Part shown: in pieces, positions 1-64,000 of the stretch
How positions within the stretch are numbered: position 1 is the first letter of the stretch
Layout: every line of letters starts with the position of its first letter
Origin: a virus
DNA length: 64,000 bases
Virus record (IMG/VR): IMGVR_UViG_3300036861_000610
Coordinates: 32,001 to 96,000 of that record
Strand: one strand, 5' to 3'
Translations under genes and position numbers: made by a program
Notes under the pieces: generated by a model
What the model was told of the DNA's origin: nothing
Seen by the model: the letters and a program-made list of their open reading frames with translations, nothing else
Database searches by the model: none

Positions 1-381
1 CAGATCCAGGGGGCCGGCAACCAGATCCACGATCTCGGCCCACGTCATGGGGTCGTGGATGGCGCCGTTGGCCTCCAGCTTTCGAGCGTTTTCCAGGTAC
101 TGCGTCACCACGTTCCAGTCGGTGGTAACTACGACGGGAACTTCGCGCCAGCCGAGCCGTTCGGCTCGCAGGAAGCGTCGGGCGCCGTCAGCAACGACCA
201 GTTCGGTTGTCAACAGGATCGGCAGCTGCATTCCGTTGTCTCGTAACGACTGCAGCAGTTCGTCGTCGTCGCTCGTAGGTTCGGCGTCACGCCGCACCCA
301 CGACAGGTTCGTGTCACGGATCTGCTTGACGGGCAGCCGGACATCGGTTGATTGGAAGTCCAAAACGGTGCTCCACTTCAT
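1..381 (-). CDS. ParB/Srx-like N-terminal domain protein (runs off window edge)
   Basis: Manual translation MKWSTVLDF...ELLQSLRDNGMQLPILLTTELVVADGARRFLRAERLGWREVPVVV matches the ParB-N pattern; not in ORF track. Confidence 0.75.
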   Translation of the reverse strand, partial: MKWSTVLDFQSTDVRLPVKQIRDTNLSWVRRDAEPTSDDDELLQSLRDNGMQLPILLTTELVVADGARRFLRAERLGWREVPVVVTTDWNVVTQYLENARKLEANGAIHDPMTWAEIVDLVAGPLDL

Positions 382-398
382 CGTTCTGATAGGACCCG

Positions 399-428
399 AA
401 GCTACAGGGGTAGGTAGGGGTATGTCAA
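399..428 (-). promoter_or_regulatory. sigma70-type promoter for parB-like gene
   Basis: TTGACA-18nt-TAGCTT on minus strand. Confidence 0.6.
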
Positions 429-556
429 GCAGAAAGTAGAGGGGGTCTGGGGAAACCTCTATTTACGATAAAAAATCGGCGAGATACCAGGGCCAAGGAA
501 GCGGGGGCGGAGACCTGGCCCCCCAGGCCTCCGCCCCCGGGGTGGAGAGTAAAGCT

Positions 557-958
557 TCAATCCCACCAGTCCAGCTGGCAGATTCGACGACCGTCGGGCT
601 CCACAGCCTCAACATCACCGGTGCCACGGAACTCCTGCAGCGCCTTCGCGCAGAAGTCCCTGATCTCCCGCCGGTTGGGGCCGTGGAAGTAGACGCGACG
701 GTCGTAGGACCCCGGAGGTCTGGTGTAGTACTTCCGATCCCACCCGTCCGGCTCCCAAGTGCACAGATGCAGCCGCCAGCTCCGGGACACCGGAGCCAGC
801 CGCCGGACCTCGTCCGGCAGAGTGCAGTGATAATCGGGACCGTTACGACGCCGCCAAAGGCCACCCTCGTGAGGGGGAATGTTGGGGCAGTTCATGTGTG
901 AAGGAACGTAGAACTCTGCTCTCACCCAGTGAGGGCAGTCTTTGTCTGTACGAGACAT
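557..958 (-). CDS. hypothetical Arg/Trp/Cys-rich 'MSRT' protein
   Basis: ATG after AAGGAG; MSRTDKDCPHWVR...; same N-terminus as 19570-19854. Confidence 0.7.
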   Translation of the reverse strand: MSRTDKDCPHWVRAEFYVPSHMNCPNIPPHEGGLWRRRNGPDYHCTLPDEVRRLAPVSRSWRLHLCTWEPDGWDRKYYTRPPGSYDRRVYFHGPNRREIRDFCAKALQEFRGTGDVEAVEPDGRRICQLDWWD

Positions 959-995
959 GCGCACGGCTCCTTGGCCGTGCCGGACCATCCGGCAC

Positions 996-1007
996 CTATA
1001 AGCGCAT
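996..1007 (-). promoter_or_regulatory. uORF (Met-Arg-Leu-TAG) with downstream alternative hairpins
   Basis: GGAGG SD, ATG CGC TTA TAG, then GTGCCGG/CCGGCAC overlapping GCACGGC/GCCGTGC. Confidence 0.55.
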
Positions 1008-1142
1008 GGCTGCCTCCTCTGGTTACAAGATTTTTGAGGGGGACGCAGGTCCGTCTCCCCTAGCCCCAGGGCGGACCCAGGCTGGGATCATGAACGGCCT
1101 TCACCTCAGGTGAAACGAGCAAAGGTGTTGACGTCCCCGCAG

Positions 1143-1215
1143 TACCCCCACCCGGATTCGAACCGGGAACCTACGCGTTAGGACCGCGCCGCTCTATCCC
1201 TTGAGCTATGGGGGC
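1143..1215 (-). tRNA. tRNA-Arg(CCT)
   Basis: Full cloverleaf, loop GTCCTAA. Confidence 0.9.
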
Positions 1216-1557
1216 ACGTGCAAAAACCCCGTGGCAGGTTCGTCGGCTTCACTGGTGGTTAACCTCTGCCTCCCCTACCACGGGGCCCTTGCGCCCAACC
1301 CCTCCCGCCTGCTGCTGCACTTGGGAAAGCTAACGGGCCCTGATGCCCTCCGGCGGAACCCATACCGGTCGGTAAGCGCTGACTGGGGAGAGGAGGCCCT
1401 GCGGGGACCAGACCCATTGCCAGAACTTTGGGACTTTTTTGGAGCGGGAGGCGCCGGCACCGCAGGCCGGGGGACCACGCGGAGGGCAGCACCCCCACTC
1501 CACAGACAAGATACAGCCAAAGACTGCCTCCTGTCTGCCCTTCTTCACTTGTCACTC

Positions 1558-1705
1558 TGGTGCGTGGGGAAGGGAGGGTTCGAACCTCCAGGCTCACGGC
1601 TGGCTTTCGCCCGCTTGCCAACGCCCTGTATTGCAGGTGCCGCCCGGTCGTCACCGGTCCTGCAAGAGGGGCGCCCCCAGTTCCATCTCCGGGACCTTCC
1701 TCTCG
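1558..1705 (-). ncRNA. tRNA-like RNA with T-arm and 3' CCA but expanded core
   Basis: GGAGG-TTCGAAC-CCTCC T-arm; imperfect acceptor CGAGAGGAAG/CTTCCCCACG; ends GCACCA. Confidence 0.5.
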
Positions 1706-1778
1706 TGGTGTGGCCCCGTCCCGTCCAGAACGAGGCCACCTTTGCGTGCGAATCAGCTGTGGAGCCAGATCGCCTGCG

Positions 1779-1860
1779 TGCCCCAGTGGGTGGAATCGGA
1801 CCACCACAGCGACAGAGGAGTTGATCCCTCTGCCCTACCGCCTTGAACCTGACGCGGGGC
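1779..1860 (-). ncRNA. degenerate tRNA-like element
   Basis: GCCCC/GGGGC ends; T-arm GGTGG-TCCGATT-CCACC; stem CAGAGG/CCTCTG with TCA-containing loop. Confidence 0.4.
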
Positions 1861-1935
1861 CTCATTGTCGCGGTCCGGCCGAGGGGGTTGCCCCCGGCCC
1901 TTCCGCTGCAATGCTCTTGCTTGGTGCTGAGAACA

Positions 1936-1964
1936 ACCATACACACCCCCACGTGGGGGCGCAA
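1936..1964 (-). promoter_or_regulatory. promoter with palindromic spacer CCCCCACGTGGGGG
   Basis: TTGCGC-17nt-TATGGT. Confidence 0.55.
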
Positions 1965-2017
1965 GTCTTCTTCTCAAGATTCTTTTCGGAATCGGACATT
2001 TGATCTAAGATCATGAA

Positions 2018-3454
2018 ATGGGGTTATCTCTCCAGGACCGCGTCGCCATGCTGCCGGCCGAGGACCGCAACGCATGGCTTGCTGAGCTGCCCGACTACCT
2101 CATCGAAGAGATGGAGCGCGGCGAATGGTGGTGGGTCTCACGCCCAGAACAGGTACCTCCGCCAGGCAACTGGTTCGTGTGCCTCGCACTCGCCGGCCGC
2201 GGCTGGGGGAAGTCTCGAAGCGGCAGTGAATGGATCGTCAACCAGGTCCTAAGGCATCCATTCGACAGCAGTGGAACCCCCACCGAGTGGCTCGTTATCG
2301 CTGAGACTCTGTCTGACGCCCGGACGATCTGCATGGAAGGTCCCGCCGGCATTCTGCGAGTACTGGAACGACGTAAAATCAAGCACCGTTACAAGATGAG
2401 TCCACGCCCTATGATCCTGTTCCCGGACGGGGCGAAGATCTACACCGAAGGGGCTGACGACCCTGACGTAGGGCGCGGATACAACTCGTCCGGCGCCTGG
2501 TTGGACGAATGCGTGAAATGGAAATACCCAAAGAAGTCTTGGTTCGAGGGCATTATGCCTTCGTTGCGGGCAGACCTTGTTGGGGATCATCCAAGGGCAT
2601 TCGTTACCACTACGCCTAAGCCAATCGATCTTCTTCAGGAGTGGCTCAAACGAGACGACGGAACCGTTCACTTAATGCGTGGTTCCACCTTTGAAAATGC
2701 GTCCAACCTGTCTCAGCTTGTTATCGACGAACTGCGTAAACGCTATGAAGGCACCGACATTGGCCGCCAAGAACTTCATGGTGAAATGATCGAAGGCTAC
2801 GAAGGTGCACTCTTCAAGCGCATTGACATCATTAACAACAGGCTGGCCGAGGCCCCAGAATTAGTCAACATCGTCGTTGGCGTTGACCCGTCACTCACTG
2901 GCGAGGACGATGAGATGGGTATTGTTGTTGTCGGTCGCGACCGCGACAACCACATGTATGTCCTTGAAGATGCTTCTCTCATGGGTGTTGGTCGTTCGGC
3001 CGCCCTGGAAGCGTGGCGTGTGGTGGCACGCTGGGGTGCCGACAAGCTTATTTGTGAGGTAAACCTCGGCAAGCGGTGGATGCAACAGGTCTTCAACGAC
3101 GCGTATTACGAACTTGTTGGTCAACAGATATTTGAGAAAAACACCAAGCCACCGCTACTCGGCATCGACACGAAGATCGGCAAAAAGACCCGCGGTGAAC
3201 CCGTGGCTATGCGCAACGAGCAGGGCAGATTGCACCACATCGGCATCTTCCCGGAGCTGGAGGACCAGATGGCTACCTTCACCAGCTGGGGAACTTCAGA
3301 TTCACCCGACCGTCTCGACGCCCTGGTCCACGCCTGCCGCTTTCTGATCGACGGAGAAAAGAAGCAAGCAAGAATCTCCTCCCCCCAGGATGTTCTTTCC
3401 ACCACACTGCAGTCGTTGCTGGCCGAGGCAGGAAGCTATCGCGCCGACTTCTAG
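2018..3454 (+). CDS. terL: terminase large subunit
   Basis: AGRGWGKS Walker A, WLDE Walker B, TTTP, VGVDPS nuclease motif, C-terminal DRLDA. Confidence 0.93.
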   Translation: MGLSLQDRVAMLPAEDRNAWLAELPDYLIEEMERGEWWWVSRPEQVPPPGNWFVCLALAGRGWGKSRSGSEWIVNQVLRHPFDSSGTPTEWLVIAETLSDARTICMEGPAGILRVLERRKIKHRYKMSPRPMILFPDGAKIYTEGADDPDVGRGYNSSGAWLDECVKWKYPKKSWFEGIMPSLRADLVGDHPRAFVTTTPKPIDLLQEWLKRDDGTVHLMRGSTFENASNLSQLVIDELRKRYEGTDIGRQELHGEMIEGYEGALFKRIDIINNRLAEAPELVNIVVGVDPSLTGEDDEMGIVVVGRDRDNHMYVLEDASLMGVGRSAALEAWRVVARWGADKLICEVNLGKRWMQQVFNDAYYELVGQQIFEKNTKPPLLGIDTKIGKKTRGEPVAMRNEQGRLHHIGIFPELEDQMATFTSWGTSDSPDRLDALVHACRFLIDGEKKQARISSPQDVLSTTLQSLLAEAGSYRADF

Positions 3455-3617
3455 TTGTTTGTTCAAAATCCGCAACGGGTATGCAAAGATCAGACAAAGC
3501 CCAGCCCAAGGAGCGCCCAGCATGTGTCAGTGCCACTGCGCACCACCACCGGGGCCCGACGGCACCCTCAACGCCTTCACTCTCATCCTGATCACCCTCA
3601 ACCGCATGGAGGAAACA

Positions 3618-3923
3618 ATGGCCACCGTTCTTGAGAACCTTGCCGCCGTCCAGGCCAAGGCCGACGCCCAGGGCACCGCCCTGCAGGCCCTTGCCGCCGC
3701 GTTTGCGGACCTGGCCGCAGACGTCCGTGCAGCCCTTGCCGCCGCCGCTGACCCCAGCGTCGACGAGCAGGCCGCGCTCGACACCTTCAACACCACCCTG
3801 GACGCAACCGCCGCCGCTGCCGCTGAGGCGCTGGCCGCTGTGGCCGCCCTGGACACCGAGGTCGGCGACGCTGACGGCTCCGACGCTCCCGCGGCGCCGG
3901 GCCCCGAGGGTCCCGTCGTCTAA
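3618..3923 (+). CDS. Ala/Asp-rich coiled-coil hypothetical protein
   Basis: GGAGG SD, strong GC3 codon bias. Confidence 0.7.
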   Translation: MATVLENLAAVQAKADAQGTALQALAAAFADLAADVRAALAAAADPSVDEQAALDTFNTTLDATAAAAAEALAAVAALDTEVGDADGSDAPAAPGPEGPVV

Positions 3924-3931
3924 AGCTCAAC

Positions 3932-3969
3932 GCGAAGACCCCCAAGCCTTCATGGCTTGGGGGTCTTCG
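3932..3969. terminator. hairpin terminator between convergent genes
   Basis: GCGAAGACCCCCAAGCC / GGCTTGGGGGTCTTCGC inverted repeat. Confidence 0.75.
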
Positions 3970-3971
3970 CT

Positions 3972-4547
3972 TTACGATGCGCTGACCCCACGCAGCAGGT
4001 GAGGAAGCAGCCGTACGTACATCACGTGCACCTGGGCGTCGGTAACGTCGACCAGCTGGTTGATCGTCAACCAGACCGTGTCACCTTCAGCCTCGATCCT
4101 GTTGGTGCCACGCCCTGGGCCGGCTGGCTCGATGCCGGTCAGGTCTACCGCGAACAGCGAATACACCGTGTCCGCGGCCTTGATGCCCCGACATGTCCCC
4201 AACGCCAGCATCCGAGTGGGGGCTACGAAACCTGACTCTTCGTACAGCTCCCGAAGAGCATCAACCTCAGGGTCCTCGCTCTCGGTAAGGCCGGTGATGG
4301 CGCACAGCGCGGGGGCGTCGATGTCCCAGCTGGGCACGATTTCTCGACGGACCAGGAACTGATAGCCGTACACCGACTGCCGAAATGGCAACACAGCCAC
4401 GATCTTGCCGTTGGAGTACGTTTCGTGAAGGTAGATGAACTCCTGTCGACCAAATCGCGGCGCCGACACACTGTGCAGGCTCCGCCATCGAGTTCGGTGC
4501 AGGACCTTCACTCGATTACGAGGCTTCCTCCGAAAGATAAATTTCAT
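3972..4547 (-). CDS. Nudix hydrolase
   Basis: Nudix box GLTESEDPEVDALRELYEESGF; start uncertain. Confidence 0.8.
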   Translation of the reverse strand: MKFIFRRKPRNRVKVLHRTRWRSLHSVSAPRFGRQEFIYLHETYSNGKIVAVLPFRQSVYGYQFLVRREIVPSWDIDAPALCAITGLTESEDPEVDALRELYEESGFVAPTRMLALGTCRGIKAADTVYSLFAVDLTGIEPAGPGRGTNRIEAEGDTVWLTINQLVDVTDAQVHVMYVRLLPHLLRGVSAS

Positions 4548-4663
4548 ATGGATCTATTCCCTTCTAGTAGTCAAACGGTCCCTTTGGCCAGTACACCAGG
4601 ACGAACGCGAGGGCGAACAGGTCGACGGTCAAGCACCCGGCCAGGATCAGCCAGCCGGCGGTT

Positions 4664-4870
4664 TCACCTATCACTGGACGTTTCTCCCTGGGGCTCGTCG
4701 GGCAGTGTGTCAACGTACTTAGCCTTGGTTCGCCAGCAGCTGCCACACTCGCTGCATCGAATCGCCGAATACGCCGATGGGGTGCGGTGGCCGCCGTTGA
4801 ACGCCGAGTAGTTGGCTCTTCGGACCTGGACGTACCACCGTGGACGATGTTCCGGAACGCGACAGACCAT
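4664..4870 (-). CDS. small Zn-ribbon hypothetical protein
   Basis: AAGGAG SD; CxxxxH and CSECG motifs. Confidence 0.6.
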   Translation of the reverse strand: MVCRVPEHRPRWYVQVRRANYSAFNGGHRTPSAYSAIRCSECGSCWRTKAKYVDTLPDEPQGETSSDR

Positions 4871-4897
4871 AACTGCTCCTTCAGGTCTTGTAGATGA

Positions 4898-5476
4898 TCA
4901 CCTCTTGTCCAGGTACTTCCCGATAACCTGGGCCAGACCGTCAAGCGCCGACTCATCGGACGTAGCCCACGGGCCAGTGCGAACGGCCGTGTGGTCACGC
5001 ACCAACGATGCGCTCACGATCCCGAACTGGCGCTTGTACCTAATGTGCCAGGTCGGTGCAGGAGACGTAGATTCTGAATACATCTTCTGGGCCACCAAAG
5101 CGGTTCCCATTTTCGAGGCCAGCTCAAAGGTGGCCTCATCGGTGTTGTGACACCACTCGCCGCGAACGCGGACAACGTGACTGTCGTCAACGAAGACGGC
5201 GCGAACCTTCTGGCGCTGGCCGGCAACATAGGTGTCCCACTCGTAGTTGACGCCCGGCACCCAGCCCCGATCGGCGCCAGGGTACGGAGGCTCCCGATCC
5301 GCGATCAGAAGCTCCGTGTCGAGCGAGTGCCGCCAAAGTGGGATGTTCTTGATCCCCAGGATCCGTACAGCCACATTGACGGTTCCCACGGCGACCTCTT
5401 CGATGCGGTACGGGCCGCCACTGTTTACATAGATGCGGTCGCCGACCCGGAGGTCCTTGGCCTTGACGTAGATCAT
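4898..5476 (-). CDS. hypothetical protein (N-terminal SH3-like 'AKDLRVGD' domain)
   Basis: SD, overlapping stop/start with neighbour. Confidence 0.7.
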   Translation of the reverse strand: MIYVKAKDLRVGDRIYVNSGGPYRIEEVAVGTVNVAVRILGIKNIPLWRHSLDTELLIADREPPYPGADRGWVPGVNYEWDTYVAGQRQKVRAVFVDDSHVVRVRGEWCHNTDEATFELASKMGTALVAQKMYSESTSPAPTWHIRYKRQFGIVSASLVRDHTAVRTGPWATSDESALDGLAQVIGKYLDKR

Positions 5477-5871
5477 GACGATTCTCCCTTGTTTGTTGGG
5501 GACAGGTGCCAGGAGTCGTGGGTGCAGTTGTGCTCATCGCATTCGGTGCCACTGTTGTCGATGCCAAGAAGCTTTGTGCCGACCCAGATCGTTTTGCAGT
5601 CGCAGCCGAGGCAGTGAATGACCTCGGTGCCCTGCGGCGCGGCTTCGAGAGCCTTCAAGAAGCTGCGCAGCACGGGAACGTCCTGCTCGTCGAAGGTCAC
5701 ACGCCCTACGACGTAGCGCATCCCCCGGCTCGGCGGCCGTGGCGGCTCGAAGCCGGCCAGCAGTCGGTCGATGTGCGCCGGGCGCCGCGGTGGCGCGTAG
5801 CCGGTCGCGTAGGCCAGCTCCGGGTCACTGTCGTCTTCGATGGGAAAAATCCACCTGGCTGCCGTTGTCAT
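5473..5871 (-). CDS. hypothetical Cys/His protein, paralog of 6393-6896
   Basis: Shared WxFPxxDDxDPELAYAxG, MRYV(V/I)G, FLKALxAAPxGTE, CxxCxC and CDEHxCxHxSW. Confidence 0.75.
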   Translation of the reverse strand: MTTAARWIFPIEDDSDPELAYATGYAPPRRPAHIDRLLAGFEPPRPPSRGMRYVVGRVTFDEQDVPVLRSFLKALEAAPQGTEVIHCLGCDCKTIWVGTKLLGIDNSGTECDEHNCTHDSWHLSPTNKGESS

Positions 5872-6083
5872 GACGTTTCTCCCTTGCCTGTAACCCGAGC
5901 TGGAGTCGGACAGTTGTGGTCCCATGTTGAATCGCCACACTGTGGGTCATGGCAGGTGTTCAACCGTTGCTCGTCGCGCAGCTCCTTCAAGTTCAGGAGC
6001 AAGGTCTCCAGATAACCGATGGGGTCAGTCACCTCGTCGGCCAGGTAGAGGTCCAGGTTCTGGATGATCGAGTCGAGGGTCAT
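5868..6083 (-). CDS. hypothetical protein
   Basis: ATGA coupling on both sides; CHDPQCGDSTWDHNC. Confidence 0.6.
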   Translation of the reverse strand: MTLDSIIQNLDLYLADEVTDPIGYLETLLLNLKELRDEQRLNTCHDPQCGDSTWDHNCPTPARVTGKGETS

Positions 6084-6379
6084 GGCTTTACTCCTGGGGG
6101 GATTCGGGGGTAAGCGTCTTCTTCGTCGATCGCGGCCAGTAACTGCCGCACTGCGTCCAGGTCCGATGGCAACAGGACCAGAGTGCGGACGCCCGAGTCG
6201 ATTTGGTAGGTCATGAGGTTGCGGGAGCGGTCCACGACTCGGTACGCCATGACTGGCTCCTGGTTAGCGGTGATCGTGTACACCTTGCCTTTGAAGCCTG
6301 CCGGCGGGGAGTCGAGGCAACCGGTGCAGCCGGCGGCGTACTGGCAGTCCCGGCGGCGGTGCTCGTTGTGCATACCCAT
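6080..6379 (-). CDS. hypothetical protein
   Basis: AAGGAG SD before MGMHNEH. Confidence 0.6.
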   Translation of the reverse strand: MGMHNEHRRRDCQYAAGCTGCLDSPPAGFKGKVYTITANQEPVMAYRVVDRSRNLMTYQIDSGVRTLVLLPSDLDAVRQLLAAIDEEDAYPRIPPGVKP

Positions 6380-6392
6380 GGTTTTCTCCTTC

Positions 6393-6896
6393 TTACGAAA
6401 TCGGCTTGTGGGTTGCAGGCGTCTCGGGGCTGTGAGGACAACGTGAGACACTGTCGTCGTAGGAGCGGATCCAGTCGATGACACCGGGCCTGTCTTCGAT
6501 AGCCCTGAGGCCTTCCCCGCAGAACCGGCACCGGGCATCACGCCTGGTGTTCCAGGACGTGTGCCGGCAGTCGTGCTCATCGCACTGGGCGCCAGTGTTT
6601 TCAGTGCCCCGCAGCTCGGCCCCGACCCACACCGCCCGGCAGCCACAGCGGACACAGGTGATGAACTCAGTGCCCTCCGGCGCCGCGTCGAGGGCCTTCA
6701 AGAAGGCCCGCAGTAACGGCAGGTGGCCTTCCATGATGACCAGGAAGCCGTCGTCGCCAATCACGTATCGCATCGGCCCTCTAGGGACTTCCTTGTGACG
6801 CTGATTGAAGTCCCGGGTCCGGTGCCCCATGGCATACGCCAGCTCGGGGTCGTCGTCGTCGTCTACCGGGAACACCCACTCAACTGGCTGGCCCAT
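6393..6896 (-). CDS. hypothetical Cys/His protein, paralog of 5473-5871
   Basis: See paralog; extra C-terminal CRFC...CPH. Confidence 0.75.
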   Translation of the reverse strand: MGQPVEWVFPVDDDDDPELAYAMGHRTRDFNQRHKEVPRGPMRYVIGDDGFLVIMEGHLPLLRAFLKALDAAPEGTEFITCVRCGCRAVWVGAELRGTENTGAQCDEHDCRHTSWNTRRDARCRFCGEGLRAIEDRPGVIDWIRSYDDSVSRCPHSPETPATHKPIS

Positions 6897-7102
6897 TACT
6901 CCTCGATCCAAATGCGATCAACGGTTGACGTCAGAAGCGTGGTCACGAACCCGTCATGACCCTTGGGGTCATCCTTGAAGCAGCCGACATTGTGCTGCTC
7001 CCGTTTCTGGCCGCGAAGGAATGTGGTTGCATCGCCATCCCACTCCGCGCCTGATCGTTGGATGAAGTGGCCGCAGGACAGCAGGGCTATCAACCTGGTC
7101 AT
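6896..7102 (-). CDS. hypothetical protein
   Basis: AGGAG SD, MTRLIALLSCGH, TAATG coupling. Confidence 0.55.
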   Translation of the reverse strand: MTRLIALLSCGHFIQRSGAEWDGDATTFLRGQKREQHNVGCFKDDPKGHDGFVTTLLTSTVDRIWIEE

Positions 7103-7161
7103 TGATGTACTCCTGGGAGAGAAGGTGGGGCGCGGCCGGGTGACCGCGCCCCAAGGGCGAA

Positions 7162-8223
7162 CTACTGGGCGGCGACTTCCAGCGCCAGCTTCATCGCCTT
7201 GCGCTTGAGCGGCTCCGGCTTCATCAGGTTCCGGTTGAGCCGCGTCTCCCAGGTCCGTGCCGTGCGGACGTGGTCGAGGTACTCGCCGGCCGCCTGCACC
7301 AGGCCGTACGCGGTGTGGATGACGGGCTCGTTGGTGGGCGACAGGAACAGCTGGCGGAGCTTGTCCTGCGCGGCGTGCACGTTGCCCAGCACCCGCTCGG
7401 TGGCCAGACCCTGCGGCGGCTCCGGGATGAATGCCGTCACAAACAACTCCCGCTGGCCGGCGGTGACGGGCACACCCAGCAGGCTGGTGGCCATCTCCTT
7501 CCAGGCCTGCATCTCGCGGCGGGCGCCGGTGACAGCCTCGCGGGCCTCCGGGACCCGGTCGCGCCACTTGGTGCTGTGCCGGAACGCGTAGGTGGCGCCG
7601 TGACGCTGGCCTTCCATCTCGGCCATGTTGAATGTGTTCTGGCAGACGATACGAACCGCGGTGGTACGCAGCGCGCAGGCGCCGGTGCCGTCGTGCCGGT
7701 TCGTGATGGCCAGGTACGGGTAGGTGGCGCTGCCGTCGCCGGGCAGCTCGATCGGCTCGTCCAGCTTGACCAAAACCCAGACGGCCTTGCCGTTGTTGAG
7801 CGAGCCCGCGGTCTCCCACTTGACGTTGGTCTGGCCGAGGACCGCCTCGATGATCTCGCCCATGGAGGCGTGGTCAATGAGGGTGTAGCCGTCGGACACG
7901 ACCGACAGGATGTTGCCGTTGTCGGAACGGACGATGTGCTTGTCGCTGGGGTTGGTCTCGATCTCGGGGACCTCGACGGTGCTGTAGCTCTTGACCTTGT
8001 ACAAGGGCTGCTGCAGCTCGTCCATGCCGTACAGCTCCAGCTCGGGAACCTCGATCTGCTTGGTGCCGAGCTGACGGAAGACGGGCTCCTCGACGGGCTC
8101 CCAGTCGAGGCCGGCGAGCTTACGGGCCTCATCCCAGCTGCCGGGGTAGTCCGGCAGGATGATGCCCTCGTTGTGCCAGGGGGCAATCCGGACCGAGAAC
8201 ATCGAATCGACGAGAGCTGACAT
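7162..8223 (-). CDS. DUF932/DUF945 (TIGR03299-like) phage/plasmid protein
   Basis: MFSVRIAPWH, AGLDW, ETAGSLNNGK, HDGTG, VRIVCQNT. Confidence 0.88.
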   Translation of the reverse strand: MSALVDSMFSVRIAPWHNEGIILPDYPGSWDEARKLAGLDWEPVEEPVFRQLGTKQIEVPELELYGMDELQQPLYKVKSYSTVEVPEIETNPSDKHIVRSDNGNILSVVSDGYTLIDHASMGEIIEAVLGQTNVKWETAGSLNNGKAVWVLVKLDEPIELPGDGSATYPYLAITNRHDGTGACALRTTAVRIVCQNTFNMAEMEGQRHGATYAFRHSTKWRDRVPEAREAVTGARREMQAWKEMATSLLGVPVTAGQRELFVTAFIPEPPQGLATERVLGNVHAAQDKLRQLFLSPTNEPVIHTAYGLVQAAGEYLDHVRTARTWETRLNRNLMKPEPLKRKAMKLALEVAAQ

Positions 8224-8277
8224 GGCTTCCTCCTGGGGGTAGGGGTGAAGTTCTTCGTTTTTTTTCTTACAGGAACG

Positions 8278-8307
8278 AAGTTACCGCACCCCTACCCCGG
8301 GGTGCAA
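8278..8307 (-). promoter_or_regulatory. promoter with CCCCTACCCCGGGG spacer
   Basis: TTGCAC-18nt-TAACTT. Confidence 0.55.
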
Positions 8308-8325
8308 CCCCTGGAGGAAGATTTT

Positions 8326-9012
8326 TTACAAGAAAAAGTGGCGACGCACTTTGAGCAGCCACTCCTCAACCGGCTCCGTGTCCGGCCGCTCCGGCAGCGC
8401 CGGCTCAACCTCCTTGAAGCGGGCCTCATAGCTCAACAGCTGCTCCTCGGCCACCGTTGGATCCTGGGCCACAGCCTCTCCGAACCTGTGATACCAGGCC
8501 GGATTCTCCAGCCTGATCTGCAGCTGCGCCGTCGAGTACAGCTGAAAACCCTGATGCAGCAACCGCAGCAGATGCCGGGCATGCTTCGCAGTCCGCTTCT
8601 TCAAGTCGGACGAGAAGTTCCCCTCCCGCTTGACCAATCGATCAAACTGCTGCCGGGCATAACCCAGGTACGCGGCCTGCACCCGCGGCGCTGACAGGAA
8701 CGACCCCCGGATCTCGATGAGGTCAAGCCCCAGTGGATGCCGGAACTCGTACAGATCCTCAGGCAGCCACAACAACTCGTTGACCGTGGGGTTGCCGCTA
8801 AGCACCAGCCGACAGAACTTGGCCGCCTCGTGGAAGGTGTAATCCGACGGCTTAGTGAAGACCACCGACTCCTGCGGCTCACGCAAACCGTGCAGCATTA
8901 CCGTAGGCATCGCGTACATACCCAGCCGGTCCGTATCGGATTGCGGCGTGGACAAGCCATACGCCTGCGAGCCGACAACGCCCAACAGGAGCACAGCGCC
9001 AGGGGGATTCAT
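8326..9012 (-). CDS. RlaP-like nucleotidyltransferase (DNA pol beta superfamily)
   Basis: GSQAYGL...SDTDRLG, NPTVNELLW, KHARHLLRLL. Confidence 0.87.
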   Translation of the reverse strand: MNPPGAVLLLGVVGSQAYGLSTPQSDTDRLGMYAMPTVMLHGLREPQESVVFTKPSDYTFHEAAKFCRLVLSGNPTVNELLWLPEDLYEFRHPLGLDLIEIRGSFLSAPRVQAAYLGYARQQFDRLVKREGNFSSDLKKRTAKHARHLLRLLHQGFQLYSTAQLQIRLENPAWYHRFGEAVAQDPTVAEEQLLSYEARFKEVEPALPERPDTEPVEEWLLKVRRHFFL

Positions 9013-9023
9013 AGGCCCTCCTC

Positions 9024-9542
9024 TCAGGGACTGGGTGCGCACCAACCGTTGCCACGATTTGGTTGCTCGGTCAAGAAATTCTCGCCAGCCTCAAATGCGG
9101 CCAGCACGTCCTCGACCGGTTCGTCTTCTACGAAGAAGTCGTCATCGTCCATGACTTCGCGAAGCGGCCGGCGCCGCCCGTTGACAGCATTCTCCAGCGC
9201 CTTTTTCAGGGCGGCAACCTGCTTTGGATCCGCGTTGATTTCGTCTGTAATCCGTTGACCTTCTCCTCGGCGTAGCTCCTCCAGCTCTTCCTCGCTGTAG
9301 GTCACAGCTTCCGCAGGATTGGCCACGGAAGCCAGCTCCTTCGCCCGCGCCAACAGCGCCTCATCATCCTCGATCAGCGCCAAGCGCTGCAAAATCTCCT
9401 GGCTGTCGGCGATGACGCGTTCGGCCACCTCCCGGAACTTCTCGGCCCGCAGTTCCTCGGCATACGCCGACAGCTTCTCGATACGCGCCTGCGCCGCCTC
9501 AGTGCCGACGAAGGTGGGTTCGACTACAGGTTCTTCAGCCAT
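9024..9542 (-). CDS. acidic helical hypothetical protein
   Basis: Long ORF with consistent codon bias. Confidence 0.6.
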   Translation of the reverse strand: MAEEPVVEPTFVGTEAAQARIEKLSAYAEELRAEKFREVAERVIADSQEILQRLALIEDDEALLARAKELASVANPAEAVTYSEEELEELRRGEGQRITDEINADPKQVAALKKALENAVNGRRRPLREVMDDDDFFVEDEPVEDVLAAFEAGENFLTEQPNRGNGWCAPSP

Positions 9543-10600
9543 GAGCTGATGATGCCGTACGACGCCCCAGCCGTTGGGTGCAATGCCAGATCGTGACCCG
9601 AGGTCGCCACCGTATACACCTTGAAGCTCTTAGCGTGAGCGTAGAACGGAGCCTCGTTTGCCGTCACAGCAGCACCGTCGGCACAGTTGAACACAGCCGG
9701 CTGGTAGCAGAAGATCGCGTCCTCCTGGCCGTTCACTACAAGCACCGGCACAGTGATCTGGTTCGAGATGTTGTCCCCGACCGCCACGTTACGGTCAGCC
9801 AGGAAGCTCAGCAGGCCCGTCAACGACACCAGGTCCTTGTTCTTCTCGTCGAGTGCGATCAGGGCAGGATCCGAGCTAGGGGAGTGGAAACCAGAAGCCC
9901 GCGCCCCAACCCGAGTGGTCAACCACCCGTTGTCCAGTGGCGGGTTCAGGTCCTTGAACTTGTCGTCCTGGTTTGCTGGGTAGTTGCCGGCAGTGACGGC
10001 CGGGTTCGAGGGCCGGTGCAGGTAGCCGGTGAGGATTACCGTGCTGACGTCGGCATACTTCTTCGCCTCGGCCAGGACCACGCCTGAGCCGTAAGAGTGT
10101 CCAACAGAGTTGACCTTCTGGTAGCCCAACGCCCGCACGCCAGACACCAGCTGGTGCAGCACAGCTGCGTCGGAGGCCATGGTGATCTCGGCGCTGGCCA
10201 ACGTGTCGTCAATCGGGTTGGTGCTGGTGCCGTTGCCGACCCGGTCGTAGGCTACCGTGGCACGGCCGTCGGCCAGTGCCCGACCTACGTAGGAGTACAG
10301 GGCCCCGCCGTCAGGCCAGTCCCAGTACGAACGGGTGTAGGTCGAGCCGGCGGTCAGAACATCCACCTCACGGGTCCACCGGAACGGGACGCAGAGGGTG
10401 ACACCCACCTCCCAGGACCGCGGTGCACCATCCGCGGGTGCTACAGGCGCGCCCAGCTTGATGCAGGCGCCCTTGCGTGAGGGATGGGTGTAGAAGGCGA
10501 AGTCGCGGCCCATCGGATGATGGGCCTGGGCAGCAGTAGGTACCAGAACGGCGGCGGCCACGGCCGCCAGCGCTGCCAGTACTGCGAACGTTTTTCTCAC
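9524..10600 (-). CDS. secreted alpha/beta hydrolase
   Basis: Signal peptide ending AQA; GHSYG nucleophile; D and GH triad motifs. Confidence 0.85.
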   Translation of the reverse strand: MRKTFAVLAALAAVAAAVLVPTAAQAHHPMGRDFAFYTHPSRKGACIKLGAPVAPADGAPRSWEVGVTLCVPFRWTREVDVLTAGSTYTRSYWDWPDGGALYSYVGRALADGRATVAYDRVGNGTSTNPIDDTLASAEITMASDAAVLHQLVSGVRALGYQKVNSVGHSYGSGVVLAEAKKYADVSTVILTGYLHRPSNPAVTAGNYPANQDDKFKDLNPPLDNGWLTTRVGARASGFHSPSSDPALIALDEKNKDLVSLTGLLSFLADRNVAVGDNISNQITVPVLVVNGQEDAIFCYQPAVFNCADGAAVTANEAPFYAHAKSFKVYTVATSGHDLALHPTAGASYGIISSWLKNL

Positions 10601-10663
10601 TCCAGGAACCTTCTCTCCAAGAAAAAACGGCCCGGCCAAGTGGCCAGGCCGCGGGGCGGTGCG

Positions 10664-10733
10664 TAGCGAGCCCCGGATTTGAACCGGGCAAGCCGCCCGT
10701 ATGAAAGGCAGCTGGTACCCAAGACCGCTCGCC
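10664..10733 (-). tRNA. tRNA-Met/Ile2(CAT), non-canonical fold
   Basis: 7-bp acceptor, short D arm, 7-bp anticodon stem, 3-nt variable loop. Confidence 0.7.
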
Positions 10734-10739
10734 AAAGGC

Positions 10740-10761
10740 GAGAATCCACAGTGGACAGCAT
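10740..10761 (-). promoter_or_regulatory. 3' arm of long-range stalk complementary to 25024-25046
   Basis: Plus strand GAGAATCCACAGTGGACAGCAT. Confidence 0.7.
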
Positions 10762-10907
10762 TAATGCTCTGGCCGGTAGCGCTCATTGCGACGAGCGCGT
10801 TCCTCTTCCTCGGCGATCTTGTCGTTGCGAGCCTTTTCGTCGTCAAGAACTCGCTGGCGTTCCCGGGCCGCCTCCGCGGCGGCCTCATCGCGTTCCCTAT
10901 CACTCAC
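10761..10907 (-). CDS. small charged helical peptide
   Basis: MSDRERDEAAAEAARERQRVLDDEK... 48 aa. Confidence 0.4.
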   Translation of the reverse strand: MSDRERDEAAAEAARERQRVLDDEKARNDKIAEEEERARRNERYRPEH

Positions 10908-10908
10908 G

Positions 10909-10984
10909 AGCCGCAGGGGGGAGTCGAACCCCAAGTTTTACAGGTTTTGCAGACCTGCCGCTGCGCCGGCAACGACCCCACGGC
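10909..10984 (-). tRNA. tRNA-Cys(GCA), 8/4 Sec-like fold
   Basis: 8-bp acceptor, U73, 6-bp D stem with 4-nt loop, 6-bp anticodon stem, 4-bp T stem. Confidence 0.75.
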
Positions 10985-11004
10985 CTAATCTGACCCAACT
11001 GGGT

Positions 11005-11175
11005 TCAGATCGCTGACTGGAAGCCAGCAACAATGCCTGACGAATCATCATCGTTTTTAGCTACTCGCTTCATGATCGAAGCAAGCACCGGATTGATGTC
11101 CCCCAGAAACTCGATCAGGTTCAGGTCGGTCAAATCTGGTAGGGCGTCTGCGTCAACGCCACCATCGGTGCTCAC
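11005..11175 (-). CDS. fxsA: FxSxx-COOH (FxsA-like) RiPP precursor peptide
   Basis: LPDLTDLNL...PVLASIMKRV...VAGFQSAI-stop; FxSxx C-terminus. Confidence 0.75.
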   Translation of the reverse strand: MSTDGGVDADALPDLTDLNLIEFLGDINPVLASIMKRVAKNDDDSSGIVAGFQSAI

Positions 11176-11228
11176 CGTCGCTGCCTTTCCTTTATTCAAT
11201 GTGTACCCATTCGCTTAATAATGGAGTG

Positions 11229-11300
11229 TACCCCTGGGGAGAATCGAACTCCCGCCCCGGCCTCCGGAGGACCATGCTCTATCCACTGAGCTACAGGGGT
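11229..11300 (-). tRNA. tRNA-Arg(CCG)
   Basis: Cloverleaf, loop CTCCGGA. Confidence 0.88.
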
Positions 11301-11340
11301 GAACCTGCGAAGACAAGTCCCCTAGGACTAAGCTCGCAGT

Positions 11341-11937
11341 ATGCCAAATCATCGTTCCTACACCGATGAACAACTTGAGATGGCCATTGCCTCCGCGGTC
11401 TGTTGGTCAGACGTTATGGAGTATCTGGGAAAATCCCGATCGGCAAACCCAAGGTTCGTAAAAGAGGTCGCGGCTCGACTGAAGCTCGACACGGCCCATT
11501 TCCGGAATCCGGCCCAAGTCTTCAGAACCTCGGCCTTTCCGCCTTCGTCGGAGGTGGCCAAGGGTCATGCCGGTTTAGGTGTGGCGATTGCCTGGTTCAT
11601 GAGCCGGGGGTACATGGTTCTTTTACCGATAGAGCAATCACCCTACGACCTGGTAATCGATACTGTCGATGGGTTCAAAAAGATTCAGGTGAAATCGAGC
11701 CAGAGGTCGGTTGAACCCCGACAGCGACGTGCAGTTAGATTGACCCGAAGGCTGTATGACTCTTCGGTGCCCGCAAACGCAAATGGAACTTATCGAATGG
11801 TTCAATACAAGGCCCATGAGGTTGACTACTTCTTCATCATCGTGGGCGATGGCCGCACCTATCTCATACCCTTTGAAGCTGTTCGCGACAAGTCTTCGAT
11901 CGTGCCCGAAGACAAGTATCAAGACTTTATGGTTTAG
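11341..11937 (+). CDS. PD-(D/E)XK homing-type endonuclease
   Basis: PYDLVID...KIQVKS...VDYF; opposite strand to the array. Confidence 0.85.
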   Translation: MPNHRSYTDEQLEMAIASAVCWSDVMEYLGKSRSANPRFVKEVAARLKLDTAHFRNPAQVFRTSAFPPSSEVAKGHAGLGVAIAWFMSRGYMVLLPIEQSPYDLVIDTVDGFKKIQVKSSQRSVEPRQRRAVRLTRRLYDSSVPANANGTYRMVQYKAHEVDYFFIIVGDGRTYLIPFEAVRDKSSIVPEDKYQDFMV

Positions 11938-12463
11938 GCCTTAGACCTATGTCAAGGTCCAAGACTATCGACTTCACCTGCTCGCACAACCGGCGACGGG
12001 ACATCCGACCTGGGTCCAGCACAATCCCTGTCCGCTGAGCCCGCACCGATTTCCGGAGCAAGTCCCGCAGGCGCAGGTTGTACTGCGTAAGCCACTGAAC
12101 GTCGTCCGGTCGGTAGTGCCCGATCCTGGCCTCCAGACGCTTCTTCACGTTGGCAACCGACACATCGATCAAGACGAAGTGCACCGGCACATCCTCTGGA
12201 AACGCTCCAGATTCGATCGCCTCATGCGGCTTGGTAATCCCGCAGACGACCGTTGACTTCCCCTCCCGGGCGCGGACTGCAGCCTCATGCAGCAGCAGCT
12301 CCACTCGGAAGATTCGCCAGGGGCCTGTGCCGGCCGCCGGGATGCCGTCCTCGTCAATGTCGTGGAACTCGACGTCGGCAAGGTCCGGATCCTTGCGCAG
12401 TGCCTCAAACACCGTGGTCTTGCCGGCAGTGCTCACGCCCGTAATGAAGATGATGCTGGCCAT
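11927..12463 (-). CDS. P-loop nucleotide/polynucleotide kinase-like protein
   Basis: IIFITGVSTAGKTT Walker A; DIDE; KKRLEAR lid. Confidence 0.8.
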   Translation of the reverse strand: MASIIFITGVSTAGKTTVFEALRKDPDLADVEFHDIDEDGIPAAGTGPWRIFRVELLLHEAAVRAREGKSTVVCGITKPHEAIESGAFPEDVPVHFVLIDVSVANVKKRLEARIGHYRPDDVQWLTQYNLRLRDLLRKSVRAQRTGIVLDPGRMSRRRLCEQVKSIVLDLDIGLRPKP

Positions 12464-12464
12464 G

Positions 12465-12537
12465 CGTCCTCGACTGGATTCGAACCAGCAACCTGCGGCT
12501 TCGGAAACCGCCACTCTCTCCGTTGAGCTACGAGGAC
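12465..12537 (-). tRNA. tRNA-Arg(CCG)
   Basis: Cloverleaf, loop TTCCGAA. Confidence 0.88.
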
Positions 12538-12538
12538 T

Positions 12539-12614
12539 TGGGGTGACTGGCCGGAGTCAAACCGGCGTATCCGGGTTCACAGCCCAGCGCTCTAATTCGT
12601 TGAGCTACAGCCAC
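12539..12614 (-). tRNA. tRNA-His(GTG)
   Basis: Loop CTGTGAA, C73, encoded CCA. Confidence 0.85.
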
Positions 12615-12616
12615 AG

Positions 12617-12700
12617 TGGGAGCGGAGGGACTCGAACCCCCTAAGCAATTACGCAACCGGGTTACAGCCGGCCCCACCTCACCATCGGTGGCGCGCTCCC
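12617..12700 (-). tRNA. tRNA-Tyr(GTA)
   Basis: Loop CTGTAAC, long variable arm. Confidence 0.88.
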
Positions 12701-12708
12701 ATAGGCAG

Positions 12709-13209
12709 CTAATGCTGCCGCAACTCCTTGCGCCAATCAGTCTGGCGCAACACTTCCCAGCCGTCCGCATCGAGCAGAGGCTCATCCCAGCACAAGTCCA
12801 GACACTGGGTGAAGGCGCTGTCCAACTCCTCCTGCGAATCGAAGGCGCTGTCGTCCTCCTCCGAGAACTGAACTCCGAACCCGCGGCCAAGCCACAGGTT
12901 GGGCAGCTCCTCGTCCCGGGCGCCGGCCTCGTAGGCCTCGTGCCATTCGTCCATCGTGGTCCGAGGGTCGTTGGCGGGCAGCAGCTCAGCCTCAAACCAG
13001 TCCGGCCCCAACGCCACAGACGCCCAGCCGTGCCGGTAACGGAAGTAGAACACCCGGCCGTCGGTCAATACGCCCCAGTGCTGCACTGGGCACCAGCCCC
13101 CGCCGTGGGAGGTGGCTACCCGCGGGTCGTTGAGACTGTTCTCCTGGCCAGGTTCGCGGCGCAGAAGCTCCTCCCAGGTGGAGGGAAACCACTTCGGGAT
13201 CTCCGCCAT
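12709..13209 (-). CDS. acidic Trp-rich hypothetical protein
   Basis: GGAGAGGG SD; CPVQHWG...FYFRYRHGW. Confidence 0.75.
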   Translation of the reverse strand: MAEIPKWFPSTWEELLRREPGQENSLNDPRVATSHGGGWCPVQHWGVLTDGRVFYFRYRHGWASVALGPDWFEAELLPANDPRTTMDEWHEAYEAGARDEELPNLWLGRGFGVQFSEEDDSAFDSQEELDSAFTQCLDLCWDEPLLDADGWEVLRQTDWRKELRQH

Positions 13210-13232
13210 GCTGTTGCCCTCCTCCAGGAAGA

Positions 13233-13406
13233 TCAGACCGTGCCTTTACCACCACAGTTGCCGCAAGCCTTGTGGGCTCGACCACTGCCGCCACAGCCGC
13301 CGCAGGTTGTGCGACTACTTCCACTCCCAACCTGGCCCTGACCTCTGCAGGCGGGACAGGTGTCCATCTTGCCGCCAGAACCGCCGCATGCACTACACGT
13401 AGCCAT
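13233..13406 (-). CDS. DnaJ-type zinc-finger microprotein 1
   Basis: Four CxxCxGxG repeats in 57 aa. Confidence 0.8.
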   Translation of the reverse strand: MATCSACGGSGGKMDTCPACRGQGQVGSGSSRTTCGGCGGSGRAHKACGNCGGKGTV

Positions 13407-13431
13407 GTTGGCCTTTCCTGAGGGGGAAAAG

Positions 13432-13529
13432 TTGACTGACGACAGGAATCGAACCTGCATAGATGTCATCTCGCACGAGGCATCGTTACCGGGCTCAGGG
13501 ATCCTGCGTGCGCAGTCAAACCCCTTCCT
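13432..13529 (-). ncRNA. degenerate tRNA-like element
   Basis: TTGACTG/CAGTCAA ends; T-arm GCAGG-TTCGATT-CCTGT; no canonical D or anticodon arm. Confidence 0.45.
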
Positions 13530-13567
13530 CCGGCTCCAGGCCATCTGGGACCATCAGCCAACAATCG

Positions 13568-13642
13568 GGTGACCGAGGGGCCACGATCCCCCCGCCTCCG
13601 GATCCACAGTCCGGCGCTCTACCAAGATGAGCTACGGCCACC
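13568..13642 (-). tRNA. tRNA-His(GTG)
   Basis: G-1:C73, loop CTGTGGA, atypical T loop. Confidence 0.82.
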
Positions 13643-13742
13643 AGGACGGGAAGCGCTTCCCGTACGGCCTGTCACAGCTTCTCGTCCCCCGCCCCCGGCC
13701 GCCCGGAGAGAGGCTTACCCCGGGATTTCACCGGGAGCCGAG

Positions 13743-13815
13743 TAGGTACGGAAGGACTCGAACCTTCGGTCACCGTGGTGTGAACACGGGGCTTTTGCCG
13801 CTAAGCTACGCACCC
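13743..13815 (-). tRNA. tRNA-Val(CAC)
   Basis: Loop TTCACAC. Confidence 0.88.
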
Positions 13816-13826
13816 ATTGAATTACG

Positions 13827-13895
13827 TACCCCATGTGGGAATCGAACCCACTCAGCCGATTTATAAGGACGGCGCCCTCAACCAAAGAATGGGGC
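13827..13895 (-). tRNA. tRNA-Ile(TAT), non-canonical fold
   Basis: Loop CTTATAA, short D arm, mismatched anticodon stem. Confidence 0.6.
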
Positions 13896-13905
13896 ATAGG
13901 GAAAG

Positions 13906-13978
13906 CTGAGACGTCCAGATTCGAACTGGAATTTTCCGGTTAACGGCCGGATGTCGTGCCGAGTTGGACCACGCCTCA
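13906..13978 (-). tRNA. tRNA-Asn(GTT)
   Basis: Loop CCGTTAA. Confidence 0.82.
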
Positions 13979-13997
13979 AAGACATTGATACATGTCG

Positions 13998-14070
13998 CTC
14001 CCTGACTTGGATTCGAACCAAGGACAAGCCGATTAACAATCGGCGACTCTGCCAACTGAGCTACCAGGGA
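13998..14070 (-). tRNA. tRNA-Asn(GTT)
   Basis: Loop TTGTTAA. Confidence 0.9.
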
Positions 14071-14154
14071 ATGATGGCGGCCATTTGCGCCAAACAAATG
14101 GCCGCCGTGCGTTTTCGCCTACCAGAGCGACCTTCCCGAAGGAGGGTCAACGCG

Positions 14155-14227
14155 TAGTCCCAACGGGATTCGAACCCGCGCCGCCGGCTTGAAAGGCCAG
14201 TATCCTGGACCGCTAGATGATGGGACC
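14155..14227 (-). tRNA. tRNA-Glu(TTC)
   Basis: Loop CTTTCAA. Confidence 0.9.
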
Positions 14228-14348
14228 TAAAGTGGCGCGCCTAGTCTTCGCAGAGTTGGACCCAGTGGCTCGGGCTTTACCTGTGACCCTGGCGCGCCAA
14301 CGCCCCCAGACCTCAGGACTTTTCCCTATCCCCCTTTGAAGACTTGCG

Positions 14349-14423
14349 TACCCGCAGAGGGAGTTGAACCCCCGAACCTTCTCCGTGTCATAGAGATGCT
14401 CTACCAAGCTGAGCTATACGGGC
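14349..14423 (-). tRNA. tRNA-Val(GAC)
   Basis: Loop ATGACAC. Confidence 0.88.
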
Positions 14424-14517
14424 ATGGTGAAGTCGCAAAACCTGACCCTTTTGCGCGGTGCGCTGCCGTCCAGCAAAGGTGACAACCTTGCGGCCATCTG
14501 TGGTTGCTGGAACCCCG

Positions 14518-14593
14518 TGGCGGGAGCCGGATTTGAACCGACGATCTCAGGATTATGAGCCCTGTGGGGACGACCTAACTCCCCTACCCCGCT
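14518..14593 (-). tRNA. tRNA-fMet(CAT)
   Basis: 1:72 mismatch, GGG-CTCATAA. Confidence 0.85.
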
Positions 14594-14595
14594 AG

Positions 14596-14669
<74 letters not shown>

Positions 14670-14689
14670 TCGCGTTTGTTGCTGCTGCC

Positions 14690-14719
14690 ACCCTACCCCG
14701 GGAGGGGGTGTGGTGGCAA
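14690..14719 (-). promoter_or_regulatory. internal promoter before fMet tRNAs
   Basis: TTGCCA-18nt-TAGGGT overlapping ACCCTACCCCGGGA. Confidence 0.5.
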
Positions 14720-14722
14720 CCG

Positions 14723-14798
14723 TACTCCGGGAGGGATTCGAACCCCCGATTTTTGCTGATTAAAAGTCAGGCCCAATTGACCGCTCTGGCACCGGAGT
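14723..14798 (-). tRNA. tRNA-Lys(TTT)
   Basis: Loop CTTTTAA. Confidence 0.85.
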
Positions 14799-14813
14799 GT
14801 GTAGTAGGTGAAG

Positions 14814-14888
14814 TAGGTCGGGTGGGATTCGAACCCACGTAACTCTGCTTAAGAGGCAGGCCTATAACCAGGCTTTAGGTACCGACCT
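14814..14888 (-). tRNA. tRNA-Lys(CTT)
   Basis: Loop CTCTTAA. Confidence 0.85.
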
Positions 14889-14926
14889 ATATGGACCTGC
14901 GCCGTAGTGCGACCCGTCGCAAGTCC

Positions 14927-14999
14927 TGGCGCCCCACCCGGGATTCGAACCCGGAACGCCAAGCTTAGAAGGCCCGGCTGTGTATCCGACACGAGAGGC
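14927..14999 (-). tRNA. tRNA-Arg(TCT), non-canonical fold
   Basis: No 8-9 linker, GTGT/ACAC D stem, 7-bp anticodon stem, GCCA end. Confidence 0.75.
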
Positions 15000-15006
15000 T
15001 TTAAGC

Positions 15007-15116
15007 CCTTCAAGAACCCCTACCCCCGGCTCTCTGCTCGGACTTTCACCGAAGAGTACATCCCCTCTGACCTTGCGGCCGTGGGACTGTTCCGGGAGTG
15101 CGAGGGTCCTTGAAGG
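15007..15116 (-). ncRNA. unassigned structured RNA
   Basis: Closing stem CCTTCAAGGACCCT/GGGGTTCTTGAAGG; internal GGCC-GCAA-GGTC and CGGTGAAAGTCCG. Confidence 0.5.
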
Positions 15117-15119
15117 TTG

Positions 15120-15193
15120 TGCCCCGTACGGAATTCGAACCCGCGCTCACAGGGCTTTAGAGGCCCCGGCTCTGACCGCTGAGCTAACGAGAC
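15120..15193 (-). tRNA. tRNA with CTA anticodon (amber suppressor candidate)
   Basis: GGGGC-CTCTAAA-GCCCT in a full cloverleaf. Confidence 0.85.
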
Positions 15194-15375
15194 TCACTGG
15201 GTCCATGAACGGTGATTGTAGACGAATCTCCATCTCTTTGGCTGGAGTAGGCAGTAACGGTGACCTTGGCGCTATCGGGTATACCTGCCCGCTCCGCTTG
15301 CTCAATGAGCCAACGCAGGTCCCCCAAGGCAATGGGGTTCGAGACGGTGAAGGTATTGGTTCGATTTCTGGGCAC
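15184..15375 (-). CDS. small hypothetical protein
   Basis: ORF fills the inter-tRNA gap (VPRNRTNTFTVSNPIALGDLRWLIEQ...). Confidence 0.4.
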   Translation of the reverse strand: MPRNRTNTFTVSNPIALGDLRWLIEQAERAGIPDSAKVTVTAYSSQRDGDSSTITVHGPSESR

Positions 15376-15376
15376 G

Positions 15377-15451
15377 TACTTCGGGTGGGATTCGAACCCA
15401 CGATTTTCCTGATTAAGAGTCAGGTCCAATTGGCCGCTCTGGCACCGAAGC
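15377..15451 (-). tRNA. tRNA-Lys(CTT)
   Basis: Loop CTCTTAA; body resembles 14723-14798. Confidence 0.88.
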
Positions 15452-15467
15452 ATTTCTCTCACTTGCG

Positions 15468-15556
15468 CGGAGACGGGGAGAGTCGAACTCCCACGGGATT
15501 TTCAGGCCCCACACTGTTTTCAAGACAGCTGCCGGCGCCCATCGGCTGGCGTCTCC
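15468..15556 (-). tRNA. tRNA-Ser(TGA)
   Basis: Loop CTTGAAA, long variable arm, G73. Confidence 0.88.
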
Positions 15557-15688
15557 ATAGTCTTGCTGCAGCGGCAATTTTCGTCGCCGCACGGTTCCAG
15601 GTTCGCCCCGCCCCATGGATTGTCTCCCGGGTCGAGGAGGTCCTTGTCGAGTGACTCCAAAATTGCGTCCACGTCGATTGGTTTCACG

Positions 15689-15775
15689 CGGAAGGCGCGA
15701 GATTCGAACTCGCGGCGGCTTTTACCCCGCACCCGCTTTCCAGACGGGCTCCCATAACCAACTGGGGCGCCTTCC
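15689..15775 (-). tRNA. tRNA-Ser(GGA)
   Basis: Loop CTGGAAA, long variable arm. Confidence 0.88.
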
Positions 15776-15852
15776 AGGCTTGGCTTCTCATTTTTACCGA
15801 GCTGAGAAACCTCCGTGCAGCACACTCCTTTGGGGAGCCACGGGAAACCCGC

Positions 15853-16011
15853 TCATCGGAAATGCCAGCCGAACCCCTCGGGGCACTCGAACACTTCCTT
15901 GTTCTTCGGGTACTGCTTCACCTTGTCCTGCACCTGGGCGAGGATTCGGTAGCCAACCAGCCGGCAGGTGTGACACCAGTACCGGTCCCTGTCACGTTTC
16001 TGCCTGGTCAC
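15853..16011 (-). CDS. small Zn-binding protein (CHTC...CPEGFGWH)
   Basis: 52-aa ORF by manual translation. Confidence 0.5.
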   Translation of the reverse strand: MTRQKRDRDRYWCHTCRLVGYRILAQVQDKVKQYPKNKEVFECPEGFGWHFR

Positions 16012-16012
16012 G

Positions 16013-16098
16013 CGGAAGACCGGGGACTCGAACCCCGAACGGTTTTTAGGCCGTTACACGCTTTCGAAGCGTGCTCCTCATCCAGCCGGATGCCTTCC
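16013..16098 (-). tRNA. tRNA-Ser(CGA)
   Basis: Loop TTCGAAA, long variable arm. Confidence 0.88.
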
Positions 16099-16190
16099 AA
16101 CGTGGTCCCCCCGCCCCCAAAGCAGAGGGACCACCTTCCCTGGATGCCCGCTCGGACAAACGGTTCCACAGGGGGCTTGAGGGGGAGTAT

Positions 16191-16352
16191 CTACCCCGTT
16201 TTTCCTGAGCCGCGGCAGGTGCCACAAGTCTTACGACCGCCACCACCGCAGGTACCACAGCGAAGAGCATCCGTTCGGCCCGAACGGCCGGTACCACTAC
16301 AGGTGCCGCACGTAACCGTCCCAACACCGCCACAGGTGCCACAGTTTGCCAC
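16191..16352 (-). CDS. DnaJ-type zinc-finger microprotein 2
   Basis: GAGGAG SD; MANCGTCGGVGTVTCGTCSGTG...CGTCGGGG..CGTCRGSG, 53 aa; not in ORF track. Confidence 0.8.
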   Translation of the reverse strand: MANCGTCGGVGTVTCGTCSGTGRSGRTDALRCGTCGGGGRKTCGTCRGSGKTG

Positions 16353-16381
16353 TGATCATTCTCCTCTTTGAGTCCGATACG

Positions 16382-16456
16382 TCTGGGTAACAGGATTTGA
16401 ACCTGCGGGCCTCCGCGTCCCGAACGCGGCGCTCTACCAAACTGAGCTATACCCAG
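16382..16456 (-). tRNA. tRNA-Pro(CGG)
   Basis: Loop TTCGGGA. Confidence 0.9.
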
Positions 16457-16512
16457 AATTCCCCCGCCAGGAGGCCCCGGAAGCGGAGGATCTGCTACCA
16501 GTTGCAGCAGAG

Positions 16513-16587
16513 TCGGGATGACAGGATTTGAACCTGCGAACCTCCTGACCCCCAGTCAGGCGCGCTACCAAACTGCGCTACACCCCG
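16513..16587 (-). tRNA. tRNA-Pro(GGG)
   Basis: Loop CTGGGGG. Confidence 0.9.
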
Positions 16588-16737
16588 ATAAGCCTCAAGA
16601 ATAAGGCTCCTTGCCGCGGATCTCGTAATACAGGGCCCGGAGTACTGCCCGCACCGGATCCAGGCCGACGTGCCGGCGGTAGTGCCGGAACGAGTCCTGC
16701 AGTGCCCACCAACGGCTAACGTTACGACCCCTCATGG

Positions 16738-16974
16738 CTAGAACTCCACGTAGAAGGTATCTCCTCGTTTGACACCGTACGGCGCCCAGACTACGTCGTG
16801 GAAGTCCCGCGCCCTGACGACGTTGCCGACGAGCTTGTTGTCGAACAGGAGCAGGTTGCCGCAGATCTGACAGTCCGTGCTCGCGCCGGCCAGCTGGTCG
16901 GCGCTGTAGGTGCTGTTGTACTGGTGGCCGCAGTCGGTAACGATGACCGTGCCGCCGTTGCCGTTGACCTTCAT
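16738..16974 (-). CDS. small Zn-ribbon protein
   Basis: GGAGGAG SD; CGH...CQIC. Confidence 0.65.
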   Translation of the reverse strand: MKVNGNGGTVIVTDCGHQYNSTYSADQLAGASTDCQICGNLLLFDNKLVGNVVRARDFHDVVWAPYGVKRGDTFYVEF

Positions 16975-16993
16975 CGCGCTCCTCCAGGAAACG

Positions 16994-17066
16994 ACCCTAC
17001 GACTGGATTCGAACCAGCAAACCTCTTCGTTCATAGCGAAGTGCTCTTCCGTTGAGCTACGTAGGG
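16994..17066 (-). tRNA. tRNA with ATG anticodon (His-like)
   Basis: CTTCG-CTATGAA-CGAAG; U73, no G-1. Confidence 0.78.
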
Positions 17067-17069
17067 AAG

Positions 17070-17143
17070 CGCCCACAGAGGGATTCGAACCCCCGACCTT
17101 TGGTTCCGTAGACCAACGCTGCTATCCGCTGAGCTATGTGGGC
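17070..17143 (-). tRNA. tRNA-Arg(ACG)
   Basis: Loop CTACGGA. Confidence 0.9.
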
Positions 17144-17243
17144 ATATCTGTGAACCTGGACCCCGTGGTCCAGGTTCACCTTTCCGATGAGGAATTCGGT
17201 GGCAGCCGCTTTATCGATGGAGTTGGCCTCGTCGGCCTGGCGG

Positions 17244-17318
17244 TAGGAACGGGAAGAATCGAACTTCCGACCTCCGAGTTATCAGCTCGGCGCTAACTAA
17301 CCACTGAGCTACGCTCCC
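17244..17318 (-). tRNA. tRNA-Ile(GAT)
   Basis: Loop CTGATAA. Confidence 0.9.
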
Positions 17319-17454
17319 ATTGGTGGTGGGCGCAGAGGCGACCTACGCCGAATAGTCGCTGCAGCCCAGCCAGAATCATCTGCTCGCGCGAACTGCAGCG
17401 AGGGTCTGGCAGCCTATGACACTGCAGCTATCCCCTTTTACGCCAGGGACACCG

Positions 17455-17543
17455 CGGAAGATCAGGGATTCGAACCCTGGGGGCACCTTACGGCACCCAC
17501 CGGCTTAGCAGGCCGGCCCATTCGACCACTCTGGCAACCTTCC
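17455..17543 (-). tRNA. tRNA-Ser(GCT)
   Basis: Loop CTGCTAA, long variable arm. Confidence 0.92.
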
Positions 17544-17675
17544 AGGGCTGAGGCATGAACAAGCACCTGACGCAGTCGGTACCCTCCGGAAGGTGATGAC
17601 TGTCGCTGCCTTTTATCAGAGACCTCAGCTTGTCCGGCACAAGGAGGGGGCTACCTCAATGTGGGCTCCGAACCG

Positions 17676-17750
17676 CGGTCCGTACGGGATTTGAACCCGC
17701 GATCTCCGCCTTGACAGGGCGGCGCTTTGACCAGGCTAAGCTAACGGACC
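17676..17750 (-). tRNA. tRNA-Asp(GTC)
   Basis: Loop CTGTCAA, G73. Confidence 0.92.
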
Positions 17751-17803
17751 AGTGTGTAGGCCTTGCACCTACTCGGAGATCATAAGGACTACCTCTACGG
17801 GCG

Positions 17804-17876
17804 CGCTAACGACGGGACTCGAACCCGCGACATCCGACCTGACAAGCCGGTGCACTAGCCGCTGTGCTACGTCAGC
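17804..17876 (-). tRNA. tRNA-Asp(GTC)
   Basis: Loop TTGTCAG, G73. Confidence 0.88.
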
Positions 17877-17933
17877 AAATGGGGGTAGCAGTAGGCGCCA
17901 TTGCCCCCGCCTTCAAGGTGGAGCGGTGAAGCG

Positions 17934-18015
17934 TGCCCAGGGTGGGGTTCGAACCCACATCCCCGAAGGGACCTTCTTTTAAGGAAGGCATGTCGACCAA
18001 TTGCATCACCTGGGC
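17934..18015 (-). tRNA. tRNA-Leu(TAA)
   Basis: Loop CTTAAAA, variable arm with UUCG loop. Confidence 0.88.
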
Positions 18016-18407
18016 AGGCGAGTTGTTGACCAAACCCCTGCGCATGACTTGCCGCAGAACGGTCCAGCTTTACCGAGTACCCCTTGATTCCGACGAACCT
18101 CGCGCTGAGGTTTTGAAGATTTATTGCCACAAACGGGGCAGACAAAATTGAACATTGGTGCAGACGAGGTGCTTCGTTTCCTGTTCTCCTCTGGAGAGAG
18201 GACCTGAAGGTTGGAGACGTCATCATTGAGGCAATCTTTATCGATATGATCGGCCTCTTCGTCGGAGCTTAACTCGCGACCTAGGTGTTCTTCTAAAAGG
18301 TATCGAGCATATGACTGAGTGCGCCGAGTCCCATCGTCTGCGATCTTGATGACCAGACGACGAACCTGATTCCCAGTCTTGTAAAAATAGGGTCCGTAAA
18401 CTTTCAC
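18006..18407 (-). CDS. HNH homing endonuclease
   Basis: ADHIDKDCLNDDVSNL...N; C-terminal CPVC/CGKSC. Confidence 0.85.
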   Translation of the reverse strand: MKVYGPYFYKTGNQVRRLVIKIADDGTRRTQSYARYLLEEHLGRELSSDEEADHIDKDCLNDDVSNLQVLSPEENRKRSTSSAPMFNFVCPVCGNKSSKPQREVRRNQGVLGKAGPFCGKSCAGVWSTTRLPR

Positions 18408-18433
18408 GGGTCGCAGTTTACTACAAGTGCGTT

Positions 18434-18511
18434 TGGTACCTACGGGGAGACTCGAACTCCCAACCTCCGGGACCTGAACCCGGCGCCTCTGCCAAATTGG
18501 GCTACGCAGGC
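18434..18511 (-). tRNA. tRNA-Leu(CAG), short variable loop
   Basis: Loop TTCAGGT, ACCA end. Confidence 0.88.
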
Positions 18512-18630
18512 AAGGCACCCCAGTTTTTTCAGTCCACGATCATTGCCTCGCGAGCCTGATCGCTTTCCTTTGCGTCAATGTCGTGCGTCCCCCTGGGGTT
18601 AGGGCTTGACGCTGTCCGTGGAACCGGGCG

Positions 18631-18822
18631 TGGACCTGGCGGGATTCGAACCCGCGACCAATGTAGGCGGTGAGGTAACGCGCTTCCCTGCCGAGGGTTG
18701 AAGTTCCTTGTCCTGTGGTCTTCTACACCACGGGCTCGGTCCCGGTGCATCCGATAAACCCTTTTCCGTCGTGACCCGGCTCCGTTTTTCCGGCGCTCTG
18801 ACCCTTCCTGAGCTACAGGCCC
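18631..18822 (-). ncRNA. 192-nt tRNA-Ala-like RNA with anticodon arm replaced by a long hairpin
   Basis: GGGCCTG/CAGGTCC-A (G3:U70), intact D and T arms, insert with GTTACCTC. Confidence 0.75.
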
Positions 18823-18835
18823 ATTGCTCCTTGCG

Positions 18836-18911
18836 TGGATCCGACGGGATTCGAACCCGTACCTCTGCAAACCGTTAGCTGCTTATGCTCTCGCCATTAA
18901 GCTACGGACCC
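18836..18911 (-). ncRNA. tRNA-Ala-like RNA with aberrant anticodon arm
   Basis: GGGTCCG/CGGATCC-A (G3:U70), normal D and T arms. Confidence 0.65.
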
Positions 18912-18922
18912 ATTATTGACGA

Positions 18923-19087
18923 CTACCTTGAACCGCACCCACAGGAAATCTGCCCTGAGCCACCGCAGGTTCCGCAGGTTCTCTGCAGACCGCCGCTGGC
19001 GCGTATGAAGCCTTTACCATCACATGCGGCGCACTTGGTGTACCCATTGCCGCGACAGTTTGGGCACACCGGCTTCTTGTCTGCCAC
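18923..19087 (-). CDS. DnaJ-type zinc-finger microprotein 3
   Basis: AAGGA SD; CPNCRGNG, CAACDGKG, CGTCGGSG, CGCG. Confidence 0.75.
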   Translation of the reverse strand: MADKKPVCPNCRGNGYTKCAACDGKGFIRASGGLQRTCGTCGGSGQISCGCGSR

Positions 19088-19150
19088 GTGTTGGTTCCTT
19101 CTGGTGAGTTGCTTTGACCGCGGGAAGCGTAATGCCCGGGGCCATCTTTT

Positions 19151-19242
19151 TGGGGTGCGTGGGAGGACTTGGTTGACCCCCATCTTCCGCCACATGTTCG
19201 CGACGTCGGAAATGCGGTGCTCTACCTTGAGCTACACGCACC
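19151..19242 (-). ncRNA. tRNA-His-like RNA with expanded anticodon region
   Basis: G-1:C73 plus CCA, normal D arm, non-canonical anticodon and T loops. Confidence 0.6.
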
Positions 19243-19243
19243 G

Positions 19244-19316
19244 TGGAGCTTGCCGGACTCGAACCGGCCACCTCCGCCTTGCAAAAGCGGCGTTCTACCA
19301 GATGAACTAAAGCCCC
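19244..19316 (-). tRNA. tRNA-Ala(TGC)
   Basis: G3:U70, loop TTTGCAA. Confidence 0.92.
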
Positions 19317-19487
19317 GCAGAAGCCAGAGCTGATGAGTAACCCTGGCTTCCTAGTCGTTTGCCGTTCTGCCCGCTCAACCGAACTACTAGGCACTCTCGA
19401 CGACTGGCGAGATTCTGGATCAGGGAAGCGCACCTTTAGACCAGTTCGTTCCTCGGGAGCTACCCGAGGCCGAGCTTCTCTGACACG

Positions 19488-19560
19488 AGCCAACGACGTG
19501 GATCGAACACGCTACCTCCCCCGTACGAAGGGGGCGCCCTACCTTCAGGGCCTCGCTGGC
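19488..19560 (-). tRNA. tRNA-Thr(CGT)
   Basis: Loop TTCGTAC. Confidence 0.82.
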
Positions 19561-19569
19561 ACTCTCTTG

Positions 19570-19854
19570 CTACCAGGACACTGAGACCGGCGCGTACCAG
19601 TCCATATCCTCACGGTCGGCGGCCTGCGTTTTGAGCAGGCCCTGGCGGACCGTCCGCCAGGCGGCACGCTCCTGGCCGCGCAGGTGCTTACGGAACAGCT
19701 GACCTACGCACAGGTTGCAGCCGCAGGTGTTGTACAACGGCCACGGCTCTAAGCCCTGGCCGCCGTGCCAGTCGGGGCGCCATAGCATCCGATGCCGGTT
19801 GTACGGGTCTGCCGTCTGCACCTGGAAGGGGCGATGAACGTCGGTTCGGGACAT
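19570..19854 (-). CDS. hypothetical 'MSRT' protein
   Basis: MSRTDVHRPFQVQ...CGCNLC...Arg-rich helix. Confidence 0.7.
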   Translation of the reverse strand: MSRTDVHRPFQVQTADPYNRHRMLWRPDWHGGQGLEPWPLYNTCGCNLCVGQLFRKHLRGQERAAWRTVRQGLLKTQAADREDMDWYAPVSVSW

Positions 19855-19896
19855 GTGACGACCTGTCCTTCGGCCGCCTGGAGACTTTCCCCAGGG

Positions 19897-19917
19897 CTAA
19901 CACCGGTTGACGTGCAT
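19897..19917 (-). promoter_or_regulatory. uORF (MHVNRC-TAG) with downstream alternative hairpins
   Basis: AAGGAG SD; CCTGG/CCAGG hairpin overlapping GGCGGCC/GGTCGTC hairpin. Confidence 0.55.
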
Positions 19918-19951
19918 CGTGATCACTCCTTTTTAGGTCGATACTGAGCAC

Positions 19952-20158
19952 ATGAGCGAAACTGTCCAGATCATTTCCGCGGTGACCACCGGCGTGGTGG
20001 CCATCATCGCCGCCTACGGCGCCATCCAGGCCAAGAAGGTCCATACGATTGTGAATTCTCGAACCGACGCCATGGTGGCTCGGATCGACCAGTTGGTCAA
20101 GGAGCTGCATGTCCGGGGCGATGGCTCCGTTCCAGAAACCCCAGAGAAGAAGGATTGA
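19952..20158 (+). CDS. small membrane protein
   Basis: N-terminal TM helix plus coiled segment. Confidence 0.6.
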   Translation: MSETVQIISAVTTGVVAIIAAYGAIQAKKVHTIVNSRTDAMVARIDQLVKELHVRGDGSVPETPEKKD

Positions 20159-20230
20159 GCCGGCGGTAGGGCTCGAACCCACTGCCTCGGAGGTACAAGC
20201 TCCGCGCTCTACCCGTTGAGCTACGCCGGC
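20158..20230 (-). tRNA. tRNA-Thr(TGT)
   Basis: Loop CTTGTAC. Confidence 0.9.
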
Positions 20231-20234
20231 ACTG

Positions 20235-20309
20235 TGCTCACCACGGGATTCGAACCCGTACTGTCGGCCCCCTCAAGACCGTGCCTCCTGCCAGTTGGGC
20301 TAGGTGAGC
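20235..20309 (-). tRNA. tRNA-Leu(GAG), short variable loop
   Basis: CGGTC-TTGAGGG-GGCCG. Confidence 0.82.
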
Positions 20310-20315
20310 ATGCGT

Positions 20316-20519
20316 TTATGGTTTCTTTTCGACGAGAAGGTCGGCAACTCGCTGCACCTGTGTCGCCAGATGCAATAGTGCCCAGACCTGAGCATCCTGA
20401 ATTGCTGCCGCGACACAATTTGGATCTTCATGGTGCCAAGATCGTTTGAGTGAACGTCGTGCTTCTCTTTCGAAGTCTTGAACCGTCTCTACGCGTGCTG
20501 CTTCTTCTTTATGATTCAC
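20316..20519 (-). CDS. hypothetical protein
   Basis: 67-aa helical ORF filling the gap. Confidence 0.5.
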   Translation of the reverse strand: MNHKEEAARVETVQDFEREARRSLKRSWHHEDPNCVAAAIQDAQVWALLHLATQVQRVADLLVEKKP

Positions 20520-20520
20520 G

Positions 20521-20599
20521 TGAAGCTGCCGGGATTCGAACCCGGGTCCTCGACTATTCCGCTGTACGGTTTTGCAGCCAAGTCGTACCCACCAGCCCC
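20521..20599 (-). ncRNA. minimal tmRNA-like RNA (tRNA-like domain only)
   Basis: GGGGCTG, stemless D loop, CGAC...GTCG-AGGAC, T-arm, CAGCTTC-A. Confidence 0.7.
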
Positions 20600-20708
20600 A
20601 TTTTGCTTGGCCTTGTCGCTCAGAGCTTCACAGGCCCTTTGCGCCCACATCCGGCGGTGTTACTTAGTACCGCGCCCACCAGATAGCCAAGCTGGTGGGT
20701 TCCTAGCG

Positions 20709-20780
20709 CACCCGGCCAAGGATTCGAACCTCAACTAACAGAGTCAGAGTCTGTTGTCCTGCCATTTAGACCAGCCGGGT
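20709..20780 (-). tRNA. tRNA-Gln(CTG)
   Basis: Loop CTCTGAC. Confidence 0.9.
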
Positions 20781-20824
20781 AGGGGGAGGATCCGCAAATT
20801 CGCGGTCGGCGGATCCTCCCGGAA

Positions 20825-21274
20825 TCAGCGCTGAAGGGTGGCCCACGTGGGAGCGTAGGGCTTCACCTTCAGGGTCATACCGGCCTCGTTGGGCAGCCGG
20901 TCACCCTTGAGCTGATTGCACGGGTCGCAACACGCGACGGTGTTGACCCAGGTGTTCTTCCCGTCCCGAGAGACGGGGCGGATGTGGTCCACCGTGGTTC
21001 CCTTGGTGCTGCCGCAGTAGCCGCAGCACCGGTTGTCCCGACGGAGGACGCCAGCCCGAGACCAGGTCGGACCGGCCGTGTATCGCCACTTGGTGACGAT
21101 GAAGCGAAGCAATCTGACAGCGGTTGGCCGAGGCCATGCACCGAACTGTATGTCAGGCTCCGCTTCGTGGATCTCTGCTATACCGCGGCAGAGCATCCGG
21201 ATTGCGTGTCTGAGGCTAACCCGGTGCAGTGGACCGAGGTCAGCGTTCAGAACCATAACTGCTGCCCCTTGCAT
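20825..21274 (-). CDS. HNH endonuclease (HNH_5/McrA-like)
   Basis: VLNAD...RD..CGYCG...TVDHIRPVSRDG..W.N.V.CC..CN..K. Confidence 0.9.
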   Translation of the reverse strand: MQGAAVMVLNADLGPLHRVSLRHAIRMLCRGIAEIHEAEPDIQFGAWPRPTAVRLLRFIVTKWRYTAGPTWSRAGVLRRDNRCCGYCGSTKGTTVDHIRPVSRDGKNTWVNTVACCDPCNQLKGDRLPNEAGMTLKVKPYAPTWATLQR

Positions 21275-21320
21275 CGAGTCACCTCCTTTGCGTGCAGAGG
21301 GGTTATCAATCTAGGTCACG

Positions 21321-21393
21321 AGCTGACGACGAGATTCGAACTCGCGACCCTCACCTTGGCAAGGTGATGCGCTACCAACTGCGCCACGTCAGC
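21321..21393 (-). tRNA. tRNA-Gly(GCC)
   Basis: Loop TTGCCAA, U73. Confidence 0.92.
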
Positions 21394-21474
21394 ATGTGGA
21401 AGGAGAGGAACCGTAAACCGGTCTTCCTGCCGGCATCCCGGCGCGGACCTTGTACCAGGTCTCCGTCTCCAACG

Positions 21475-21547
21475 AGCCTGCACCGGGATTCGAACCCGGA
21501 ACCTCCCCCTTACCATGGGGGCGCTCCACCTGGTGAGCTTTGCAGGC
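21475..21547 (-). tRNA. tRNA-Thr(GGT)
   Basis: Loop ATGGTAA. Confidence 0.88.
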
Positions 21548-21584
21548 GAAAACCCAGGCCACGAGGAGCTGGGTCAGTATTGCG

Positions 21585-21657
21585 TGCCCCCGCCCGGATT
21601 CGAACCGGGAACATCCGACTTTTGAGATCGGCGCCTCTGCCATTGGGCTACGGGGGC
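21585..21657 (-). tRNA. tRNA-Leu(CAA), short variable loop
   Basis: Loop CTCAAAA. Confidence 0.88.
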
Positions 21658-21660
21658 GTG

Positions 21661-21945
21661 CTACCAGTAGGCCTTTTCGGGGTCGAAGTCCGCCCATAGG
21701 ATCTCAGTCTTGACGTGGGCGTAGTTGCGCAGCTGCACCAGCTCCTTGTGGGCGACGATGCAGTCGTCGCAGATCCAGACCACCAGATCGGGGGCACTCA
21801 TCGTCGGGTCCCAGATCCGGCTGCCGTAGTTGCCGTGGGCCGCGAAGAGCAGCCCGCGGTTGGGGGCTTTGGAGTCATCCTCGTAGTCTTCGGCGAAGTT
21901 TCCGAATGCCGACTCCAGGGTCTTGAGGCATTTGAAGCAGTTCAC
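21661..21945 (-). CDS. hypothetical Zn-binding protein
   Basis: CFKC...GNYGSRIWD...ICDDC. Confidence 0.7.
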   Translation of the reverse strand: MNCFKCLKTLESAFGNFAEDYEDDSKAPNRGLLFAAHGNYGSRIWDPTMSAPDLVVWICDDCIVAHKELVQLRNYAHVKTEILWADFDPEKAYW

Positions 21946-21946
21946 G

Positions 21947-22017
21947 CTCGGGCACCTAGGTTCGAACTAGGACTCCTGCATCCAAAGTACAGTGGGCTCC
22001 CATTACCCCATGCCCGA
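21947..22017 (-). tRNA. tRNA-Gln(TTG)
   Basis: Loop CTTTGGA. Confidence 0.87.
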
Positions 22018-22021
22018 AAGG

Positions 22022-22092
22022 AACCGAGTACGGGAATCGAACCCGTTCGATCAGTTTGGAAGACTGAGATGCAGCCATCACATTCACTCGGC
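22022..22092 (-). tRNA. tRNA-Gly(TCC)
   Basis: Loop CTTCCAA. Confidence 0.85.
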
Positions 22093-22247
22093 TTGGCCTG
22101 GGCGGCGAGGAACAAGTTCCCGACGCCTTGCATGTCCCCACCCTATGGGCGCGGCCCAGGCTACGAAACTGACGTTGGGCTCCCTAGGTCAGTCAACCAG
22201 GATGAGCAGCCTGGTCCCGGGGAAGAACCGGGGGGCGGCATTGCCCG

Positions 22248-22321
22248 TAGAGCGTACGGGGTTCGAACCCGTATTCTCCGCCGTGAGAGGGCGGCGAGAT
22301 GACCAATTACTCCAACGCTCC
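22248..22321 (-). tRNA. tRNA-Glu(CTC)
   Basis: Loop CTCTCAC. Confidence 0.9.
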
Positions 22322-22465
22322 ATTGTTGCCCCCGCCGCAGGGTTTTTGTGTCGGCCTTGAGCCTTTGATCGCGGCCGATCTCCCTGCGCGGGGGCGTTCA
22401 CTGGTCAGGAATGTCTAGGGACGTCACTCTAGGCATTAAGGCGCCTGCCAGCTGTTCGTGAGTAC

Positions 22466-23488
22466 CTAGATCAGGTACAGGTACCGGGTGCCGGCGATCA
22501 GCTTCCGGTTGATCGACGTCGACTGGACGTAGATGTCGAAGTCGGGGTTGTGGTTCGGGCTCACCCGCACGTTCATGTCGGGCAGACCCACCATCTGACG
22601 CGCGTCCCGGCCGCTGTACACCTTGTGGTCCTTCTTGCCGACCACCATGATGTCCTTCGTCGCCTGGATTTCTTCACGCTTCATCAGCTGGTAGAACCCG
22701 CGGCCGGCCTGGTAGTTGTGGCCGCACGCCTTGGTGAACTCGTCGATGCGCGAGTCAGTTGGCACTGGCACCAGGACATAGGTGCCTTTTGCCATCGGCG
22801 TGAGGCCGGCCTGGGCGATGGTCTGGACGTTTACTGCGTCGGCGCCGGTGGAGAACAGGTTCCGGGTGGACCGGACGCCGGCTCGACGGGCCTGCATGTA
22901 GTTCTCGGTGGCGTCTCGGACGCGGTCTCCAGCTTCCCCGACGCCAGCTGCCGAGTTGGGGTTCCAGATCTCGATGTTGCCGGCGGAGAAGCCGAACTGT
23001 TTGGCCTCACGCATGCCCATGGCGTTGGGCACCAGTGCCGCAACGGTCCAATGGTCTTTGAGGCCGGCGAGACGCGCCTTGAGGGTGGCCGGTCGGTTAA
23101 CGCTGCGGTTTTCTTCGCCGTCGGTCAGGACGAAGACCAGGAACGAGTGGTCGCCGTAGCGTTCTGGGGTCTCCCCCAGGTGGTCCAGGGCCTGCAGTGT
23201 GGCGTCGATGAACGCGGTGTTGCCAAACGGTGTGTAGAAGCTGCTGATGCTCGGCAGCCGCAGCACATCCTTGTCCCAGACGACGCATTCGATGCGGTTG
23301 GGGTCGGCGAATGTCCACACCGAGATCCGGGTCTCCTGGTCCAATTCCTTGGACCGTCGGGCCAGGTGTTCAATCTGGCCGTCGGCGACTTTGATCAGGT
23401 CCTTTTTGTGCGGCGTCATCGAGGTCGATGCGTCTAGCACGAAGGCGATGTGGTTGATGATGTTGGCAATTGGTGCTGTCGCTGGCAT
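22466..23488 (-). CDS. vWA-domain protein
   Basis: MIDAS DASTS, T, TDGEEN. Confidence 0.88.
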   Translation of the reverse strand: MPATAPIANIINHIAFVLDASTSMTPHKKDLIKVADGQIEHLARRSKELDQETRISVWTFADPNRIECVVWDKDVLRLPSISSFYTPFGNTAFIDATLQALDHLGETPERYGDHSFLVFVLTDGEENRSVNRPATLKARLAGLKDHWTVAALVPNAMGMREAKQFGFSAGNIEIWNPNSAAGVGEAGDRVRDATENYMQARRAGVRSTRNLFSTGADAVNVQTIAQAGLTPMAKGTYVLVPVPTDSRIDEFTKACGHNYQAGRGFYQLMKREEIQATKDIMVVGKKDHKVYSGRDARQMVGLPDMNVRVSPNHNPDFDIYVQSTSINRKLIAGTRYLYLI

Positions 23489-23674
23489 CTATCACTCCAG
23501 GAGCTGTTGTGGATGTTGGTCCACATCCTGCTCTTGGGGTACGACAAGTTTTGTGCGCCGTGCGGCAAGGGAATGGCCGCAGTCCTTGTTAACCGCCAGC
23601 GTGGCTCGCCGCCTGGTCCTGCGGGACTTCGGCGCGGCTTCAATCGCGAGCTTCTGCTGCTTTACGGCACAACG

Positions 23675-23747
23675 TGTCCCCGGGCGGATTCGAACCGCCG
23701 TACTCCGACTTTTCAGGCCGGCGCTAAACCATCTCAGCTACAGGAAC
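23675..23747 (-). tRNA. tRNA-Phe(GAA)
   Basis: Loop CTGAAAA. Confidence 0.9.
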
Positions 23748-23787
23748 GTGTGCTGGATGGGTCTAGCCACCCAGACTTTTGAGGGAT

Positions 23788-23964
23788 TCAATTTGAAACG
23801 GTGCCTCGGCCGCCGCATCGGTTGCAAGGAACCGTTCCGGGTCCACCGCATCCTGTGCATTTGGTGATGTTGTCTTTTCCGCTTCCGGTGACGCCTCTTC
23901 CGCTACACGCAGAACATGTGATGGAGCCGGAGCCGGAACAGGTGGGACAAGACCGAGTAGGCAT
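23788..23964 (-). CDS. DnaJ-type zinc-finger microprotein 4
   Basis: CPTCSGSG, CSACSGRG, CTGCGGPG, CNRCGGRG; 58 aa. Confidence 0.8.
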   Translation of the reverse strand: MPTRSCPTCSGSGSITCSACSGRGVTGSGKDNITKCTGCGGPGTVPCNRCGGRGTVSN

Positions 23965-23993
23965 GATCTTCTTTCGTTTCGGGGCGGTGAATA

Positions 23994-24066
23994 AGCCTCC
24001 CCGAGGAATCAAACCTCGAATCTCCAGCCATATAAAGACTGGCGCTCTGTCGATGAGCTAGGAGGC
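23994..24066 (-). tRNA. atypical tRNA, probable TAT anticodon
   Basis: CCAGTC-TTTATAT-GGCTGG 6-bp stem; one-nt acceptor/D linker. Confidence 0.55.
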
Positions 24067-24171
24067 ATGGGCCACAGTAGATGGGTCAGATCCAGGCCGT
24101 CGCCCGCTACTACCCGCGCAACGCTGCGGTTCCATTGCGAACCATGTACATTGGCTTTCCCTTTTGGTGCG

Positions 24172-24244
24172 TGGAGCTACGGGGATTCGAACCCCGGACC
24201 TTCCGCATGCGAAACGGATGCTCTACCAGCTGAGCTATAACCCC
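24172..24244 (-). tRNA. tRNA-Ala(CGC)
   Basis: G3:U70, loop TTCGCAT. Confidence 0.92.
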
Positions 24245-24466
24245 ATGGAACCGGCGGGGGCAGGGTTACCCGCCCTGAGGCTTCCCCACGCCGGGCTTTT
24301 GTGATCCGTCTTTCTGGCCCCTCAGGACGGATCAACCGAGAGCATCTCCAGCCGCACGAAGGGCTGCTGCCAGTGAGGAAAGACTGTGCTGGGATCCCGG
24401 GAGACCACGGAGAGGCAACCGGATGAGCAGCCCTTTGCGGCCCAGGGAAGGACCGGGATCCCAGAG

Positions 24467-24539
24467 TGGAGATGAACGGATTCGAACCGATGACCTTCCG
24501 CCTGCCAGACGGATGCTCTACCAGCTGAGCTACATCCCC
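24467..24539 (-). tRNA. tRNA-Ala(GGC)
   Basis: G3:U70, loop CTGGCAG. Confidence 0.92.
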
Positions 24540-24731
24540 AAAGGTGCCCGAGGTGGGGTGGGCTAATCCCGGTCCTACTCCCAGCTGCTGGACCTGACCC
24601 ATTGGGCAATGGGTCAACCTCTGCCGGACCCGTCTGTTGCTCCGGCCTTTCAGAAAGGGGCTTTCACCCTTACCGCAGGAGGCTTTTCTTGAAGCTTGCT
24701 TCGCTCGCGCTCAGCGTGCCTGCTATGCCTG

Positions 24732-24804
24732 TCGGGCACCCCGGGGTCGAACCGGGTGTCTTCAGTTCCCAAAACTGACGGGTTAACCGTCTCCCTCGTG
24801 CCCG
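24732..24804 (-). tRNA. tRNA-Pro(TGG)
   Basis: Loop TTTGGGA. Confidence 0.85.
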
Positions 24805-25023
24805 AGAGTTAGAGACTGCCCTGGCCGGCAACCGATGGCCCGTCGCTCCAACGACTATGCGGAGGAATTAGCGGTCCTCACCACGACGCGCGTTGGCCAC
24901 AACGGATCGACCGGCCAGGGCATGTATCTATGAATGTGCTCCTGGCCCGACGATGCCGCCGGGGGCCGTCACCCGAAGGTGCCGACATTCATTGGCCTTG
25001 CCAGGCCAGGAACATCTACACAC

Positions 25024-25054
25024 ATGCTGTCCACTGTGAAGTTCTCAAGAAACA
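25024..25054 (-). promoter_or_regulatory. rrn-like boxA plus 5' arm of processing stalk
   Basis: TGTTTCTTGAGAACTTCACAGTGGACAGCAT; complement at 10740-10761. Confidence 0.7.
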
Positions 25055-25081
25055 CTTCCCCGGTTTCCCGGTTATTTCGCG

Positions 25082-25153
25082 CGCCGCCGCAAGGATTCGA
25101 ACCCTGACTAACCGGGTTGGAGCCGGTTATGCTTGCCGTTACATCACAGCGAC
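25082..25153 (-). tRNA. tRNA-Trp(CCA)
   Basis: Loop CTCCAAC. Confidence 0.9.
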
Positions 25154-25539
25154 TCAATGTTCTTTTGTGTCTTCCATGCACGCATGTACTCAGCCTTTTT
25201 AGCTCGACATGGAGCACACTTGCAGTTTCTTTTGCCGGAGATCCCACCTCCATGTTCAACGGATCGCATCATGGTGGTTTTTGCTCGATGATGCTCTCCG
25301 CACAGCAGCTGACACTTGGTCAACTCGGGAAGCAGAACTTTGTCTCCTCGGTTCCACATCTTAGCTATTGAGAATTTTTTAGTTGTGGGATTAATGTGAT
25401 CAAACTCTAGGTCTTCTGTCGCATCACACTCGGCACACTTGTTACCCAGGATTTGCTTTAGTCGGCCGATAACCTGCTCATACCGAATTTGATCATATTT
25501 AGTTCTATTCCACTCCTTGGCCCACCACTCGCGGTCCAA
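25144..25539 (-). CDS. HNH endonuclease
   Basis: CAECD..DLEFDHINP...KCQLLCGEHH; HG...CKCAPC; start uncertain. Confidence 0.85.
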   Translation of the reverse strand: MDREWWAKEWNRTKYDQIRYEQVIGRLKQILGNKCAECDATEDLEFDHINPTTKKFSIAKMWNRGDKVLLPELTKCQLLCGEHHRAKTTMMRSVEHGGGISGKRNCKCAPCRAKKAEYMRAWKTQKNIESL

Positions 25540-25559
25540 GGAACAATTCCCCCCCTCTA

Positions 25560-25599
25560 CGAAAGAAGCCGCCCTGTCCGGGTTCCGGGGGGCGGCTTC
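25560..25599 (-). terminator. intrinsic terminator/attenuator after leader peptide
   Basis: GAAGCCGCCC...GGGCGGCTTC followed by TTTC. Confidence 0.7.
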
Positions 25600-25618
25600 A
25601 AGATCCTTTGACCTTGAG

Positions 25619-25738
25619 CTACCCGTTGCCCGGGTTGCGCTGCTCATCGGCGTAACCGCCAAGCCGAACGAATCGGGGCATGGTGACAGCACCGGACAGC
25701 GACACTGTGTGCCACTGCTTCGAGGTGCTGCGCGTCAT
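25619..25738 (-). CDS. putative leader peptide (39 aa)
   Basis: AGGAG SD; MTRSTSKQWH...NPGNG-TAG between promoter and terminator. Confidence 0.55.
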   Translation of the reverse strand: MTRSTSKQWHTVSLSGAVTMPRFVRLGGYADEQRNPGNG

Positions 25739-25837
25739 GTCCGTCTCCTGGTTGGTTGGTCTGGCGTTGAGCTTAGGGGCTTCTCCTTCAGCTCGGCAAC
25801 CCCCGGTGGTTCTGGGCGTTTCTCGCTGACATGGAGA

Positions 25838-25867
25838 ACCGTACCCGGACCCCGGGGTACGGCGCAA
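25838..25867 (-). promoter_or_regulatory. promoter of tRNA operon
   Basis: TTGCGC-18nt-TACGGT; near-palindromic spacer. Confidence 0.6.
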
Positions 25868-25965
25868 GAGGTTTCCCCAAGATCTTTTACTGGCGGCCTC
25901 CGGAGCCAACTGACCAGGAGTTTCGTCAGGTAGCGCCGGCCGCCAACCAGGACAACGGGACAGGA

Positions 25966-26202
25966 TCACAGCTTCTTCGCTGGCTCGTTGGAGGTCGCCC
26001 AGACCGCGGCCCCAGTTCCCAGAGCGGTGAGGACCCCGAGCACGATCTCCCACACAGTGACCTTGCCGTCGGCTAGTGCGGCAACGATGGCCACCCCCAG
26101 GGAGCCGGTCACCGCAACCACAGCCTTGGCGATCGTCTGCTCCCGGGCCGGAGGTACCTGAAGGAAAAGGGTCCCCTCGACCGGGGGCTGGGAGCCTGTC
26201 AT
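25966..26202 (-). CDS. holin-like two-TM protein
   Basis: KAVVAV...ALADGKVTVWEIV...LGTGAAVWATSN. Confidence 0.65.
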   Translation of the reverse strand: MTGSQPPVEGTLFLQVPPAREQTIAKAVVAVTGSLGVAIVAALADGKVTVWEIVLGVLTALGTGAAVWATSNEPAKKL

Positions 26203-26266
26203 TCATTCATTGTGCCCCCGATGATGTCCATAGAGAAGAGCCCCGGTTTCCCGGAGCCCTTGCCTA

Positions 26267-26440
26267 TCAGACCTGACCAGAGCCGCCGCAGCGGGTGCAG
26301 GTCGGTGTGCCTTGACCATTGCAGGTGCCGCATTTCCTCTTTCCACCATCGAGCCAGCCGCTTCCCCCACAGCCTCGACAGGAGAGAAAACCCAGTCCGC
26401 CGCAGGTGCCACAGGTGCCCTTCTCGTCCTTTTTTGCCAC
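26267..26440 (-). CDS. DnaJ-type zinc-finger microprotein 5
   Basis: CGTCGGLG, CRGCGGSG, CGTCNGQG, CTRCGGSG; 57 aa; not in ORF track. Confidence 0.8.
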   Translation of the reverse strand: MAKKDEKGTCGTCGGLGFLSCRGCGGSGWLDGGKRKCGTCNGQGTPTCTRCGGSGQV

Positions 26441-26601
26441 TAGCTGAGCCTCCCGCTTCCCCCACAGCTACTGCACGACGTCAGGGTGGAACCGTTGCAG
26501 CCAGAGCACGGCTTACCTCCGACGCGCCCGGCGCCCTTGCATTTGTCGCAGGTCGTCCGGCCGCTGCCAACACACACCGGACACGGTTTCTTGTTTGCCA
26601 T
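26440..26601 (-). CDS. DnaJ-type zinc-finger microprotein 6
   Basis: CPVCVGSG, CDKCKGAG, CSGCNGS, CSSCGGSG; 53 aa; TAG/GTG coupling; not in ORF track. Confidence 0.8.
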   Translation of the reverse strand: MANKKPCPVCVGSGRTTCDKCKGAGRVGGKPCSGCNGSTLTSCSSCGGSGRLS

Positions 26602-26705
26602 CCCTCGCTTCCCTCCAGGTCAATTGTTTTCTACTCAGGCAAGGGGCCCCGGGAGCACGCCCCCAGGGCCCCTTGCCTCGTCCGCCGCAACCGGAGACCT
26701 TCGAC

Positions 26706-28316
26706 CTAGCTCGCGGTCTCCCACGGCCAGGACGCCTTCTGCCCCGCCTCGATCAACGGAACCATGCTGAACGTGTGGTCTGTTAGGCCACCCAGCTGGT
26801 GCCGAGTTGACGTGGTGTCCAACATGGCCGGCGCGTAGCCTGCCAGGTTGAAGCTGTAGACCGACGTCTCAGCCGGAACCTGAGCCCCGACATCTCCCTG
26901 CCAGTACCCACGACCCGGCCCGAAGGTCTGCTCGTCGGTCATGATGAAGACGCGGTTGTGGCCCTGGAATGTCGCCTTCAAGGCCGCCGCGGTGTGAGTG
27001 CCACCGCCGCGCACCTTGCGCTTGAACGCCTCGATGTCGCGCAGGATGCTGCCACCCTTGCTGATCTCGAACTTCCAGGGGGTGTTGTCGAAGCCGTAGA
27101 CGTCGACCTTCTCACCCTTGTGCGCCAGTGCCAGTCCAAACAAGGCGGCCTGGTCCACCACCTCGACCTGCGACTTGCCCGACATCCGACCCTTCATCGA
27201 CCCTGACGTGTCGATCAGGATCAGAGTCCGACCTGGTAGCGGCGGGATGTTCGCCGTCGAATACTGCAACGCCAGCTCCAGCGCCGACACCCACTGGGCA
27301 CCGGTTGCGGTGGCGTACGCCGACAGGAACCGGAACGGCAGCTGCCTTGACCGGGCAACCTCGTCAGGGTCGGCCAGACGCTCGTTCACCTGCTTGACAG
27401 CCGCGGCGGAGATCCCCGCCTCCTGGAAGTTGCGCAGGTTGCGCAGCAAAGCCATGTAGCCCATAACTGGGATCAAGGACTCCCACACTTCAGCTGTCAT
27501 CGCACCCCAGGACGAGGCCTGCTCCCAGGTGATGCCGGCATCCCGCAGGATTTCCTCGGAGTCGTCGCCGAGCATCAGGTCACGCTTCGCCTTGTCTGGC
27601 AGGGCCAGGATGGTGGCGCGCTTGTCCAGCACCGCCAGCTGCTGCGAGATCGGCGTCTTCGGGTCCCGACGTACGTCCAGGATGTACTTGAACAGCGCTG
27701 ACTGGGTCAAGCTGGCCGGCTCCGGGTGGGTCAGCTCGATGACATCGGCCATCCGAACCGCCTTGTCCCCGCCGTTCCACTTGATGTACGCGAACTGGTT
27801 GTACTTCGCAGTCGCACCGTCGCCGATTCCACGACGAATACCGGCCGGCAGCTGGCGCCCGTAGGTCGCCAGCCAGTAAGCCAACGCCTCAGCTGGCTCA
27901 TCGGGACGGCCGACCCAGAAGAAACTGCGGAGCAGCTGCCGCGAGTCACCAACCCGAGAACCGGGCTGGTCAGCCTTGAGCATTATCTTGGCAGCTTCGA
28001 CGGCCGCGACGACGGCCGCGGTGCGGATGTTGGCCTTGTCGCGGAGCCAGACGATGAACTCCTTGATCCATGCAGGGTCCTCGGCGGCGACGGTGCGGAC
28101 TAGAGCGGCGAAGCGCTGGTTCCGGTCGCTGGCCTTCTCGTAGAAGGTGTCCTCGCCGTAGAAGTTGGAGACAGCCAGGAGGAAGAGTTCCGACTTGGTC
28201 TCGCGGGTGTAGGCCGGCGCGCCCTCGAACGTCTTGGTGTCCTTGGCCGCAGCACGCAGTGGCGAGCCCGCATTCGGGGTGGCCGTCCTGGTGCCTCGCT
28301 TGTTGGTGGTGGCCAT
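26706..28316 (-). CDS. rsr: Ro60/TROVE-domain RNA-binding protein
   Basis: ELFLL, MALLRNLRN, SRQLPFRFLSAY, vWA DTSGSM, GGGT, TDEQ. Confidence 0.93.
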   Translation of the reverse strand: MATTNKRGTRTATPNAGSPLRAAAKDTKTFEGAPAYTRETKSELFLLAVSNFYGEDTFYEKASDRNQRFAALVRTVAAEDPAWIKEFIVWLRDKANIRTAAVVAAVEAAKIMLKADQPGSRVGDSRQLLRSFFWVGRPDEPAEALAYWLATYGRQLPAGIRRGIGDGATAKYNQFAYIKWNGGDKAVRMADVIELTHPEPASLTQSALFKYILDVRRDPKTPISQQLAVLDKRATILALPDKAKRDLMLGDDSEEILRDAGITWEQASSWGAMTAEVWESLIPVMGYMALLRNLRNFQEAGISAAAVKQVNERLADPDEVARSRQLPFRFLSAYATATGAQWVSALELALQYSTANIPPLPGRTLILIDTSGSMKGRMSGKSQVEVVDQAALFGLALAHKGEKVDVYGFDNTPWKFEISKGGSILRDIEAFKRKVRGGGTHTAAALKATFQGHNRVFIMTDEQTFGPGRGYWQGDVGAQVPAETSVYSFNLAGYAPAMLDTTSTRHQLGGLTDHTFSMVPLIEAGQKASWPWETAS

Positions 28317-28391
28317 GTCTTTACTCCTCTCCAGGCGAACAGAAACAGGGGCGGACCTCGTCAGAGAATCCGCCCCTGTCAGGAAGCTGAT

Positions 28392-28520
28392 GCTGTCAGG
28401 CGACGAGGTGACCTAAGTTCCAGGGTTATGAGCCCTGGGCCGCGCCATGCGGCTCCGCCATGGGTGGCGGAGGGAGGAATTGAACCTTCGAAGTAACTCA
28501 GGTCGAACAGATCTGACAGC
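28392..28520 (-). ncRNA. Y RNA with permuted tRNA-fMet-like module
   Basis: GCTGTCAG/CTGACAGC ends, GAGTTACTTC, T-arm, closed acceptor, CAGGG-CTCATAA-CCCTG. Confidence 0.75.
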
Positions 28521-28531
28521 GGAACTTATGG

Positions 28532-28608
28532 TGGCACAGGCAACGGGACGGTCCAAGGTATTTTTTCAGTTAGCAGTGAAGTAACCCTGAACCTTCGGAT
28601 CTGTGCCA
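28532..28608 (-). ncRNA. short Y RNA (no tRNA module)
   Basis: CAGATCCGAAG...GGGTTACTTC...GTTGCCTG. Confidence 0.8.
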
Positions 28609-28649
28609 TGCCTTGGGGCGGGCCCGAAATCCCGCAGTGAAAGGATGAA

Positions 28650-28728
28650 GCCGCCAGGCAACAAGGTGACCCAGGTGTCTTTTTAATCCCAAATGATTGA
28701 AGTAACCCAGGTCTTCGGATCTGGCGAC
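28650..28728 (-). ncRNA. short Y RNA (no tRNA module)
   Basis: CCAGATCCGAAG...GGGTTACTTC...TTGTTGCCTGG. Confidence 0.8.
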
Positions 28729-28759
28729 TCATTGTCCCCAAGCGACGGAGAGCTATGAA

Positions 28760-28894
28760 CTACCAGGCAACAATTCAGCGTGAGGTGTTTAATGTGCTGC
28801 CGTTACACCACGTCGTCACTGGTGACGACGCCAGGACTCGAACCTGGACCCCTTCTTAATCAGAGAAGTAACCCCGTACCTTCGGATCTGGTAG
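28760..28894 (-). ncRNA. YrlA-like Y RNA
   Basis: Ro stem plus T-arm CCAGG-TTCGAGT-CCTGG, closed acceptor, D arm. Confidence 0.85.
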
Positions 28895-28901
28895 AAGTTT
28901 G

Positions 28902-29046
28902 ATGCCGCCAGGCAACAAGTCGACGTGAGGTGTTTTACGCGCTCTATCCACTGAGCTATACGGACACGGTGCCCGCACCTGGGATCGAACCAGGGACCTC
29001 GTCCTTGACATGGAAGTAACCCCGGTGTCTTCGGATCTGGCGACAT
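28902..29046 (-). ncRNA. YrlA-like Y RNA
   Basis: Ro stem plus T-arm CCTGG-TTCGATC-CCAGG, closed acceptor, GCTC-AGTGGATA-GAGC D arm. Confidence 0.87.
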
Positions 29047-29129
29047 ACGTTTTTAGTTGTCAAAGGTGGTACTGGGTGCGATGCCTCCGGGCTATGGCAG
29101 CAGTCGCAAGCTCTTGTATGACCTCCAGA

Positions 29130-29158
29130 ACAGTACCCGGGGGTCCGGGTGTCGTCAA
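29130..29158 (-). promoter_or_regulatory. promoter of Y RNA-Ro60 operon
   Basis: TTGACG-17nt-TACTGT. Confidence 0.6.
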
Positions 29159-29318
29159 GGCCCTTTTTGAGGGAACCCTCCTCGCCCTGACTGGAGGGCG
29201 GTGAGGGACCTGACGTGGGCGGTGATTCATGTACCTCACCCCAACTCTTGGCAGGCCGGCACATCTCCGGACACCACGCCCGCCCACGCCAGTCCGTTCC
29301 CCCAGGAACGATGAGGCT

Positions 29319-29347
29319 AACGTACCCCCACCCAGGGGTATCGTCAA
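29319..29347 (-). promoter_or_regulatory. promoter with CCCCCACCCAGGGG spacer
   Basis: TTGACG-17nt-TACGTT. Confidence 0.55.
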
Positions 29348-29355
29348 GCTTGACC

Positions 29356-29638
29356 GTGGCGAGATGTGGCGGCGTTGGGCATGGCACGGTGTGGCAGGTG
29401 AGGTCCGGAAGGTTCCGGCTAGGTGTGGCTTGGCGGGGCAGGCAGGGCAAGGCAACGCTGGGGTGTCGTGGAGCGGCTGGGAACGGCATGGCGTGGCAGG
29501 CGGGGTGACGCTGGTAAGGCATGGCAAGGTCCGGCAGGTGTGGCTCGGCTCGGTGGTGCATGATCTGGCCAGGCTCGGCAGGCTGGGTCCGGCATGGCGC
29601 GGTGCGTCGTGACCTTGGAAGGTGCGGTACGGCAGGCG
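29356..29638. repeat. degenerate pentamer (GGYNN) tandem array
   Basis: ggcat ggcac ggtgt ggca ggtga ggtcc ...; strong G skew. Confidence 0.75.
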
Positions 29639-29644
29639 AACGAT

Positions 29645-29692
29645 AAAAAGCCCCTGGTTTCAGTGAAATTTGGCTGAATCCAGGGGCTTTTT
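29645..29692. terminator. bidirectional intrinsic terminator
   Basis: AAAAAGCCCCTGG...CCAGGGGCTTTTT. Confidence 0.85.
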
Positions 29693-29808
29693 GTGTTCCC
29701 GGAACGCCACCCCCACATAGGGGTTCAAGAATGCGTATTCACATCCCCACGTAGGGGCACGCATTTTCGCCGCGAGCAGTTCTATCCTTATTCCCACCCC
29801 TTGCCATT

Positions 29809-30120
29809 ATGATTCTGGGCATGATAGTGGGTACCTTTTTACTGGTAGCGCTCGCTGTAGCCCGCGCCACGCTGCTGGTGACAAGCGACCGAATCATGCT
29901 GTCTTTCCGCCGCTGGGTTGTCAACAAGTCCGGTGACGAGTCCATCTGGAGCTATCTCGTCCACTGCAAACGATGCGCTAGCTTTTGGCTTGCAGTGCCA
30001 GGGGCCATATTTTGGGTGGCTCTGACCCTTCCTCTGCACCTATGGTGGCTGGTTGCCCCTGGTGCCTTCGCGCTGTCGTATATTGCCATCCTCCTTGGAC
30101 GTCTTGAGGAGGATTCATGA
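29809..30120 (+). CDS. DUF1360-like membrane protein
   Basis: R.T.LV..D.I...R; YLVHCKRCASFW; TM helices. Confidence 0.75.
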   Translation: MILGMIVGTFLLVALAVARATLLVTSDRIMLSFRRWVVNKSGDESIWSYLVHCKRCASFWLAVPGAIFWVALTLPLHLWWLVAPGAFALSYIAILLGRLEEDS

Positions 30121-30145
30121 CACGCAACGCGACTATGATCCAGTT

Positions 30146-30685
30146 ATGGTCTGTCGATCCTGTGAATCACCGACGGTTTATGCAACCAGCCTCTGCAAGT
30201 CTTGCTATCTCCGAAAGCTTGTTTACGGACGCCTTGAGCGCGAAACTGGAGGATCCCTCTGGGAGCGACTTTGGCGGCATGTGGAAGTTGAGCCATCTAC
30301 CGAGTGCTGGGTCTGGTATGGCTCTCGGACCGGCAGCGGTTATGCATCCACATATTTTGAGGGTAAGAATCAAAAAATTCATCGGCTCACCTTTGAACGC
30401 ATTGGTCAAAGGTTCCTGGCAGCTGATGACATCGTTGATCACCTGTGCAGAAACCGTGCATGCGTTAATCCACAACACCTTGAAGCCGTCACTGCTCTGG
30501 AAAATTTTCGCCGAGGAGTCGGTGCCGGCCTCAAGTGCGCCCACGACTCGGTCAATTTTTTCCAGCAGTCCATTAAGGGGACGTCGTACAAGCGCTGGGT
30601 TTGCCGGACGTGCTCTCGTGAGCGTTGCGCAAAGTCGAGAGCTAAGCGAAAGGCGCAATTAAGTGGCATTTCTGGGTCGCAGTAA
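30146..30685 (+). CDS. HNH endonuclease
   Basis: CWVWYG...GY...HR...DHLCRNRACVNPQHLEAVT..EN. Confidence 0.88.
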   Translation: MVCRSCESPTVYATSLCKSCYLRKLVYGRLERETGGSLWERLWRHVEVEPSTECWVWYGSRTGSGYASTYFEGKNQKIHRLTFERIGQRFLAADDIVDHLCRNRACVNPQHLEAVTALENFRRGVGAGLKCAHDSVNFFQQSIKGTSYKRWVCRTCSRERCAKSRAKRKAQLSGISGSQ

Positions 30686-32633
30686 AAGTAGCGACGTAGC
30701 GGTTCCGGAACCGGAACCGCCACGCAAGACACTGCTTGCCTCCGCCCTGCGCTTCCGGTTCGACGACGCTAGTTACAACAGCTGGAGATTCCGCGACGAG
30801 GCATGGCAGCGTGAACTTTGGCGACTTTATCGAATCACTCCGGAGCTACGTGCCGCTGCCAGCTGGGTTGGACAATGCTGTTCGCGGGTGCGGATCTATG
30901 TAGCCAACGTCGATGAACTTGGCCGCGTGCAAGGCGAAACGAAAAACAAAAAGGTACAGGCGCTGTCCGACACGCTCCTTGGCGGCCCCACCCAAAAAGC
31001 CGAACACCTGCGGATGATCGGCATTGACCTCACCGTCTCCGGTGAGTGCTACATCATTGGCCGACCAGACGACATCAGCGGCCGGGACAAGTGGTACGTC
31101 GTCACGCCAACTGAGTTCAGGCGCGTCCGCGGGTCCAACGGTGAATGGGACTGGGCCTGGGGTATCAAAGGCGCCCCGATGAAACTTGACCTCGCGAACA
31201 ACGTCATCACCCGGGTCTGGACACCTGACCCGGAACGTGTCTGGTGTGCCGACTCACCAGCCAGGTCCTGTTCGCTGATCCTGCGAGAACTGGAACAACT
31301 CACCAAGCTCGTCGCCGCCGAAATCGACTCTCGTCTTGTCGGCAACGGTCTGCTCATCATCCCCAACGACCTCGACCTGCCGCAAGAAGAAGGCACCACC
31401 AACAACGCCGACTCCCTGATGATCCGTATGGCCACGGCCGGCGCCCAAGGACTCAAGGGCGAAGGGTCTGCCCTCGGCGTACTGCCACAGATCATTGAGG
31501 CACCCGACCCCGACCGGTTCCGGCACCTGACTCTGTCAACGGAGCTGTCGAAAAACGCTCACGAACTACGCGCCGAATGCATCGAGCGTCTTGGTGTTGG
31601 CATGGACATGCCGCCCGAGGTGCTGAGCGGAATGGGCGACACAAACCACTGGTCAGGGTTCCTCATCGACGGCTATGGCATCAAGGTTCACATCGAACCA
31701 CTGATGAACCGGATCTGTGCCGCCCTCACCGAGGCCTATCTTGACCCGGCTCTGCGGTTCATGGGCCTGGACCCACTGAGGTACACCTACGCCTTTGACG
31801 TGTCGCCGCTGGCGCTGCGGCCGCAGCGGCTGCAGGACGCGCTGAACTTGTACGAGAAGGGCATCATCAGCGCCCAGGCCGTGCGTGAGGCTGGGTTCTT
31901 CAAGGACTCTGATCGACCCGAAACCGAAGAGTCGGCGGCCCGGCTCGTCACCGAAGTGTTGTTGCGCGACCCGCAACTGTTCCAAAACCAGGCCGTGCGT
32001 GAAGCGGTTGGCGTTCCCGAATCTGTCATCCCGCAGTTGTCCATGGTTGCCCCGACGGCGCAGAGCATCGGCCTTGGCGCCAACGGAGGCAGCAGCAGTG
32101 GAGGTAGCGGGCCGCCGCCGCCGATGCCGCCGCCCACGGGCATTCAGTCCGAGCTGCCCAACCCGATCCCGGACACCATGGGTAACGTCGGTGCTCCACC
32201 GACCCAGCCCGGAGGCCCGACTGGCCGACCGCCGGACAATAGCCCGCCGCCCACCGGTCTTACCGCTTCAGCGATGACAACCCAGCAGATGGGCGTCGTC
32301 GTCCTGGCCGAAGCCACCGTGCGGCGCGCCCTGGAACTGGCTGGCAAGCAGCTGCTCGACAACAAGAACCGCAACCGCTGGCCCGACGTCCCGGCGCACG
32401 AGCTGCACACCCGGATCACGGTCGAAGACCAGGCCCGAGCCAACCGGCTACTGCTGCGGGCTTGGGGTCAGTTGGCCAGCCTGGTTGCCGTGGTTGATGA
32501 CCAGTTTGACGTCGATCCGCTGGAGAAGAGCCTCCATAAGTACTGCAGCAATTTGCTGGTGCGAGGCGTCGCGCATCAGCCGCCGATGTTGCTCAATGCA
32601 CTGCTCGCTGACGGGGTGATCCATGCCAGCTAG
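30663..32633 (+). CDS. portal protein
   Basis: ELR....W....CSR, GE.YI, DSP.R, PEVLSGMGDTNHW; heads the head-gene module. Confidence 0.82.
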   Translation: MAFLGRSKSSDVAVPEPEPPRKTLLASALRFRFDDASYNSWRFRDEAWQRELWRLYRITPELRAAASWVGQCCSRVRIYVANVDELGRVQGETKNKKVQALSDTLLGGPTQKAEHLRMIGIDLTVSGECYIIGRPDDISGRDKWYVVTPTEFRRVRGSNGEWDWAWGIKGAPMKLDLANNVITRVWTPDPERVWCADSPARSCSLILRELEQLTKLVAAEIDSRLVGNGLLIIPNDLDLPQEEGTTNNADSLMIRMATAGAQGLKGEGSALGVLPQIIEAPDPDRFRHLTLSTELSKNAHELRAECIERLGVGMDMPPEVLSGMGDTNHWSGFLIDGYGIKVHIEPLMNRICAALTEAYLDPALRFMGLDPLRYTYAFDVSPLALRPQRLQDALNLYEKGIISAQAVREAGFFKDSDRPETEESAARLVTEVLLRDPQLFQNQAVREAVGVPESVIPQLSMVAPTAQSIGLGANGGSSSGGSGPPPPMPPPTGIQSELPNPIPDTMGNVGAPPTQPGGPTGRPPDNSPPPTGLTASAMTTQQMGVVVLAEATVRRALELAGKQLLDNKNRNRWPDVPAHELHTRITVEDQARANRLLLRAWGQLASLVAVVDDQFDVDPLEKSLHKYCSNLLVRGVAHQPPMLLNALLADGVIHAS

Positions 32634-33351
32634 TCGCGGCGCGGAGGACGGGGTCTTCCGGGCTGCCCGGGAAGGCTTGGTCAAGTGGCTCGGCCGGACC
32701 CGTGAGGCGGTCATGGCGCCGTGGCGCCAGTTCAAGGCGACACCGAACCCGGCGGCTATTGCCTCGACTGTTCCTTTGTGGAGGGAGCAGGTCGACCGGA
32801 TTCTTCCGGCGCTGACTCCGGCGCAGCGGGAAGGGTGGGCGGCAGCGCATCTGGTTGGTGACTTTGAGCCGAATGATCCGTTCATTCAGGCAAATCTTGC
32901 TCTTACTCGTAATCTTCTTGTTCGTATTCCAGACGAGGTCCATGCGTTGGTGGTGGGCGCAATCCTCGAAGGGTCTAAGCGAGCTGAGTCAACGGAGCAG
33001 ATTGCTCAGCGCGTGGAGGACATCCTCACGTTCACTGGTTCGGAGAACTGGGAGAACCGTGCAAAGGTCATCGCGCAGACAGAAACGAACCGGCACTTCA
33101 ACGGCTCCGCGCTCGCCCACGGGCTCTTGCGCGAGCAGATGGGGGATGCCTCGTTGACAAAGAAGTGGGACACGATGATGGACGGCAAGGAGCGACTCGC
33201 GCATCATGAAGCGAACGACAACGTCCAACCACTGAAGCAACCATTTATAGTCGGCGGTGAAGAGTTGCTGTTTCCAGGTGACCCCGCCGGACGGCCATCG
33301 AACATCATAAATTGCCGGTGCGGTATCCAGATCTTGAAGAGCGGTAGGTAG
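32623..33351 (+). CDS. phage minor head protein (MuF/SPP1 gp7-like)
   Basis: IAQTE, KKW, R..H, FIVGGE.L.FPGDP.G....INCRC. Confidence 0.88.
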   Translation: MPASRGAEDGVFRAAREGLVKWLGRTREAVMAPWRQFKATPNPAAIASTVPLWREQVDRILPALTPAQREGWAAAHLVGDFEPNDPFIQANLALTRNLLVRIPDEVHALVVGAILEGSKRAESTEQIAQRVEDILTFTGSENWENRAKVIAQTETNRHFNGSALAHGLLREQMGDASLTKKWDTMMDGKERLAHHEANDNVQPLKQPFIVGGEELLFPGDPAGRPSNIINCRCGIQILKSGR

Positions 33352-33359
33352 GTGGCCTT

Positions 33360-34553
33360 ATGGTTGTTCGGTTCAAGGGACTCATCGCCCCAACCGAAGT
33401 ACCCACGGGCGATGGCCGGATGTTTGCCCCTGGAAAACTAACTAGTCGTCCCATGCCTATCCCCTTGATGGTCCGCTTCGGTTCTGGTGGTCATGACAAC
33501 GCCACTGTGTGTGGGAAGATCACCCGGATCTTCGACGGCCCCGGCGGCTACTGGGCACAGGGTGAATTTCTCGACCCAGCAATGGTTCCCGAGGTTCCTA
33601 AGGCCATCTACATGCTCAACGAAAAGGTAATGGGCCCTTCCGTTGACCTGGACCGCGACTTCACGGTGAAGGCCATCAAGCACCCCACGCGGCCCGACAA
33701 GAAGGCTGGCCTCTTCGAGGAGTACAACGTTATTGGCGCCACCCTCGTGCCGATGCCGGCCTTCTACCAGGTGCATATGTCGGTCGATACTGACGAGGAC
33801 CGGGCGCTGGTCGCCTCAGTTATGCCCAATTTGGACATGTCCGATTGGCACCCTTTCGCAGTGAACGGCGACAGCTGGAAGCAGTGGCCACTGGCTCCGC
33901 GCGACTACAAGTTCGACGCTGACGATGCAGTGAAGCGCATCGCTTTCTGGTCCGGGATCGGTTCGAAGGAACCCAGCCTCGACCGCTACGCCTCGGCGTT
34001 CCTGTGGCGCAACGGCGACCAGGTCGGGGACTCTTTGGCGCAGGACTCCTTCCGGCTGCCGCTGTGCGACATCATCAACGGCCAGCCGCACCTGATCTAC
34101 CACGCGGCGTACGCCGCTGCAGCCCTGCTGTCCGGAGCCCACGGCGGCCTGCCGAACATTCCCGAAGATGACAAGAAGGCCATGGTGCCGGTCATCAACG
34201 AAATCTACGCGGCGTGCGCCGAAGCCTACGGCGACCCGAACCTGACCTCTCCGTTCATGGAAGGTCAGAACAGCCCCCAGTACTCGGTCACTGTTGTCGA
34301 TGGTGACGATTGTGGTTGTGACCTGCAGTCCCATGTCGAATCCAGTAAGACGTACAACCCGGCCACTGGACTGCTGACGATTATCGACCACACTGGCGCC
34401 GAGACGGTGGTACCGATCAGCAACTTCACCACCATCACCTTTGCGCCCGTCCCCCCAGACGTAGTGAAAAGCATCGCAGAAGAAAAAGAATCCTATGGGC
34501 CTGACGGGTGCCACTTCGACGAAAACGGCATGTGTGCCGTGTGCGGTTACTAG
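33360..34553 (+). CDS. capsid maturation protease-like protein
   Basis: PTGDGRMF, GHD.A..CG.I, SVDLD, GATLVPMPAF. Confidence 0.7.
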   Translation: MVVRFKGLIAPTEVPTGDGRMFAPGKLTSRPMPIPLMVRFGSGGHDNATVCGKITRIFDGPGGYWAQGEFLDPAMVPEVPKAIYMLNEKVMGPSVDLDRDFTVKAIKHPTRPDKKAGLFEEYNVIGATLVPMPAFYQVHMSVDTDEDRALVASVMPNLDMSDWHPFAVNGDSWKQWPLAPRDYKFDADDAVKRIAFWSGIGSKEPSLDRYASAFLWRNGDQVGDSLAQDSFRLPLCDIINGQPHLIYHAAYAAAALLSGAHGGLPNIPEDDKKAMVPVINEIYAACAEAYGDPNLTSPFMEGQNSPQYSVTVVDGDDCGCDLQSHVESSKTYNPATGLLTIIDHTGAETVVPISNFTTITFAPVPPDVVKSIAEEKESYGPDGCHFDENGMCAVCGY

Positions 34554-34573
34554 TCATGAAGAAGGTGGCCGAG

Positions 34574-35821
34574 ATGGCTAACAAGAAGGAACCCTACGGC
34601 GACGTGACCTATGGCGACCCCGGCTACAGGGACGGCGTCAAGAGGTATCCCCTGGACTCGGAGGCTCATTGCCGAGCTGCTTGGGCGTATATAAACATGC
34701 CCAAGAACGCTGCCAAGTATGACGCCAAGCAGCTTAAGATGATCAAGGATAGGATCCAAAAGGCTGCCGAAAAGTACGGAATCAACATTGCGGATGCGCA
34801 CACGGGCGATATGGCAGTGGAGGCATCTGACGCAGGGGCCTTGCTGGCGAGTGTCGCGCCCCTGGCGCCCCCGGCAGCCTGGTTCGCGGACCCAGGACTC
34901 AAGGGACCGACGCCCCTAACCATCGACGACGACGGCCACGTCTTTGGGCATCTTGCCCAGTGGAAGGTGTGCCACGTCGGCATCGGCAACAAGTGCGTGA
35001 TGGCGCCCCGCACGCGCACCAACTACAACCTGTTCCGCGTGGGTTCCGTCCGGACCAGCGACGGTAAGGCGGTACCCATCGGCAAGATCACGCTCGGCAC
35101 GGGGCACGCCAGTGATCGGTGGGGCATCATGCCCAGCCGTGAGCACTACGACAACACCGGCTGGGCCGCGGCGGTTGTCAACGTTGGCGAAGATCGCCAC
35201 GGAATCTGGGTCAGCGGATCACTCACCACCACCATGACCCCAGAACGCATCGCTGAACTTCGTGCCGCGTCGCTGTCCGGCGACTGGCGCGAGGTCAACG
35301 GCAACCTGGAGCTGATTGCGGCTTTGGCCGTCAACAGCCCCGGCTTCCCTATCTACCGGGAGCAAGGTGGCCGGTCATTCAGCCTGATGGCGGTTGGCGT
35401 CATCGGCCAGGAGGAGGAGTACATGGGCGAGGAAGAGGCGGAGTTCTCCGTCGAAGAGATGGAAGACGCCACCGGGTTCGCTGCCAAAGACGCCGACGTC
35501 GAGGACGAAGAGGTTGACGACGAGGACGGCGAATACGGCGATGACGAGGACGACGAGGAAGACGACGACGAGGACAACGACGAGGACGGCGAACTGTCCG
35601 CTCGAATCGAACGCTGGAATCAGATCGAAGAGGAGCTGGAAGAGCACCAGTATGAGCGGCGAGCTGCCCAGCTAGCCCAGATTGATGACGAGCGCATGGC
35701 ATTGGCTGAGAAGTCGGAGCGGCTTGCTGAGCCGGCCGGCGCCCTCTCGCCAACTGCTGAAGACGACGCCGTCTTCATCCAGTACAACGCTCGTTTCCAG
35801 GCCCTAGCTCAGGAAGAGTAA
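34574..35821 (+). CDS. head protein (DUF6582-like N-terminus, protease-associated domain, acidic tail)
   Basis: YGDVTYGDPGY..KRYPLD..H.RAAW.YI; PP..WF..P...GPTPLT..VFGHLA.W..CH; LSGDWR. Confidence 0.7.
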   Translation: MANKKEPYGDVTYGDPGYRDGVKRYPLDSEAHCRAAWAYINMPKNAAKYDAKQLKMIKDRIQKAAEKYGINIADAHTGDMAVEASDAGALLASVAPLAPPAAWFADPGLKGPTPLTIDDDGHVFGHLAQWKVCHVGIGNKCVMAPRTRTNYNLFRVGSVRTSDGKAVPIGKITLGTGHASDRWGIMPSREHYDNTGWAAAVVNVGEDRHGIWVSGSLTTTMTPERIAELRAASLSGDWREVNGNLELIAALAVNSPGFPIYREQGGRSFSLMAVGVIGQEEEYMGEEEAEFSVEEMEDATGFAAKDADVEDEEVDDEDGEYGDDEDDEEDDDEDNDEDGELSARIERWNQIEEELEEHQYERRAAQLAQIDDERMALAEKSERLAEPAGALSPTAEDDAVFIQYNARFQALAQEE

Positions 35822-35830
35822 GGACGATCG

Positions 35831-38800
35831 GTGGCCATTGATCTCGGCCGGTGGAAGCCGGAACTGCACCCTCGTGACTCGAAGGGTCGGTTCCGTGACA
35901 AGTGGGGACTGTCGCCTAAGGCGATGGCTGACGTGGACAGGCTGCTTGCTGCCTTCACTCACACCCCTCCCCTTCGCAGCAATGCTCATGCTGCGAGCTT
36001 CCTGCGTCAGCAGGCACCTAAGAGATCAGAGCGCCAGAAGGCTGTCCTCAAGAAGTTCCTGACCCGCGAGGGCAACGAAAACATCCAGTCGACGTTGCGG
36101 GCGGGCGACAAGGACACGCCCGACATCAAGGACCTCCGCGGCATGATGGTGCCACTGGAGCACGACTTGATCCTGAGTCGGGTAGTTGGTCCGGACGCGT
36201 TCGGTCTTCGTGCTGAAGACATGGATGGCGTGGAAGAGTGGTCCGGCCAGCGGATGATGGACCCGGGCTTCTCGCCAATGAACATTGGTGACGCCTACCA
36301 AATCGCTGGCCCCCACATTGAAATGCGGGTTCTGGTGCCTCGCGGTACCCCCGCCATCATTGTTGGTGCTGACGGCAACAGCGATGCTGACTCCCGGACC
36401 GTCATCTTGCCTGACGGCCTTGCTGTCCAAAACATCAAGATCCAAAGCGATGGCCGTGGCGGCTGGTACGCCATGTCGGTCGTTGGGTCACAGCAAGGCG
36501 TTGGCAAGTCGCCCCAGGCCCTCGCTGGCCGACCGCTGAAGGCCACCGAAAAGGCCCCAGCAATCGATGCAACACCCGACGAACTGGAACGTCGCGGCAT
36601 CTCCCCAGAGGAAGCCGGGATTCCAGCCCCCCAGGAGCAGCCGGGACGGTTTGGTCCAACAACCCCGTCGCCGGGAGCAGGACAGCGGGTCCTACCTCAA
36701 GCTGCACCAGGGCCAGAGCCGGCAGGGCCGAGCATTCCGAACCCGGCGGCCGGCGGTGTCCGCAAGGCCACCCCCATCCCGGCCGACGAAGTGCCTCTCG
36801 GTGCCGGCAAGGTCGTTGGTCCCGACACTGAAATCACGCCGCGGAAGAAGATCACGCCGCGACCCTCCAACCAGGTTGTCGATGAGGATGTCGCCCAGGC
36901 TGCTGACGCCAAGAAGGTAGCGGCGGCGGCCGACAGGGAGGCCAAGGCTCGGGAGGCTCGGCGCGTTGCCGCCGAGAAGGTGGTTGCCGACCGCGAAGCG
37001 CGGATGGAGCGGGAGCGGGCGGAGATCGCAGCCGAACGCGCCCAGGTTTCCGAGCAGAAGACGCAGATTATCGACCAGCAGCAGAAGCTGCTGGAGACCC
37101 TGATTGCCCAGCAGGGCGGCGGCGAAGGCGGCGGTACTCGGGCGGCAGACCTCACTCCGGCCCAAAAGAAGGCCGTCAAAGGTCGGGTGCGCCCAGAAGG
37201 CACCACTGACGAGGACCGTCGGCAGCAGGAGCTGGTCCGCCAGATCGATGCTGAGGAGGCAGCTGCAGCGGCACAGCCGGCGAAGAAGGGCATCAAGAAG
37301 GCTGCCAAAGCAGCGCCGGAGGCGGCCTCTGAGGCAGCGCCTGAGCCAGCTAAGACCGCCAAGAAGGTCGCCAAGAAGGCTGCGCCGCGAGTCAACCACG
37401 TCGGTACCCAGATCCGTAAAGATAAGTTCAAGAACCTGCAGGCCGGCGACGTGGTCGAAGTGCCGCCGCGCAACGGCCGGCCGGCCCGGCAGGCCACCGT
37501 CGACTTCGTTGACCGCGACGGCAACATTCACTTCACCGACAACTCCACAATCACTGGCGACGTCGGCACCATCCGGGTCGTGTCGCAAGGCACGTTGAAG
37601 CCGACGCCCGCAGTCCGGGCCAGGATGCAGCGTGCCTCCGACCGGGCCGCCGCCGGCCTCACCCCCAACGAGACTCTCCTGGCCGTCGCCGCCGGCAAGA
37701 TCACGCCCGAGCAGGCCGCTAAGAACCTCGAAAACAAGCTCATGGACGCGCGCAAGCTGCAGCTGCAGTTGGGCGACTTCGCGCCACCAGAGCTGGCCAA
37801 GGCCATCGAGGGCATCGAAAAGGTCGTCCGGGAGCTGCGTGCCCAGGAGGCTCCGTCGCCTGAGGCCGCCAAGAAGACGACCGCAGCGATGAAGCGTGCC
37901 GCCAAGAAGATCGCCGCGGACCGCGAGGCTGGCGGCGAAGAGGTGCCGCTGGAGGCTGTCCGCGAGACTCCGGCGACGAAGAGGGCTGCCGCGAAGGCTG
38001 CCCGGTCCATCAAGAAGGCCGCATCAACACCTGGTCCTGAGCTGTTGGACGAGACTCGGCCCGACGCCGAAAACATCAACGAGGTTCGTCAGGCGAAGAG
38101 CCTGGCCGACATCAACGCCATCGCGGCCACGCACAAGATCCAGATTCCGAAGAGTGTCGGCCGCCGTGAGGACCGCCGCGCCTTCCTGGAGAAGGCCCTG
38201 GCGATGCGGGACGGGGAGTCGAAGGCCGACTACGACGCCCGGATCGAGGGGCTTGGAGCCCCGGCCAAGAAGGCCGTCAACCCCTTGGTCAATGCCAGGC
38301 AGCGGCTGAAGGCTGGCGAAGATCCTGCGGCTGTTGCTCGCAGTCTGCGTAGTCGCGCCAATGCTCTGGACCGGTCTCTGCGCGTCGAGGGTGCACCAGG
38401 CGCTGACTCGGATTGGCGTAAGCGGACCGAGCAGCGTGTCACTGCGATGCGCAAGATGATCGCCGAACTGGAAGGTACGCCTGAGGCCCCGGCGGCGAAG
38501 AAGGCCGCCACGAAGGTTGCGAAGGCTGCACCGGCCAAGAAGGTTGCCGCTAAAGTCGCGAAGGCCGCACCGGAGAAGAAGGCAGTCCCGGCTAAGAGGG
38601 CGCTGCCCGACCGCGAAGCGCAGGATGCGGATGCGAAGCTTCAGGATTACGCGGAGGAGCTGAACAAGACTCTTACCCCCGCACAGAAGAGCCAGTTGGA
38701 CAAGGCCAATCTGAGCAACACGACCACACGGCAGTACTACGAAAGCCGCCGTTCTGGCGACTCTCACGCCAAGGCGCTGCGTGGGGCCAAGGCGGAGCAG

Positions 38801-41800
38801 GCGCGTCTGCGCGAGCAGTTCGAGAAGGAAAACGCACCGATTGTTCCTGGCTCGGCAAAGAAGGCGGCCAAGAAGGTTGCACCCGAGAAGGCAGCTCCGG
38901 CCAAGGTGGCCGCCAAAGCCATCAAGAAGGCCACTCCGGCCAGAGTCGCCGAGAAGCCGGTTATTACCCGGGCCACTCCGGTGTCCAAGATGGACGACGA
39001 TGCTGTCGTGGCTGAGGCTGCGAAGATCGAGGGTGCGCCCGAGACTCCGCGGCAGCGCGCTATCGCCCGTCGCGCCGCTCTGATCAACACTCGCCGCGAA
39101 CGGGTGCAGGCGCGCGAACAGGTCCAGGCCGCTCGGACGGCTGAGGCTGAGGCGCGTAAGGCAACGGCGGCGGCGAAGAAAGAAGCTGCTGCCGCGAGGC
39201 TGGATGCCGCCAACGCCCGAAAGGAAGCTGCTGCCGCGAAGAAGGCAGCAGCTGCGGCCAAGAAGGCCGCGCCGGAGAAGAAGGTCGCGAAGGCCCCAGC
39301 TAAGAAGGTCGTGAAGGCGGCACCGGAGAAGAAGGCCGTTCCGGCCAAGGCTCCGGCGAAGAAGGTGGCAGCGAAAGCTGCACCCGAAAAGGCTGCACCG
39401 GCCAAGAAGGTGGCCAAGGCCGCTCCGGCCAAGGCTGCTAAGGCGGCAACCGAGAAGCCAGTCATCACCCGCAAGGCCACCACCAAGGCGGCTGCCCCCG
39501 AGGCGCCCCCGGCCAAGGCGGCACCCACCGCCGCCCCCGGCACCGCGGCCAGACGTATCACGGCACTGCGTGCAGTGCCCGGCACCCGCGTCATGGTGGC
39601 AAAGCGCTCAGATGGCAGCTACGGATCGGCACCGCGTAAGACTGGCGCCATCCCCATCGAGGTCACAGCTCTGGATCGGGTCGGCGGCGGCCGGGGTGGT
39701 CGGTCTCGTCTCCGGATTACGGGCACCGACCCGGACGGGAACCAGGTTCAGCTCGACGTTTCGCCGTCGCAGACTTTCCCGCTGGAGGCGGCGCCCGCGA
39801 AGAAGGCCGCCAAGGCCATCAAGAAGGCTGTGCCGGCGAAGGCTGCACCTGAGCGGCCAGTCAAGGTTCTTCGCAAAAGTGCGGCCAAGAAAGCGCCAGC
39901 ATCGGCCTTTGACCGGGCTGACGTTATGTCGCGGTTGCAGAATTTTGAAAACCCGCCCAGCCGCAAAGACGCCACATCTTTACTGGAGCCCGCCTCCCGC
40001 GCAGACCTCCTTGCTATGGCGAAGGAAATAAGCATTCCGGGTGCCTCCCGGAAGACATCACCGGAGCTGCGTCGGGAGGTTGTCGAGGCCACAGCTGGTC
40101 GGCGCCTTGATTCTATTGCCATCCGCGGGTTCCGCGGCGAACGTCCGGGCGAGGCTGGAGTTCCGGAGGAACGTGCTGTTCGCCGGGCCAAGCCAGAAGC
40201 CCCGGTGGCCAAGAAGGTTACCCCGGCTGCCAAGAAGGTGGCCAAGGCTGCGCCGGTCAAGAAGGTGGCCGCTAAGGCCACACCGGAGAAGACCGCCCCC
40301 GCCAAGAAGGTGACGAAGGCTGCGCCGGAGAAGCCAGTCATCACCCGCAAGGCGACGACCAAGGCTGCACCGACCAAGGCTGCTACGCCAGCCAAGAAGG
40401 TGGCGGCGAAGAAGGTCGCCCCGGCCCCGAAGCAGAGTCTTGCCGAGTACACGGAGCAGACCCGCGCCGGCATGGGCCCGCTGCACGAGAAGCAGGTTCA
40501 TGGGCTGCGGTCCGGGCTCAGCGAAAGCTCGGTGGAGGAGTACTACAAGCGTCGGCAGGCTGGGGAAACCCACACTGCCGCCCTGCGCCACGCCCATGTT
40601 GCCCAGGGCAAGGTCAACGCCGAACGCGCCAAAGAACGTGCAAAGATCAACAAGGAGTCGGTGGCTAAGCTCACCGGCGAGCAGCGCGCGGCCCTGGTCG
40701 AATTTCGTGACAGCCATGTCGACGGGCTGAACAGCCGTCAGGCCAGCCAGGTCCGCAAGCTGGCCACCGGAAACGACGAGGTTTACTGGGCCCGTCGTCG
40801 GGCTGGAGCCGAACACCTTGAGGCCATGAAGGGTCTGGGGGAGGCGCCGGCCGCCAAGAAGGTCGCCAAGGCTGCGAAGAAGGCTATACCTGAGGTGCCG
40901 GCTGCGGCGAAGAAGGCCCCGGCGAAGGCCATCAAGAAGGCAGCCCCAGAAAAGCCATTTGACTTTACTCGTGCAACAACCGACGAAATCGAAGCAGCTG
41001 TAGAGGACGGCCGCCTTAAGACAATAGGTGATTCCAACCGGATTAACTTCAAGGCATCTGCAATCGATCGAGCAAGCAGGGACCTTGGTCGCGATGATGC
41101 CGCAGAAGTAAAGCGACTGCGGGATCTCGCGCGCCGTGTTAGCGAAGTTGCCCAGCCCAGTACCGAAGAACAGGAAGAAAACGCCCGACGCTTCAAGAAG
41201 AGCCAGCAGCGAAACGCCCTCATTGCCAAACGTCTAAGCGACCGCGGCATCACAAGTCCATCTTTGGACGAGATGCGGGCCGAGGCTCTGCTTATAGACG
41301 CGGAGGAGAAGGCCGCCTCAGCCAAGGCCGTCAGGGCCCCGGCGAAGGCCATCAAGAAGGCTGCCCCCGAGAGGCCGGTCATCACTCGGGCTGCGGCCAA
41401 AAAGGCCGCCGCAACTGAAGCACCGACCAAGGTTGCACTGAAGCGTAAGGGCCCCGGTACCAGGCCGGCTCCGACCGATGAGCAGATCCGCGAAGCGATG
41501 ACGCCGCGGATGAAGCAGCAGTTCGAGGGCCTGGACGACGCTGGCACAGCCAAGTACCTGGAGTCTCGCCGGAGCGGCGAGAACCACACCGCCTCCCTGC
41601 GGGAAGCCAAGAAGGTCGCTGCACCTGCCGCAAAGAAGGTGCCCGCTAAGGCCATCAAGAAGGCAGCTCCGGAGAAGCCAGTCATCACTCGGGCTACTCC
41701 AGTGTCCAAGATGGACGATGACGCAGTTATAGCCGAGGCTGCGAAGATCGAAGGCGCTCCTGCGACGCCTCGCGAACGGGCGATTTCCCGCAAGGCTGGG

Positions 41801-44800
41801 CTTATCAATGCCCGCCGGGAGCGGGCGGCGGCCAAGGCCGCCAAGGCAGCCGCTCCAGCTAAGGCCGCAAAGGCTCCGGCGAAGAAGGCCGTCACGGCGC
41901 TCGCCGAGCCCAAGAAGCCAATGGCTGGCTACCGCGACACCGGTGAAATTGTTCCGGAGGCAAACCGCGAAGGGCTGCACGTTTCGCCGCAGAAGTGGGG
42001 CGGCTACGGCGTCTACGACGGCAAGCAAAGTCGCGTCGAGGCCGACTACAAGACCGAGGCCACGGCACGGCGCCGAGTTCGGGAGCTGCAGGCTGGCGAC
42101 ACCGTCAAGGCCATCATCCCCAAGGAGCGCACCGCCCGACAGAAGGCCGCAGACAAGAAGGAAGCCGACCGCCAAAACGCTTTGGCACGGGCGGCTGGGC
42201 GCGGACCTGAGGTTGAGGCTCCCGCTGCGAAGAAGGCTCCAGCCAAGGCCATCAAGAAGTCCGCGCCAGAAAAGGTGACGCCGGCCAAGGCGACCAAAGT
42301 CGCCAAGGCCGCACCAGCCAAGGAGGCTGTCGCCAAAACTGTTCCCGAAAAGGCGACAGTTGCCAAGGCAGCGCCAGGGAAGCCGGTCATTAAGCGGGCC
42401 AGCAAGAAGGCCACGGCCACCCGCGGAATCACCGAGGCGGAGAAGAAGGCCCCGCCGGCAAAGGTTGGCGCCGCACGCCCCGAAGCGGCTGCCGCCACCG
42501 TCCGGCCCGTGGACTCGTGGAGCCCCGGCGACGGCATGGACACGTCGTTGTACCTGTCGCTGCAGCAATCGCTCGGTAAGGCGAAGCTGGGGAACCTCAA
42601 CACCCTGGATCGGGAGACTCGCGTCTCTGCTCGACACCAGAACGTTCCGGCTGCCTACCAGGCCCTGCGGGCAGACCTGGCCGGCAGCCCCGACCTGCAG
42701 AGCCGCCTGGACCGTTGGTACCGCGGCACATTCAAGCCGGCAGGCAAGGGTGACGATCTCACCAGGCCCCGGATGCGGCCTGCCGTCAAGGCGGCAGAAG
42801 CAACCAAGGCGACCCGGACGCCGCGCAAGGTGGTGCCGTCGACCCCGGCTGCCGACGCGAAGATCCGTGCCACGCTTGCCAAGCTGAAGCCGCAGGGCAA
42901 GGAAGACGTCCTGGCCAGCATGACTCCCGAGCAGCGTAAGGCTGTGGAGGAAGCAGTTGATCGCGCTGATGCTCGGCTGGCCGCCCGTAAGGCGACCAAG
43001 GCCGCCAAGGCTGTAGCGCCGGAGGTTTCGACACCGACCGCGGCGAAGAAAACCGCTACGGCCAAGAAGGTTGCCAAGGCCGCGCCGGAGAAGCCGACCG
43101 TTAAGAGGGCGGCCAAGAAGGTCGCGGCGCAGGCCGAAGCCCCTGCCGCCGCGCCTGCCAAGAAGGCCGCGCGCCCGCTCATCAAGCGGCAGGGCAAGGC
43201 TGTCACCGCGGCGGAGGCTCGCAAGGAGTCGGCGCTGGAAGCGGTGCGCGGCCACGACATGGGCCGGCGCACCGACAATGAGACCCTCGGCCAGTACCGC
43301 GTCATCGAGCGGAACCTGCAGAGCGGTGACTACACCCCAGTCCAGGCGAAGGGTGCCGCTCGGCGTGAGGCGCAATTGTGGCGCCGGCAGGCGCGCGCCA
43401 TTGAGGCTGATAAGGGTCTCAGTGCAGATGAGAAGCTGACAGGCCGTTCCCGGGCATTGTCGGCTGGCGAAAACTACGACAAGCTGGCTGATGCCATCGC
43501 CGAGTCGCAGACCCGGGATCGGATTGAGGCTAAGCGGTTTGGTGAGGCGCCGGCTGCTGCACCCAGCAAGCGGGTCGCGAAGGCCGCGCCAACGAAGGCA
43601 GCTGCTAAGGCCGCGCCGGAGAAGCCGGTCATCAAGCGGGCCGCCAAGAAGACTGCACCGGAAGCCCCGCTCACTGACCGGGAGGCCAGGGCAGCACAGC
43701 GGGCCGGAAGAACACCTGCGCCAGAGACCGCGAAGCAGAAGGCCGCAAAGGCTGAGATTGCCCGTAAGGCCAAGGCCACCCAGGCCCGTATCGAAGCTGA
43801 ACGTAAGGCTGACGACAAGGCCCACGCCGCGTTCTTCCGGCCGATCCTCAAGGATGCTGGGGTCAAGGATTCGGAGCTGTCTGACCTGGACCGCACTGGC
43901 CTGCGGGTGGTTGGCGACAAGCTGCGCGACGGGAAGATCAGCAAGGCCACTGCAGCGCGACGGCTGCGGACTGACCGTGAGGATTCGCCGCTTAACAAGA
44001 TTGCTGACGCGATCGAGGCCAAGCCGCGTAAGGCTGCGGTCAAGAAGGCTGCACCCGAAGCCCCGACCAAGGCAGCGAAGGCCCCCGCTAAGGCGGTCAA
44101 GAAAACCGTTCCGGCCACGGCAACAGCCGAGAAGAAGCCGACCATTACTCGACGAGTGAAGAAGGTCGCACCCGCCGAAGCCCCGGCCGCCAAGAAGGCT
44201 GAGACACCAGCCAAGAAGGTGGCCGCTCCGACTAAGGCAGCGACTAAGACCGTTCCCGCCAAGAAGGCCGCACCGATCAAGAAGACGGCCACCAAGGCGG
44301 CGCCGGCCAAGGCTACAGCCAAACTGACCCGTAAGCCCACGGATGTCGACCAAAAGACCATCGACTCCCTGAACAACGACCAGATCAGCCAGATTAACGA
44401 CCTGAGCCCCGACAGTCAGGACGCGTACTGGGCCCGCCGCAACCGCGGCATCGGCCACGACAGCGCTTGGCGGTCGGTGCCCAAGGGTGACATTGAGGCT
44501 CTGCGCCGACCCAGCCAGCCGGGACGAGAAGGTGAGGCACGGCCGGTCGGCAACGCCGAGTCGGTTGAGGCCCTGCGTCGACCAACCATCACCCGCAGTG
44601 GTACCGGCAGTCGCCGCCTCACCGAGGACGAGAAGGACGACGTTCTTCGGCAGGCGGCAGACGCCAAGACCGCCAACCCGAACTGGCCTGTCACTCGGGA
44701 AGATCGAGACTTGGCCCGGGAGGCCGCCGAAATCCAAGAGGCTCGTGCCTCCACCGGTCGGGCAGTAAAGGCCACCAAGAAGGTGGCCCCGAAGGAGGTT

Positions 44801-47800
44801 GTCAAGAAGGTCGCCCCGAACGTCATTAAAACGCGGGAGCGTCGGGCCAAGCAGTACGACGAGGCCGTTGGTGACGTTCCCGGCGAGAGGGGCGGCTTAC
44901 TGCGCAGCACCAAGAAGGCCCTCGCAGAAGGTGAGCCGGCCGCCACGGCTAAGGACCGACTCAGCAAGCGGGCCGAAAGCCTCCGGACTCAGGCTGAACT
45001 GCTGCGCGAAAAGGGCGACAGTGACTTCGTCGGAGACGAGATCACCAAGCTGGAGCGCGACGCTGACACCTACCAGCGGGCTGCGGATCTGGCCGGCAAG
45101 AAGGTTCCCACGATCAAGAAGGCCGTCAAGCCTGGCGAAAAGGTCGCTGTCAAGGATCTGACGGACGGCGACGTTGCCATCCTCGACGGGAAGAGGGGCA
45201 CGTTCCGGCAGCCGAGGCCGCGCACCACGTTCATTGAGTTCCCTGACGGCAGTCAGGAGAAGGTGCAGAAGTCCCGCCTCGCACAAATGGTGCGGGACAA
45301 GAAGCTGCAGCTTCTTGGCGGGGATCACCGGGCCAACGCCCCAGAAGGTGGAGCACCTGAAGCTCCAGCCGCGAAGAAGGCCCGGCCGAGCATCAAGCGG
45401 GCGCCAGCTACCGCAGCAGCAGACGCGCCCGGCAACGCCCGGGACCGTAAGCGCCTAGACGCTACTGGCAACCGCGATGCGGTGAAGGCGCGCGCCGACG
45501 AACTGGTCCAGGACGGCAAGACATCGCCGGCCGCATGGCGTCAGGCATTGGATGAGGCAGAGGCGCCGGAGGAGCGTTCTACCCGCCGTCGCCTGACTGG
45601 CCCTGTCGGCGGCGAAGGCAATGTCGACACGAGCCTGGAGTCTCGGCGTGCCCGACGGGCCGTGAGCCGTGGCGTTACTACACCTGGCGGCGAGTCGCAG
45701 GTTGTGCCGCTCAAGCGGGCAGCGAAGAAGGCTACACCTGAGGCAGCCGCACCGGAGAAGCCAGTTATCGAGCGGGCCGCCAAGAAGGTGGCGGCGCCTG
45801 AAGTTGCAGAGCTGGCGAAGGCAACGAAGGCCGCGGCGGCCAAGAAGAGCGTCAAGAAGGCGACCCCTGAGGCGCCGACCAAGGCCGTCAAGAAGGCTGT
45901 GCCGGCGAAGAAGGCGGCACCTGAAGCTCCCGCCGCAGCCAAGAAGGCGCCAGCTAAGGCCATCAAGAAGGCCGCTCCAGAGAAGCCGGTCATCAAACGG
46001 GCAGCGAAGAAGGTCGCCGCCGCTCCGGCCCCGGTCAAAGCAGTCCCGGCCAAGAGGGCACCGATCAAGAAGGCGGCACCGGAGACACCGGCCGCAGCAG
46101 CCGAACGTCGCCTCACGCCACGGCTCAGTGAACTGCAGCAGCGTCAGGTCGAGGGCATGTCCCCGGCCGGTGCCCGTAAGTATTGGGAACGTCGGGCCGA
46201 AGGCAACGACCACGCTGACGCCGTTGCTGGCATCCCGCACCGTCGCCCCATTGGCACACGTAGCGGACCGCTTGCAGGACCGGCCCGGTCCCACGACGCG
46301 CACACCCAGCGCGCTATGGAAGGCCTCGACAAGTTCCAGTCCTCCCTGTCGGAGCCGCAGGCTGCACAGCTAGACGAGACGCTGGGCCTACACAAGACCG
46401 CAGCGGCACGCCGCAAGGCGAAGTTGGACTACTGGGCCAATCGAGGAGCCGGCGATAGCCACACTGCCGCTTTGAAGAAGGTCACGCCAGAAGGGGCTGA
46501 TACACCGAAGGCCGTCCGGCCAACCATTACCCGGGCCGCCGCCAAGAAGGCAGAGGCCGGACCGCCGTCGCGTAAGGCTGTGTCCGAGCTGCGGGCCAGT
46601 GAGCGCAATGCCAAGTACGGACCCGACGGTCCGAGCCACATCGACCTCAGCCGGGTCGGCGAGGGCATCGACCTGGGCGACGACCAGTCGATTCTGGATG
46701 AGGCGCAGGCGAAGCTGAACCGCGGCGAGACTCCGCGCATGGTTGCCAAGGGTCTGGACGACCACGCCAACGGCATCCTCACCCACGGCATCTACGTGCA
46801 CGGCGCGTACCAGGCCCGCGAGAAGACAGGCATTCCCGAGATTGATGCGGGTAAGCCAGCGCGCGCAGCCGAAAACGAAGCCGAGCTGAAGAAGTACCGG
46901 GACCGCAGCGACCGGCTCAAGGAGTTGGCCGAGAAGCTGCGCGGCACCCGGCGCCCGGTCGCCCGTAAGGCAACCACGGCAGCCCCAGCCAAGGCGGCCA
47001 AGGCGGCTCCGATCAAGGCTGCACCCACGAAGAGGGTGGCAGGGCAGCGGCGCGTTTCGCCATGGGATCCGATTCCCGTCTTCCGTGACGGCGGCGAGTC
47101 GGGTCTTCGGGACCGGTTGTCCGAACTGGACACCGAACAGCTCAAGGACATGATCGCTGCCGGCGGCATGGACAGTTCTGGGCTGGCGGCTAAGTGGCGC
47201 AGCCGGGACCGGCTCACAAACTTGATCGTTGACCGGGTTCAAGGTCGGGCGACGAAGGGTCGGGCGTTCCGCCCCGAGCCGGCCACCAAGGTTGCCAAGG
47301 CCCCGGCCCGCAGTATCAAGAAGGCCACTCCTGCCGTCGCGGAAACGCCTGCAGTGAAGAAGGCCGTGAAGGCGGTCAAGAAGACGGCAGCAGAGGTCGC
47401 ACCTGAGGCGCCGGCCAAGAAGACGGCCGCCGCGAAGAAGGCCGCCAGGAAGACCATTCCCGAGAAGTTGCCTACCGGTGCAGCGGACCTGGTTCGTCTC
47501 GGCAAGGAGCACGGCATCCTTGGTGCCGACGAGCTGAGCCCCGAGGCGCTGCGCGACGCTCTGACGGCTAAGCGCAAGGACCCGAACCTGGTCCCGATCG
47601 CCTCGGAGCTGATCCCGCAGGAGATCCGTGACGCGTCGCCAGAAAAGCTCCGTGCCATCGCCAAGGTGGGCGGCTTCGAGCTGGAAGGCGACACAGCTGA
47701 CGAACTGCGCCTGGACCTGATCCGCAAGGCCATCACCAGCGCGGCGCGGGAGCGGCTGGAGGGCCGGTCTGCGAGGAAGAAGGCCGCGCCGGCCAAGGCC

Positions 47801-50800
47801 ATCAAGAAGGCCACTCCGACCAAGGCGCCAGCCAAGGCGGCCACTAAGGCAGTACCGGCGGCCAAGAAGGTGGCAGCCAAGGCTGTCGAGAAGCCGGTCA
47901 TCAAGCGGGCAGCGAAGAAGGTCACTCCACCGGAGGAGCGGTCACGGATCCGTACCGCCGCGCCGGAGACCAAGAACGCCATGGATGTCAACGTTGGTGA
48001 CGTCATCCGCCTGCCGCAAGACCAGAGGCTCCGCGAGCCAGGCGAGGTTGTCCGGGTTCAGCGCATGGGTCGCATCGTCCGGATCACCCGCGACGACGGC
48101 AAGGTTGCCCAGCTGCTGCCGCGGTCCAAGGTGGAACTGGCCGAGCTGCCCAACAACCAGGACAGGGTTGCCCGTCGCGCCGGGCTGCCAACGTCGGAGG
48201 AGCGGGCGGTCCGTCGGGCTACTCCCGAGGGACCGGCCACACCTGCGAAGAAGACGGCTACGGCTCCAGCGAAGAAGGCTGCCGCAGCACCTACAAAGAA
48301 GGCCGCGCCGGCCAAGGCCACTCCGGTGGCAGCAAAGAAGGCCACCGCCCCCGCCAAGGCTGCACCGACCAAGGCTGCACCAGCCAAGAAGGTGGCTGCC
48401 AAGAAGGCCGTTGAGCCGGCCGAGAAGTTCCTGCCGCCACTGGCCGACGGTACGCAACGCAAGAGCCTGACCAACGTCAAGGTCGGCGACACCATCCGCG
48501 TGGGCAACAACCCAGGCGACCTGGGCGTTCCGCAACGCGTGACCAAGGTCGAGCGCGACGGCAACGACGTCAAGATCACCCGGGCCGACGGCTCGGTCAT
48601 GCGGGGCAGCCCCAACACCGCCGTGTGGATGGGTGACACCCTGCGTCCAGGCGAGCGGTCGGGATCCAAGGCCACCAGGCCAACAATCACCCGGGCGGCC
48701 AAGAAAGCGGCGCCTGAGGCTGGGGCCCCTGAAGCGACACCGGCGAAGAAGGCCATCCGCAAGGCAACGCCAGCTAAGACCACGGCCGCCCGCAAGGAGT
48801 TGGACGAGAACCAGGTCGGTTCGACTCCGGCGCGGAACATGGTCAAGGACGCCAACCGAGACCTGAGTCGAGGCGACAGTCGCCAGGAGGTCGCTGACCG
48901 TCTGCGTGGCAACGCGGAAGAGCTGCGCAGCGGTGACCCGTTGACCAGTTCCGACATGCCGGACCGGATTGACCGCAGCGACGCAGACATGCGAGAAATC
49001 GCACTGATTGACGCTCGTCGCCTGGACTCCTTGGCTGATGATGTCGAGCGTGGACCTGCCGCGCCGGCCAAGAAGACAATCCGCAAGGCGCCGGCTAAGA
49101 AGGCAACCGCAACGCCCACAGGCACCAAGTCCAGTCCTGAACTGGACACCATGCAGCGCGACCGCGAGCGGCTCAACAACCGGATCCGGCGCTACGAGAA
49201 CAAGCGCAACACCGAGGGCGAGCCTGGCTCGGTGGAGAAGCGCCTGATCGGTGAGCGCGACGCCCTCGACACCAAGATCCTGGCCGAGAAGGAACGTCTC
49301 AACCCTGACGGTCTGGAGCGGGTCGAAGGGCGTGAACTGTACGACCTGGCCCGGACCAATGACGTCTCCACCTTCCTGACCCCGGACATGGTCCGGGACG
49401 AGCTGCGGAAGAAGGGCATCAAGGCTCCGGCTAAGAAGGCCGGAGTGCGGAAGGTTTCGGCCGCGAAGAAGGCCGCACCTGAGGCACCCGAGGCTCCGGC
49501 TGCGAAGAAGGCGCGGCCGACTATCACCCGGGCGGCCGACCGGAAGGCATTCCCTGAAGCGCCAGGCAACCTGAAGGACAAGCGCCGCCTCGACAACGTC
49601 AAGGACGACGACAAGGCCGCCGTCCGCACCCGGGCGACCGAGCTGCGCGACAACGACAAGAAGACGCCGGCCGCCGCCTGGAAGCAGGCCCTGGATGAGC
49701 ACGAGGCCGAGAAGGCTCGCCGTGACATGGAGGTGCTGCAGCGCGGCGGCTACCGCGACGACGGACAGGTGCCGGCGAAGAAGACAGCAGCCACGAAGAG
49801 GGCTCCGGCGAAGGTTATTCAGTTGGCCCCGAAGTCCACGCCGACTGACGAGAACGACAAAATCGGCCAGGTCATCGATGACCTCAACGCCAAGAAGATC
49901 ACCAAGAAAACGGCCGTCAAGCGTCTGCGGGACGAAGGCACCATCGAAGCCAACGACTTGGCAGATGGCCTCGAAGGTAAGGAGATCGGGGCCGGCCGGG
50001 CCGCTAAGGCGGCGGCGAAGGCTGCAAAGAAGGCAACACCGAAGGCTGCCACCGCGGTTCCCTACTCACGAGTCCAGACAGGCGACAAGGCCAGCTGGAC
50101 CGACGCTGACGGCAACAAGGTCTCCGGCACTGTGCAGCGGATGCCACGCGGCGTCTGGGTGGACTGGGAAAGCGGCCGACGGGAGCGCATCAGCTCCCGG
50201 CCGGGCCACAACGGGGTCACTTTTGAGCGCGGCAATGCGCCAGAGAAGCCGGTCATTAAGCGGGCCACCAAGGCAGCAGCCCCGACCAAGGCCGCACCAG
50301 AGAGGCCGGTCATCAAGCGTGCGACCAAGAAAGCGGCACCTGAGGCACCGACGCCGGCAGCCGAGGCTGAGCGCAAACTCAGCCCTCGTCTACTTCCAGG
50401 GCAGCGCCGTCAACTGGAGGCCATGACCCCGGCCGACCGGGAGAAGTACTGGGCACGTCGCGCCGACGGTGCGAACCACGCGGACGCGATTGGCGGCGAC
50501 GCCAGGGCGCAGCGGGCCCTTGACGGCAAAGAGCGTTTCGAGGCTCGCCTTAACGACCGGCAAAAGGGCCAGGTAAACGACTTGCCCTCGGAGGAGCAGA
50601 CCGACTACTGGAACCACCGCGAGTCTGGCGACAGTCACACCGCGGCCTTCCGTAAGGTGTCGATGGCCAGGCGGGCCGGCGCGGCCGAGAAGTCCACGCC
50701 GGCTGCCGCCAAGAAAGCTGAGCCGGCGGCCGTCGCCAAGAAGACCCCTGCGAAGCCGACCATCACCCGGGCAGCGAAGAAAACGGCCGCCCCCGAAGCC

Positions 50801-53800
50801 CCGGTCAAGGCGACGAAGGCAGCCGAGGCGCCAGCGGCACCGGCACGGAGCCGGACCAAGTTCACCCCGTCGCAGGTGGAGCTGCTGCGTCGAATCGAAA
50901 AAGGCCACATCGACGCGGATGCTGACCTGAGTACTCAGGAGAAGCGTGACCTGAACCGGCTGAGCCGTCACGGCCTGGTCCGTACCGACATGGTCCAAAA
51001 GGGCCAGAAGAAGGTGGCCCGCAACACCATCAGTGCCGACGGCCGCGACGAGTTGAAGAAGATCGACGCCCCTGCCCCGGCGAAGAAAACAGCCGCCAAG
51101 ACGGCAGCTAAGGCGACTCCCGAGGCTCCCGCCAAGAAGGCTGCCGCTCCGGCCAAGAAGGCTGCGACCCCGGCGAAGAAGGCCACCACTCCAACCACGC
51201 CAGTCAAGACGGCAACTAGCAAGGTCACTGAACCTACAGACGCCGCCACCACGGCCCGGGACCGGCTGGCCGGCCGCCAGAAGGAAGCCCGCATCCGTAA
51301 GGCGACCGGCGCTGTGGACCTGGCGGCCAACATGCTCAACGCCGCGGAGGCATTCCGCAACGGCGACAACCCGGACGGCTTCAAGCGCACTGTTCGCCAG
51401 GATCTTCAGGGCAAGACTCCTGGTGACTTGAAGAATCCGCGCGACACCCACGCAGCTGGCTGGGAAGCCTTGAAGAAGGCAATGGGTCCAGAAAGCGAGT
51501 GGGACACCCCCGAGAAGCTCGACGTACGCCTCCGTTCTGCGCTTCAGGACATGGGCATTCGAGTCGACAACAACTACGGTGACCGGCTGACCTTTGACCC
51601 GGACACAATGAACGCGTTCGACGGGGCCAACATCGGCCCAGGGGACGAAGTCACCGTCGTCAGACCTGGCCTGTCCTACCGGGACAAGGACGGAACGCTG
51701 CACGTCCTGCGTCCGCCGACGGTCACTCGGCGGAGGGGGGGAGATACAGACACCGGCCCTTTAGCTCCTGACGGCGGGCCGCCGCCCCGCAAGGCCGTTC
51801 CGGCTACGTCGCGCCCAAGGATTCACAACGGATCCGCGAGGTATGACCAGGATGGGAACCTCGTCGGGAGCACATCCAAAGGGGCCCAGTTCCGTCTCGA
51901 CCAGATCATTGACGTCAATGACCCAGATTTCCCTGACGACGGGATCCCTGTCCGGGGTTTCAGGGCACATGGGTATGACGTCAAAGAGGGGCGCCTGACT
52001 CGGCACGACGGCGTCCTCTACCTCACCGAGGAAGGGGACGGGCCGAAAGACAAGGAGCACCGCGAGCGCACCTTGAAGCAGGTTCAGGAGTGGCAGGACA
52101 GTCTGCCAGAGAACGAGAAAAAGTACGTCAAGTCCATCTCCTCCTTCAGCGGCAATAGCCCGGGGGACAGTTACTGGCAGCAGCGCCGTGGGCTACAGGA
52201 CATGGTGGCTTCCGCGAGCGCCGGCAACGGTGAAATCTCCATCTGGAGACACGGTGGGGACTACGGGCACGGCTCCAACCCGGCGACCCTCGACCATGAA
52301 CTTGGCCACCTGATTGACGACAGGTACCAGTACTCCGGCGATGGACGATGGGAACATGCGGGGCAGTCCGACAACATCGGACTCAAGGGTCGCGCCCCCG
52401 GCTTCAGCGGATTCAATCGCCTCAGCGATGAGGAAGCGGACACCGGCGGGAGGGACACCTACCGGTACGGCATCAGCAGGTATGGCACCAGTGACACCGG
52501 CGAGGACTTTGCGGAGGCGTATTCCGCCTACAAGCGTGGCTGGGTTGGCACCATCGACGACCCTGACAACCCGGGCCGTCGGCGGAAGGTCCACTTCCGC
52601 GAGCTGTACCCAGCTCGTGCCGCGATTTTCGATGGACTTTTCCCCGAGAGGGGAGTGGCGCAGCGGCGTGAGATCGCTGAATACATGGCCAGAGACCCGG
52701 ACCTTCGGGAGCTGACCGACTTCCACGAAGACTTCCTGGCTCAGGGCCTGTTGCACAAGAAGACCCTTCCTGAGCTGCGTGCCATCGCGAAGAAGGTCGG
52801 AAGGTCGAAGTACGGCGCCACTCGTGAAGGCTTGATGCGCCACATCCTGGAGGGCACGAGAGGCCCGCAGTACCGGCCGCGGTCAGGTATGTACGACACC
52901 TTGAAGCGGCTTGGCACCCGTGACGCGGCCCAGGAGCGGATGAAGGCCTACTCCCCGAGCCTGCTCCGGGAGCTGCTGCACGAGCTGGACGTGGAGAGCC
53001 CCGGCCGGCGCCGCAGCCGCGAAGAGAAGACCACCGCCATCCTGGACAAGCTGTACCCACAGGCTCCAGCCCCAGCGAAGAAGGCCGTCGCCAAGGAGGC
53101 GGCAGCCCCGGCGGCTAAGGCCGTGAAGAAGGCTGCCCCTGCAAAGCTGACGCCGGCTCGCCTGCGTCGCGCACAGCATGCCGCAGCAGAGGAGCTTGCC
53201 AAAACTGCAGCCGACCTTGAAGAGAACATCGACAAGGGCGCGTCGGACCGGGCGCTTCTGCAGTTGGTGCGGACGCGACTTGCCCGACTGAAGATCAAGG
53301 ATGTTGGCGACGAGTACGTCTGGCAGCGCCCAGGCGGCGACGTTCGCCTGGAGTCAGACCTAACCCCCACCGAGGATGCCGACATCCTCTCGGCCCGACG
53401 TCTTGCGGGATTGGGCCGTGCGGTGCAGCAGAACATCAACGACCGGTCGGCCATGCGGACAGCCATCCGGAAGAACCTGGCCGAACACGAGCTGACACCC
53501 ATTGGCGCGGCCGGCGACAAGGTTAAGTACGACCCAGCCATCCATCAGCCGATGCGATCACTGCCCAAGGGAACTGCGGTTCAGGTTGTGCACCCGGGAT
53601 ACCAGTGGCGCACACCTGAAGGTACGTCCGAAACTATCCTGCGACCACTGGTGATGGAGGCCCCGTCGCCACGGAAGGTCACGGGTGCCGCGAAGCCAAC
53701 GATCAAACGGGCCGCCAAGAAAGCTGCACCGTCGGCAAAGGCCGCCCCCGAGAAGCCAACGATCAAGCGGGCGGCCAAGAAAGCGGCTCCAACTGAAAGG

Positions 53801-55882
53801 CCACGGCTGCGCCAGGCTGAAACGGAACCCACTGTCCTCACCGGCCAGCAGGGTCGGATCACCAGCGACATGGGTCCACGCATCAACACCGGCCCCGAAG
53901 GCATCCCCGCGAGGGACTACACCCTGCGATCCGGGTACCACGTCGACAACGGCACGTTCTACCGCATCGACAAAATCCCGTACCTTATCGAGCACGACGA
54001 CACTCCCGAAGGAAAGGCCTACGCTGACGGAGTCCAGAAAGCCCTGCAAGCTCACCGCGTATCCCTGCCGCTGGAACGACGTCGACTGCAACGCTCCTAC
54101 GCCTGGGTCCGCGGCCGGAACCCAAAGGACGTGGAGGCAGCTCACCGCCGTGGCCTCAATCCGGACAAATGGTTGAGTGACGCAACCTCCGACAGTATGG
54201 GCGGGATCACGGTCTACAACCGAGACGAGTTCGGCTTCGAAGGCGTCGACCAGACCTTGGACCATGAGTTCGCGCACAGCTTCGATCACGCCGACACCCA
54301 GGCTGGCCTCGTGGGGGCAAGTTCGCCGGAGTGGCTTGACGCAGCGGCCTCCGACAACGTGCACCGCGCGACCCTGTCCGATGTCACCTTCGACCAGGGG
54401 CCGGGCGCCAACAGCACCATCCGACTGGAAAAGGCCAAGCCCCACCCTGAAATCGAAGGCCACTTCCCAGACGGTGCAACCGACTACGCTCTTGTCGACT
54501 CCGCCGAAGACTTCGCCGAAGCTTTCCGCCTCTACCGCGCCGGTCCAATCGGCAAGGGGCGACGCACCAAGGGTGGACCTATTGAGCCACTGTGGTTCCG
54601 GGATGTTTTCCCGGCCCGTGCCGCCATCTTCGACGAAAAGCTTCCCGACTTTGCCGAGCGACAGTTGCGTCAGATCGAGCAGGCCCGCGGCGGGGACCTG
54701 TCGACGGCGCAACGGCGGGCACTGATCCGGAAGCTGATCAAGGAGCGTGACAACAGCGAGCGCAGCATCGCCTTCCGGGAGCTGGCCAAGAGCGCGCCAC
54801 CAGAACGGGCTCGACGCCGCCCGGCGCCCGAGCCGGCGCCAGTTCAACCCACGAGGCGTAGATCTCTTCGCTCTCCATCTTCATCTCAATCGCCATCATC
54901 GGCTCGACCGGCCGGCAGGACTGCTAGCGAGCGTCAAGAGATTGAAGACCTGATCCGTGGAGAATCCACCGATCGCGTCCCTCGTGCACGGGTCCGCGAC
55001 GGTCGACTCACTGGCCGAGTCGGAATTCTCGACCGGCTAAACGAGACTCTTCGTGCCGATACTGGGCCCGAAGGCATCCTGGTCCATGACCTGGAGCTGC
55101 AAAATATCAATGGCTATAAGGTTCGCAATGGACGTGCGTGGCGGTTCAATGGCGTTACCTATCTACTTGAGGATGGAGCCGACCCGGTAAAATCCGCGGA
55201 GCTAATGGACGCCATTTATGCCGAACACAATGCCCTGCCGGCCGAGATGCGTGGATTCCAGCGCGCCTACGCGCTGCTTCAGCACCCAGACGCGACGGAC
55301 GCATACGAGGACGCTAAGGCGCGAATGGAGGCGCGCAGACTCGGTAACCCTCGTCCTAAGCCGAGCACCTGGCAAACATTGGCAGCGGCACGTGGCGGCG
55401 ACATCTACATTTTCCGGTTGGGTGAACCGGCCACTCAACTGACACCAATTGATCGAGTTACAAAAACGGTGCGCCACGAGGGGGGTCACAACCTCGACAA
55501 TCAGGGTCACGACAGCGGGCTTGGGCCGATTTCGTCGTCTTCAAGTTGGTCGGCCGCAACTCGACCAACCGCGCAGCCAGTGTTCGACTTCGACCAAAAC
55601 GATCGAGGCTCGATTTCGCCAATAAGATTTGCGCCAAATGATGACGCGCCATTCCCGGGCGGCGTAACCAACTACGGCACTGCAAGCCCCTCAGAGGACT
55701 TCGCCGAGGCGGTCGCCCTGTATACCGCAGGCATCATCGGCCGTGGCCGACTCACCGAAAACGGTCCCATAGTGGACATCTATTTCCGAGACCTGTTCCC
55801 GGAGCGAGCCGCCGAGCTGGACCGATACATGCCGAACTTCGGCGCTGACCAGATGGCCTCCATCCGGAGACTGCGAAGCTAG
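35831..55882 (+). CDS. giant 6683-aa polyvalent head-associated protein
   Basis: 20-kb open frame; HPRD..GRF, ART-like fold, AKK repeats, two GrpE-like domains, three HExxH...EDFAE zincins. Confidence 0.9.
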   Translation: MAIDLGRWKPELHPRDSKGRFRDKWGLSPKAMADVDRLLAAFTHTPPLRSNAHAASFLRQQAPKRSERQKAVLKKFLTREGNENIQSTLRAGDKDTPDIKDLRGMMVPLEHDLILSRVVGPDAFGLRAEDMDGVEEWSGQRMMDPGFSPMNIGDAYQIAGPHIEMRVLVPRGTPAIIVGADGNSDADSRTVILPDGLAVQNIKIQSDGRGGWYAMSVVGSQQGVGKSPQALAGRPLKATEKAPAIDATPDELERRGISPEEAGIPAPQEQPGRFGPTTPSPGAGQRVLPQAAPGPEPAGPSIPNPAAGGVRKATPIPADEVPLGAGKVVGPDTEITPRKKITPRPSNQVVDEDVAQAADAKKVAAAADREAKAREARRVAAEKVVADREARMERERAEIAAERAQVSEQKTQIIDQQQKLLETLIAQQGGGEGGGTRAADLTPAQKKAVKGRVRPEGTTDEDRRQQELVRQIDAEEAAAAAQPAKKGIKKAAKAAPEAASEAAPEPAKTAKKVAKKAAPRVNHVGTQIRKDKFKNLQAGDVVEVPPRNGRPARQATVDFVDRDGNIHFTDNSTITGDVGTIRVVSQGTLKPTPAVRARMQRASDRAAAGLTPNETLLAVAAGKITPEQAAKNLENKLMDARKLQLQLGDFAPPELAKAIEGIEKVVRELRAQEAPSPEAAKKTTAAMKRAAKKIAADREAGGEEVPLEAVRETPATKRAAAKAARSIKKAASTPGPELLDETRPDAENINEVRQAKSLADINAIAATHKIQIPKSVGRREDRRAFLEKALAMRDGESKADYDARIEGLGAPAKKAVNPLVNARQRLKAGEDPAAVARSLRSRANALDRSLRVEGAPGADSDWRKRTEQRVTAMRKMIAELEGTPEAPAAKKAATKVAKAAPAKKVAAKVAKAAPEKKAVPAKRALPDREAQDADAKLQDYAEELNKTLTPAQKSQLDKANLSNTTTRQYYESRRSGDSHAKALRGAKAEQARLREQFEKENAPIVPGSAKKAAKKVAPEKAAPAKVAAKAIKKATPARVAEKPVITRATPVSKMDDDAVVAEAAKIEGAPETPRQRAIARRAALINTRRERVQAREQVQAARTAEAEARKATAAAKKEAAAARLDAANARKEAAAAKKAAAAAKKAAPEKKVAKAPAKKVVKAAPEKKAVPAKAPAKKVAAKAAPEKAAPAKKVAKAAPAKAAKAATEKPVITRKATTKAAAPEAPPAKAAPTAAPGTAARRITALRAVPGTRVMVAKRSDGSYGSAPRKTGAIPIEVTALDRVGGGRGGRSRLRITGTDPDGNQVQLDVSPSQTFPLEAAPAKKAAKAIKKAVPAKAAPERPVKVLRKSAAKKAPASAFDRADVMSRLQNFENPPSRKDATSLLEPASRADLLAMAKEISIPGASRKTSPELRREVVEATAGRRLDSIAIRGFRGERPGEAGVPEERAVRRAKPEAPVAKKVTPAAKKVAKAAPVKKVAAKATPEKTAPAKKVTKAAPEKPVITRKATTKAAPTKAATPAKKVAAKKVAPAPKQSLAEYTEQTRAGMGPLHEKQVHGLRSGLSESSVEEYYKRRQAGETHTAALRHAHVAQGKVNAERAKERAKINKESVAKLTGEQRAALVEFRDSHVDGLNSRQASQVRKLATGNDEVYWARRRAGAEHLEAMKGLGEAPAAKKVAKAAKKAIPEVPAAAKKAPAKAIKKAAPEKPFDFTRATTDEIEAAVEDGRLKTIGDSNRINFKASAIDRASRDLGRDDAAEVKRLRDLARRVSEVAQPSTEEQEENARRFKKSQQRNALIAKRLSDRGITSPSLDEMRAEALLIDAEEKAASAKAVRAPAKAIKKAAPERPVITRAAAKKAAATEAPTKVALKRKGPGTRPAPTDEQIREAMTPRMKQQFEGLDDAGTAKYLESRRSGENHTASLREAKKVAAPAAKKVPAKAIKKAAPEKPVITRATPVSKMDDDAVIAEAAKIEGAPATPRERAISRKAGLINARRERAAAKAAKAAAPAKAAKAPAKKAVTALAEPKKPMAGYRDTGEIVPEANREGLHVSPQKWGGYGVYDGKQSRVEADYKTEATARRRVRELQAGDTVKAIIPKERTARQKAADKKEADRQNALARAAGRGPEVEAPAAKKAPAKAIKKSAPEKVTPAKATKVAKAAPAKEAVAKTVPEKATVAKAAPGKPVIKRASKKATATRGITEAEKKAPPAKVGAARPEAAAATVRPVDSWSPGDGMDTSLYLSLQQSLGKAKLGNLNTLDRETRVSARHQNVPAAYQALRADLAGSPDLQSRLDRWYRGTFKPAGKGDDLTRPRMRPAVKAAEATKATRTPRKVVPSTPAADAKIRATLAKLKPQGKEDVLASMTPEQRKAVEEAVDRADARLAARKATKAAKAVAPEVSTPTAAKKTATAKKVAKAAPEKPTVKRAAKKVAAQAEAPAAAPAKKAARPLIKRQGKAVTAAEARKESALEAVRGHDMGRRTDNETLGQYRVIERNLQSGDYTPVQAKGAARREAQLWRRQARAIEADKGLSADEKLTGRSRALSAGENYDKLADAIAESQTRDRIEAKRFGEAPAAAPSKRVAKAAPTKAAAKAAPEKPVIKRAAKKTAPEAPLTDREARAAQRAGRTPAPETAKQKAAKAEIARKAKATQARIEAERKADDKAHAAFFRPILKDAGVKDSELSDLDRTGLRVVGDKLRDGKISKATAARRLRTDREDSPLNKIADAIEAKPRKAAVKKAAPEAPTKAAKAPAKAVKKTVPATATAEKKPTITRRVKKVAPAEAPAAKKAETPAKKVAAPTKAATKTVPAKKAAPIKKTATKAAPAKATAKLTRKPTDVDQKTIDSLNNDQISQINDLSPDSQDAYWARRNRGIGHDSAWRSVPKGDIEALRRPSQPGREGEARPVGNAESVEALRRPTITRSGTGSRRLTEDEKDDVLRQAADAKTANPNWPVTREDRDLAREAAEIQEARASTGRAVKATKKVAPKEVVKKVAPNVIKTRERRAKQYDEAVGDVPGERGGLLRSTKKALAEGEPAATAKDRLSKRAESLRTQAELLREKGDSDFVGDEITKLERDADTYQRAADLAGKKVPTIKKAVKPGEKVAVKDLTDGDVAILDGKRGTFRQPRPRTTFIEFPDGSQEKVQKSRLAQMVRDKKLQLLGGDHRANAPEGGAPEAPAAKKARPSIKRAPATAAADAPGNARDRKRLDATGNRDAVKARADELVQDGKTSPAAWRQALDEAEAPEERSTRRRLTGPVGGEGNVDTSLESRRARRAVSRGVTTPGGESQVVPLKRAAKKATPEAAAPEKPVIERAAKKVAAPEVAELAKATKAAAAKKSVKKATPEAPTKAVKKAVPAKKAAPEAPAAAKKAPAKAIKKAAPEKPVIKRAAKKVAAAPAPVKAVPAKRAPIKKAAPETPAAAAERRLTPRLSELQQRQVEGMSPAGARKYWERRAEGNDHADAVAGIPHRRPIGTRSGPLAGPARSHDAHTQRAMEGLDKFQSSLSEPQAAQLDETLGLHKTAAARRKAKLDYWANRGAGDSHTAALKKVTPEGADTPKAVRPTITRAAAKKAEAGPPSRKAVSELRASERNAKYGPDGPSHIDLSRVGEGIDLGDDQSILDEAQAKLNRGETPRMVAKGLDDHANGILTHGIYVHGAYQAREKTGIPEIDAGKPARAAENEAELKKYRDRSDRLKELAEKLRGTRRPVARKATTAAPAKAAKAAPIKAAPTKRVAGQRRVSPWDPIPVFRDGGESGLRDRLSELDTEQLKDMIAAGGMDSSGLAAKWRSRDRLTNLIVDRVQGRATKGRAFRPEPATKVAKAPARSIKKATPAVAETPAVKKAVKAVKKTAAEVAPEAPAKKTAAAKKAARKTIPEKLPTGAADLVRLGKEHGILGADELSPEALRDALTAKRKDPNLVPIASELIPQEIRDASPEKLRAIAKVGGFELEGDTADELRLDLIRKAITSAARERLEGRSARKKAAPAKAIKKATPTKAPAKAATKAVPAAKKVAAKAVEKPVIKRAAKKVTPPEERSRIRTAAPETKNAMDVNVGDVIRLPQDQRLREPGEVVRVQRMGRIVRITRDDGKVAQLLPRSKVELAELPNNQDRVARRAGLPTSEERAVRRATPEGPATPAKKTATAPAKKAAAAPTKKAAPAKATPVAAKKATAPAKAAPTKAAPAKKVAAKKAVEPAEKFLPPLADGTQRKSLTNVKVGDTIRVGNNPGDLGVPQRVTKVERDGNDVKITRADGSVMRGSPNTAVWMGDTLRPGERSGSKATRPTITRAAKKAAPEAGAPEATPAKKAIRKATPAKTTAARKELDENQVGSTPARNMVKDANRDLSRGDSRQEVADRLRGNAEELRSGDPLTSSDMPDRIDRSDADMREIALIDARRLDSLADDVERGPAAPAKKTIRKAPAKKATATPTGTKSSPELDTMQRDRERLNNRIRRYENKRNTEGEPGSVEKRLIGERDALDTKILAEKERLNPDGLERVEGRELYDLARTNDVSTFLTPDMVRDELRKKGIKAPAKKAGVRKVSAAKKAAPEAPEAPAAKKARPTITRAADRKAFPEAPGNLKDKRRLDNVKDDDKAAVRTRATELRDNDKKTPAAAWKQALDEHEAEKARRDMEVLQRGGYRDDGQVPAKKTAATKRAPAKVIQLAPKSTPTDENDKIGQVIDDLNAKKITKKTAVKRLRDEGTIEANDLADGLEGKEIGAGRAAKAAAKAAKKATPKAATAVPYSRVQTGDKASWTDADGNKVSGTVQRMPRGVWVDWESGRRERISSRPGHNGVTFERGNAPEKPVIKRATKAAAPTKAAPERPVIKRATKKAAPEAPTPAAEAERKLSPRLLPGQRRQLEAMTPADREKYWARRADGANHADAIGGDARAQRALDGKERFEARLNDRQKGQVNDLPSEEQTDYWNHRESGDSHTAAFRKVSMARRAGAAEKSTPAAAKKAEPAAVAKKTPAKPTITRAAKKTAAPEAPVKATKAAEAPAAPARSRTKFTPSQVELLRRIEKGHIDADADLSTQEKRDLNRLSRHGLVRTDMVQKGQKKVARNTISADGRDELKKIDAPAPAKKTAAKTAAKATPEAPAKKAAAPAKKAATPAKKATTPTTPVKTATSKVTEPTDAATTARDRLAGRQKEARIRKATGAVDLAANMLNAAEAFRNGDNPDGFKRTVRQDLQGKTPGDLKNPRDTHAAGWEALKKAMGPESEWDTPEKLDVRLRSALQDMGIRVDNNYGDRLTFDPDTMNAFDGANIGPGDEVTVVRPGLSYRDKDGTLHVLRPPTVTRRRGGDTDTGPLAPDGGPPPRKAVPATSRPRIHNGSARYDQDGNLVGSTSKGAQFRLDQIIDVNDPDFPDDGIPVRGFRAHGYDVKEGRLTRHDGVLYLTEEGDGPKDKEHRERTLKQVQEWQDSLPENEKKYVKSISSFSGNSPGDSYWQQRRGLQDMVASASAGNGEISIWRHGGDYGHGSNPATLDHELGHLIDDRYQYSGDGRWEHAGQSDNIGLKGRAPGFSGFNRLSDEEADTGGRDTYRYGISRYGTSDTGEDFAEAYSAYKRGWVGTIDDPDNPGRRRKVHFRELYPARAAIFDGLFPERGVAQRREIAEYMARDPDLRELTDFHEDFLAQGLLHKKTLPELRAIAKKVGRSKYGATREGLMRHILEGTRGPQYRPRSGMYDTLKRLGTRDAAQERMKAYSPSLLRELLHELDVESPGRRRSREEKTTAILDKLYPQAPAPAKKAVAKEAAAPAAKAVKKAAPAKLTPARLRRAQHAAAEELAKTAADLEENIDKGASDRALLQLVRTRLARLKIKDVGDEYVWQRPGGDVRLESDLTPTEDADILSARRLAGLGRAVQQNINDRSAMRTAIRKNLAEHELTPIGAAGDKVKYDPAIHQPMRSLPKGTAVQVVHPGYQWRTPEGTSETILRPLVMEAPSPRKVTGAAKPTIKRAAKKAAPSAKAAPEKPTIKRAAKKAAPTERPRLRQAETEPTVLTGQQGRITSDMGPRINTGPEGIPARDYTLRSGYHVDNGTFYRIDKIPYLIEHDDTPEGKAYADGVQKALQAHRVSLPLERRRLQRSYAWVRGRNPKDVEAAHRRGLNPDKWLSDATSDSMGGITVYNRDEFGFEGVDQTLDHEFAHSFDHADTQAGLVGASSPEWLDAAASDNVHRATLSDVTFDQGPGANSTIRLEKAKPHPEIEGHFPDGATDYALVDSAEDFAEAFRLYRAGPIGKGRRTKGGPIEPLWFRDVFPARAAIFDEKLPDFAERQLRQIEQARGGDLSTAQRRALIRKLIKERDNSERSIAFRELAKSAPPERARRRPAPEPAPVQPTRRRSLRSPSSSQSPSSARPAGRTASERQEIEDLIRGESTDRVPRARVRDGRLTGRVGILDRLNETLRADTGPEGILVHDLELQNINGYKVRNGRAWRFNGVTYLLEDGADPVKSAELMDAIYAEHNALPAEMRGFQRAYALLQHPDATDAYEDAKARMEARRLGNPRPKPSTWQTLAAARGGDIYIFRLGEPATQLTPIDRVTKTVRHEGGHNLDNQGHDSGLGPISSSSSWSAATRPTAQPVFDFDQNDRGSISPIRFAPNDDAPFPGGVTNYGTASPSEDFAEAVALYTAGIIGRGRLTENGPIVDIYFRDLFPERAAELDRYMPNFGADQMASIRRLRS

Positions 55883-56046
55883 GCAGCGTCCTTGCGCCGC
55901 ATAATGGTGCGTTCGACGCCGCCCCCTTTGAGGACAGTCACGACCTCGGCGGTGACAGCTTCGTCCTTGTTGGTGGTGGGGGTGCCATCAGCCTTATGCC
56001 AGGTGATGGTCTCGCTCTCAACGCCCTCGGGCAGTTCGTCGGCCAT
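55879..56046 (-). CDS. small convergent protein (candidate inhibitor/immunity protein)
   Basis: MADELPEGVESETITWHKADG...ERTIMRRKDAA, 55 aa; stop overlaps giant gene stop. Confidence 0.55.
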   Translation of the reverse strand: MADELPEGVESETITWHKADGTPTTNKDEAVTAEVVTVLKGGGVERTIMRRKDAA

Positions 56047-56133
56047 GCGGCAAGTATCGCACTACGCCACGCTTGCCCTCTACGTCAAGGTGATCTACAA
56101 AGTAACTATCAGTTCCAGGAGAGGGAGCGAAGG

Positions 56134-56289
56134 ATGGCTTGCGGATGTGGGAAAAGCAGCGGAGAGCCCGCTGAGACCTATGTGGTTCGTAAGGCTAACG
56201 GCCAGACCGAGGAGGTCACCTCGAAGGTCGCGGCCGATATTTTGGTGACCAAGTACGGCGGCACATACAGCGTGCAGCGAAAGAAGTAA
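56134..56289 (+). CDS. small 'MACGCG' virion-module protein
   Basis: SD; MACGCGK...YVV...G....GGTY. Confidence 0.7.
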   Translation: MACGCGKSSGEPAETYVVRKANGQTEEVTSKVAADILVTKYGGTYSVQRKK

Positions 56290-56431
56290 CACGGCAATAC
56301 TGGACAAGAAGTCAATCTCCGACTTATCATCCAGCTAGATCTACAAAATCTCATTCTTCAGGGCAGCGCTGTGAGCCTCCTGGGGACTAAGGACTGTGCG
56401 TCCTTCTTCCTTCCCAAGAGAGGTTCCAGCT

Positions 56432-58138
56432 GTGGAATTCGAGATTCCCGAGGTCAGTGACCTGCCTCGGTTCACCCTCCAGGCGCTGCGCGATCTTGGC
56501 CTTGAGGCCGCTGCCGCATATGACGCCCTCCGCGAGGTCCTGACCCCGGAGACCGCTTCCGACGAAGACCTCGACGACCTGGAAGACCTGAAGAGCTTCA
56601 TGGTCCTGGTCGACGACGAGATGACTCAGCGCCGCGAGCGCCAGTCTCGCTTCAACGCCCTCCCCACCGCCCTCAAGGCTGAGGACGACATGGAGGACGA
56701 AGAGGCTGAGGCCGAGGAAGCCGCCGCTGAGGCCGGCGCCTCTCCTGACGCCAAGGTCAAGCCGCAGTCGCGTGGAGCCAAGGGCACCGACACGACCTAT
56801 GCGGTCGACACCCGGACCCCGTCGCTGGCGGACATCGCCAACAACTCCAACAGCAACGTGATCGAAGGCATCGTGGAAAACGGCGAGGACAACAAGCCGC
56901 AGTTCAAGATCCTCGCCGCGGCCGACACCGGATTCTCCACCGGCCAGGTCCTCGACGGCTGGCTCGACGTGGCCAAGGCTTTCGTCGCCCGCAGCCGCAC
57001 TCACGGTGGCGGCACCGCCCAGCAGTCCACCGTTGCCACGATCCGGCGCGAGTTCGGCAACGACTTCGCCGTGTCTGACGGCGACGACGACGTGACCATC
57101 GCGCAGAAGATGGACTTCGTCCGCGACGAGTCCCGCCTGCCTGGTGGAAGCCTGCTGGCCGGCACCGGCTGGTGTGCTCCGTCCGAGACGATCTACACCA
57201 CCTGCAACGAGATCACCACCGACGGACTCCTGTCCGTGCCTGAGATTGGCGCCCGTCGCGGTGGCATCCGGCACAACCAGGGCATCCAGTTCGACACCAT
57301 CTTCGGCAGCGGCACGGGCTTCAACATCTTGACTGAGGCCCAGGTCATTGCAGACACAACGAAGACCTGTGTCGCAATCCCGTGCCCCAGCTTCGTGGAT
57401 GACCGGCTCAAGGTTGCGGCCCTCTGCCTCACCGGTGACATCCTGCAGAACCGGGGCTACCCCGAGTTCGTCTCGACCTTCGTGCAAGGGGCCATTGCTG
57501 CGCAAGCCCACAATGTCAACCGTCAGATCATCGCCGACATTGTCACCGACTCGACCGCGGTTGACATGACGGCCTGCCAGCCGTGGGTTTCGGACGGTTC
57601 GGTTGTCTCGCAGCTGATGAGTGCCATCGACACCGCAATTCTCGACATCCAGTACCGCCTGCGTCTGCAGCGCAACCAGACCGTCGAAATCATCCTGCCG
57701 TACTGGGTGAAGGGCCAGCTCCGCGCTGACTGGATCCGCCGCAACGGCCCGATGGACCCGGACCTGACCGACGCCATGGTCGACGGCCTGCTTCGGACCC
57801 GCAACGCGCGGGCCCAGTGGGTCTACGACTGGCAGGACTCGTTCACCTCGACTGGTGTTTCTGGTGGTCCGTTCCCCGGTTCGGACACCCCGATCTGTGC
57901 TCTGCCGACCCAGGTCCGTTTCCTGGCCTACCCTGCGGGCACGTGGGTTGTCGCTCGGCAGGACGTTATCCGCTTGGACACCATCTACGACTCAGTCAAC
58001 TTGGCCACTAACAAGGTGACTCAGTTGTTCTTGGAGGACGGTTTCCGGGCGATGCGCTTCTGCCCGATCAGCCGCGTCTACACCATCAACATCTGCTCGA
58101 ACGGCTCGACCGGCATCCAGCGCGCAGTTACCTGCTAA
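56432..58138 (+). CDS. major capsid (hexamer) protein
   Basis: Acidic scaffold-like N-terminus; SLLAGTGWCAPSE; RGGI; terminator follows. Confidence 0.87.
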   Translation: MEFEIPEVSDLPRFTLQALRDLGLEAAAAYDALREVLTPETASDEDLDDLEDLKSFMVLVDDEMTQRRERQSRFNALPTALKAEDDMEDEEAEAEEAAAEAGASPDAKVKPQSRGAKGTDTTYAVDTRTPSLADIANNSNSNVIEGIVENGEDNKPQFKILAAADTGFSTGQVLDGWLDVAKAFVARSRTHGGGTAQQSTVATIRREFGNDFAVSDGDDDVTIAQKMDFVRDESRLPGGSLLAGTGWCAPSETIYTTCNEITTDGLLSVPEIGARRGGIRHNQGIQFDTIFGSGTGFNILTEAQVIADTTKTCVAIPCPSFVDDRLKVAALCLTGDILQNRGYPEFVSTFVQGAIAAQAHNVNRQIIADIVTDSTAVDMTACQPWVSDGSVVSQLMSAIDTAILDIQYRLRLQRNQTVEIILPYWVKGQLRADWIRRNGPMDPDLTDAMVDGLLRTRNARAQWVYDWQDSFTSTGVSGGPFPGSDTPICALPTQVRFLAYPAGTWVVARQDVIRLDTIYDSVNLATNKVTQLFLEDGFRAMRFCPISRVYTINICSNGSTGIQRAVTC

Positions 58139-58148
58139 GAGGCTCAGT

Positions 58149-58179
58149 AAGGGGCTGGGTCTTTCGACCCAGCCCCTTT
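58149..58179 (+). terminator. intrinsic terminator
   Basis: AAGGGGCTGGGTC-TTTC-GACCCAGCCCCTTT. Confidence 0.8.
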
Positions 58180-58201
58180 GACCTCGAAAGGGGGTGAAGG
58201 C

Positions 58202-59041
58202 ATGGCAAGTCTGACCGGTCCGCTTTATGTCCCGCCGCCGAATCCAATCGTTCCGCGGTACGGGCTGTTCAACGTCGCCAACGGACCCGTTGACCTTCCC
58301 ATTAACGCCCGCATCGGTGGCCTGCAGTACCAGATTTCGACGTGCAACCTTCCCCTTGAATACGAGGTGGAATGCCAGGACGCGCACAACACCAAGGTCA
58401 TTACCTCTGGCGTTACGACCGTCACCGGCGCGCCGTTCATCGTCTATTCGGCCATTCAATGCGGCACCGTCGGCCTGGTCGACTTCGGCCAGGAGCAGGT
58501 TAAGCGCTACCTGTACGACCAGCTCATTGCTGGCGAGCAGGCCACTGTCGAAAGCATCTTCTCGCAGGGCCTCGTCGGCCAGTTCCCGTCGCTGCAGACC
58601 GGCGCCGTTTCCCTGGGTGCTGCCCAGGGGCCAGTGCAGGCCGTCAGCATGCTGGAGGACTGGATTTACGCCCGGTTCGGGTCCAGGGCCGTTATCCATG
58701 CCCCGATGGAGGCCGCGGCCTACTTCAAGGCCGCACACCTGATTGAGCCTGACGGCAACGTCAATGCAGGTGGCGTCTGGCGCACGGACGTCGGTACAGC
58801 AGTCAGTTTTGGCAACTACGCAGGCGTGGGGCCAACTGGACAGGCCGGTACATGGATCTATGTCACGGGACCGCTCACCATTTGGCGCACCCCAGACACT
58901 GAACTGTTTGTGCCACCCATGGGTCAGGTCATTAACCGAACCACCAACGTCTTGACCATCGTCATGGAGCGGGAGTACGTGCTCGCCTTCGACTGCTATT
59001 CGGCGGCCGTAAACGTAACCCTCAATACGGTGGACCGATAA
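58202..59041 (+). CDS. capsid pentamer/minor capsid protein
   Basis: PRYGLF, PFIVY...C, GEQ..VE, W.YVTGP..IWR; follows MCP. Confidence 0.72.
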   Translation: MASLTGPLYVPPPNPIVPRYGLFNVANGPVDLPINARIGGLQYQISTCNLPLEYEVECQDAHNTKVITSGVTTVTGAPFIVYSAIQCGTVGLVDFGQEQVKRYLYDQLIAGEQATVESIFSQGLVGQFPSLQTGAVSLGAAQGPVQAVSMLEDWIYARFGSRAVIHAPMEAAAYFKAAHLIEPDGNVNAGGVWRTDVGTAVSFGNYAGVGPTGQAGTWIYVTGPLTIWRTPDTELFVPPMGQVINRTTNVLTIVMEREYVLAFDCYSAAVNVTLNTVDR

Positions 59042-59395
59042 ATGCCGCTGATGCGCGAGTGGGTTGAGATCCACGTGGATGAGGATTTGCTCATCCACGT
59101 GGTTCGCGAGCTGCTTTCGCTGGCAGTGAACCCGAACCAGGTTGAGGTCACGTACGGCACCGCCGGCCGCATCATCCTGGCCGAGATTCACCTTGCTGAT
59201 GCTTGGTACCAGATGCGTCTGGCCAAGGAAGAAGCCGAAGGCGATGGCACCGAAGTGCACGCCAGCGGCTTCGAAGTTGTTGATAGCGCGAAGATTGAAA
59301 ATTCAAACTCTGCTGAGTCAACAACCGTCCCAACGCCCGCCAAGCGAGCGTCTGCACCAAAACCCTCCGCTTCTCCTAACGGCGAGGATTCGTAA
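59042..59395 (+). CDS. hypothetical protein
   Basis: Translationally coupled ORF. Confidence 0.65.
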   Translation: MPLMREWVEIHVDEDLLIHVVRELLSLAVNPNQVEVTYGTAGRIILAEIHLADAWYQMRLAKEEAEGDGTEVHASGFEVVDSAKIENSNSAESTTVPTPAKRASAPKPSASPNGEDS

Positions 59396-60090
59396 TGGCA
59401 ACAGTTTGTTTCACCCCATTCAAGATCCCGCGGATCCGGGTGACGCGGCTGAACTCGTGCGGCCAGGTCGTTACGGGTAGCTGCTCGCAGGTCGTGTCCG
59501 ACGGCATCATTTCCATCGAAATGACGAAGAACTACGAGGACCGTGAAGAGTTCTTCGTCAAGAACGGTGACGGTACGTTCTGTGTCCGTGAGACCAACCC
59601 GCCGATCCTGAAGTGGATCGACTTGGTCATCACCCTGTGCAATATTGACCCAGACATCGTCAACATCGTCGCGGCTGAACCGTTGTACACGTCTAACGAC
59701 ACTGCGGCCACAAAGATCGGTTACTCGACCGACGAGAACTCGGCCCAGAACGTGAACTTCAGCCTGGAGGGTTGGACTCGTCTGGCCAACACGGCGACGC
59801 TGTGCACGGGTGGCCAAGAGTATGGATACTTCCTCTGGCCGTGGGTCGTGGAGGGCACGATCGGCGACATGACGTTGGAGAACGGCGTCGCCAACTTCAC
59901 CATCAACGCGCGTACTCATGGCAACTCGCTGTGGGGCGTTGGTCCATACAACGTCGACTACAGCGATAACCCAATCGGGTCTACGACGCCGGTACCGATG
60001 AACACACCCATCACATCCACGCAGCACAGCCGCATGTTTATTACGCGGCTGCCACCGCCAGCGGCTAGCTGTGGCTGCGCAGCAGTGTAA
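59395..60090 (+). CDS. major tail protein
   Basis: RIRVTRLNSCG, KNGDG.FCV, YGYFLWPW, WGVGPYNV. Confidence 0.78.
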   Translation: MATVCFTPFKIPRIRVTRLNSCGQVVTGSCSQVVSDGIISIEMTKNYEDREEFFVKNGDGTFCVRETNPPILKWIDLVITLCNIDPDIVNIVAAEPLYTSNDTAATKIGYSTDENSAQNVNFSLEGWTRLANTATLCTGGQEYGYFLWPWVVEGTIGDMTLENGVANFTINARTHGNSLWGVGPYNVDYSDNPIGSTTPVPMNTPITSTQHSRMFITRLPPPAASCGCAAV

Positions 60091-60112
60091 CGGAAACATC
60101 AATGAACTTTTA

Positions 60113-60171
60113 TTGCTTGCGCAAGCAACTTTTTGAGCAGGACAAGCTCATTTAGTTGCTTGCGCAAGCAA
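60113..60171. repeat. two perfect 16-bp palindromes TTGCTTGCGCAAGCAA
   Basis: 60113-60128 and 60156-60171 in an AT-rich intergenic gap. Confidence 0.9.
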
Positions 60172-60203
60172 CAAGTTTTTCAAGGAAGAGGGGGTGAGTC
60201 GAT

Positions 60204-61403
60204 ATGGCCAGGCTTCTCTACGCAGATCCGGGATCGCAGTTGGTCTACCGACCCATTGGCTCATCCCTAAGGTCGGCAATCGGCAGCCAGGCCATCGTGT
60301 ACGCCGACGATGCCGCCACGGTTCTGGCTGATATCGCTGAGTACGATCCACTGAACCCTTCGACGCCGGGTCCGGTCATTCTTGACTCGACGCTGACCGT
60401 GGACAGTAACTCACTGCTGCCTTGGTTTTGGGGCCCGCTTGCCGGCACGGATACGTTGTGGGTGGTAGCGGACGGGGGGCCGATCGCACAGATCAATGCC
60501 TATTACGATCCGCGCATTGATGCCGCAGCAACAAACGCCGCTTTAGCTGCTGAAACTTCAGCTCGCGTAGCCGGCGACGCAGCAAGATTGCAGATCGCCA
60601 ATAACCTCTCCGACGTTGCATCGACGTCCTCGTCGCGAACCAATCTGGGGCTTGGTGGGGCCGCGGTCCTTAATGTCGGCACTAGCGCCGGAACGGTCGC
60701 GGCCGGCGACGACTCGCGCATCACTGGCGCCATCCAGTCTTCCATCGCTGATGCAAAAGGCGACCTGATCGTCGGTACGGCCAATGACGCTGTAGCCCGA
60801 TTTGCCGTAGGGACACCGGGCTATGTTCCATGGGCTGATCCGGCCGCTACTCCAGGAATCGTGTGGTTGCCCAGCGATCCGGACGCCCTCGCGGCAGGCA
60901 CGACCACCATGGATCGGCGCTATGCCTCCGGCACTGTCAGCGTTACGAGCCAACAGATGCGGTTGTCCTTCTTCACTGCACCACGAGCCGAGACGATTTC
61001 TACTCTTGCTGTGGCTACGGGCAGCACTGCTGCTGCGGCAACACCGACGCTGTGTCGCATGGGTATCTACTCCGTTGCTGGTAACGGGGATCTAACCCTC
61101 GTCGCTAGCACAGCCAACGACACGACCTTGTTTGCGTCTGCAAGCACCCGCTATTCGAAGGCGTTGTCGGCCAGCTACAACGCGATCCTCGGCCAGCGGT
61201 ACGCCCTGGCGGTACTGGTCGTTACTGGCGTCGCCACTCCAACCCTCATTGGCTTCAGCCTGAGTTCCGCGATGAACGTCGCTTTGACAACTAGCCCACG
61301 CCTAACGGCAGTCGTGGCTGGTCAGGCCGATCTTCCGAATTCAGTCCTGTCGGCTTCTCTTGGCACCTCTAACGCTGCTCCGTTCGGGGAGGTGCTGCCG
61401 TAA
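60204..61403 (+). CDS. virion fibre/decoration-like protein
   Basis: NNLSDV..SRTNLGLG.AA..NVGT.AGTVAAGDDSRI; AKGDLIVGT. Confidence 0.65.
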   Translation: MARLLYADPGSQLVYRPIGSSLRSAIGSQAIVYADDAATVLADIAEYDPLNPSTPGPVILDSTLTVDSNSLLPWFWGPLAGTDTLWVVADGGPIAQINAYYDPRIDAAATNAALAAETSARVAGDAARLQIANNLSDVASTSSSRTNLGLGGAAVLNVGTSAGTVAAGDDSRITGAIQSSIADAKGDLIVGTANDAVARFAVGTPGYVPWADPAATPGIVWLPSDPDALAAGTTTMDRRYASGTVSVTSQQMRLSFFTAPRAETISTLAVATGSTAAAATPTLCRMGIYSVAGNGDLTLVASTANDTTLFASASTRYSKALSASYNAILGQRYALAVLVVTGVATPTLIGFSLSSAMNVALTTSPRLTAVVAGQADLPNSVLSASLGTSNAAPFGEVLP

Positions 61404-61404
61404 A

Positions 61405-62247
61405 ATGCCTATTCCAGCTGGGAGCATTCCCGCCAATCTGCCTGGGATGACATGTACGTGGCCCGACGTCGGACTCCAGTTGTGCTGCGAGGACTGGGAC
61501 ACGTACAGCGAGTCGCTGCAGACGCAAGCCACGGATTACGCGAGGATGATTCTGTGGGCTGCCACCGGCCGCCAGTTCGGGCTATGCGAACTGACCGTCC
61601 GGCCTTGCGGCAAGTTCTGCGAGAACTGTGATGGTGGGGGCTGGTACTACGACGGCATGGGCGCCTGGATCCCATATATCAGTAACGGCCAATGGTTCAA
61701 TTGTTATTGCGGCAATAACGGACCCGGAGGCTGCTGCACCTGCTCCCCTGACTGCCAGGTATACCTCCCAGGCCCTGTGTATTCCATCACTTCTGTGCGG
61801 ATTGGTGGCGAGAGTCTGATCGTCACCGGTGGCAGCGAAATTTTCGTGCTGGATCAGCAGTGGCTGGTCCGTGTCGACACCTCAAAATGTTGGCCCCAGT
61901 GTGCCGACCAGAACAAGCCGCCGGGTGACGCCGACGCCTTCGAGGTGACCTACCTGCGCGGACTGCCAGTCCCTGACGCCCTTGCTCAGGCCTATGCATC
62001 GCTCGCCTGCGAGTACGCCAAGGCCTGCCTCGGGTTGGTGTGCCGGCTGCCGTCACGAGTCTCTTCGATCAGTCGCCAGGGCGTAACCATATCGATGGTC
62101 GATGTCGCCGAACTGCTCCGGAACGGGCTAACAGGACTCTGGGAAGTTGACCAGGTCATTTTGGCTCTCAATCCGTACGGCCTCAAAGGCCGTACGCGTT
62201 TCTACTCCCCGGAGCTAATGGAACCTCGCCAGATTACTTTCCCGTGA
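61405..62247 (+). CDS. head-to-tail adaptor
   Basis: LWAATGRQFG.C..TVRPC; CRLPSRVSSISRQGV; TGLWEVD..NP. Confidence 0.78.
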   Translation: MPIPAGSIPANLPGMTCTWPDVGLQLCCEDWDTYSESLQTQATDYARMILWAATGRQFGLCELTVRPCGKFCENCDGGGWYYDGMGAWIPYISNGQWFNCYCGNNGPGGCCTCSPDCQVYLPGPVYSITSVRIGGESLIVTGGSEIFVLDQQWLVRVDTSKCWPQCADQNKPPGDADAFEVTYLRGLPVPDALAQAYASLACEYAKACLGLVCRLPSRVSSISRQGVTISMVDVAELLRNGLTGLWEVDQVILALNPYGLKGRTRFYSPELMEPRQITFP

Positions 62248-62257
62248 GGAAGCGGAC

Positions 62258-62815
62258 GTGACTGAACCCGCCCCAGATCTTGCTGAGGTTCTCATGGACA
62301 AACTCCTCGAATGTCTGTGCACCTACTCGCAGGCGGCCGAGGGGGCGCCAGCCCATTGTTGTTTCCGGGTGGGTACCGAGATTGCTCACGACGCCGGCAT
62401 CCTGGAAGATCAGTGCTGCGAAGGTATCGCCTATGTCGCCCTTGGTGACACCTACCCTTCCTCAGACTCGTTCCCGGAGCAGGATATTGTTCGGCAGGCA
62501 GCCGCCCACTGTGCGCCACCGACTTGGGCCCAGGCGTTTAAGGTGGGAATTATCCGATGTGCCCCCACCGGGAACCAGTTCCTGCCGCCCAGCTGCACTG
62601 ACTGGAATGCGGCAGCCCGACAGAACATCATCGACGCCAAGACGCTGCGCCAGGTGGCCTGCTGCATGCGCGACTTCGTGGTGAACAACGACAATCTGTT
62701 CTTCGGTATGTCGTTAGTGATCGAGCGCCAGACGCAGGGCAACCCGCAGGGCGGGTGCGTCGAGCGGTCCATGACCCTGACCGCCCAGTTCCCCAATTAC
62801 GACTGTGCCTGCTGA
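62258..62815 (+). CDS. tail completion/terminator-like protein
   Basis: VGIIRC.P; GNPQGGC; position. Confidence 0.6.
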   Translation: MTEPAPDLAEVLMDKLLECLCTYSQAAEGAPAHCCFRVGTEIAHDAGILEDQCCEGIAYVALGDTYPSSDSFPEQDIVRQAAAHCAPPTWAQAFKVGIIRCAPTGNQFLPPSCTDWNAAARQNIIDAKTLRQVACCMRDFVVNNDNLFFGMSLVIERQTQGNPQGGCVERSMTLTAQFPNYDCAC

Positions 62816-63294
62816 TGGGTGAGTACCAGGTCTACCAGGTGCGGCTGCGGGCGCAGACCATGTTCATTGCTCGTCGGCAGGCCGAAAAGGCACTGAGGGC
62901 GATGCAGGATGAGGCGAAGGCGAATGCAAGCAGGGGCCCGTACAGTAATGGGCGCCTGGCTGAAAGCATCTACCGCTCGGGGCCGCGTGTGGTGGGGTGG
63001 AGTGCCTCGGGATCAGTTGGCAGCCGACTGTCCTACGCCAAAATTGTAGAGAAGGGCGCCAAGATACACCCCATCTTCCCGAAGGGTGTCACCGTCTATC
63101 GTTTCGGGAAAGTGTCCCGGCCGGCATTGAAGTTCCAGTGGCGTGGACGGACTGCGTACTTCAACCAGATCCCTGGCGTTCCCGGGACTATTGGTCGGTC
63201 GCATCCGGGGCAGCCCGGAAAGCACTACCTTGCCAGGGCCCTTCTAAGCGTGGCGGCACGGTACAACCTGCGGGTTATCGTTCGCGACATCTAG
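62815..63294 (+). CDS. HK97 gp10-like neck protein
   Basis: GRLAESI, YA..VE.G..H.I, HPG...YLARAL. Confidence 0.7.
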   Translation: MGEYQVYQVRLRAQTMFIARRQAEKALRAMQDEAKANASRGPYSNGRLAESIYRSGPRVVGWSASGSVGSRLSYAKIVEKGAKIHPIFPKGVTVYRFGKVSRPALKFQWRGRTAYFNQIPGVPGTIGRSHPGQPGKHYLARALLSVAARYNLRVIVRDI

Positions 63295-63304
63295 TATCGG
63301 GCGC

Positions 63305-63658
63305 ATGACCACTCCTGATCCTGGACGAGAGACGCAGCCCGTTAATGTGCACGGACGTACGGTCATCGTCAGAAAGCTCCTCGACACGCAGATAATGCTC
63401 CTGGCCAGAGAGGCCAAGATTCTGCAGCGCGACGACATCAGCAACACCCGCAAGCTCGATGGAATCGACCGGATGTTCTCCATTCTGGAGTCGGTCGTCA
63501 TCTCCGAGGACGACCAGATGTACATGCAGGACCTCATGGTGAAAGGCGAGCTAGATCTCCGTGAGTTGATCACCTTTGTGACTGCATTCAACACCGACGA
63601 CGACGGCGTTGAGAAGCCAGCTCGGGTGCGTCGTGGCCGGACGCCGGCCAAGCGGTAA
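63305..63658 (+). CDS. probable tail assembly chaperone
   Basis: Size and position in tail module. Confidence 0.55.
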   Translation: MTTPDPGRETQPVNVHGRTVIVRKLLDTQIMLLAREAKILQRDDISNTRKLDGIDRMFSILESVVISEDDQMYMQDLMVKGELDLRELITFVTAFNTDDDGVEKPARVRRGRTPAKR

Positions 63659-64000
63659 CCGTCCCAGCTCCGGCGGATTGCCCACGGAACTGTCGACGGC
63701 ACAAACGAGGCCTGCACCCACGCCCAAGCTGAATGTCGACCCAGTGTGGTCGCTGAAGCCATGGCCGGCGACGGTGCTTCTTGGGGCCGTAGAATTCACG
63801 ATCCCCGCCATGGCGGCGGCGGACTGGCTCGCGTATCTGATGCAGCCAGCTCCCGACATCGACGGCATGATCTTGGACCTTTTCGACGGTGGTGAAGAAC
63901 TTCTCTACACCGAAAAAGTGACGGTCGAAGACCTATACGAAACATGCCTTGAGCTGGTTGCCATGGTGTGTGCTCGGCCGTGGTGGGTAGCCCTTCGGCA
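63633..64000 (+). CDS. tail-module protein (partial, runs off window)
   Basis: Open frame ...FTIPAMAAADWL...RPWWVALR. Confidence 0.6.
   Translation, partial: MAGRRPSGNRPSSGGLPTELSTAQTRPAPTPKLNVDPVWSLKPWPATVLLGAVEFTIPAMAAADWLAYLMQPAPDIDGMILDLFDGGEELLYTEKVTVEDLYETCLELVAMVCARPWWVALR

Follow-up and report, generated by a model that had tools for sequence, protein, structure and literature searches.

A tRNA array in soil phages is bracketed by a long-range helix of the pre-23S rRNA type and is probably organized as a pseudo-rRNA operon

Arrays of tRNA genes are common in phages, and they raise the question of how 5–20 kb of untranslated, structured RNA can escape Rho and be processed. The array analysed here lies in a 64-kb window (the whole stretch of DNA that was studied) of a 148-kb phage genome, G000, in which the tRNA unit is read on the minus strand. 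The original prediction was that two complementary arms enclose almost the whole array and that a boxA-like run next to the 5' arm makes the cassette resemble an rRNA operon. The features of the unit, in order of transcription and with the evidence in brackets, are as follows.

25081..25153, minus strand: tRNA-Trp (CCA), outside the helix, the last gene ahead of the leader element (ARAGORN and Rfam)
25060..25071, minus strand: small boxB-like hairpin CCGG-GAAA-CCGG (predicted fold)
25039..25055, minus strand: boxA-like run GUGUUUCUUGAGAACUU (sequence)
25024..25047, minus strand: 5' (leader) strand of the long-range helix with the boxC-like invariant core CACAGUGGAC (duplex prediction, host comparison)
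24937..25014, minus strand: conserved hairpin directly after the leader strand, stem UCCUGGCC...GGCCAGGA (predicted fold)
10908..24804, minus strand: cargo of 48 tRNA genes, tRNA-Pro(UGG) to tRNA-Cys(GCA), and small ORFs (ARAGORN, Rfam)
10739..10761, minus strand: 3' (trailer) strand of the helix, AUGCUGUCCACUGUGGAUUCUCG (duplex prediction, partner scan)
10664..10733, minus strand: tRNA-like RNA with a CAU anticodon loop, 5–12 nt past the trailer strand (covarying cloverleaf)
10617..10652, minus strand: strong intrinsic terminator closing the unit, an 11-bp stem with 9 G-C pairs followed by a U-tract (sequence)

The 5' arm, ending in GUGUUUCUUGAGAACUUCACAGUGGACAGCAU (25055-25024, minus strand), and the 3' arm, AUGCUGUCCACUGUGGAUUCUC (10761-10740, minus strand), were predicted by RNAcofold to form a duplex of about −41 kcal/mol. 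It has 15 perfect bp and, if one bulged C and two G.U pairs are admitted, 23 bp, close to the 15 and about 22 bp first proposed. ARAGORN found 50 minus-strand tRNA genes in the window and 48 of them lie between the arms, so the array is indeed almost completely enclosed; the exceptions are the tRNA-Trp gene (25081-25153), just beyond the 5' arm, and a distant tRNA-Arg gene (1142-1215). The ORFs of the cargo include one for a 340-aa VWA protein (22466-23488). As a bare inverted repeat the arm pair is at chance level: the window contains seven long-range exact inverted repeats of at least 15 bp, three of them of 16 bp, and first-order Markov simulations gave an expectation of 3.9 ± 2.0. It is comparative data alone that make the pair significant. 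When the leader strand was matched against 1975 windows, the 3' strand at 10739-10761 was its top duplex partner (−41.7 kcal/mol versus a background of −15.0 ± 3.6).

The same layout was found in at least nine metagenomic phage lineages (G000-G005, G009, the L237 mini-array and the partial contigs L232, L236, L243 and L244), which appear to form a family of uncultivated soil phages with putative actinobacterial hosts. The shared order is tRNA-Trp, small hairpin, CTTGAGAAyT-CACAGTGGAC..AGCAT, hairpin, tRNA-Pro ... tRNA-Cys, complementary arm and tRNA(CAU). The enclosed span ranges from 1.05 to 18.2 kb with 11 to 48 tRNA genes, and the portal proteins of the carriers are 67–84 % identical to that of G000, with no evident similarity in the flanking intergenic DNA. 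More distant relatives (portal identity of 57 % or less) carry one to four tRNA genes beside the portal gene and lack the motif. In each of the seven lineages tested, a scan of 14–20 kb for partners of the leader strand gave the lowest energy at the site behind the last enclosed tRNA gene, from a few bases to about 600 nt past it, with values of −33.8 to −41.7 kcal/mol versus a background of about −15 ± 3.5 (−19.7 ± 4.0 in G005). Over eight lineages the helices comprise 19–29 inter-arm pairs, GAGAA/UUCUC included, at −33 to −41 kcal/mol.

The origin of the arms became apparent from a comparison with bacterial rRNA operons. A search pattern derived from the phage arm, which itself required the core CACAGTGGAC, matched more than 120 Actinomycetota loci, a lower bound. 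The motif TTGAGAAyTnCACAGTGGACGCGAGCATC was present in 80 of the 80 loci among the matches listed, where it mostly abuts the 5' end of the 23S gene and otherwise is separated from it by a short spacer; in the 45 listed loci long enough to show it, GCT(C/A)CGCGTCCACTGTG..GTTCT follows after about 3.15 kb. In one Streptomyces operon mapped with Rfam (23S at 4886-1770) the motif ends 5 nt upstream of the 23S gene and the trailer begins directly after it. Counted by eye, 34 of 39 aligned bases of the phage 5' arm agree with the Streptomyces ITS element (about 87 % identity, with a 3-nt gap in addition), and the 3' arm corresponds to the host 23S trailer GCUCGCGUCCACUGUG..GUUCU. The proposed resemblance to an actinobacterial rrn boxA running into a stalk was thus borne out, and it can be made more specific: the element is of the ITS/pre-23S type. 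The similarity suggests a diverged copy of the host element in which tRNA genes have replaced the 23S rRNA gene; the 5' arm region is the only rrn-like piece in the phage genome.

The element follows the rrn order of hairpin, boxA-like U-rich run and boxC-like core CACAGUGGAC, the core being invariant and the hairpin part judged by eye. The small hairpin, 4–13 nt ahead of the boxA-like run, occupies the same spot in six of six lineages aligned by eye, with different stems (CCGG/CCGG, CCCC/GGGG, CCTC/GAGG, CCCCG/CGGGG). The boxA-like consensus among the phages, GUUnCUUGAGAAyU, resembles the boxA consensus of both E. coli (UGCUCUUUAACA) and B. subtilis (AUGAUCUUUGAAA) (PMC13753749), and CTTGAGAACT, which occurs once in the 148-kb phage genome, is identical in phages, host ITS and host 16S leaders. 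A second boxA-like run, CACCTTTGACAACT, had been proposed just before the Y RNAs (29068-29055); the sequence is there, but the closest relative has no counterpart and it is not conserved. The tRNA-Trp gene holds the same position in G000-G003, G005, G009, L237, L232 and L244, and in G004 a tRNA gene with a CUA anticodon is inserted between it and the arm. With its place behind tRNA-Trp the element resembles an ITS copy and not a leader copy, and a consensus scan of 9600-29500 revealed no sigma-70-type promoter. The hairpin after the leader strand recurs in every lineage, its stem altered in a compensatory way (TCCTAGCC/GGCTAGGA in G003, TCCCGGCC/GGCCGGGA in L236, GCCCAGG/CCTGGGC in G005 and L237).

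At the other end the trailer strand lies 147 nt behind tRNA-Cys in G000, and directly behind the last tRNA in some lineages. The cloverleaf of the CAU element covaries at 14 of 22 pairs over five lineages. ARAGORN called it tRNA-Met(cat) in G001, G003, G009 and L237, and in G000 it went uncalled by both ARAGORN and the Rfam tRNA model; its D arm is short and its T loop non-canonical in several lineages. The terminator was seen only in G000, no comparable one being evident after the unit in the G001 and G002 sequences compared by eye.

Covarying pairs around the arrays of related phages, the check suggested with the original prediction, were found in two lineages. The arms of G005 carry three two-sided substitutions (A-U to U-A, C-G to G-C and C-G to A-U) and three switches between Watson-Crick and G.U pairs, and G009 has a 1-nt insertion in both arms and three Watson-Crick to G.U changes that keep the pairing in RNA only. 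Between phages and hosts three nucleotides (GCG/CGC) have been lost from both arms. On the other side of the balance, G004/G008 and G005 have one uncompensated A.C mismatch each. Most lineages share an identical helix core, so the covariation depends on G005 and G009; the comparison of these two independent variants indicates that pairing has been maintained in evolution.

Homology to rrn operons, a fixed position, conservation between lineages and covariation support the reading that we consider likely, namely that the tRNA cassette is a pseudo-rRNA operon, with a boxB/boxA/boxC leader and a leader-trailer helix on which host Nus factors and RNase III would act. Since the arms are a near-copy of the signals that bracket the host 23S rRNA, the cassette is probably transcribed and cut out like rRNA. 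Nus binding, RNase III cleavage and a benefit to the phage are what we infer. The original prediction was supported in all parts that could be checked computationally.

Among the other explanations, the arms could be independent recognition sites or decoys that do not pair, the 5' arm being a boxC/NusA-type site and the 3' arm a second site or a sponge for factors of the pre-23S flanks. Most phage lineages have the core CACAGTGGAC unchanged, as do all sampled host loci (where the pattern required it) and the phages Kumao and Alone3, both without a partner arm; this shows a constraint on the sequence itself and not on pairing alone. However, the 3' arm changes complementarily wherever the 5' arm does (G005, G009), including the matched insertion, it has no known protein partner, and the complementarity reaches into the variable GAGAA/UUCUC part; we regard this explanation as unlikely. 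It is very unlikely that the arms act in trans by pairing with host pre-23S flanks, or by titrating processing or antitermination factors, and so disturb host ribosome synthesis. They can pair perfectly with the opposite host flank over 10–15 nt, and the phage transcript would be abundant, but the intramolecular partner fits better as a result of the loss of GCG/CGC from both phage arms, and a decoy would need neither this better fit nor a constant position at both ends of the tRNA cargo. A role as DNA, in recombination or inversion or in delimiting a mobile tRNA cassette, might be suggested by an inverted repeat that brackets a module of varying content (11 to 48 tRNAs) and by an ORF with HNH-like motifs adjoining the 5' end. 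It is extremely improbable: the orientation of the cargo relative to the outer tRNA-Trp and tRNA(CAU) is constant in every lineage, the G.U changes of G009 preserve RNA pairing and break the DNA symmetry, the known helix to which the arms are homologous is one of RNA, no recombinase was found adjacent, and Pfam gave no match for the neighbouring ORF. That the arms are a chance repeat, as a 15-bp match expected in 64 kb might be, or a non-functional relic of a captured rrn operon is scarcely credible and already contradicted by the comparative data, given that at least eight lineages keep both arms within intergenic DNA lacking evident similarity, three of them with base changes that preserve complementarity and one with a single uncompensated change, at an exact position and with no other rrn remnant in the genome.

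The pseudo-rRNA operon compares most closely with the Actinomycetota rrn operons, which have nearly the same leader (CTTGAGAAyTnCACAGTGGAC..AGCAT), a complementary trailer (..GTCCACTGTG..TTCT) and the same helix architecture, GAGAA/UUCU extension included, likewise around a block of stable RNA. Their cargo is the 3.1-kb 23S rRNA and that of the phages 11–48 tRNAs in 1–18 kb. The host 23S stalks have 28–32 pairs versus 19–29 in the phages, whose helix lacks GCG/CGC and is shorter by these 3 bp. The phage element is virus-borne and has a tRNA(CAU)-like RNA in place of 5S and tRNA-Trp in place of 16S. E. coli rrn operons have the same order of hairpin, boxA and boxC within the 5' strand of a long-range helix (PMC10250234, PMC4807359, PMC6614797); as in the phages the boxC-like core is nearly invariant and the remainder varies, and the phage helix exceeds the 17 bp reported as critical there. 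The E. coli boxA differs from the phage run, function in actinobacteria has been studied much less, and the phage loop is up to six times larger than any rRNA loop. The lambda nut site (boxA-boxB-boxC and N) likewise places a host rrn-type boxA in a phage transcript to obtain termination-resistant RNA polymerase; unlike it, the element described here has the rrn order (hairpin before boxA), no evident N-like protein, and is joined to a processing helix that encloses stable RNAs. In Bacillus subtilis large tRNA clusters are transcribed with rrn operons, the tRNAs lying downstream of 5S and outside the stalks. There, as in the phages, many tRNA genes use rRNA-type transcription signals, whereas the phage tRNAs replace rRNA inside the stalk. 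No paper describing an rrn-type stalk around a phage tRNA array was found.

In the proposed mechanism the nascent RNA would present the small hairpin, the boxA-like run GUUnCUUGAGAA and the boxC-like core right behind tRNA-Trp, the core being part of the 5' strand whose 3' strand lies behind tRNA-Cys. The boxA/boxC RNA would load host Nus factors as in the rrn antitermination complex, so that RNA polymerase may become fast and Rho-resistant over 1–18 kb of largely untranslated, highly structured RNA, with the leader kept tethered to it. The boxC of M. tuberculosis rrn is a specific NusA site (PMC2724277); a paper reporting that NusB/NusE bind the actinobacterial GUUnCUUGAGAA run was not found. 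The emerging trailer would then pair with the tethered leader into the helix of about 23 bp, which host RNase III may cut as it does the 23S stalk, freeing the array from its flanks and probably ending the antiterminated state. The nearly invariant boxC of E. coli is part of the 5' strand of a leader-trailer helix and coincides in part with the RNase III site (PMC10250234), the complementary 23S flanks of P. acnes receive staggered cuts (PMC3848588), and the rRNA of S. coelicolor is processed by RNase III (AbsB) (PMC4681348). The phage genome contains no gene for RNase III or NusB, so host factors would have to act. RNase P and other enzymes should release the first tRNAs well before transcription reaches the trailer, which lies up to 18 kb further on; for pairing, the leader fragment would thus have to survive and remain tethered, an assumption that comes from E. 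coli models.

Three cultured actinophages, Kumao, Manuel and Alone3, also contain the run GTTnyTTGAGAAyTnnAnAGTGGAC, each time in a stretch free of genes that precedes genes on the same strand; promoter-like hexamers lie upstream of it in Kumao and Alone3, and no partner arm was found in any of the three. It is quite possible, though we put it forward tentatively, that the cassette is a viral pseudo-rRNA operon with hijacked antitermination in which the pairing is the off switch, and that antitermination without N is general in actinophages. Arrival of the trailer would have two effects: the RNase III site would form, and boxA/boxC would be pulled off the Nus factors. Leader-trailer pairing itself would thereby switch antitermination off at the end of the cassette. 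If so, a tethered leader carried over up to 18 kb would be the longest programmed RNA-RNA closure known in bacteria, and the copies in Kumao, Manuel and Alone3 would make N-less rrn-type antitermination a general actinophage strategy.

The element offers a concrete and testable answer to the question raised by phage tRNA arrays: the phage would borrow the leader, the boxC and the processing helix of an rRNA operon. As the same helix closes loops of 1 to 18 kb, the family constitutes a natural experiment on the tethering of a leader to RNA polymerase by the antitermination complex, and selection in the phages delineates the functional core of the little-studied actinobacterial boxA/boxC. The leader-cargo-trailer module may also serve as a portable part for cassettes of multiple tRNAs or other stable RNAs in Streptomyces or mycobacteria.

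The window covers positions 32001-96000 of an IMG/VR virus record of 147.9 kb with 62% G+C. Its coding content includes a terminase, a portal protein, a Ro60/TROVE protein and an ORF of 6683 codons, the last being one uninterrupted frame (35831-55882, plus strand) located directly after the portal and head-protease region. Of the 51 tRNAs that ARAGORN called in the window, 50 are minus-strand genes. The array is bracketed by two complementary arms, referred to as leader and trailer:

25055-25024, minus strand: 5' arm (leader), ...GUGUUUCUUGAGAACUUCACAGUGGACAGCAU, containing the boxA-like CUUGAGAA and the boxC-like CACAGUGG, so called for their likeness to rrn elements
10761-10740, minus strand: 3' arm (trailer), AUGCUGUCCACUGUGGAUUCUC

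As proposed in the original prediction, the arms enclose nearly the whole array: 48 minus-strand tRNA genes lie between them, tRNA-Pro(UGG) being the first and tRNA-Cys(GCA) the last, and tRNA-Trp is situated immediately outside the 5' arm. The predicted 15-bp perfect pairing, said to be extendable with one bulge, was reproduced by cofolding of the arms, which extended the 15 perfect pairs to 23 with a single bulged C (about -41 kcal/mol). The sequence CTTGAGAACT occurs once across the 148 kb of the phage. The inverted repeat by itself is no proof of anything, since seven exact long-range inverted repeats of at least 15 bp (16 bp in three) were observed in the window, versus 3.9 +/- 2.0 (maximum 8) in Markov-1 simulations of the same composition.

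The last enclosed tRNA (10908-10985, minus strand) has a GCA (Cys) anticodon, yet it is scored by Rfam as tRNA-Sec (52 bits, 9-bp acceptor stem); this selenocysteine-like fold with a cysteine anticodon apparently keeps its position in the relatives. Possible suppressor tRNAs were noted at 15119-15193 and 18835-18911 (minus strand), one with a CUA (amber) and one with a four-base CUAA anticodon, and the related metagenomic phage G004 (contig L226) has an additional CUA tRNA between tRNA-Trp and the leader. One ORF overlaps tRNA-Trp:

25144-25692, minus strand: HNH-like ORF with its 3' terminus inside the 5' end of tRNA-Trp

AT content rises visibly in the last ~350 nt of this ORF (about 25496-25144), where CxxC...DH..N...CxxHH motifs, judged HNH-like by eye, are found; a Pfam search of the ORF gave zero matches. 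It may be an inserted homing endonuclease.

Megablast and blastn searches of GenBank phages with the array and both arms revealed no relative, and the phage family is known from metagenomes only. An exact 15-mer scan of IMG/VR gave mostly chance-like single matches, the sequence being present twice in opposite orientation on three large contigs; less stringent scans, run on viral and on metagenome contigs, and a portal-protein profile contributed further lineages. Among single-protein searches, that with Ro60 recovered G002 as the sole relative and that with the hydrolase recovered none. The portal proteins of the relatives are 84, 74, 70, 67 and 67% identical to that of the phage under study (G000), and similarity of the intergenic flanks is not recognisable. 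In remoter relatives, whose portal identity does not exceed 57%, the motif is absent and 1-4 tRNAs adjoin the portal gene.

A common layout was found in G000-G005, G009 and the short contigs L233, L237 and L238: tRNA-Trp(CCA), a small hairpin, GUUnCUUGAGAAyU, the 5' arm, a second hairpin, tRNA-Pro ... tRNA-Cys, the 3' arm and a tRNA(CAU)-like RNA. The exception is G005, where the enclosed tRNAs start with Ala and end with Arg and a tRNA(CAU) is missing behind the unit. The enclosed span varies from 1.05 kb with 11 tRNAs (L237) through 4.7 kb (G005) to 11-18.2 kb in the remaining lineages. The spacing between tRNA-Cys and the trailer in G000 is 146 nt (10762-10907, minus strand) and contains a Glu/Arg-rich frame with its TAA exactly at the arm; elsewhere the gap behind the last tRNA is 3-5 nt (G002, G003, G005, G009) or 454-592 nt (G004, G001). 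A strong terminator lies behind the unit in G000 (10652-10627), and no counterpart was seen in the other lineages compared.

The specificity of the pairing was assessed in seven lineages by scoring the leader segment against each 40-nt window of every 14-20 kb region. In all seven the strongest pairing (-33.8 to -41.7 kcal/mol) was with the site that follows the last enclosed tRNA, on a background of about -15 +/- 3.5 kcal/mol (-19.7 +/- 4.0 in G005). When the pairs of both arms were tabulated by script, the helix core proved identical in most lineages and different in two. G005 has two neighbouring two-sided substitutions, GGACAGCAU/AUGCUGUCC to GGUGAGCAU/GUGCUCACC, another two-sided change from C-G to A-U, three switches between Watson-Crick and G.U pairs and one A.C mismatch. 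In G009 an additional A in the leader (GUGGAACAGCAU) is matched by a corresponding additional U in the trailer (GUGCUGUUCUGCUGUGG), and three more Watson-Crick pairs have become G.U, changes that keep an RNA helix and would destroy a DNA palindrome. G004 and G008 show a single uncompensated A.C mismatch. Covarying stalks around the tRNA arrays of related phages, proposed as a check, were thus found in G005 and G009.

Further structures adjoin the arms. Directly behind the leader strand, a conserved hairpin (24937-25014, minus strand; UCCUGGCC...GGCCAGGA) shows compensatory changes in other lineages. Behind the trailer strand, the tRNA-like RNA at 10664-10733 (minus strand) combines a 3-bp D stem with a CAU anticodon loop and a G1.U72 pair, and its T loops vary; six lineages keep it, with strong covariation. 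In G000 it was called by neither ARAGORN nor Rfam, and a scan with its conserved arm matched G001 only. It may represent an unusual tRNA of the Met/Ile2 type, or else a processing signal.

The phage-leader pattern was found at more than 120 loci of a bacterial genome collection, every listed match being from Actinomycetota (among them Streptomyces, Kitasatospora, Micromonospora, Microbacterium, Rhodococcus, Nocardia and Acidimicrobiia). Among the matches listed, TTGAGAAyTnCACAGTGGACGCGAGCATC is present in 80 of 80 loci and mostly abuts the 5' end of 23S rRNA, a short spacer coming first in some (e.g. Microbacterium). The complementary GCU(C/A)CGCGUCCACUGUG..GUUCU lies ~3.15 kb downstream in the 45 listed loci extending that far. 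In Streptomyces tritici (23S at 4886-1770 by Rfam) the motif ends 5 nt upstream of 23S and the trailer starts immediately after it. A sister copy, CCUUGAGAACUCAACAGCGUGCC, is found in the 16S leader. These copies in the ITS/23S trailer and the 16S leader bear out the claimed likeness to the boxA and stalk of actinobacterial rrn leaders and spacers. Identity between the phage leader and the ITS copy is about 87% (34/39 aligned bases by eye count); GCG is missing from the former and the corresponding CGC from the phage trailer. Host stalks fold into 28-32 pairs, compared with 19-29 in the phages, and both share the GAGAA/UUCU extension. A captured rrn operon with remnants was ruled out, as the match to four host rrn loci is confined to the 20-21-nt leader motif.

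BLAST with the host ITS motif also matched gene-free stretches of the cultured actinophages Kumao and Reindeer (Mycobacterium) and Manuel, Alone3 and LuckySocke (Streptomyces), with marginal E-values (0.08-0.3). In all three phages inspected, GUUnyUUGAGAAyUnnAnAGUGGAC precedes genes of the same strand:

L286 1176-1201: stand-alone motif, Mycobacterium phage Kumao
L287 1173-1206: stand-alone motif, Streptomyces phage Manuel
L245 4951-4987: stand-alone motif, Streptomyces phage Alone3

Promoter-like hexamers lie upstream of the motif in Kumao and Alone3, and a long downstream gene block was displayed for Alone3 only (genes 215-204). No partner arms beyond chance were detected in Alone3, Kumao and Manuel. 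The stand-alone motifs may be N-independent, rrn-type antitermination sites; because of the marginal E-values, they are treated as a lead towards independent support for the nut-like part.

On the Ro60 side, the Ro60/TROVE protein, which has a vWA domain, is encoded at 26706-28316 (minus strand), and upstream of it (28761-29002, minus strand) weak YrlA-like and tRNA-like matches occur, both under the gathering score. This block is preceded by a promoter-like TTGACG-17 nt-TACTGT (29125-29160, minus strand), followed by CCUUUGACAACU, which is not conserved in G002. The second boxA-like motif predicted before the Y RNAs was rejected, its counterpart being absent from the closest relative.

In the E. 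coli leader-trailer helix, which has to be longer than about 17 bp, the 5' strand holds a nearly invariant boxC that overlaps the RNase III site (PMC10250234). The boxC of M. tuberculosis rrn is a specific NusA site (PMC2724277), staggered cuts were mapped in the 23S flanks of P. acnes (PMC3848588), and S. coelicolor rRNA is processed by RNase III (PMC4681348). The phage GUUnCUUGAGAA resembles the boxA consensus of E. coli and B. subtilis (PMC13753749). By analogy, the phage element reads as a boxB-like hairpin, a boxA-like run and then a boxC-like part within a leader-trailer helix, and GAACUUCACAG in the leader is a candidate target of the NusA KH domains. This reading would also account for a core that is kept as sequence, beyond pairing.

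No RNase III or NusB genes were found in the phage, so host factors would have to act. A lengthy, mostly untranslated tRNA transcript would be an obvious Rho target, which would give antitermination its rationale. The leader would be freed early by tRNA processing and the trailer transcribed as much as 18 kb further on; pairing would need the leader to be held on the elongation complex, an assumed step. Full-text literature searches turned up neither a report of a phage tRNA array within an rrn-type helix nor one of boxA in actinophages. The RNA module bracketing the array is real, conserved and derived from the host; it is of a kind already known and new in its use around tRNAs. Its function is proposed with fair confidence: host Nus factors and RNase III would serve the phage tRNA cassette.

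Follow-up and report, generated by a model that had tools for sequence, protein, structure and literature searches.

An orphan gene for a predicted FxsA-family (FxSxx-COOH) RiPP precursor carried by actinophages

Why would a phage encode the precursor of a modified peptide and none of the enzymes that modify it? This question is raised by a 56-codon gene in a viral sequence, which a preliminary description attributed to an FxsA-type RiPP precursor and interpreted as a decoy, or a borrowed substrate, of a host Fxs system. FxsB-type enzymes form cyclophanes, which is the known chemistry of Fxs loci. To our knowledge, no biological role has been demonstrated for these loci, and their reading as conflict systems is a prediction. 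The DNA analyzed here, called the window below, is a stretch of 64,000 nucleotides corresponding to bases 32001–96000 of a 147,889-bp IMG/VR virus record that CheckV rates as 100% complete.

The gene occupies positions 11005–11175 on the minus strand and comprises 56 codons plus a stop codon, with a GTG start at 11175. A Shine–Dalgarno sequence, GGAAAGG (11184–11190, minus strand), can be read 8 nt before this GTG. The alternative start, a TTG at 11199 that would yield 64 amino acids (eight additional residues), is not preceded by a ribosome-binding site. The leader motif LPDLTDLNLIEFL (11104–11142, minus strand) represents the conserved L-x-D-L/V...L-x-E/D-L-L block of FxsA leaders, and both the leader block ALPDLTDLNLIEFL and NPVLASIMKRV are present in the peptide. 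Its C-terminus is SSGIVAGFQSAI, followed by the stop; F-x-S-x-x thus stands directly before the stop codon, with the peptide ending in AGFQSAI and then TGA. This core end, VAGFQSAI (F-x-S-x-x-COOH; 11008–11031, minus strand), is the same in every phage copy despite synonymous changes. No signal peptide was found in the window peptide.

The gene is embedded in an array of ∼50 tRNAs encoded on the same strand, with tRNA-Cys(GCA) downstream (10908–10984, minus strand) and tRNA-Arg(CCG) upstream (11228–11300, minus strand). A promoter scan revealed no sigma-70-type promoter for the peptide gene, and therefore the simplest reading is that it is co-transcribed with the tRNA array, which is probably the case. 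Immediately downstream of tRNA-Cys lies a gene for an alpha/beta-hydrolase with a signal-peptide-like N-terminal region (9524–10903, minus strand), of which a 56% identical fragment exists in the related phage L002. A gene for a PD-(D/E)XK (PDDEXK_5) endonuclease with an HNH-associated N-terminus (11341–11937, plus strand) is located 166 bp from the peptide gene, and in two related tRNA-array phages its homologs (43% and 64% identical) are no more than ∼1 kb away from that gene. Two copies of tRNA-Arg(CCG), the one at 11228–11300 and another at 12464–12537, flank the endonuclease gene, and a homing element of this kind may be what rearranges the array.

The virus that carries the gene encodes a terminase large subunit (2018–3454), and its portal and major capsid proteins share 31%–44% identity with those of Arthrobacter, Gordonia, and Actinoplanes phages. 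The nearest cultured relative by portal and capsid is the Actinoplanes phage phiAsp2 (35%–44% identity). Judged from its sequence, the virus is a genuine actinophage, and the portal and capsid comparison resolves the host no further than this. No tyrosine integrase was found in the genome, and the phage is probably lytic. The minus-strand block that includes the tRNAs also holds Ro60/TROVE and RlaP RNA-repair genes and a P-loop kinase.

Several other features of this genome deserve mention. The head-gene block contains a single open reading frame of 6,683 codons (35831–55882, plus strand). Unusual members of the minus-strand tRNA array include an amber-suppressor-like tRNA with a CTA anticodon (15119–15193), a tRNA with the four-base anticodon CTAA (18835–18911), and a tRNA-His with an ATG anticodon (16993–17066). 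The CTA-anticodon tRNA is separated from tRNA-Arg(TCT) by a spacer of ∼115 nt (15000–15118, minus strand) that is near-identical in a related 158-kb phage, where the flanking tRNAs differ by 15%–20%. With its strong fold (−58.5 kcal/mol, z −4.1) and no match in Rfam, the spacer is a candidate for an undescribed structured RNA.

Membership of the peptide in the FxsA family was examined with several profiles. TIGR04268 matches the window peptide with 18.9 bits (E 1.3e-3), short of the 28 bits that the curated cut-off requires, and the match is limited to profile positions 16–44, corresponding to the C-terminal 29 residues. A local copy of Pfam gave no match. Orthologous phage peptides score above the TIGR04268 cut-off (41.6 bits for the copy in the 158-kb record, G006, and 38.6 bits for that of G002/G004), and bacterial FxsA peptides encoded next to FxsB receive only 26.4 and 23.6 bits. 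The 26.4-bit peptide is from Actinoplanes, where its gene is immediately followed by those for a 430-bit FxsB and an aKG-HExxH enzyme. The cut-off is therefore conservative.

For a cleaner test, an HMM was built exclusively from 18 bacterial FxsA peptides whose genes adjoin FxsB or a STAND-TPR NTPase gene. Among the 2,805 six-frame open reading frames of the phage, this bacterial-only HMM assigns 45.4 bits (E 8.9e-13) to the window gene. The next-best and only other match, a possible second copy at 11553–11777 of the phage record G000, reaches 14 bits, has VAGFQTAI at an internal position, and was dismissed as a chance match. Other phage copies score 50–73 bits on the bacterial-only HMM, and none of them diverges as far as the window copy (45 bits). 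In addition, a two-sequence profile of the window peptide and its closest relative was searched against 1.84 billion representative proteins. There were 34 matches at E<1e-3, nearly all of them peptides of 50–70 amino acids with the same leader blocks, and the C-terminal end in nearly all of them is AGF(Q/N/D)S(A/S)I. Because the HMM and the protein profile both match, homology spans leader and core, and the likeness is far beyond what chance would produce. The FxsA pattern that the preliminary description had recognized from three motifs, all of which are present, is thus confirmed by profile comparison. Its expectation of a TIGR04268 match held insofar as a match exists and failed at the cut-off, and the stronger evidence of the other profiles supports the assignment. 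On these grounds, we regard the locus as a genuine, phage-encoded, orphan gene of the FxsA (FxSxx-COOH) precursor family.

The orphan status of the gene extends beyond the window, for which the absence of a maturase had originally been noted. Across the complete 147,889-bp phage genome, neither TIGR04269 nor tblastn detects an FxsB and the radical SAM domain (PF04055) is missing; there is consequently no fxsB anywhere in the element. The aKG-HExxH domain is likewise absent from the whole phage by TIGR04267. Searches of the phage by tblastn with the FxsB, HExxH, nSTAND1-TPR, and KAP/NACHT proteins of bacterial Fxs loci found nothing. Partners of another kind were sought by all-against-all comparison of the open reading frames within 3 kb of the peptide gene at 12 phage loci. 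No neighbor family is common to phage lineages beyond close relatives, so that no alternative maturase is hidden there, and no receptor gene is close to the peptide gene. An open reading frame of 116–119 amino acids upstream of the gene in two relatives was rejected as a partner, since it is unlinked to the peptide gene in G006 and absent from the window's phage.

The gene is not peculiar to this virus. A tblastn search of genome contigs with the single window peptide confirmed nothing, and back-translated patterns of the peptide end were used instead. In IMG/VR, the pattern for VAGFQSAI followed by a stop identified six further contigs, all six of which encode full FxsA-like peptides. The control patterns IAGFQSAI-stop and VAGFNSAI-stop, which have equal information content, gave no viral matches. 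At least six phage-like metagenome contigs also carry close copies of the peptide gene. FxsB is absent from all seven virus records with the VAGFQSAI-stop end, among them a 158-kb record that is 97% complete and a 70-kb record that is 100% complete, and the metagenome contigs are without it as well. Orphan fxsA genes, which had been suggested as the object of a phage survey, are therefore a recurrent phenomenon. Searches of 50,697 GenBank phage records by megablast and tblastn recovered no carriers, and a higher-scoring relative used as query at E 10 against the same set also gave no match, so that no cultured carrier is known.

The position of the gene varies from phage to phage. G006 is syntenic with the window's phage (proteins 50%–90% identical), and its copy is a clean insertion of ∼210 nt, consisting of a Shine–Dalgarno sequence and the open reading frame, between tRNA-Arg(TCT) and the CTA-anticodon tRNA. 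The empty slots are reciprocal: the slot used in G006 is unoccupied in the window's phage, and the Cys–Arg slot of the window is unoccupied in G006. Metagenome relatives with tRNA arrays (L002 and L062/L063) have the gene in two further slots, and the four related tRNA-array phages thus use four different tRNA slots. Elsewhere, the gene occurs as a moron in reverse orientation, flanked by the genes for tail completion and the tape measure (G004), or lies between late genes and an integrase/repressor region (L071). It is also present, again without FxsB, on the phage-like contigs L059, L060/61, and L064/65. The gene accordingly has the features of a moron, being a small accessory gene in variable positions that recurs in unrelated phages and is under purifying selection. 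G006 additionally contains a second, divergent FxsA-like open reading frame (L015:1489–1725, minus strand; G006 21602–21736) that ends in DDPHGVISGFNNVP and is situated just downstream of a primase/D5-like gene. No counterpart of it was found in the window's phage.

Purifying selection on the phage peptide gene is evident from the substitutions. Between phage lineages, pS is 0.52–0.87 (saturated) versus a pN of 0.29–0.42, and the last eight codons of the phage copies have undergone many synonymous changes and no amino acid changes. Mean identity is 48% among phage peptides, 34% among bacterial peptides, and 36% between phage and bacterial peptides. Three changes suffice to explain the phage label on the tree, where shuffled labels need 10.7 on average. 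This tree is poorly resolved, and it does not reject a single clade of phage peptides (p-AU 0.13). The peptide is too short for the tree to settle the number of captures. The phage copies have in common DNPVL, an acidic run, and GIVAGFQSAI. From these sequence comparisons, a phage-borne FxsA subfamily with the signature DNPVL...EDD(E/D)S.GIVAGFQSAI appears to circulate among unrelated actinophages.

Bacterial FxsA loci indicate which host proteins such a peptide might encounter. The VAGFQSAI-stop pattern has 22 matches in 185,579 species genomes, of which eight are genuine (three Nonomuraea, two Dactylosporangium, two Actinoplanes, and one Streptosporangium). The other 14 have no FxsA leader, most are not C-terminal, and they were discarded as chance matches. 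FxsB-family matches exist in each of the eight genomes (above the cut-off in seven), and FxsB is inside the 8-kb locus in five of the eight cases. Among 401 genomes sampled evenly across the class, 12 matched the phage-type profile. FxsB is adjacent in seven of these 12 loci, and a homolog of the L031 NTPase is present in four. The L031 protein (L031:1246–3195, plus strand) combines an nSTAND1 NTPase with sensor repeats of the TPR and TPR-S types, and a KAP/NACHT, QatA-like NTPase is encoded close to it. One other bacterial locus has an NB-ARC-TPR protein of 1,445 amino acids nearby. The HExxH partner is currently named peptide beta-hydroxylase in NCBIfam. At the loci examined, the bacterial context given in the preliminary description is borne out for the FxsB, HExxH, and TPR/STAND NTPase genes.

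An nSTAND1-TPR NTPase gene, and not FxsB, directly follows FxsA in L031, L040, L047, L050, L056, and L057, and this arrangement was found in many bacterial loci; in L040, FxsB comes after the nSTAND1-TPR protein. The nSTAND1-TPR protein is a candidate receptor of the peptide. In a Dactylosporangium sp. locus (L037:3878–5156, minus strand), an HExxH-domain gene begins ∼380 bp downstream of FxsA. FxsB does not intervene, in contrast to the close relative L032, and L037 may represent a fused or degenerate form.

We favor the hypothesis that a host Fxs conflict system is the target of the phage peptide, which would act as a substrate or ligand mimic. Counting its variants, we assign this counter-defense reading a probability of roughly one half. 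A minimal cassette of a Shine–Dalgarno sequence and an open reading frame within the tRNA array, with no maturase, would provide the peptide during infection. The conserved phage leader would be recognized by the FxsB of the host, if it has one, and perhaps also by the aKG-HExxH hydroxylase, so that the peptide would serve as a competing substrate for these enzymes or be matured into a look-alike. The invariant core might then engage the TPR sensor of the STAND/TIR NTPases encoded beside bacterial FxsA, and the host conflict system would be blunted or steered in favor of the phage. That host enzymes recognize the peptide, what it targets, in which direction it acts, and that Fxs is an anti-phage system are all inferences.

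Several observations make this model attractive. The leader, through which enzymes recognize a RiPP precursor, and the core are kept under selection and never accompanied by an enzyme, which is best explained through host Fxs proteins. Since the phage copy is conserved yet has no modifying enzyme, a look-alike peptide is probably fed to the host system. An antagonistic outcome is favored because the gene has accessory or anti-host functions as neighbors in its carriers and because the window's phage seems to be lytic. The role proposed at the outset, that of a decoy or a borrowed substrate, also fits the recurrence of the gene in many phages, purifying selection, and moron-like positions. Against the model, the phage-type end GIVAGFQSAI is absent from bacteria among the 185,579 species representatives, and phage peptides therefore may not correspond to the FxsB or receptor of any given host. 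The divergence of the window copy, the negative promoter scan, and the fact that the role of Fxs systems is itself a prediction also weigh against it. As a tentative idea that we hold at well below even odds, actinophages could be circulating a consensus-like "master" FxsA precursor that is matured by host FxsB and occupies the TPR sensor of the STAND/TIR effector.

The conservation of leader and core suits a functional agonist equally well as an antagonist. An extra precursor might prime or trigger the host Fxs system against competing phages, or time host death, and one carrier (L071) is clearly temperate-like, given the location of its gene next to the integrase/repressor region. Such arming of the host, or exclusion, seems quite improbable for the window's phage, which looks lytic and has no tyrosine integrase, and whose copy is situated among tRNA and RNA-repair accessory genes rather than immunity genes. 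The host system might also not be involved at all. If the peptide works by itself in unmodified form, for example as a signal, by binding a TPR or other host protein, or in phage–phage communication, then its likeness to FxsA would be due to ancestry only. This would accord with the lack of a maturase and of a conserved partner gene in every phage, with the greater mean identity of phage copies to one another (48%) than to bacterial FxsA (36%), and with the clustering of the phage label on a tree that permits a single phage clade (p-AU 0.13). Nevertheless, we consider it unlikely, since a bacterial-type leader block kept under selection is hard to explain without leader-dependent recognition, and the window peptide has neither a signal peptide nor a receptor gene nearby.

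The possibility that the gene is a neutral passenger, either a functionless fragment captured not long ago from a host Fxs locus or a hitch-hiker of tRNA-array rearrangements and homing endonucleases, derives its appeal from the genomic setting. The tRNA array is prone to recombination, and the PD-(D/E)XK gene 166 bp away is near the peptide gene in two relatives too. This explanation is very hard to reconcile with an intact open reading frame that has a Shine–Dalgarno sequence and is retained in ∼7 phage contexts, with saturated synonymous sites next to an invariant core, and with the absence of any FxsB fragment beside the gene. Its likelihood is accordingly minimal.

That many unrelated phages retain a conserved copy of the precursor alone is evidence, coming independently from the phage side, for the importance of the peptide in infection. 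A single gene of 56 codons, which can be expressed with or without a host fxs locus, is also a simple handle on Fxs. If the counter-defense model is confirmed, mimicry of a RiPP signal through its precursor would be a new class of counter-defense, and RiPP biosynthesis would be linked to the STAND-type immunity of actinomycetes. If the "master" precursor idea is true, Fxs would be a RiPP-signaled immune pathway, and the gene would be the first phage anti-defense factor that works as a borrowed RiPP precursor.

How does this gene compare with systems that are already known? Phages encode mimics of host immune components, such as the pseudo-ToxI antitoxin RNA of phage PhiTE, T4 Dmd, and the Tad and Acb signal sponges. 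Like these, the gene in the window is a small accessory phage gene that would copy or intercept one component of an abortive-infection or signaling system. Unlike these, it would copy a RiPP precursor, whose maturation depends on enzymes of the host, and its inhibitory effect is a prediction.

Within the FxsA/FxsB family (TIGR04268, TIGR04269, PF27839; triceptide RiPPs), precursors fall in the same length class as the window peptide and share its leader (L-x-D-L/V..L-x-E/D-L-L and NPVL..L-R-R-V) and its AGF-Q-S-A-I-COOH end. In contrast to the loci of this family, the window copy is phage-borne, on a replicon without homologs of FxsB, HExxH, or STAND-TPR proteins. It also differs from bacterial FxsA in belonging to the phage-type subgroup, where an acidic run precedes GIVAGFQSAI. 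Kaur et al. (2020; PMC7159879) assigned the FxSxx peptide to VMAP ternary conflict systems, where it accompanies a radical SAM-SPASM enzyme and an effector of the TIR-AP-ATPase-TPR type, and predicted that its processing yields either a toxin or an amplifying signal. The reading of Fxs modules as conflict systems is thus already published. The bacterial loci examined here resemble those VMAP/FtsH ternary modules (PMC7159879) in having FxsB, HExxH, and STAND-TPR genes beside FxsA. That study covers cellular loci only, and a stand-alone phage-side copy is not described there; full-text literature searches for phage-encoded FxsA found no paper in the library covered.

FxsB-like radical SAM genes were detected in only three, putatively viral, IMG/VR contigs (L066:1397–2470, L067:5001–6119, and L068:5001–6059; 38%–40% identity). 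In L066 and L067, a multi-motif precursor of another kind adjoins the radical SAM gene, an example being ...PFNNAI...LFQSKI...PFNSDI in L067. The radical SAM/precursor pairs of L066–L068 likewise place triceptide-type chemistry on viral contigs, but they combine a maturase with a multi-motif precursor, whereas the window's phage carries the precursor only. The phage FxsA represents a known peptide family in a new setting.

What the first reader, a model, noticed from the sequence alone, without database searches (positions are those of the whole stretch)
18631..18822. Alanine-acceptor RNA that looks like a circularly permuted Y RNA
Seen: perfect tRNA-Ala acceptor (G3:U70, A73), D arm and T arm, with the anticodon arm replaced by ~130 nt forming a long hairpin (AACG/CGTT, GCCGGG/CTCGGC, AGGGTT/AACCCT). 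The junctions, D-arm..AAAAC and GTTACCTC..GGTC-T-arm, mirror those of the YrlA-like RNAs at 28760-29046 (AAAAC, GTTACTTC). YrlA acceptors are closed loops; this one has free ends. Inference: an aminoacylatable Y-like RNA linking Ro60 to EF-Tu or the ribosome.
Basis: partly seen in the sequence, partly recalled or inferred. Interest (0 to 1): 0.78.

Follow-up and report, generated by a model that had tools for sequence, protein, structure and literature searches.

The report
Non-decoding tRNA-shaped phage RNA, Ro60-linked
This is a real, unannotated RNA gene in a large phage's tRNA cluster that has a complete tRNA body but cannot read codons; it belongs to a conserved, apparently undescribed family that travels with the phage gene for the RNA-quality-control protein Ro60, and its alanine-type end is not a family trait.

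Summary
The tRNA-like parts are real. On the minus strand, 18822-18631 has a 7-bp acceptor stem with G3:U70 and A73, a D arm and a T arm.

Comparison of 25-32 relatives shows two features:
- a 5-bp stem with a near-invariant 8-nt loop (AAAACGGA) where the anticodon arm sits;
- a ~105-nt conserved extra arm where the variable arm sits.

The RNA belongs to a 152-283-nt family. I found it in Streptomyces phages, uncultured large phages and linear Streptomyces plasmids. It is unannotated in every GenBank record I opened and matches no Rfam family. Copies lie in tRNA arrays on the tRNA strand. The window copy ends N73-C74 like its tRNA neighbours, so it is probably processed like a tRNA.

G3:U70 occurs in only 5 of 32 members and differs between close relatives. 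Alanine charging is therefore possible here but is not the family's function.

The Ro60 link has genomic support. Most element-bearing phage genomes encode a TROVE/Ro60 protein, against 0 of 4 controls. In three contigs the RNA lies 44-324 nt upstream of Ro60, beside YrlA-like RNAs. Ro60 binding itself is untested.

Earlier notes from this scan describe the same family in other genomes. My best reading is an open-ended, Y-RNA-like partner or accessory of the phage Ro60 system.

The parts
18631..18822 (-). Whole tRNA-shaped RNA gene, 192 nt from G1 (18822) to discriminator A73 (18631). C74 is encoded at 18630 and no CCA is encoded.
   Evidence: Sequence. nhmmer family profile E = 2e-27. Covariation across 25 homologues. 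The 3' flank follows the N73-C74-g pattern of the tRNAs in the array.
18816..18822 (-). Acceptor stem, 5' strand GGGCCUG
   Evidence: Pairs with 18632-18638. 100% paired in 25 sequences, with 6 of 7 pairs covarying.
18632..18638 (-). Acceptor stem, 3' strand CAGGUCC (U70 at 18634), followed by A73 at 18631
   Evidence: In alignment A3 the 3:70 pair is C-G in 19 sequences, G-C in 3 and G.U in 3.
18795..18813 (-). D arm: stem GCUC/GAGC with an 11-nt loop that contains GGG
   Evidence: 99% paired. A14 and a D-loop G are invariant.
18776..18793 (-). Hairpin at the anticodon-arm position: a 5-bp stem (four Watson-Crick pairs plus an A.G closing pair) and the 8-nt loop AAAACGGA (18788-18781). There is no U33, so it cannot decode.
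   Evidence: All five pairs show compensated changes. The closing pair is A.G in 19 sequences and G-C, G.U or U-A in 6. The loop is nearly invariant.
18666..18770 (-). Conserved extra arm at the variable-arm position. It has a base helix GACGG/CCGCC, a core with the near-invariant blocks CGGAUGCACCG and AGGGAAGCGCGU, and two lineage-variable hairpins.
   Evidence: The base helix covaries. The core helices UGC/GCG and CC/GG each show one compensated change. Covariance model R1 scores 66.8 bits here, although this sequence was part of the training set.
18639..18655 (-). T arm: GCGGG, loop UUCGAAU, CCCGC
   Evidence: 100% paired, with 4 of 5 pairs covarying. The loop positions U54, U55, C56 and A58 are invariant.
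26706..28316 (-). Ro60 homologue (TROVE plus vWA domains, 536 aa), the candidate protein partner, 8 kb upstream on the same strand
   Evidence: Pfam TROVE E = 1.9e-22. 35-42% identical to annotated Ro-like proteins of Streptomyces, Arthrobacter and Gordonia phages.
28392..29044 (-). Five tandem Y-RNA-like genes upstream of Ro60: 29044-28904, 28894-28760, 28728-28650, 28607-28533 and 28520-28392. The first two carry a closed tRNA-like domain (YrlA type).
   Evidence: Repeated motifs AGAUCCGAAG, GGGUUACUUC and UUGUUGCCUGG read. Weak Rfam YrlA matches of 21-26 bits.

Best explanation
The stretch is a single-copy gene for a non-decoding, tRNA-shaped RNA. It belongs to a conserved family that I found described nowhere.

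**Shown**
- The RNA has a full tRNA body: acceptor, D and T arms with the elbow nucleotides.
- It has a 5-bp stem with the near-invariant 8-nt loop AAAACGGA at the anticodon-arm position.
- It has a large extra arm at the variable-arm position with a near-invariant core.
- Family copies sit in tRNA arrays on the tRNA strand.

**Inferred**
- It is transcribed with the array.
- RNase P cuts it at G1, and its 3' end is trimmed and completed to CCA like its neighbours.
- This leaves a stable RNA of about 195 nt with a free acceptor end.

**Most likely role (inferred from gene neighbourhood and co-occurrence)**
It is an accessory RNA of the phage's Ro60 ribonucleoprotein system. It would be a Y-RNA-like molecule with the opposite topology to YrlA. 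The conserved loop and extra arm expose CGGAG and CGGAUG motifs that resemble the CGAA-type Ro60 motif of Y RNAs. These would form the protein-binding module. The tRNA body would supply processing, stability and contact with tRNA-binding enzymes.

**Alanine identity**
The G3:U70/A73 set of this copy could allow charging by AlaRS, but it is a lineage accident and not the family's mechanism.

**Rough odds**
- Real conserved RNA gene: 0.95.
- Processed like a tRNA: 0.75.
- Works with Ro60: 0.4-0.45.
- Alanine-charged in this phage: about 0.25.
For: **Family and fold**
- blastn and pattern scans followed by an nhmmer profile gave 32 distinct full-length members of 152-283 nt.
- Sources are Streptomyces phages (Gilsonvirus group, Quantum/JustBecause group, Alone3 group), IMG/VR contigs up to 437 kb, metagenomes, and six linear Streptomyces plasmids.
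- The structure is 91.7% paired. 26 of 36 pairs changed on both sides, no shuffle of 500 matched this, and slid controls gave 32-48%.

**Not in catalogues**
- ARAGORN and Rfam at gathering thresholds call nothing at this position.
- The site is an unannotated gap in the GenBank phage records I opened, or carries only a hypothetical-protein call as in Moab.

**tRNA-like expression**
- In 30 loci every tRNA is on the element's strand, and the nearest tRNA is often 1-23 nt away.
- In the window there are 13 nt to the upstream gene.
- No promoter-like site was found in 17800-20800. The only terminator-like sites (20174-20157 and 18409-18394) lie outside the element.
- Nearly all tRNAs in the array, and the element itself, end N73-C74 followed by a non-CA base.
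- L133, L141 and L380 encode ACCA.

**Ro60 link**
- TROVE is present in Patelgo, Forrest, G001-G004, G009, G011, G014, G015, Quantum, JustBecause and this genome. Matches are weak in G005, G012 and G013.
- TROVE is absent from 4 of 4 control large phage records.
- The element lies 324, 44 and 90 nt upstream of Ro60 in L424, L416 and L525, next to YrlA-like matches.
- It lies 2.4-4.4 kb from Ro60 in L080, L526, Alone3, GiJojo, LuckySocke and pSt2308.

**Published precedent**
- Phage Ro60 binds phage-encoded Y-like RNAs that carry a CGAA motif, and it recruits host PNPase (PMC12135203).
- M. smegmatis YrlA is opened by RNase P and receives CCA (PMC4201824; 10.1101/312249).

**Motif**
- CGRA(N)G occurs 80 times in the 32 members against 39.8 expected. 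It falls in the loop, the 4-nt bulge and the junction.
Against: - No binding data exist.
- Four complete element-bearing phage or provirus records (G006, G007, G008, G017) and a plasmid (NZ_CP108678) have no TROVE gene.
- In G004 the element and TROVE are about 137 kb apart.
- In this window five ordinary Y-like RNAs already flank Ro60, and the element is 8 kb away.
- Ro60 genes and tRNA arrays are both features of large phages. With only four controls, co-occurrence could be a shared-context effect.
- The Rfam YrlA model matches only the T arm (21-22 bits).
- The CGRA(N)G resemblance is post hoc, and the member sequences are related to one another.
- The canonical CGAA form is missing from this window's copy.
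Confidence: 0.45

Rival explanations
1. One reading: an alanine-charged, circularly permuted Y RNA that couples Ro60 to EF-Tu or the ribosome.
For: - This copy has G1-C72, G2-C71, G3.U70 and A73.
- By established knowledge, G3:U70 suffices for AlaRS to charge even minihelices.
- The free acceptor end has a tRNA-like 3' flank.
- The Ro60 association is described above.
- G3:U70 recurs in L080, L424, L516 and L531. L531 has the tmRNA/tRNA-Ala-type stem GGGGCUG/CAGCUCC followed by A.
Against: - G3:U70 is present in only 5 of 32 members.
- It differs between close relatives. L424 has G.U while L416 and L525 have C-G, with nearly identical cores.
- The discriminator is G or U in 4 members.
- No tag reading frame or SmpB-type features are present.
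- Nothing links the RNA to EF-Tu or the ribosome.
Confidence: 0.1
2. A tRNA decoy that acts independently of Ro60. It would be a stable mimic that occupies or misleads host tRNA-directed enzymes, such as anticodon nucleases and other tRNA-targeting defences, CCA-adding enzyme, modification enzymes or synthetases. This would protect the phage's own large tRNA set.
For: - The tRNA body and elbow are intact, and the anticodon-position loop cannot decode.
- The family sits in large tRNA arrays.
- Some carriers lack TROVE.
- The window holds other non-decoding tRNA-like genes at 18835-18911 and 20518-20599.
Against: - The AAAACGGA loop resembles no anticodon loop that a nuclease would recognise.
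- A simple decoy would not need a ~100-nt extra arm with a near-invariant core.
- The adjacency to Ro60 in several lineages would be left unexplained.
Confidence: 0.2
3. A tRNA-scaffolded functional RNA with another job, such as an aptamer, a ribozyme or a regulator of another protein. The tRNA body would serve only for processing and stability. Co-occurrence with Ro60 would reflect shared residence in the tRNA arrays of large phages.
For: - The near-invariant unpaired blocks CGGAUGCACCG and AGGGAAGCGCGU, with variable peripheral hairpins, look like a ligand-binding or catalytic core.
- The family occurs in plasmids and phages that lack TROVE.
- Analogous tRNA-like stable RNAs of T4 and T5 are known, with unknown function. 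This rests on my own knowledge and on earlier scan notes.
Against: - There is no match to any Rfam ribozyme or riboswitch.
- Neither a ligand nor a cleavage site can be proposed.
- The direct adjacency to Ro60 and YrlA-like genes in L424, L416 and L525 would be a coincidence.
Confidence: 0.15
4. A genuine decoding tRNA, either a frameshift or stop suppressor with an 8-nt loop or a tRNA gene interrupted by an intron that is spliced out.
For: - Eight-nucleotide anticodon loops exist in frameshift suppressors (established knowledge).
- The array holds unusual tRNAs with CUA, UCA and four-base anticodon calls.
Against: - The loop has no U33 and no uridine at all, and it is the same in nearly every member whatever the acceptor stem.
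- The insert is not in the anticodon loop.
- At 105 nt the insert is too short for a group I intron, and no intron family matched.
- Removing the insert still leaves the AAAACGGA loop.
Confidence: 0.03
5. A miniature tmRNA.
For: - The Rfam tmRNA model aligns end to end at 22.6 bits.
- The acceptor and T arm are of tmRNA/tRNA-Ala type.
Against: - The score is far below the 47-bit threshold, and ARAGORN calls no tmRNA.
- A true D stem is present.
- I saw no resume codon or tag frame by eye in the window copy.
- G3:U70 is not conserved.
- The related phage Forrest carries a separate annotated tmRNA near its copy.
Confidence: 0.02

Closest known systems
YrlA-type bacterial and phage Y RNAs (Rfam RF02553; Chen et al. 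2014, PMC4201824; structure preprint 10.1101/312249; phage phiLo Yrl1/Yrl2, PMC12135203)
   Same: - Both have a tRNA-like D arm, T arm and elbow.
- Both are encoded in Ro60 gene neighbourhoods of phages, on the same strand as Ro60 in the window, L424, L416 and L525.
- Both have CG(A/G)A-type purine motifs in unpaired regions.
- There is a YUAY-like CUAC just before the linker to the T arm.
- M. smegmatis YrlA can be opened by RNase P and given CCA.
   Different: - The topology is opposite. The RNA ends form the acceptor stem here, whereas in YrlA they form the Ro60-binding stem and the acceptor is a closed loop.
- An anticodon-position hairpin with an invariant loop is present.
- The large conserved arm leaves from the variable-arm position.
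- The Rfam YrlA model matches only the T arm, at 21-22 bits against a threshold of 69.
- Ro60 binding is untested.
tRNA-like stable RNAs of phage tRNA clusters (T4 species 1 and 2 RNAs; T5 RNA1 and RNA2). Cited from my own knowledge and from earlier scan notes e1-251137 and e1-293324.
   Same: - They are non-decoding.
- They have acceptor-like ends.
- They are encoded among phage tRNA genes and presumably processed with them.
- Their function is unknown.
   Different: - I did not test them for sequence similarity here.
- Those RNAs are 100-145 nt and lack the AAAACGGA loop and the GCACCG...GGGAAGCGCG core.
- No Ro60 link is reported for them.
tmRNA tRNA-like domain and canonical tRNA-Ala
   Same: In this copy, the G3:U70 pair, A73 and the T arm.
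   Different: - A true D stem is present.
- There is no tag frame and no pseudoknot series.
- There is no NGC anticodon.
- G3:U70 is absent from 27 of 32 relatives.

Membership tests
Undescribed family of tRNA-shaped RNAs with an AAAACGGA loop and a conserved extra arm (as defined here and in earlier scan notes) | Sequence match to the family profile over its full length | tested here: met
   nhmmer E = 2.1e-27 over profile positions 2-158. Covariance model R1 scores 66.8 bits, but the window sequence was in its training set. blastn finds 73-76% identity to the Patelgo and Forrest copies.
Undescribed family of tRNA-shaped RNAs with an AAAACGGA loop and a conserved extra arm | Cloverleaf body, a 5-bp stem with an 8-nt A4-5CGGA loop at the anticodon-arm position, and an extra arm carrying the GCACCG and GGGAAGCGCG blocks | tested here: met
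Undescribed family of tRNA-shaped RNAs with an AAAACGGA loop and a conserved extra arm | Location inside a tRNA array on the tRNA strand | tested here: met
   15 tRNAs lie within 2 kb, and 50 of the 51 tRNAs in the window are on the same strand.
YrlA / Y RNA (RF02553) | Match to the Rfam YrlA covariance model at the gathering score (69 bits) | tested here: not met
   21.5-22.4 bits, covering the T arm and downstream flank only.
YrlA / Y RNA (RF02553) | The 5' and 3' ends pair to form the Ro60-binding stem, and the acceptor-equivalent stem is a closed loop | tested here: not met
   Here the ends form a 7-bp acceptor stem with a free discriminator.
YrlA / Y RNA (RF02553) | The GNCGAAN0-1G (CGAA) motif implicated in Ro60 recognition | tested here: inconclusive
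   The window copy has CGGAG in the loop and CGGAUG in the bulge but no CGAA. Short-type relatives have CCGAAUG.
YrlA / Y RNA (RF02553) | Encoded next to the Ro60 (rsr) gene | tested here: inconclusive
   In the window the element is 8 kb downstream on the same strand. In L424, L416 and L525 it is 44-324 nt upstream. In other records it is 2.4-137 kb away or no TROVE gene is present.
YrlA / Y RNA (RF02553) | Bound by Ro60 in vivo or in vitro | not testable with these tools
   Needs immunoprecipitation or gel-shift experiments.
Canonical tRNA-Ala | G3:U70 with A73 | tested here: met
   The pair is not conserved in homologues: 3 of 25 in alignment A3 and 5 of 32 overall.
Canonical tRNA-Ala | A 7-nt anticodon loop with U33 and an NGC anticodon, and detection by tRNA finders | tested here: not met
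   The loop is the 8-nt AAAACGGA. ARAGORN and Rfam tRNA at the gathering score do not call it.
tmRNA | Tag reading frame, pseudoknots, no D stem, and a model score of at least 47 bits | tested here: not met
   The score is 22.6 bits. ARAGORN calls no tmRNA. A D stem is present.
Intron-containing tRNA (group I) | An intron in the anticodon loop with group I core helices | tested here: not met
   No intron family matched. The insert is in the variable-arm position and is 105 nt long.

The most novel reading that the evidence does not exclude
This would be a new topological class of Y RNA: a tRNA-bodied Ro60 partner with a free, CCA-ended acceptor stem. Some members, including this one with G3:U70/A73, would actually be aminoacylated. 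A Ro60 particle could then be handled by EF-Tu or other aminoacyl-tRNA-binding factors during infection.
Probability: 0.08. Interest if true: 0.9.

Novelty: new variant of a known kind. Interest (0 to 1): 0.62.

Why it matters
Ro60 and its Y RNAs are conserved from bacteria to humans, yet their effector logic is still poorly understood. A conserved phage RNA that keeps a complete, open-ended tRNA body and travels with Ro60 would be a second architecture for tRNA mimicry in this system. It would also give a tractable model, because several carriers are cultured Streptomyces phages (Patelgo, Forrest, Alone3, Quantum).

The finding also shows that tRNA finders and Rfam miss a recurrent RNA gene in the tRNA arrays of large phages. 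For annotation, gaps of 150-280 nt in such arrays should be checked for it.

Tried and rejected
1. I first concluded that Gilsonvirus phages carry the element without Ro60, because they were missing from a tblastn list. A Pfam TROVE search of the whole records showed that they do encode a divergent TROVE protein, so I withdrew that argument.
2. I tested the 'locked anticodon loop' pairing suggested by earlier scan notes. AAACG/CGUUU is 87.8% complementary but has no covariation. GGA/UCC is 85% complementary with no covariation. The first pairing also competes with a core helix that has one compensated change. The question is unresolved.
3. Single-sequence folding gave z = 0.23 and was uninformative.
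5. Covariance model R1 found nothing in 151 sampled Actinomycetota genomes. This is 'not found in those searched', not absence.
6. A full-length covariance model could not be calibrated within the time limit.
7. I looked for an antisense target of the loop in the window and found none.
8. There is no RtcB and no second copy of the element in the 147.9-kb genome.
9. I could not run a permuted-YrlA covariance search, because the tools take only stored sequence.

Full report
**Setting**

The window is part of a complete 147.9-kb virus record. It carries:
- a large terminase gene (2018-3454);
- a 6683-codon open frame;
- 51 tRNA calls, 50 of them on the minus strand between 1142 and 25153;
- a Ro60 homologue with TROVE and vWA domains at 28316-26706 on the minus strand.

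Upstream of Ro60, read on the minus strand, lie five tandem Y-RNA-like units (29044-28392). They share the motifs AGAUCCGAAG, GGGUUACUUC and UUGUUGCCUGG. The first two contain a closed tRNA-like domain, and Rfam YrlA matches them weakly at 21-26 bits.

**The observation**

On the minus strand, 18822-18631 reads as follows:
- a 7-bp acceptor stem GGGCCUG/CAGGUCC with G3.U70 and A73;
- U8 and A9;
- a D arm GCUC/GAGC;
- a T arm GCGGG-UUCGAAU-CCCGC.

ARAGORN and Rfam at gathering thresholds call nothing here. The tmRNA model aligns at only 22.6 bits, and YrlA matches only the T arm. The single sequence folds no better than shuffles (z = 0.23). The case therefore rests on comparison with relatives.

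**Homologues**

- blastn found the same element in Streptomyces phages, where the site is an unannotated gap or carries only a hypothetical-protein call. These were the Gilsonvirus group (Patelgo, Moab, Forrest and others) and the 186-kb Quantum/JustBecause group.
- Pattern scans followed by an nhmmer profile added IMG/VR contigs of 14 to 437 kb and metagenome contigs.
- A second blastn added the Alone3, GiJojo, LuckySocke and pSt2308 group, further Gilsonvirus-group phages, and six large linear Streptomyces plasmids.
- In total I collected 32 distinct full-length members of 152-283 nt.
- The window copy matches the family profile at E = 2e-27.
- It is single-copy in its genome.

**Fold**

I tested the fold on a 25-sequence alignment (A3).
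- The structure I wrote is 91.7% paired, with 26 of 36 pairs changed on both sides. No shuffle of 500 reached this, and slid controls gave 32-48% pairing.
- The acceptor, D and T helices are 99-100% paired.
- Directly after position 26 comes a 5-bp stem in which all five pairs vary in a compensated way. Its closing pair is A.G in 19 sequences and G-C, G.U or U-A in 6.
- That stem encloses an 8-nt loop, AAAACGGA, which is nearly invariant. Rare variants are AAAACGAA, AAAACGGU and ACAACGGA.
- This hairpin occupies exactly the anticodon-arm position. It has no U33, so it cannot form a decoding loop.
- The large insert leaves from the variable-arm position through a covarying base helix.
- The insert's core carries the near-invariant blocks (U)UGCGGAUGCACCG and AGGGAAGCGCGU(U).
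- One to three lineage-specific hairpins are inserted at one site, which gives short, long and third-type versions.

GCCGGG/CTCGGC and AGGGTT/AACCCT are specific to this window. AACG/CGTT is part of a conserved complementarity between the loop (AAAACG) and the 3' strand of the core (CGUUUU).

Earlier scan notes read that complementarity as a lock on the anticodon loop. I find it 87.8% complementary but without a single compensated change. It also competes with a core helix that has one compensated change. A second candidate pairing, GGA/UCC, behaves the same way. The lock is possible but not shown.

**Expression and processing (inferred)**

- In 30 element-bearing loci every tRNA lies on the element's strand, and the nearest tRNA is often 1-23 nt away.
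- In the window the element starts 13 nt after the preceding tRNA-like gene and ends 119 nt before tRNA-Leu.
- No promoter-like site was found in 17800-20800. The only terminator-like sites (20174-20157 and 18409-18394) lie outside the element.
- Nearly all tRNA genes in this array end N73-C74 followed by a non-CA base, mostly g. The element ends A73-C74-g in the same way.
- Three relatives encode ACCA.
- U8, A14, the D-loop G and the T-loop positions U54, U55, C56 and A58 are invariant.

The simplest reading is co-transcription with the array, RNase P cleavage at G1, 3' trimming and CCA completion.

**Alanine identity**

G3:U70 with A73 is present in this copy. By established knowledge, that would make even a minihelix a substrate of AlaRS. 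Within the family, however, the pair is G.U in only 5 of 32 members: window, L080, L424, L516 and L531. L424 has it, while L416 and L525 have C3-G70 with almost the same core and the same position beside Ro60. The discriminator is G or U in four members. Charging with alanine is therefore possible here but cannot be the conserved function.

**Ro60 link**

My first impression, that Gilsonvirus phages lack Ro60, was wrong. A Pfam TROVE search of the whole records finds a 540-562-codon TROVE frame in Patelgo, Forrest and three IMG/VR relatives.

Across element-bearing records:
- TROVE is present in G004, G009, G011, G014, G015, Quantum, JustBecause and this genome.
- Matches are weak in G005, G012 and G013.
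- TROVE is absent from four records estimated at least 93% complete (G006, G007, G008, G017), from three fragments, and from one plasmid.
- Four control large-phage records had none.
- In the GenBank phage collection, a tblastn search with this window's Ro60 matched only 93 of 50,697 records.

Position relative to Ro60:
- The element lies 324, 44 and 90 nt upstream of Ro60, on the same strand, in L424, L416 and L525. In L424 it directly follows two YrlA-like matches, and YrlA-like matches also lie further upstream in L416 and L525.
- It lies 2.4-4.4 kb from Ro60 in L080, L526, Alone3, GiJojo, LuckySocke and pSt2308.
- In the window it is 8 kb downstream of Ro60 in the same array.

The link is real at the genomic level. 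It is neither obligatory nor proof of binding. Both features belong to large phages with tRNA arrays, and my control set is small.

**Comparison with Y RNAs**

Published features of YrlA (PMC4201824; 10.1101/312249):
- a GNCGAAN0-1G motif near the 5' end;
- a Ro60-binding stem formed by the RNA ends;
- a closed acceptor-like stem;
- tRNA-like D and T arms.

M. smegmatis YrlA can be cut by RNase P and given CCA. A phage Ro60 binds phage-encoded Y-like RNAs that carry CGAA, and it recruits host PNPase (PMC12135203).

The present RNA shares the tRNA-like body and the Ro60 neighbourhood but has the opposite topology. It carries CG(A/G)A-type motifs at its three most conserved unpaired sites:
- CGGAG in the loop;
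- CGGAUG in a 4-nt bulge;
- CGAAUG at the junction, in short-type members only.

That is 80 occurrences against 39.8 expected in 32 related sequences. This is a post-hoc lead, not a test. It is not a member of the Rfam YrlA family: the model score and the topology tests both fail. It may still work like a Y RNA.

**Other readings**

- The loop rules out a decoding tRNA or suppressor.
- An intron is excluded by the position and size of the insert and the absence of any intron match.
- A tmRNA is excluded by the D stem, the absence of a tag frame that I could see in the window copy, and the low score. Forrest also has its own tmRNA nearby.
- A Ro60-independent decoy, or a tRNA-scaffolded RNA with another function, remains plausible.

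**Distribution and novelty**

- There is no Rfam family for it, and no RNA annotation at the site in any GenBank phage record I opened.
- Three literature searches on tRNA-like RNAs, Ro60 and Streptomyces phages turned up no paper describing it.
- Model R1 found nothing in 151 sampled Actinomycetota genomes.
- Earlier notes of this scan (e1-5596685, e1-5682350, e1-5406935) describe the same family on other DNA and reached a similar Ro60-linked reading. My tests agree on the family and on the Ro60 association. They leave the 'locked loop' unproven.

Noticed in passing
window 18835-18911 (minus strand): The gene just upstream is a 77-nt tRNA-like RNA. It also has G3:U70/A73 (GGGUCCG/CGGAUCC) and an 8-nt loop AGCUAACG without U33. 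ARAGORN calls it a four-base anticodon 'ctaa'. It shares AACGG with the element's loop.
   Followed up: partly
window 20518-20599 (minus strand): An 82-nt RNA matches both ends of the Rfam tmRNA model at 46 bits, just under the 47-bit threshold. Its acceptor stem is GGGGCUG/CAGCUUC followed by A73. It looks like a tmRNA tRNA-like domain with almost no messenger part. ARAGORN calls no tmRNA anywhere in the window.
   Followed up: partly
window 28392-29044 (minus strand): Five tandem Y-RNA-like genes lie upstream of Ro60. Two have closed tRNA-like domains and three are short. All fall below the Rfam YrlA threshold.
   Followed up: partly
window 19151-19242 (minus strand): An earlier scan note flags a further tRNA-like RNA here with His-type G-1:C73 plus CCA and no normal anticodon arm. 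I only read the sequence.
   Followed up: no
window 15119-15193, 17880-17966 and 10908-10984: The array holds a CUA-anticodon tRNA (called Pyl, so a possible amber suppressor), a plus-strand SeC(UCA) call that overlaps tRNA genes, and a tRNA-Cys that also scores as tRNA-Sec in Rfam.
   Followed up: no
window 22466-23488 and 20825-21274 (minus strand): A 340-aa vWA-domain protein and an HNH endonuclease are embedded inside the tRNA array.
   Followed up: no
window 35831-55882 (plus strand): A single open frame of 6683 codons lies downstream of structural-looking genes. I did not examine it.
   Followed up: no
L526:5583-5640: This relative carries a second AAAACGGAG motif just after its anticodon-position hairpin.
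   Followed up: no

Follow-up and report, generated by a model that had tools for sequence, protein, structure and literature searches.

A DS6A-type tag-less mini-tmRNA gene in the tRNA array of a soil phage, a candidate competitor of host tmRNA

What is the 79-nt element that lies between two tRNA genes in the long tRNA array of a soil phage, and how might it serve the virus that carries it? Trans-translation is the main ribosome-rescue and protein-tagging pathway of bacteria; several phages either require it or are held back by it. An RNA reduced to the end of tmRNA that SmpB and AlaRS bind would offer a compact, natural means of diverting this pathway. One such candidate is listed by Hudson, Lau and Williams (2014) as 'Mycobacterium phage DS6A (TLD only)' (PMC4131195).

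The window analysed here, 64,000 nt in length, comprises bases 32001–96000 of an IMG/VR virus record of 147,889 bp that is complete by CheckV. ARAGORN predicts 51 tRNA genes in the window, 50 of them on the minus strand at ~1.1–25.2 kb, and Rfam confirms 44 of the window's tRNA genes. The element sits within this array in the same orientation, in the gap between tRNA-Leu (20234–20309) and tRNA-Gln(CUG) (20708–20780, minus strand), where neither ARAGORN nor the Rfam tRNA model makes a call. The tRNA-Gln gene is the upstream neighbour on the same strand, at a distance of 108 nt, and directly upstream of it, still inside the array, lies an HNH endonuclease gene (20825–21274, minus strand; phrog_16726, 91.8 bits). 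Downstream, a 67-aa ORF without a family match (20316–20519, minus strand) has its GTG start 2 nt past the discriminator base of the element. A blastn search of the 401-nt region around the element against a phage collection gave no match, and megablast of 8 kb against plasmids returned nothing beyond short tRNA matches, in Nonomuraea, Tsukamurella and Nocardia. The stretch itself occurs unchanged in one soil sequencing run, probably the one it came from. One related contig matches the window at 20516–20549 only and then diverges; pairwise alignment with another relative (L063) is not collinear around the element, with the downstream tRNA-Leu and tRNA-Thr alignable. Elsewhere in the array, a tRNA with a CUA anticodon, labelled 'Pyl' by ARAGORN (15119–15193, minus strand), would read amber; a tRNA-Cys(GCA) (10908–10984, minus strand) also exceeds the threshold of the Rfam tRNA-Sec model at 52 bits; and a plus-strand 'SeC(tca)' call (17880–17966) overlaps minus-strand tRNAs and is probably an artefact.

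Structure and class of the element

The gene runs on the minus strand of 20521–20599 from the acceptor 5′ end to the discriminator A, and its RNA reads GGGGCUG / GUGGGUACGAC / ... / GGAC / CCGGG-UUCGAAU-CCCGG / CAGCUUC / A, with the 5′ half before the 3′ half in the standard gene order. All motifs named in an earlier, sequence-only reading of the locus (GGGGCTG, a D-loop ending CGAC, GGAC, the T-arm, G3:U70 and CAGCTTC-A) are present on this strand. The acceptor 5′ strand GGGGCUG (RNA 1–7; 20593–20599) is the same as that of Nocardioides tmRNA, and the 3′ strand CAGCUUC with the discriminator A (RNA 72–79; 20521–20528) includes U70 and an unusual U71. The resulting acceptor pairs are G1-C72, G2-U71, G3-U70, G4-C69, C5-G68, U6-A67 and G7-C66, followed by A73. 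In place of a D arm there is a stemless D-loop analogue, GUGGGUAC, which retains the conserved GG and is followed by G16 and A17, the partners in sheared G.A pairs (20583–20592). The loop ends in ACGAC, and the junction formed by ACGAC and GGAC (G.A/A.G plus C-G) opens helix 2a; GAC and GGAC are 32 nt apart.

Helix 2a consists of the 5′ strand CUUGGCUG (RNA 18–25; 20575–20582) and a 3′ strand that is placed by the family alignment described below and is preceded by the AA of the 3′ internal loop (UAGUCGAG; together RNA 42–51; 20549–20558). In the favoured register, G16.A53 and A17.G52 are followed by C18-G51, U19-A50, U20.G49, G21-C48, G22.U47, C23-G46, U24-A45 and G25.U44. In the sequence-only reading, the pairing of CGACU with AGUCG is one register off, as covariation in the family favours C18-G51 and then UUGGCUG/UAGUCGA. 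Past helix 2a, an A-rich internal loop (CAAAA, RNA 26–30, 20570–20574, opposite AA) leads to a 3-bp capping hairpin, CCG-UACAG-CGG (RNA 31–41; 20559–20569). G52, A53 and C54 of the conserved GGAC junction (20546–20548) are positioned by both the Rfam tmRNA and the family alignments, and the T-arm CCGGG-UUCGAAU-CCCGG (RNA 55–71; 20529–20545) has a 5-bp stem and a 7-nt loop. The gene does not encode CCA, the bases after the discriminator being CGU; uncoded CCA is usual in this array, where just three of the 51 tRNAs carry it at or close to their 3′ ends.

Alignment to the Rfam tmRNA model RF00023, which had been suggested as a check, runs end to end (model positions 1–372 of 374), with a deletion of ~296 positions in the centre of the model. 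The element alone scores 41 bits (E 9e-16), and a genome search gives 46 bits (E 2.5e-18), in both cases below the gathering threshold of 47 bits, and by a single bit in the latter. The tRNA-Ala genes of the same phage reach only 24–26 bits in that genome search. The tRNA model RF00005 gives no match to the element at its 29-bit threshold, the D stem and anticodon arm that characterise a tRNA were not found, and ARAGORN makes no call at 20521–20599. In the RF00023 alignment the pseudoknots PK1–PK4 are absent, and the element has no mRNA-like domain, that is, no resume codon, tag ORF or stop codon. The idea of a tRNA-like domain shorn of message and pseudoknots is thus borne out by the Rfam alignment, by the score of 60.8 bits (E ~1e-12) on our family model R1 and by covariation. 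Together, these E values and the R1 score place the match far beyond chance. The element also has the features of the DS6A type, namely a length of 72–95 nt, a helix 2a of ~8 bp, an A-rich loop, a 3-bp hairpin and GGAC, and we regard its identity as a DS6A-type tag-less mini-tmRNA as very nearly certain. For annotation, this means that ARAGORN misses the family and that the member in this window also falls just short of the Rfam tmRNA cut-off. It stands at the low end of the family on both Rfam and R1 scores; 45 of 50 other listed members reach the 47-bit cut-off when scored alone.

A structured RNA family in phages

Relatives were collected from IMG/VR with the pattern CGAC-N15-45-GGAC-NN-GGGTTCRANTCCC, which matches at least 119 loci. 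A filter demanding any 7-bp acceptor stem that closes over the motifs left 56 distinct elements of 72–95 nt among the matches listed, and the listed family comprises at least 57 members among the ~119 viral loci matched with this loose pattern. The filter imposed pairing in the acceptor and T-stem and left helix 2a, the hairpin and the identity of pair 3:70 free; G3:U70 nonetheless occurs in every one of the 56 filtered elements. As CGAC, GGAC and the T-loop were fixed by the search pattern, their invariance is partly by construction, and the independently found DS6A element deviates there. The covariance model R1 was built from nine IMG/VR members of equal length with an explicit structure, and both the window element and DS6A were excluded from it. 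DS6A scores 57.9 bits on R1 and the 57 listed members score 46–102 bits, against 34 bits for the best non-member. An R1 search finds a single copy of the mini-tmRNA in the genome of this phage.

Plain MAFFT alignment followed by RNAalifold recovered the T-arm alone, the 5′ ends being offset, and a model-guided alignment of the 57 members was used instead. In this alignment, which is fitted to R1 and so favours the structure somewhat, standard pairs fill 97.5% of the pair cells, and sliding the partners by 1–3 columns lowers the value to 36–52%. Compensatory changes on both sides occur at 17 of 23 pairs, including seven of the eight in helix 2a and all three in the small hairpin. Pairwise identity among the listed members has a median of 68% and a minimum of 47%, and the helix 2a columns are near-random in sequence across the family. 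Three A columns of the internal loop are 77–84% conserved among the 57, as are the CC/GG of the capping hairpin at 82–88%. The set of nucleotides that confers alanine identity is nearly invariant in the listed members: G1-C72 in 57 of 57, G2-C71 in 56 of 57, and both G3-U70 and A73 in 57 of 57. The single G2:U71 belongs to the window element, which retains G1-C72, G3-U70 and A73; judged from the sequence, this wobble adjoining G3:U70 might weaken alanylation. Overall, the mini-tmRNAs form a diverse family that is selected for structure and has always kept alanine identity among the members listed.

The same loose pattern applied to bacterial genomes gave no locus at the family level among 100 (best score 35.7 bits), and several of these loci are the 3′ ends of normal ssrA genes. 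From these searches, the mini-tmRNA appears to be specific to viruses and widespread in phages. ARAGORN calls none of the 57 listed members a tRNA or a standard tmRNA, and its sole overlap with any of them is a 644-nt permuted 'tmRNA*' in locus L104. That locus and L081 hold 95-nt members in which helix 2a is extended and the internal hairpin enlarged (L104:11235-11329 and L081:11908-12002, both plus strand; R1 46–47 bits); they adjoin WhiB-like genes, which points to actinophages. Fourteen of the 57 members have tRNAs within 1 kb, and the other 43 stand alone, without tRNA arrays. Clustering of neighbouring genes at the 57 listed loci revealed no universal partner and no integrase, the recurrent neighbours being capsid, portal, prohead protease, DnaB-like helicase, primase zinc finger, WhiB and endonuclease VII genes. 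Since only ordinary phage genes recur and an integrase is not among them, we rejected the possibility that the element is an attP remnant of ssrA.

Partners and proposed function

A separate coding piece would make the element one half of a two-piece tmRNA, an outcome that the sequence-only reading had named as fatal to its proposal. We looked for such a piece and found none: the permuted/two-piece tmRNA model RF04321 has no match in the whole phage genome, an RF00023 search of that genome finds no other tmRNA-like match beyond tRNA-like genes, and a frame check of a 195-nt RNA in the array was negative. This RNA (18628–18822, minus strand) has a perfect alanine-type acceptor with G3:U70, a D-arm and a T-arm; an insert of ~136 nt replaces the anticodon arm, and the RNA aligns end to end to RF00023 at 22.6 bits. 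It was rejected as a coding piece, as it contains no tag-like frame and its fold is not above that of shuffled sequences (z = 0.44). Close by, a G3:U70 tRNA gene (18836–18911, minus strand) is assigned a 4-base 'anticodon' (ctaa) by ARAGORN and scores 48 bits on RF00005 and 30 bits on R1; a quadruplet or suppressor-like tRNA is one possibility, an alanine tRNA that does not decode another. Within the family no tag frame is conserved: a GCN frame is closed by a stop in 17 of the 57 listed members, at inconsistent positions, and in the window element the only GCN-type frame is a 2-codon stub.

SmpB is absent from this phage genome and from 50 other member records (eight with a completeness of 90% or more), so any SmpB partner must be that of the host. 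Taking these observations together, we consider it fairly probable that the element is a working gene whose product, a tag-less mini-tmRNA of the DS6A type (a TLD that ends in a short helix 2a and small hairpin), competes with host tmRNA. The proposed route through host SmpB we favour at slightly better than even chances. In such a mechanism, the RNA would share its transcription with the phage tRNA array and be trimmed in the manner of the adjacent tRNAs; it would receive its CCA from a host enzyme and its alanine from host AlaRS, by way of G3:U70 and A73, and would be bound by host SmpB. Neither a PolyA_pol-type CCA enzyme nor Pth was found in the phage genome. The Ala-TLD-SmpB complex would then compete with host tmRNA for SmpB and stalled ribosomes, and the nascent chains and mRNAs of the infection would escape SsrA tagging and tmRNA-coupled decay. 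The maturation, charging and SmpB-binding steps, like the gain for the phage, are inferred.

An SmpB sponge is a reasonable idea and not a new one, having been published as a hypothesis for the DS6A homolog in the passages on that element in PMC4131195 and PMC11915505. According to the same passages, which cite Mao et al. 2009, a TLD RNA like that of DS6A inhibits the tmRNA of E. coli, with titration of SmpB as a possible cause, and charging is dispensable for the inhibition in the cited experiment. A passive sponge would not need the AlaRS identity set, yet that set is invariant, and charging and EF-Tu delivery to stalled ribosomes are therefore probably part of the function. Conversely, if SmpB titration were enough and charging dispensable, the invariance would be left unexplained. 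At the level of sequence, the invariant identity set suggests that the mini-tmRNA is charged with alanine. A further constraint comes from G033, a complete phage genome of 123.6 kb and the only one of the 50 other member records with a full-size tmRNA (77588–77979, plus strand; 392 nt, 94 bits) beside its mini-tmRNA (46486–46567, plus strand; 65 bits). The presence of both forms fits poorly with a simple aim of shutting down trans-translation, and this phage is a natural case well suited to asking if the mini form acts against a phage tmRNA or complements it.

Alternatively, the RNA could rescue ribosomes without tagging. Ala-TLD with SmpB and EF-Tu would enter stalled ribosomes, take over the nascent chain and add one alanine, and hydrolysis of the peptidyl-RNA would then fall to Pth or ArfB-type factors of the host or, in this lineage, to a stand-alone GGQ protein of the phage. 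If so, ribosomes would be recycled and phage proteins left unmarked for proteolysis. This alternative would account for an AlaRS identity set kept in 57 of 57 listed members despite near-random helix sequences, and it finds a parallel in jakobid mitochondria, where CDS-less tmRNAs coexist with SmpB and are thought to be helpful with incomplete mRNAs, as set out in the section of PMC11915505 on these RNAs. The GGQ / RF-1-domain protein (130 aa; G000:C1:20704-21096, plus strand, equivalent to L130:1465-1857, outside the window) scores 56.5 bits on PF00472 and 128.9 bits on phrog_3122 over its full length. An ortholog is encoded by G039 (L131:1345-1773, minus strand), the two proteins having 130–142 aa and PF00472 scores of 56–58 bits. 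The G039 mini-tmRNA shares with that of this phage the rare GGUACGAC D-loop and the same Gln, Leu and Thr tRNA neighbours, which marks G039 as a relative, the closest to this phage. However, the GGQ gene lies ~32 kb from the mini-tmRNA, and its product falls well short of the ArfB equivalog model (25 bits, cut-off 100) and has a C-terminus that looks acidic from its sequence, unlike the basic tail of ArfB. As a family-wide partner it was rejected, being found in only two of 51 member records (this phage and G039) and missing from seven of nine near-complete member genomes. Moreover, canonical release is impossible for an RNA that has neither a resume nor a stop codon, and what the two sources describe for the cited experiment in E. 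coli is inhibition, not rescue. We therefore regard tag-free rescue as possible but doubtful. Still less probable is its virus-encoded version, in which the mini-tmRNA would be the RNA half of the system: host SmpB would act with the alanyl-mini-tmRNA, the phrog_3122 GGQ protein would carry out the hydrolysis, and the A-rich loop and hairpin would serve for docking.

A role outside trans-translation can also be envisaged, with the RNA acting as a decoy for a host defence nuclease that targets tRNAs, as a sink for AlaRS or EF-Tu, or as a partner of a putative phage RNA quality-control set of the Ro60 / Y-RNA type. The array does contain two more alanine-acceptor RNAs that lack a normal anticodon arm (18836–18911 and 18628–18822, described above), and the family also conserves the A-rich loop and small hairpin. 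Conservation in the family nevertheless centres on tmRNA-specific motifs (the GG..UCGAC D-loop, the G.A/A.G junction and GGAC). These motifs make up the SmpB-binding side of the TLD, as established by structural work. Furthermore, the 43 of 57 listed members that stand alone have no tRNA array at hand, and we think it rather improbable that the RNA is a decoy or cofactor of this sort. Finally, a decaying, functionless remnant of tRNA-Ala or tmRNA in this phage is highly improbable: the G2:U71 pair unique among the 57 listed members, the score just below the Rfam tmRNA cut-off and the unremarkable, uninformative MFE fold of the lone sequence (z = –1.21) would suit such a remnant, but none of the four helices is broken, the loop and hairpin typical of the family are in place, the R1 score lies 26 bits above any non-member, and G039 retains a diverged, structurally intact copy beside the same tRNAs.

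Comparison with known tmRNA forms

Among the closest known counterparts of the window element is the RNA of DS6A, which is the only phage example named for CDS-less tmRNA in the part of PMC11915505 that deals with them. We located the DS6A element at JN698994.1 28478-28560 (tmRNA Website tmID 11587), where RF00023 aligns end to end at 43.2 bits. The two RNAs share a length of ~80 nt, a G3:U70 acceptor, a stemless D-loop, helix 2a and a T-arm, and neither has a tag ORF or pseudoknots. The A-rich loop and the CCG/CGG capping hairpin are likewise common to DS6A, the metagenomic elements and the window element. Their scores are similar, at 43.2 bits for DS6A and 46 bits for the window element on RF00023, and at 57.9 and 60.8 bits, respectively, on R1. 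They differ in sequence detail, DS6A having GCAC and a GAG/CUC T-stem and the window element having GGAC, G2:U71 and a shorter D-loop (UACGAC), and in setting: in DS6A, a temperate phage of 60.6 kb, the gene is a solitary copy flanked by protein genes, whereas the window copy is part of a 51-tRNA array in a 148-kb phage.

Compared with bacterial tmRNA, which at ~370 nt has four pseudoknots, a resume codon, a tag ORF and a stop and scores 160–179 bits, the window element is ~80 nt long and carries no message. The ssrA gene of Nocardioides sp. (L194:124-494) nonetheless shares its TLD, including the acceptor 5′ strand GGGGCUG and the GG..CGAC and GGAC junctions, and the first four helix 2a pairs (UUGG/UCGA) are identical; this sequence likeness fits an actinobacterial host, although it is only a hint. 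In engineered TLD RNAs, an acceptor, a T-arm, a D-loop and a short capped helix 2a suffice for SmpB binding and alanylation in vitro. These are laboratory constructs, and they are without the conserved A-rich loop and hairpin of the phage family. Organellar CDS-less tmRNAs, found in jakobid and oomycete mitochondria and, as ~65-bp forms, in Mallomonadaceae plastids, resemble the phage RNA in having a TLD without a tag frame and in their actual or presumed use of SmpB, as far as they are treated in PMC11915505. Unlike the phage form, they are described there as often permuted or two-piece, as products of independent reduction and as presumed to serve the translation of their own genome and not to disturb that of a host. 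The window mini-tmRNA adds a member to this published but thinly described kind of RNA, and its setting is a very large tRNA array.
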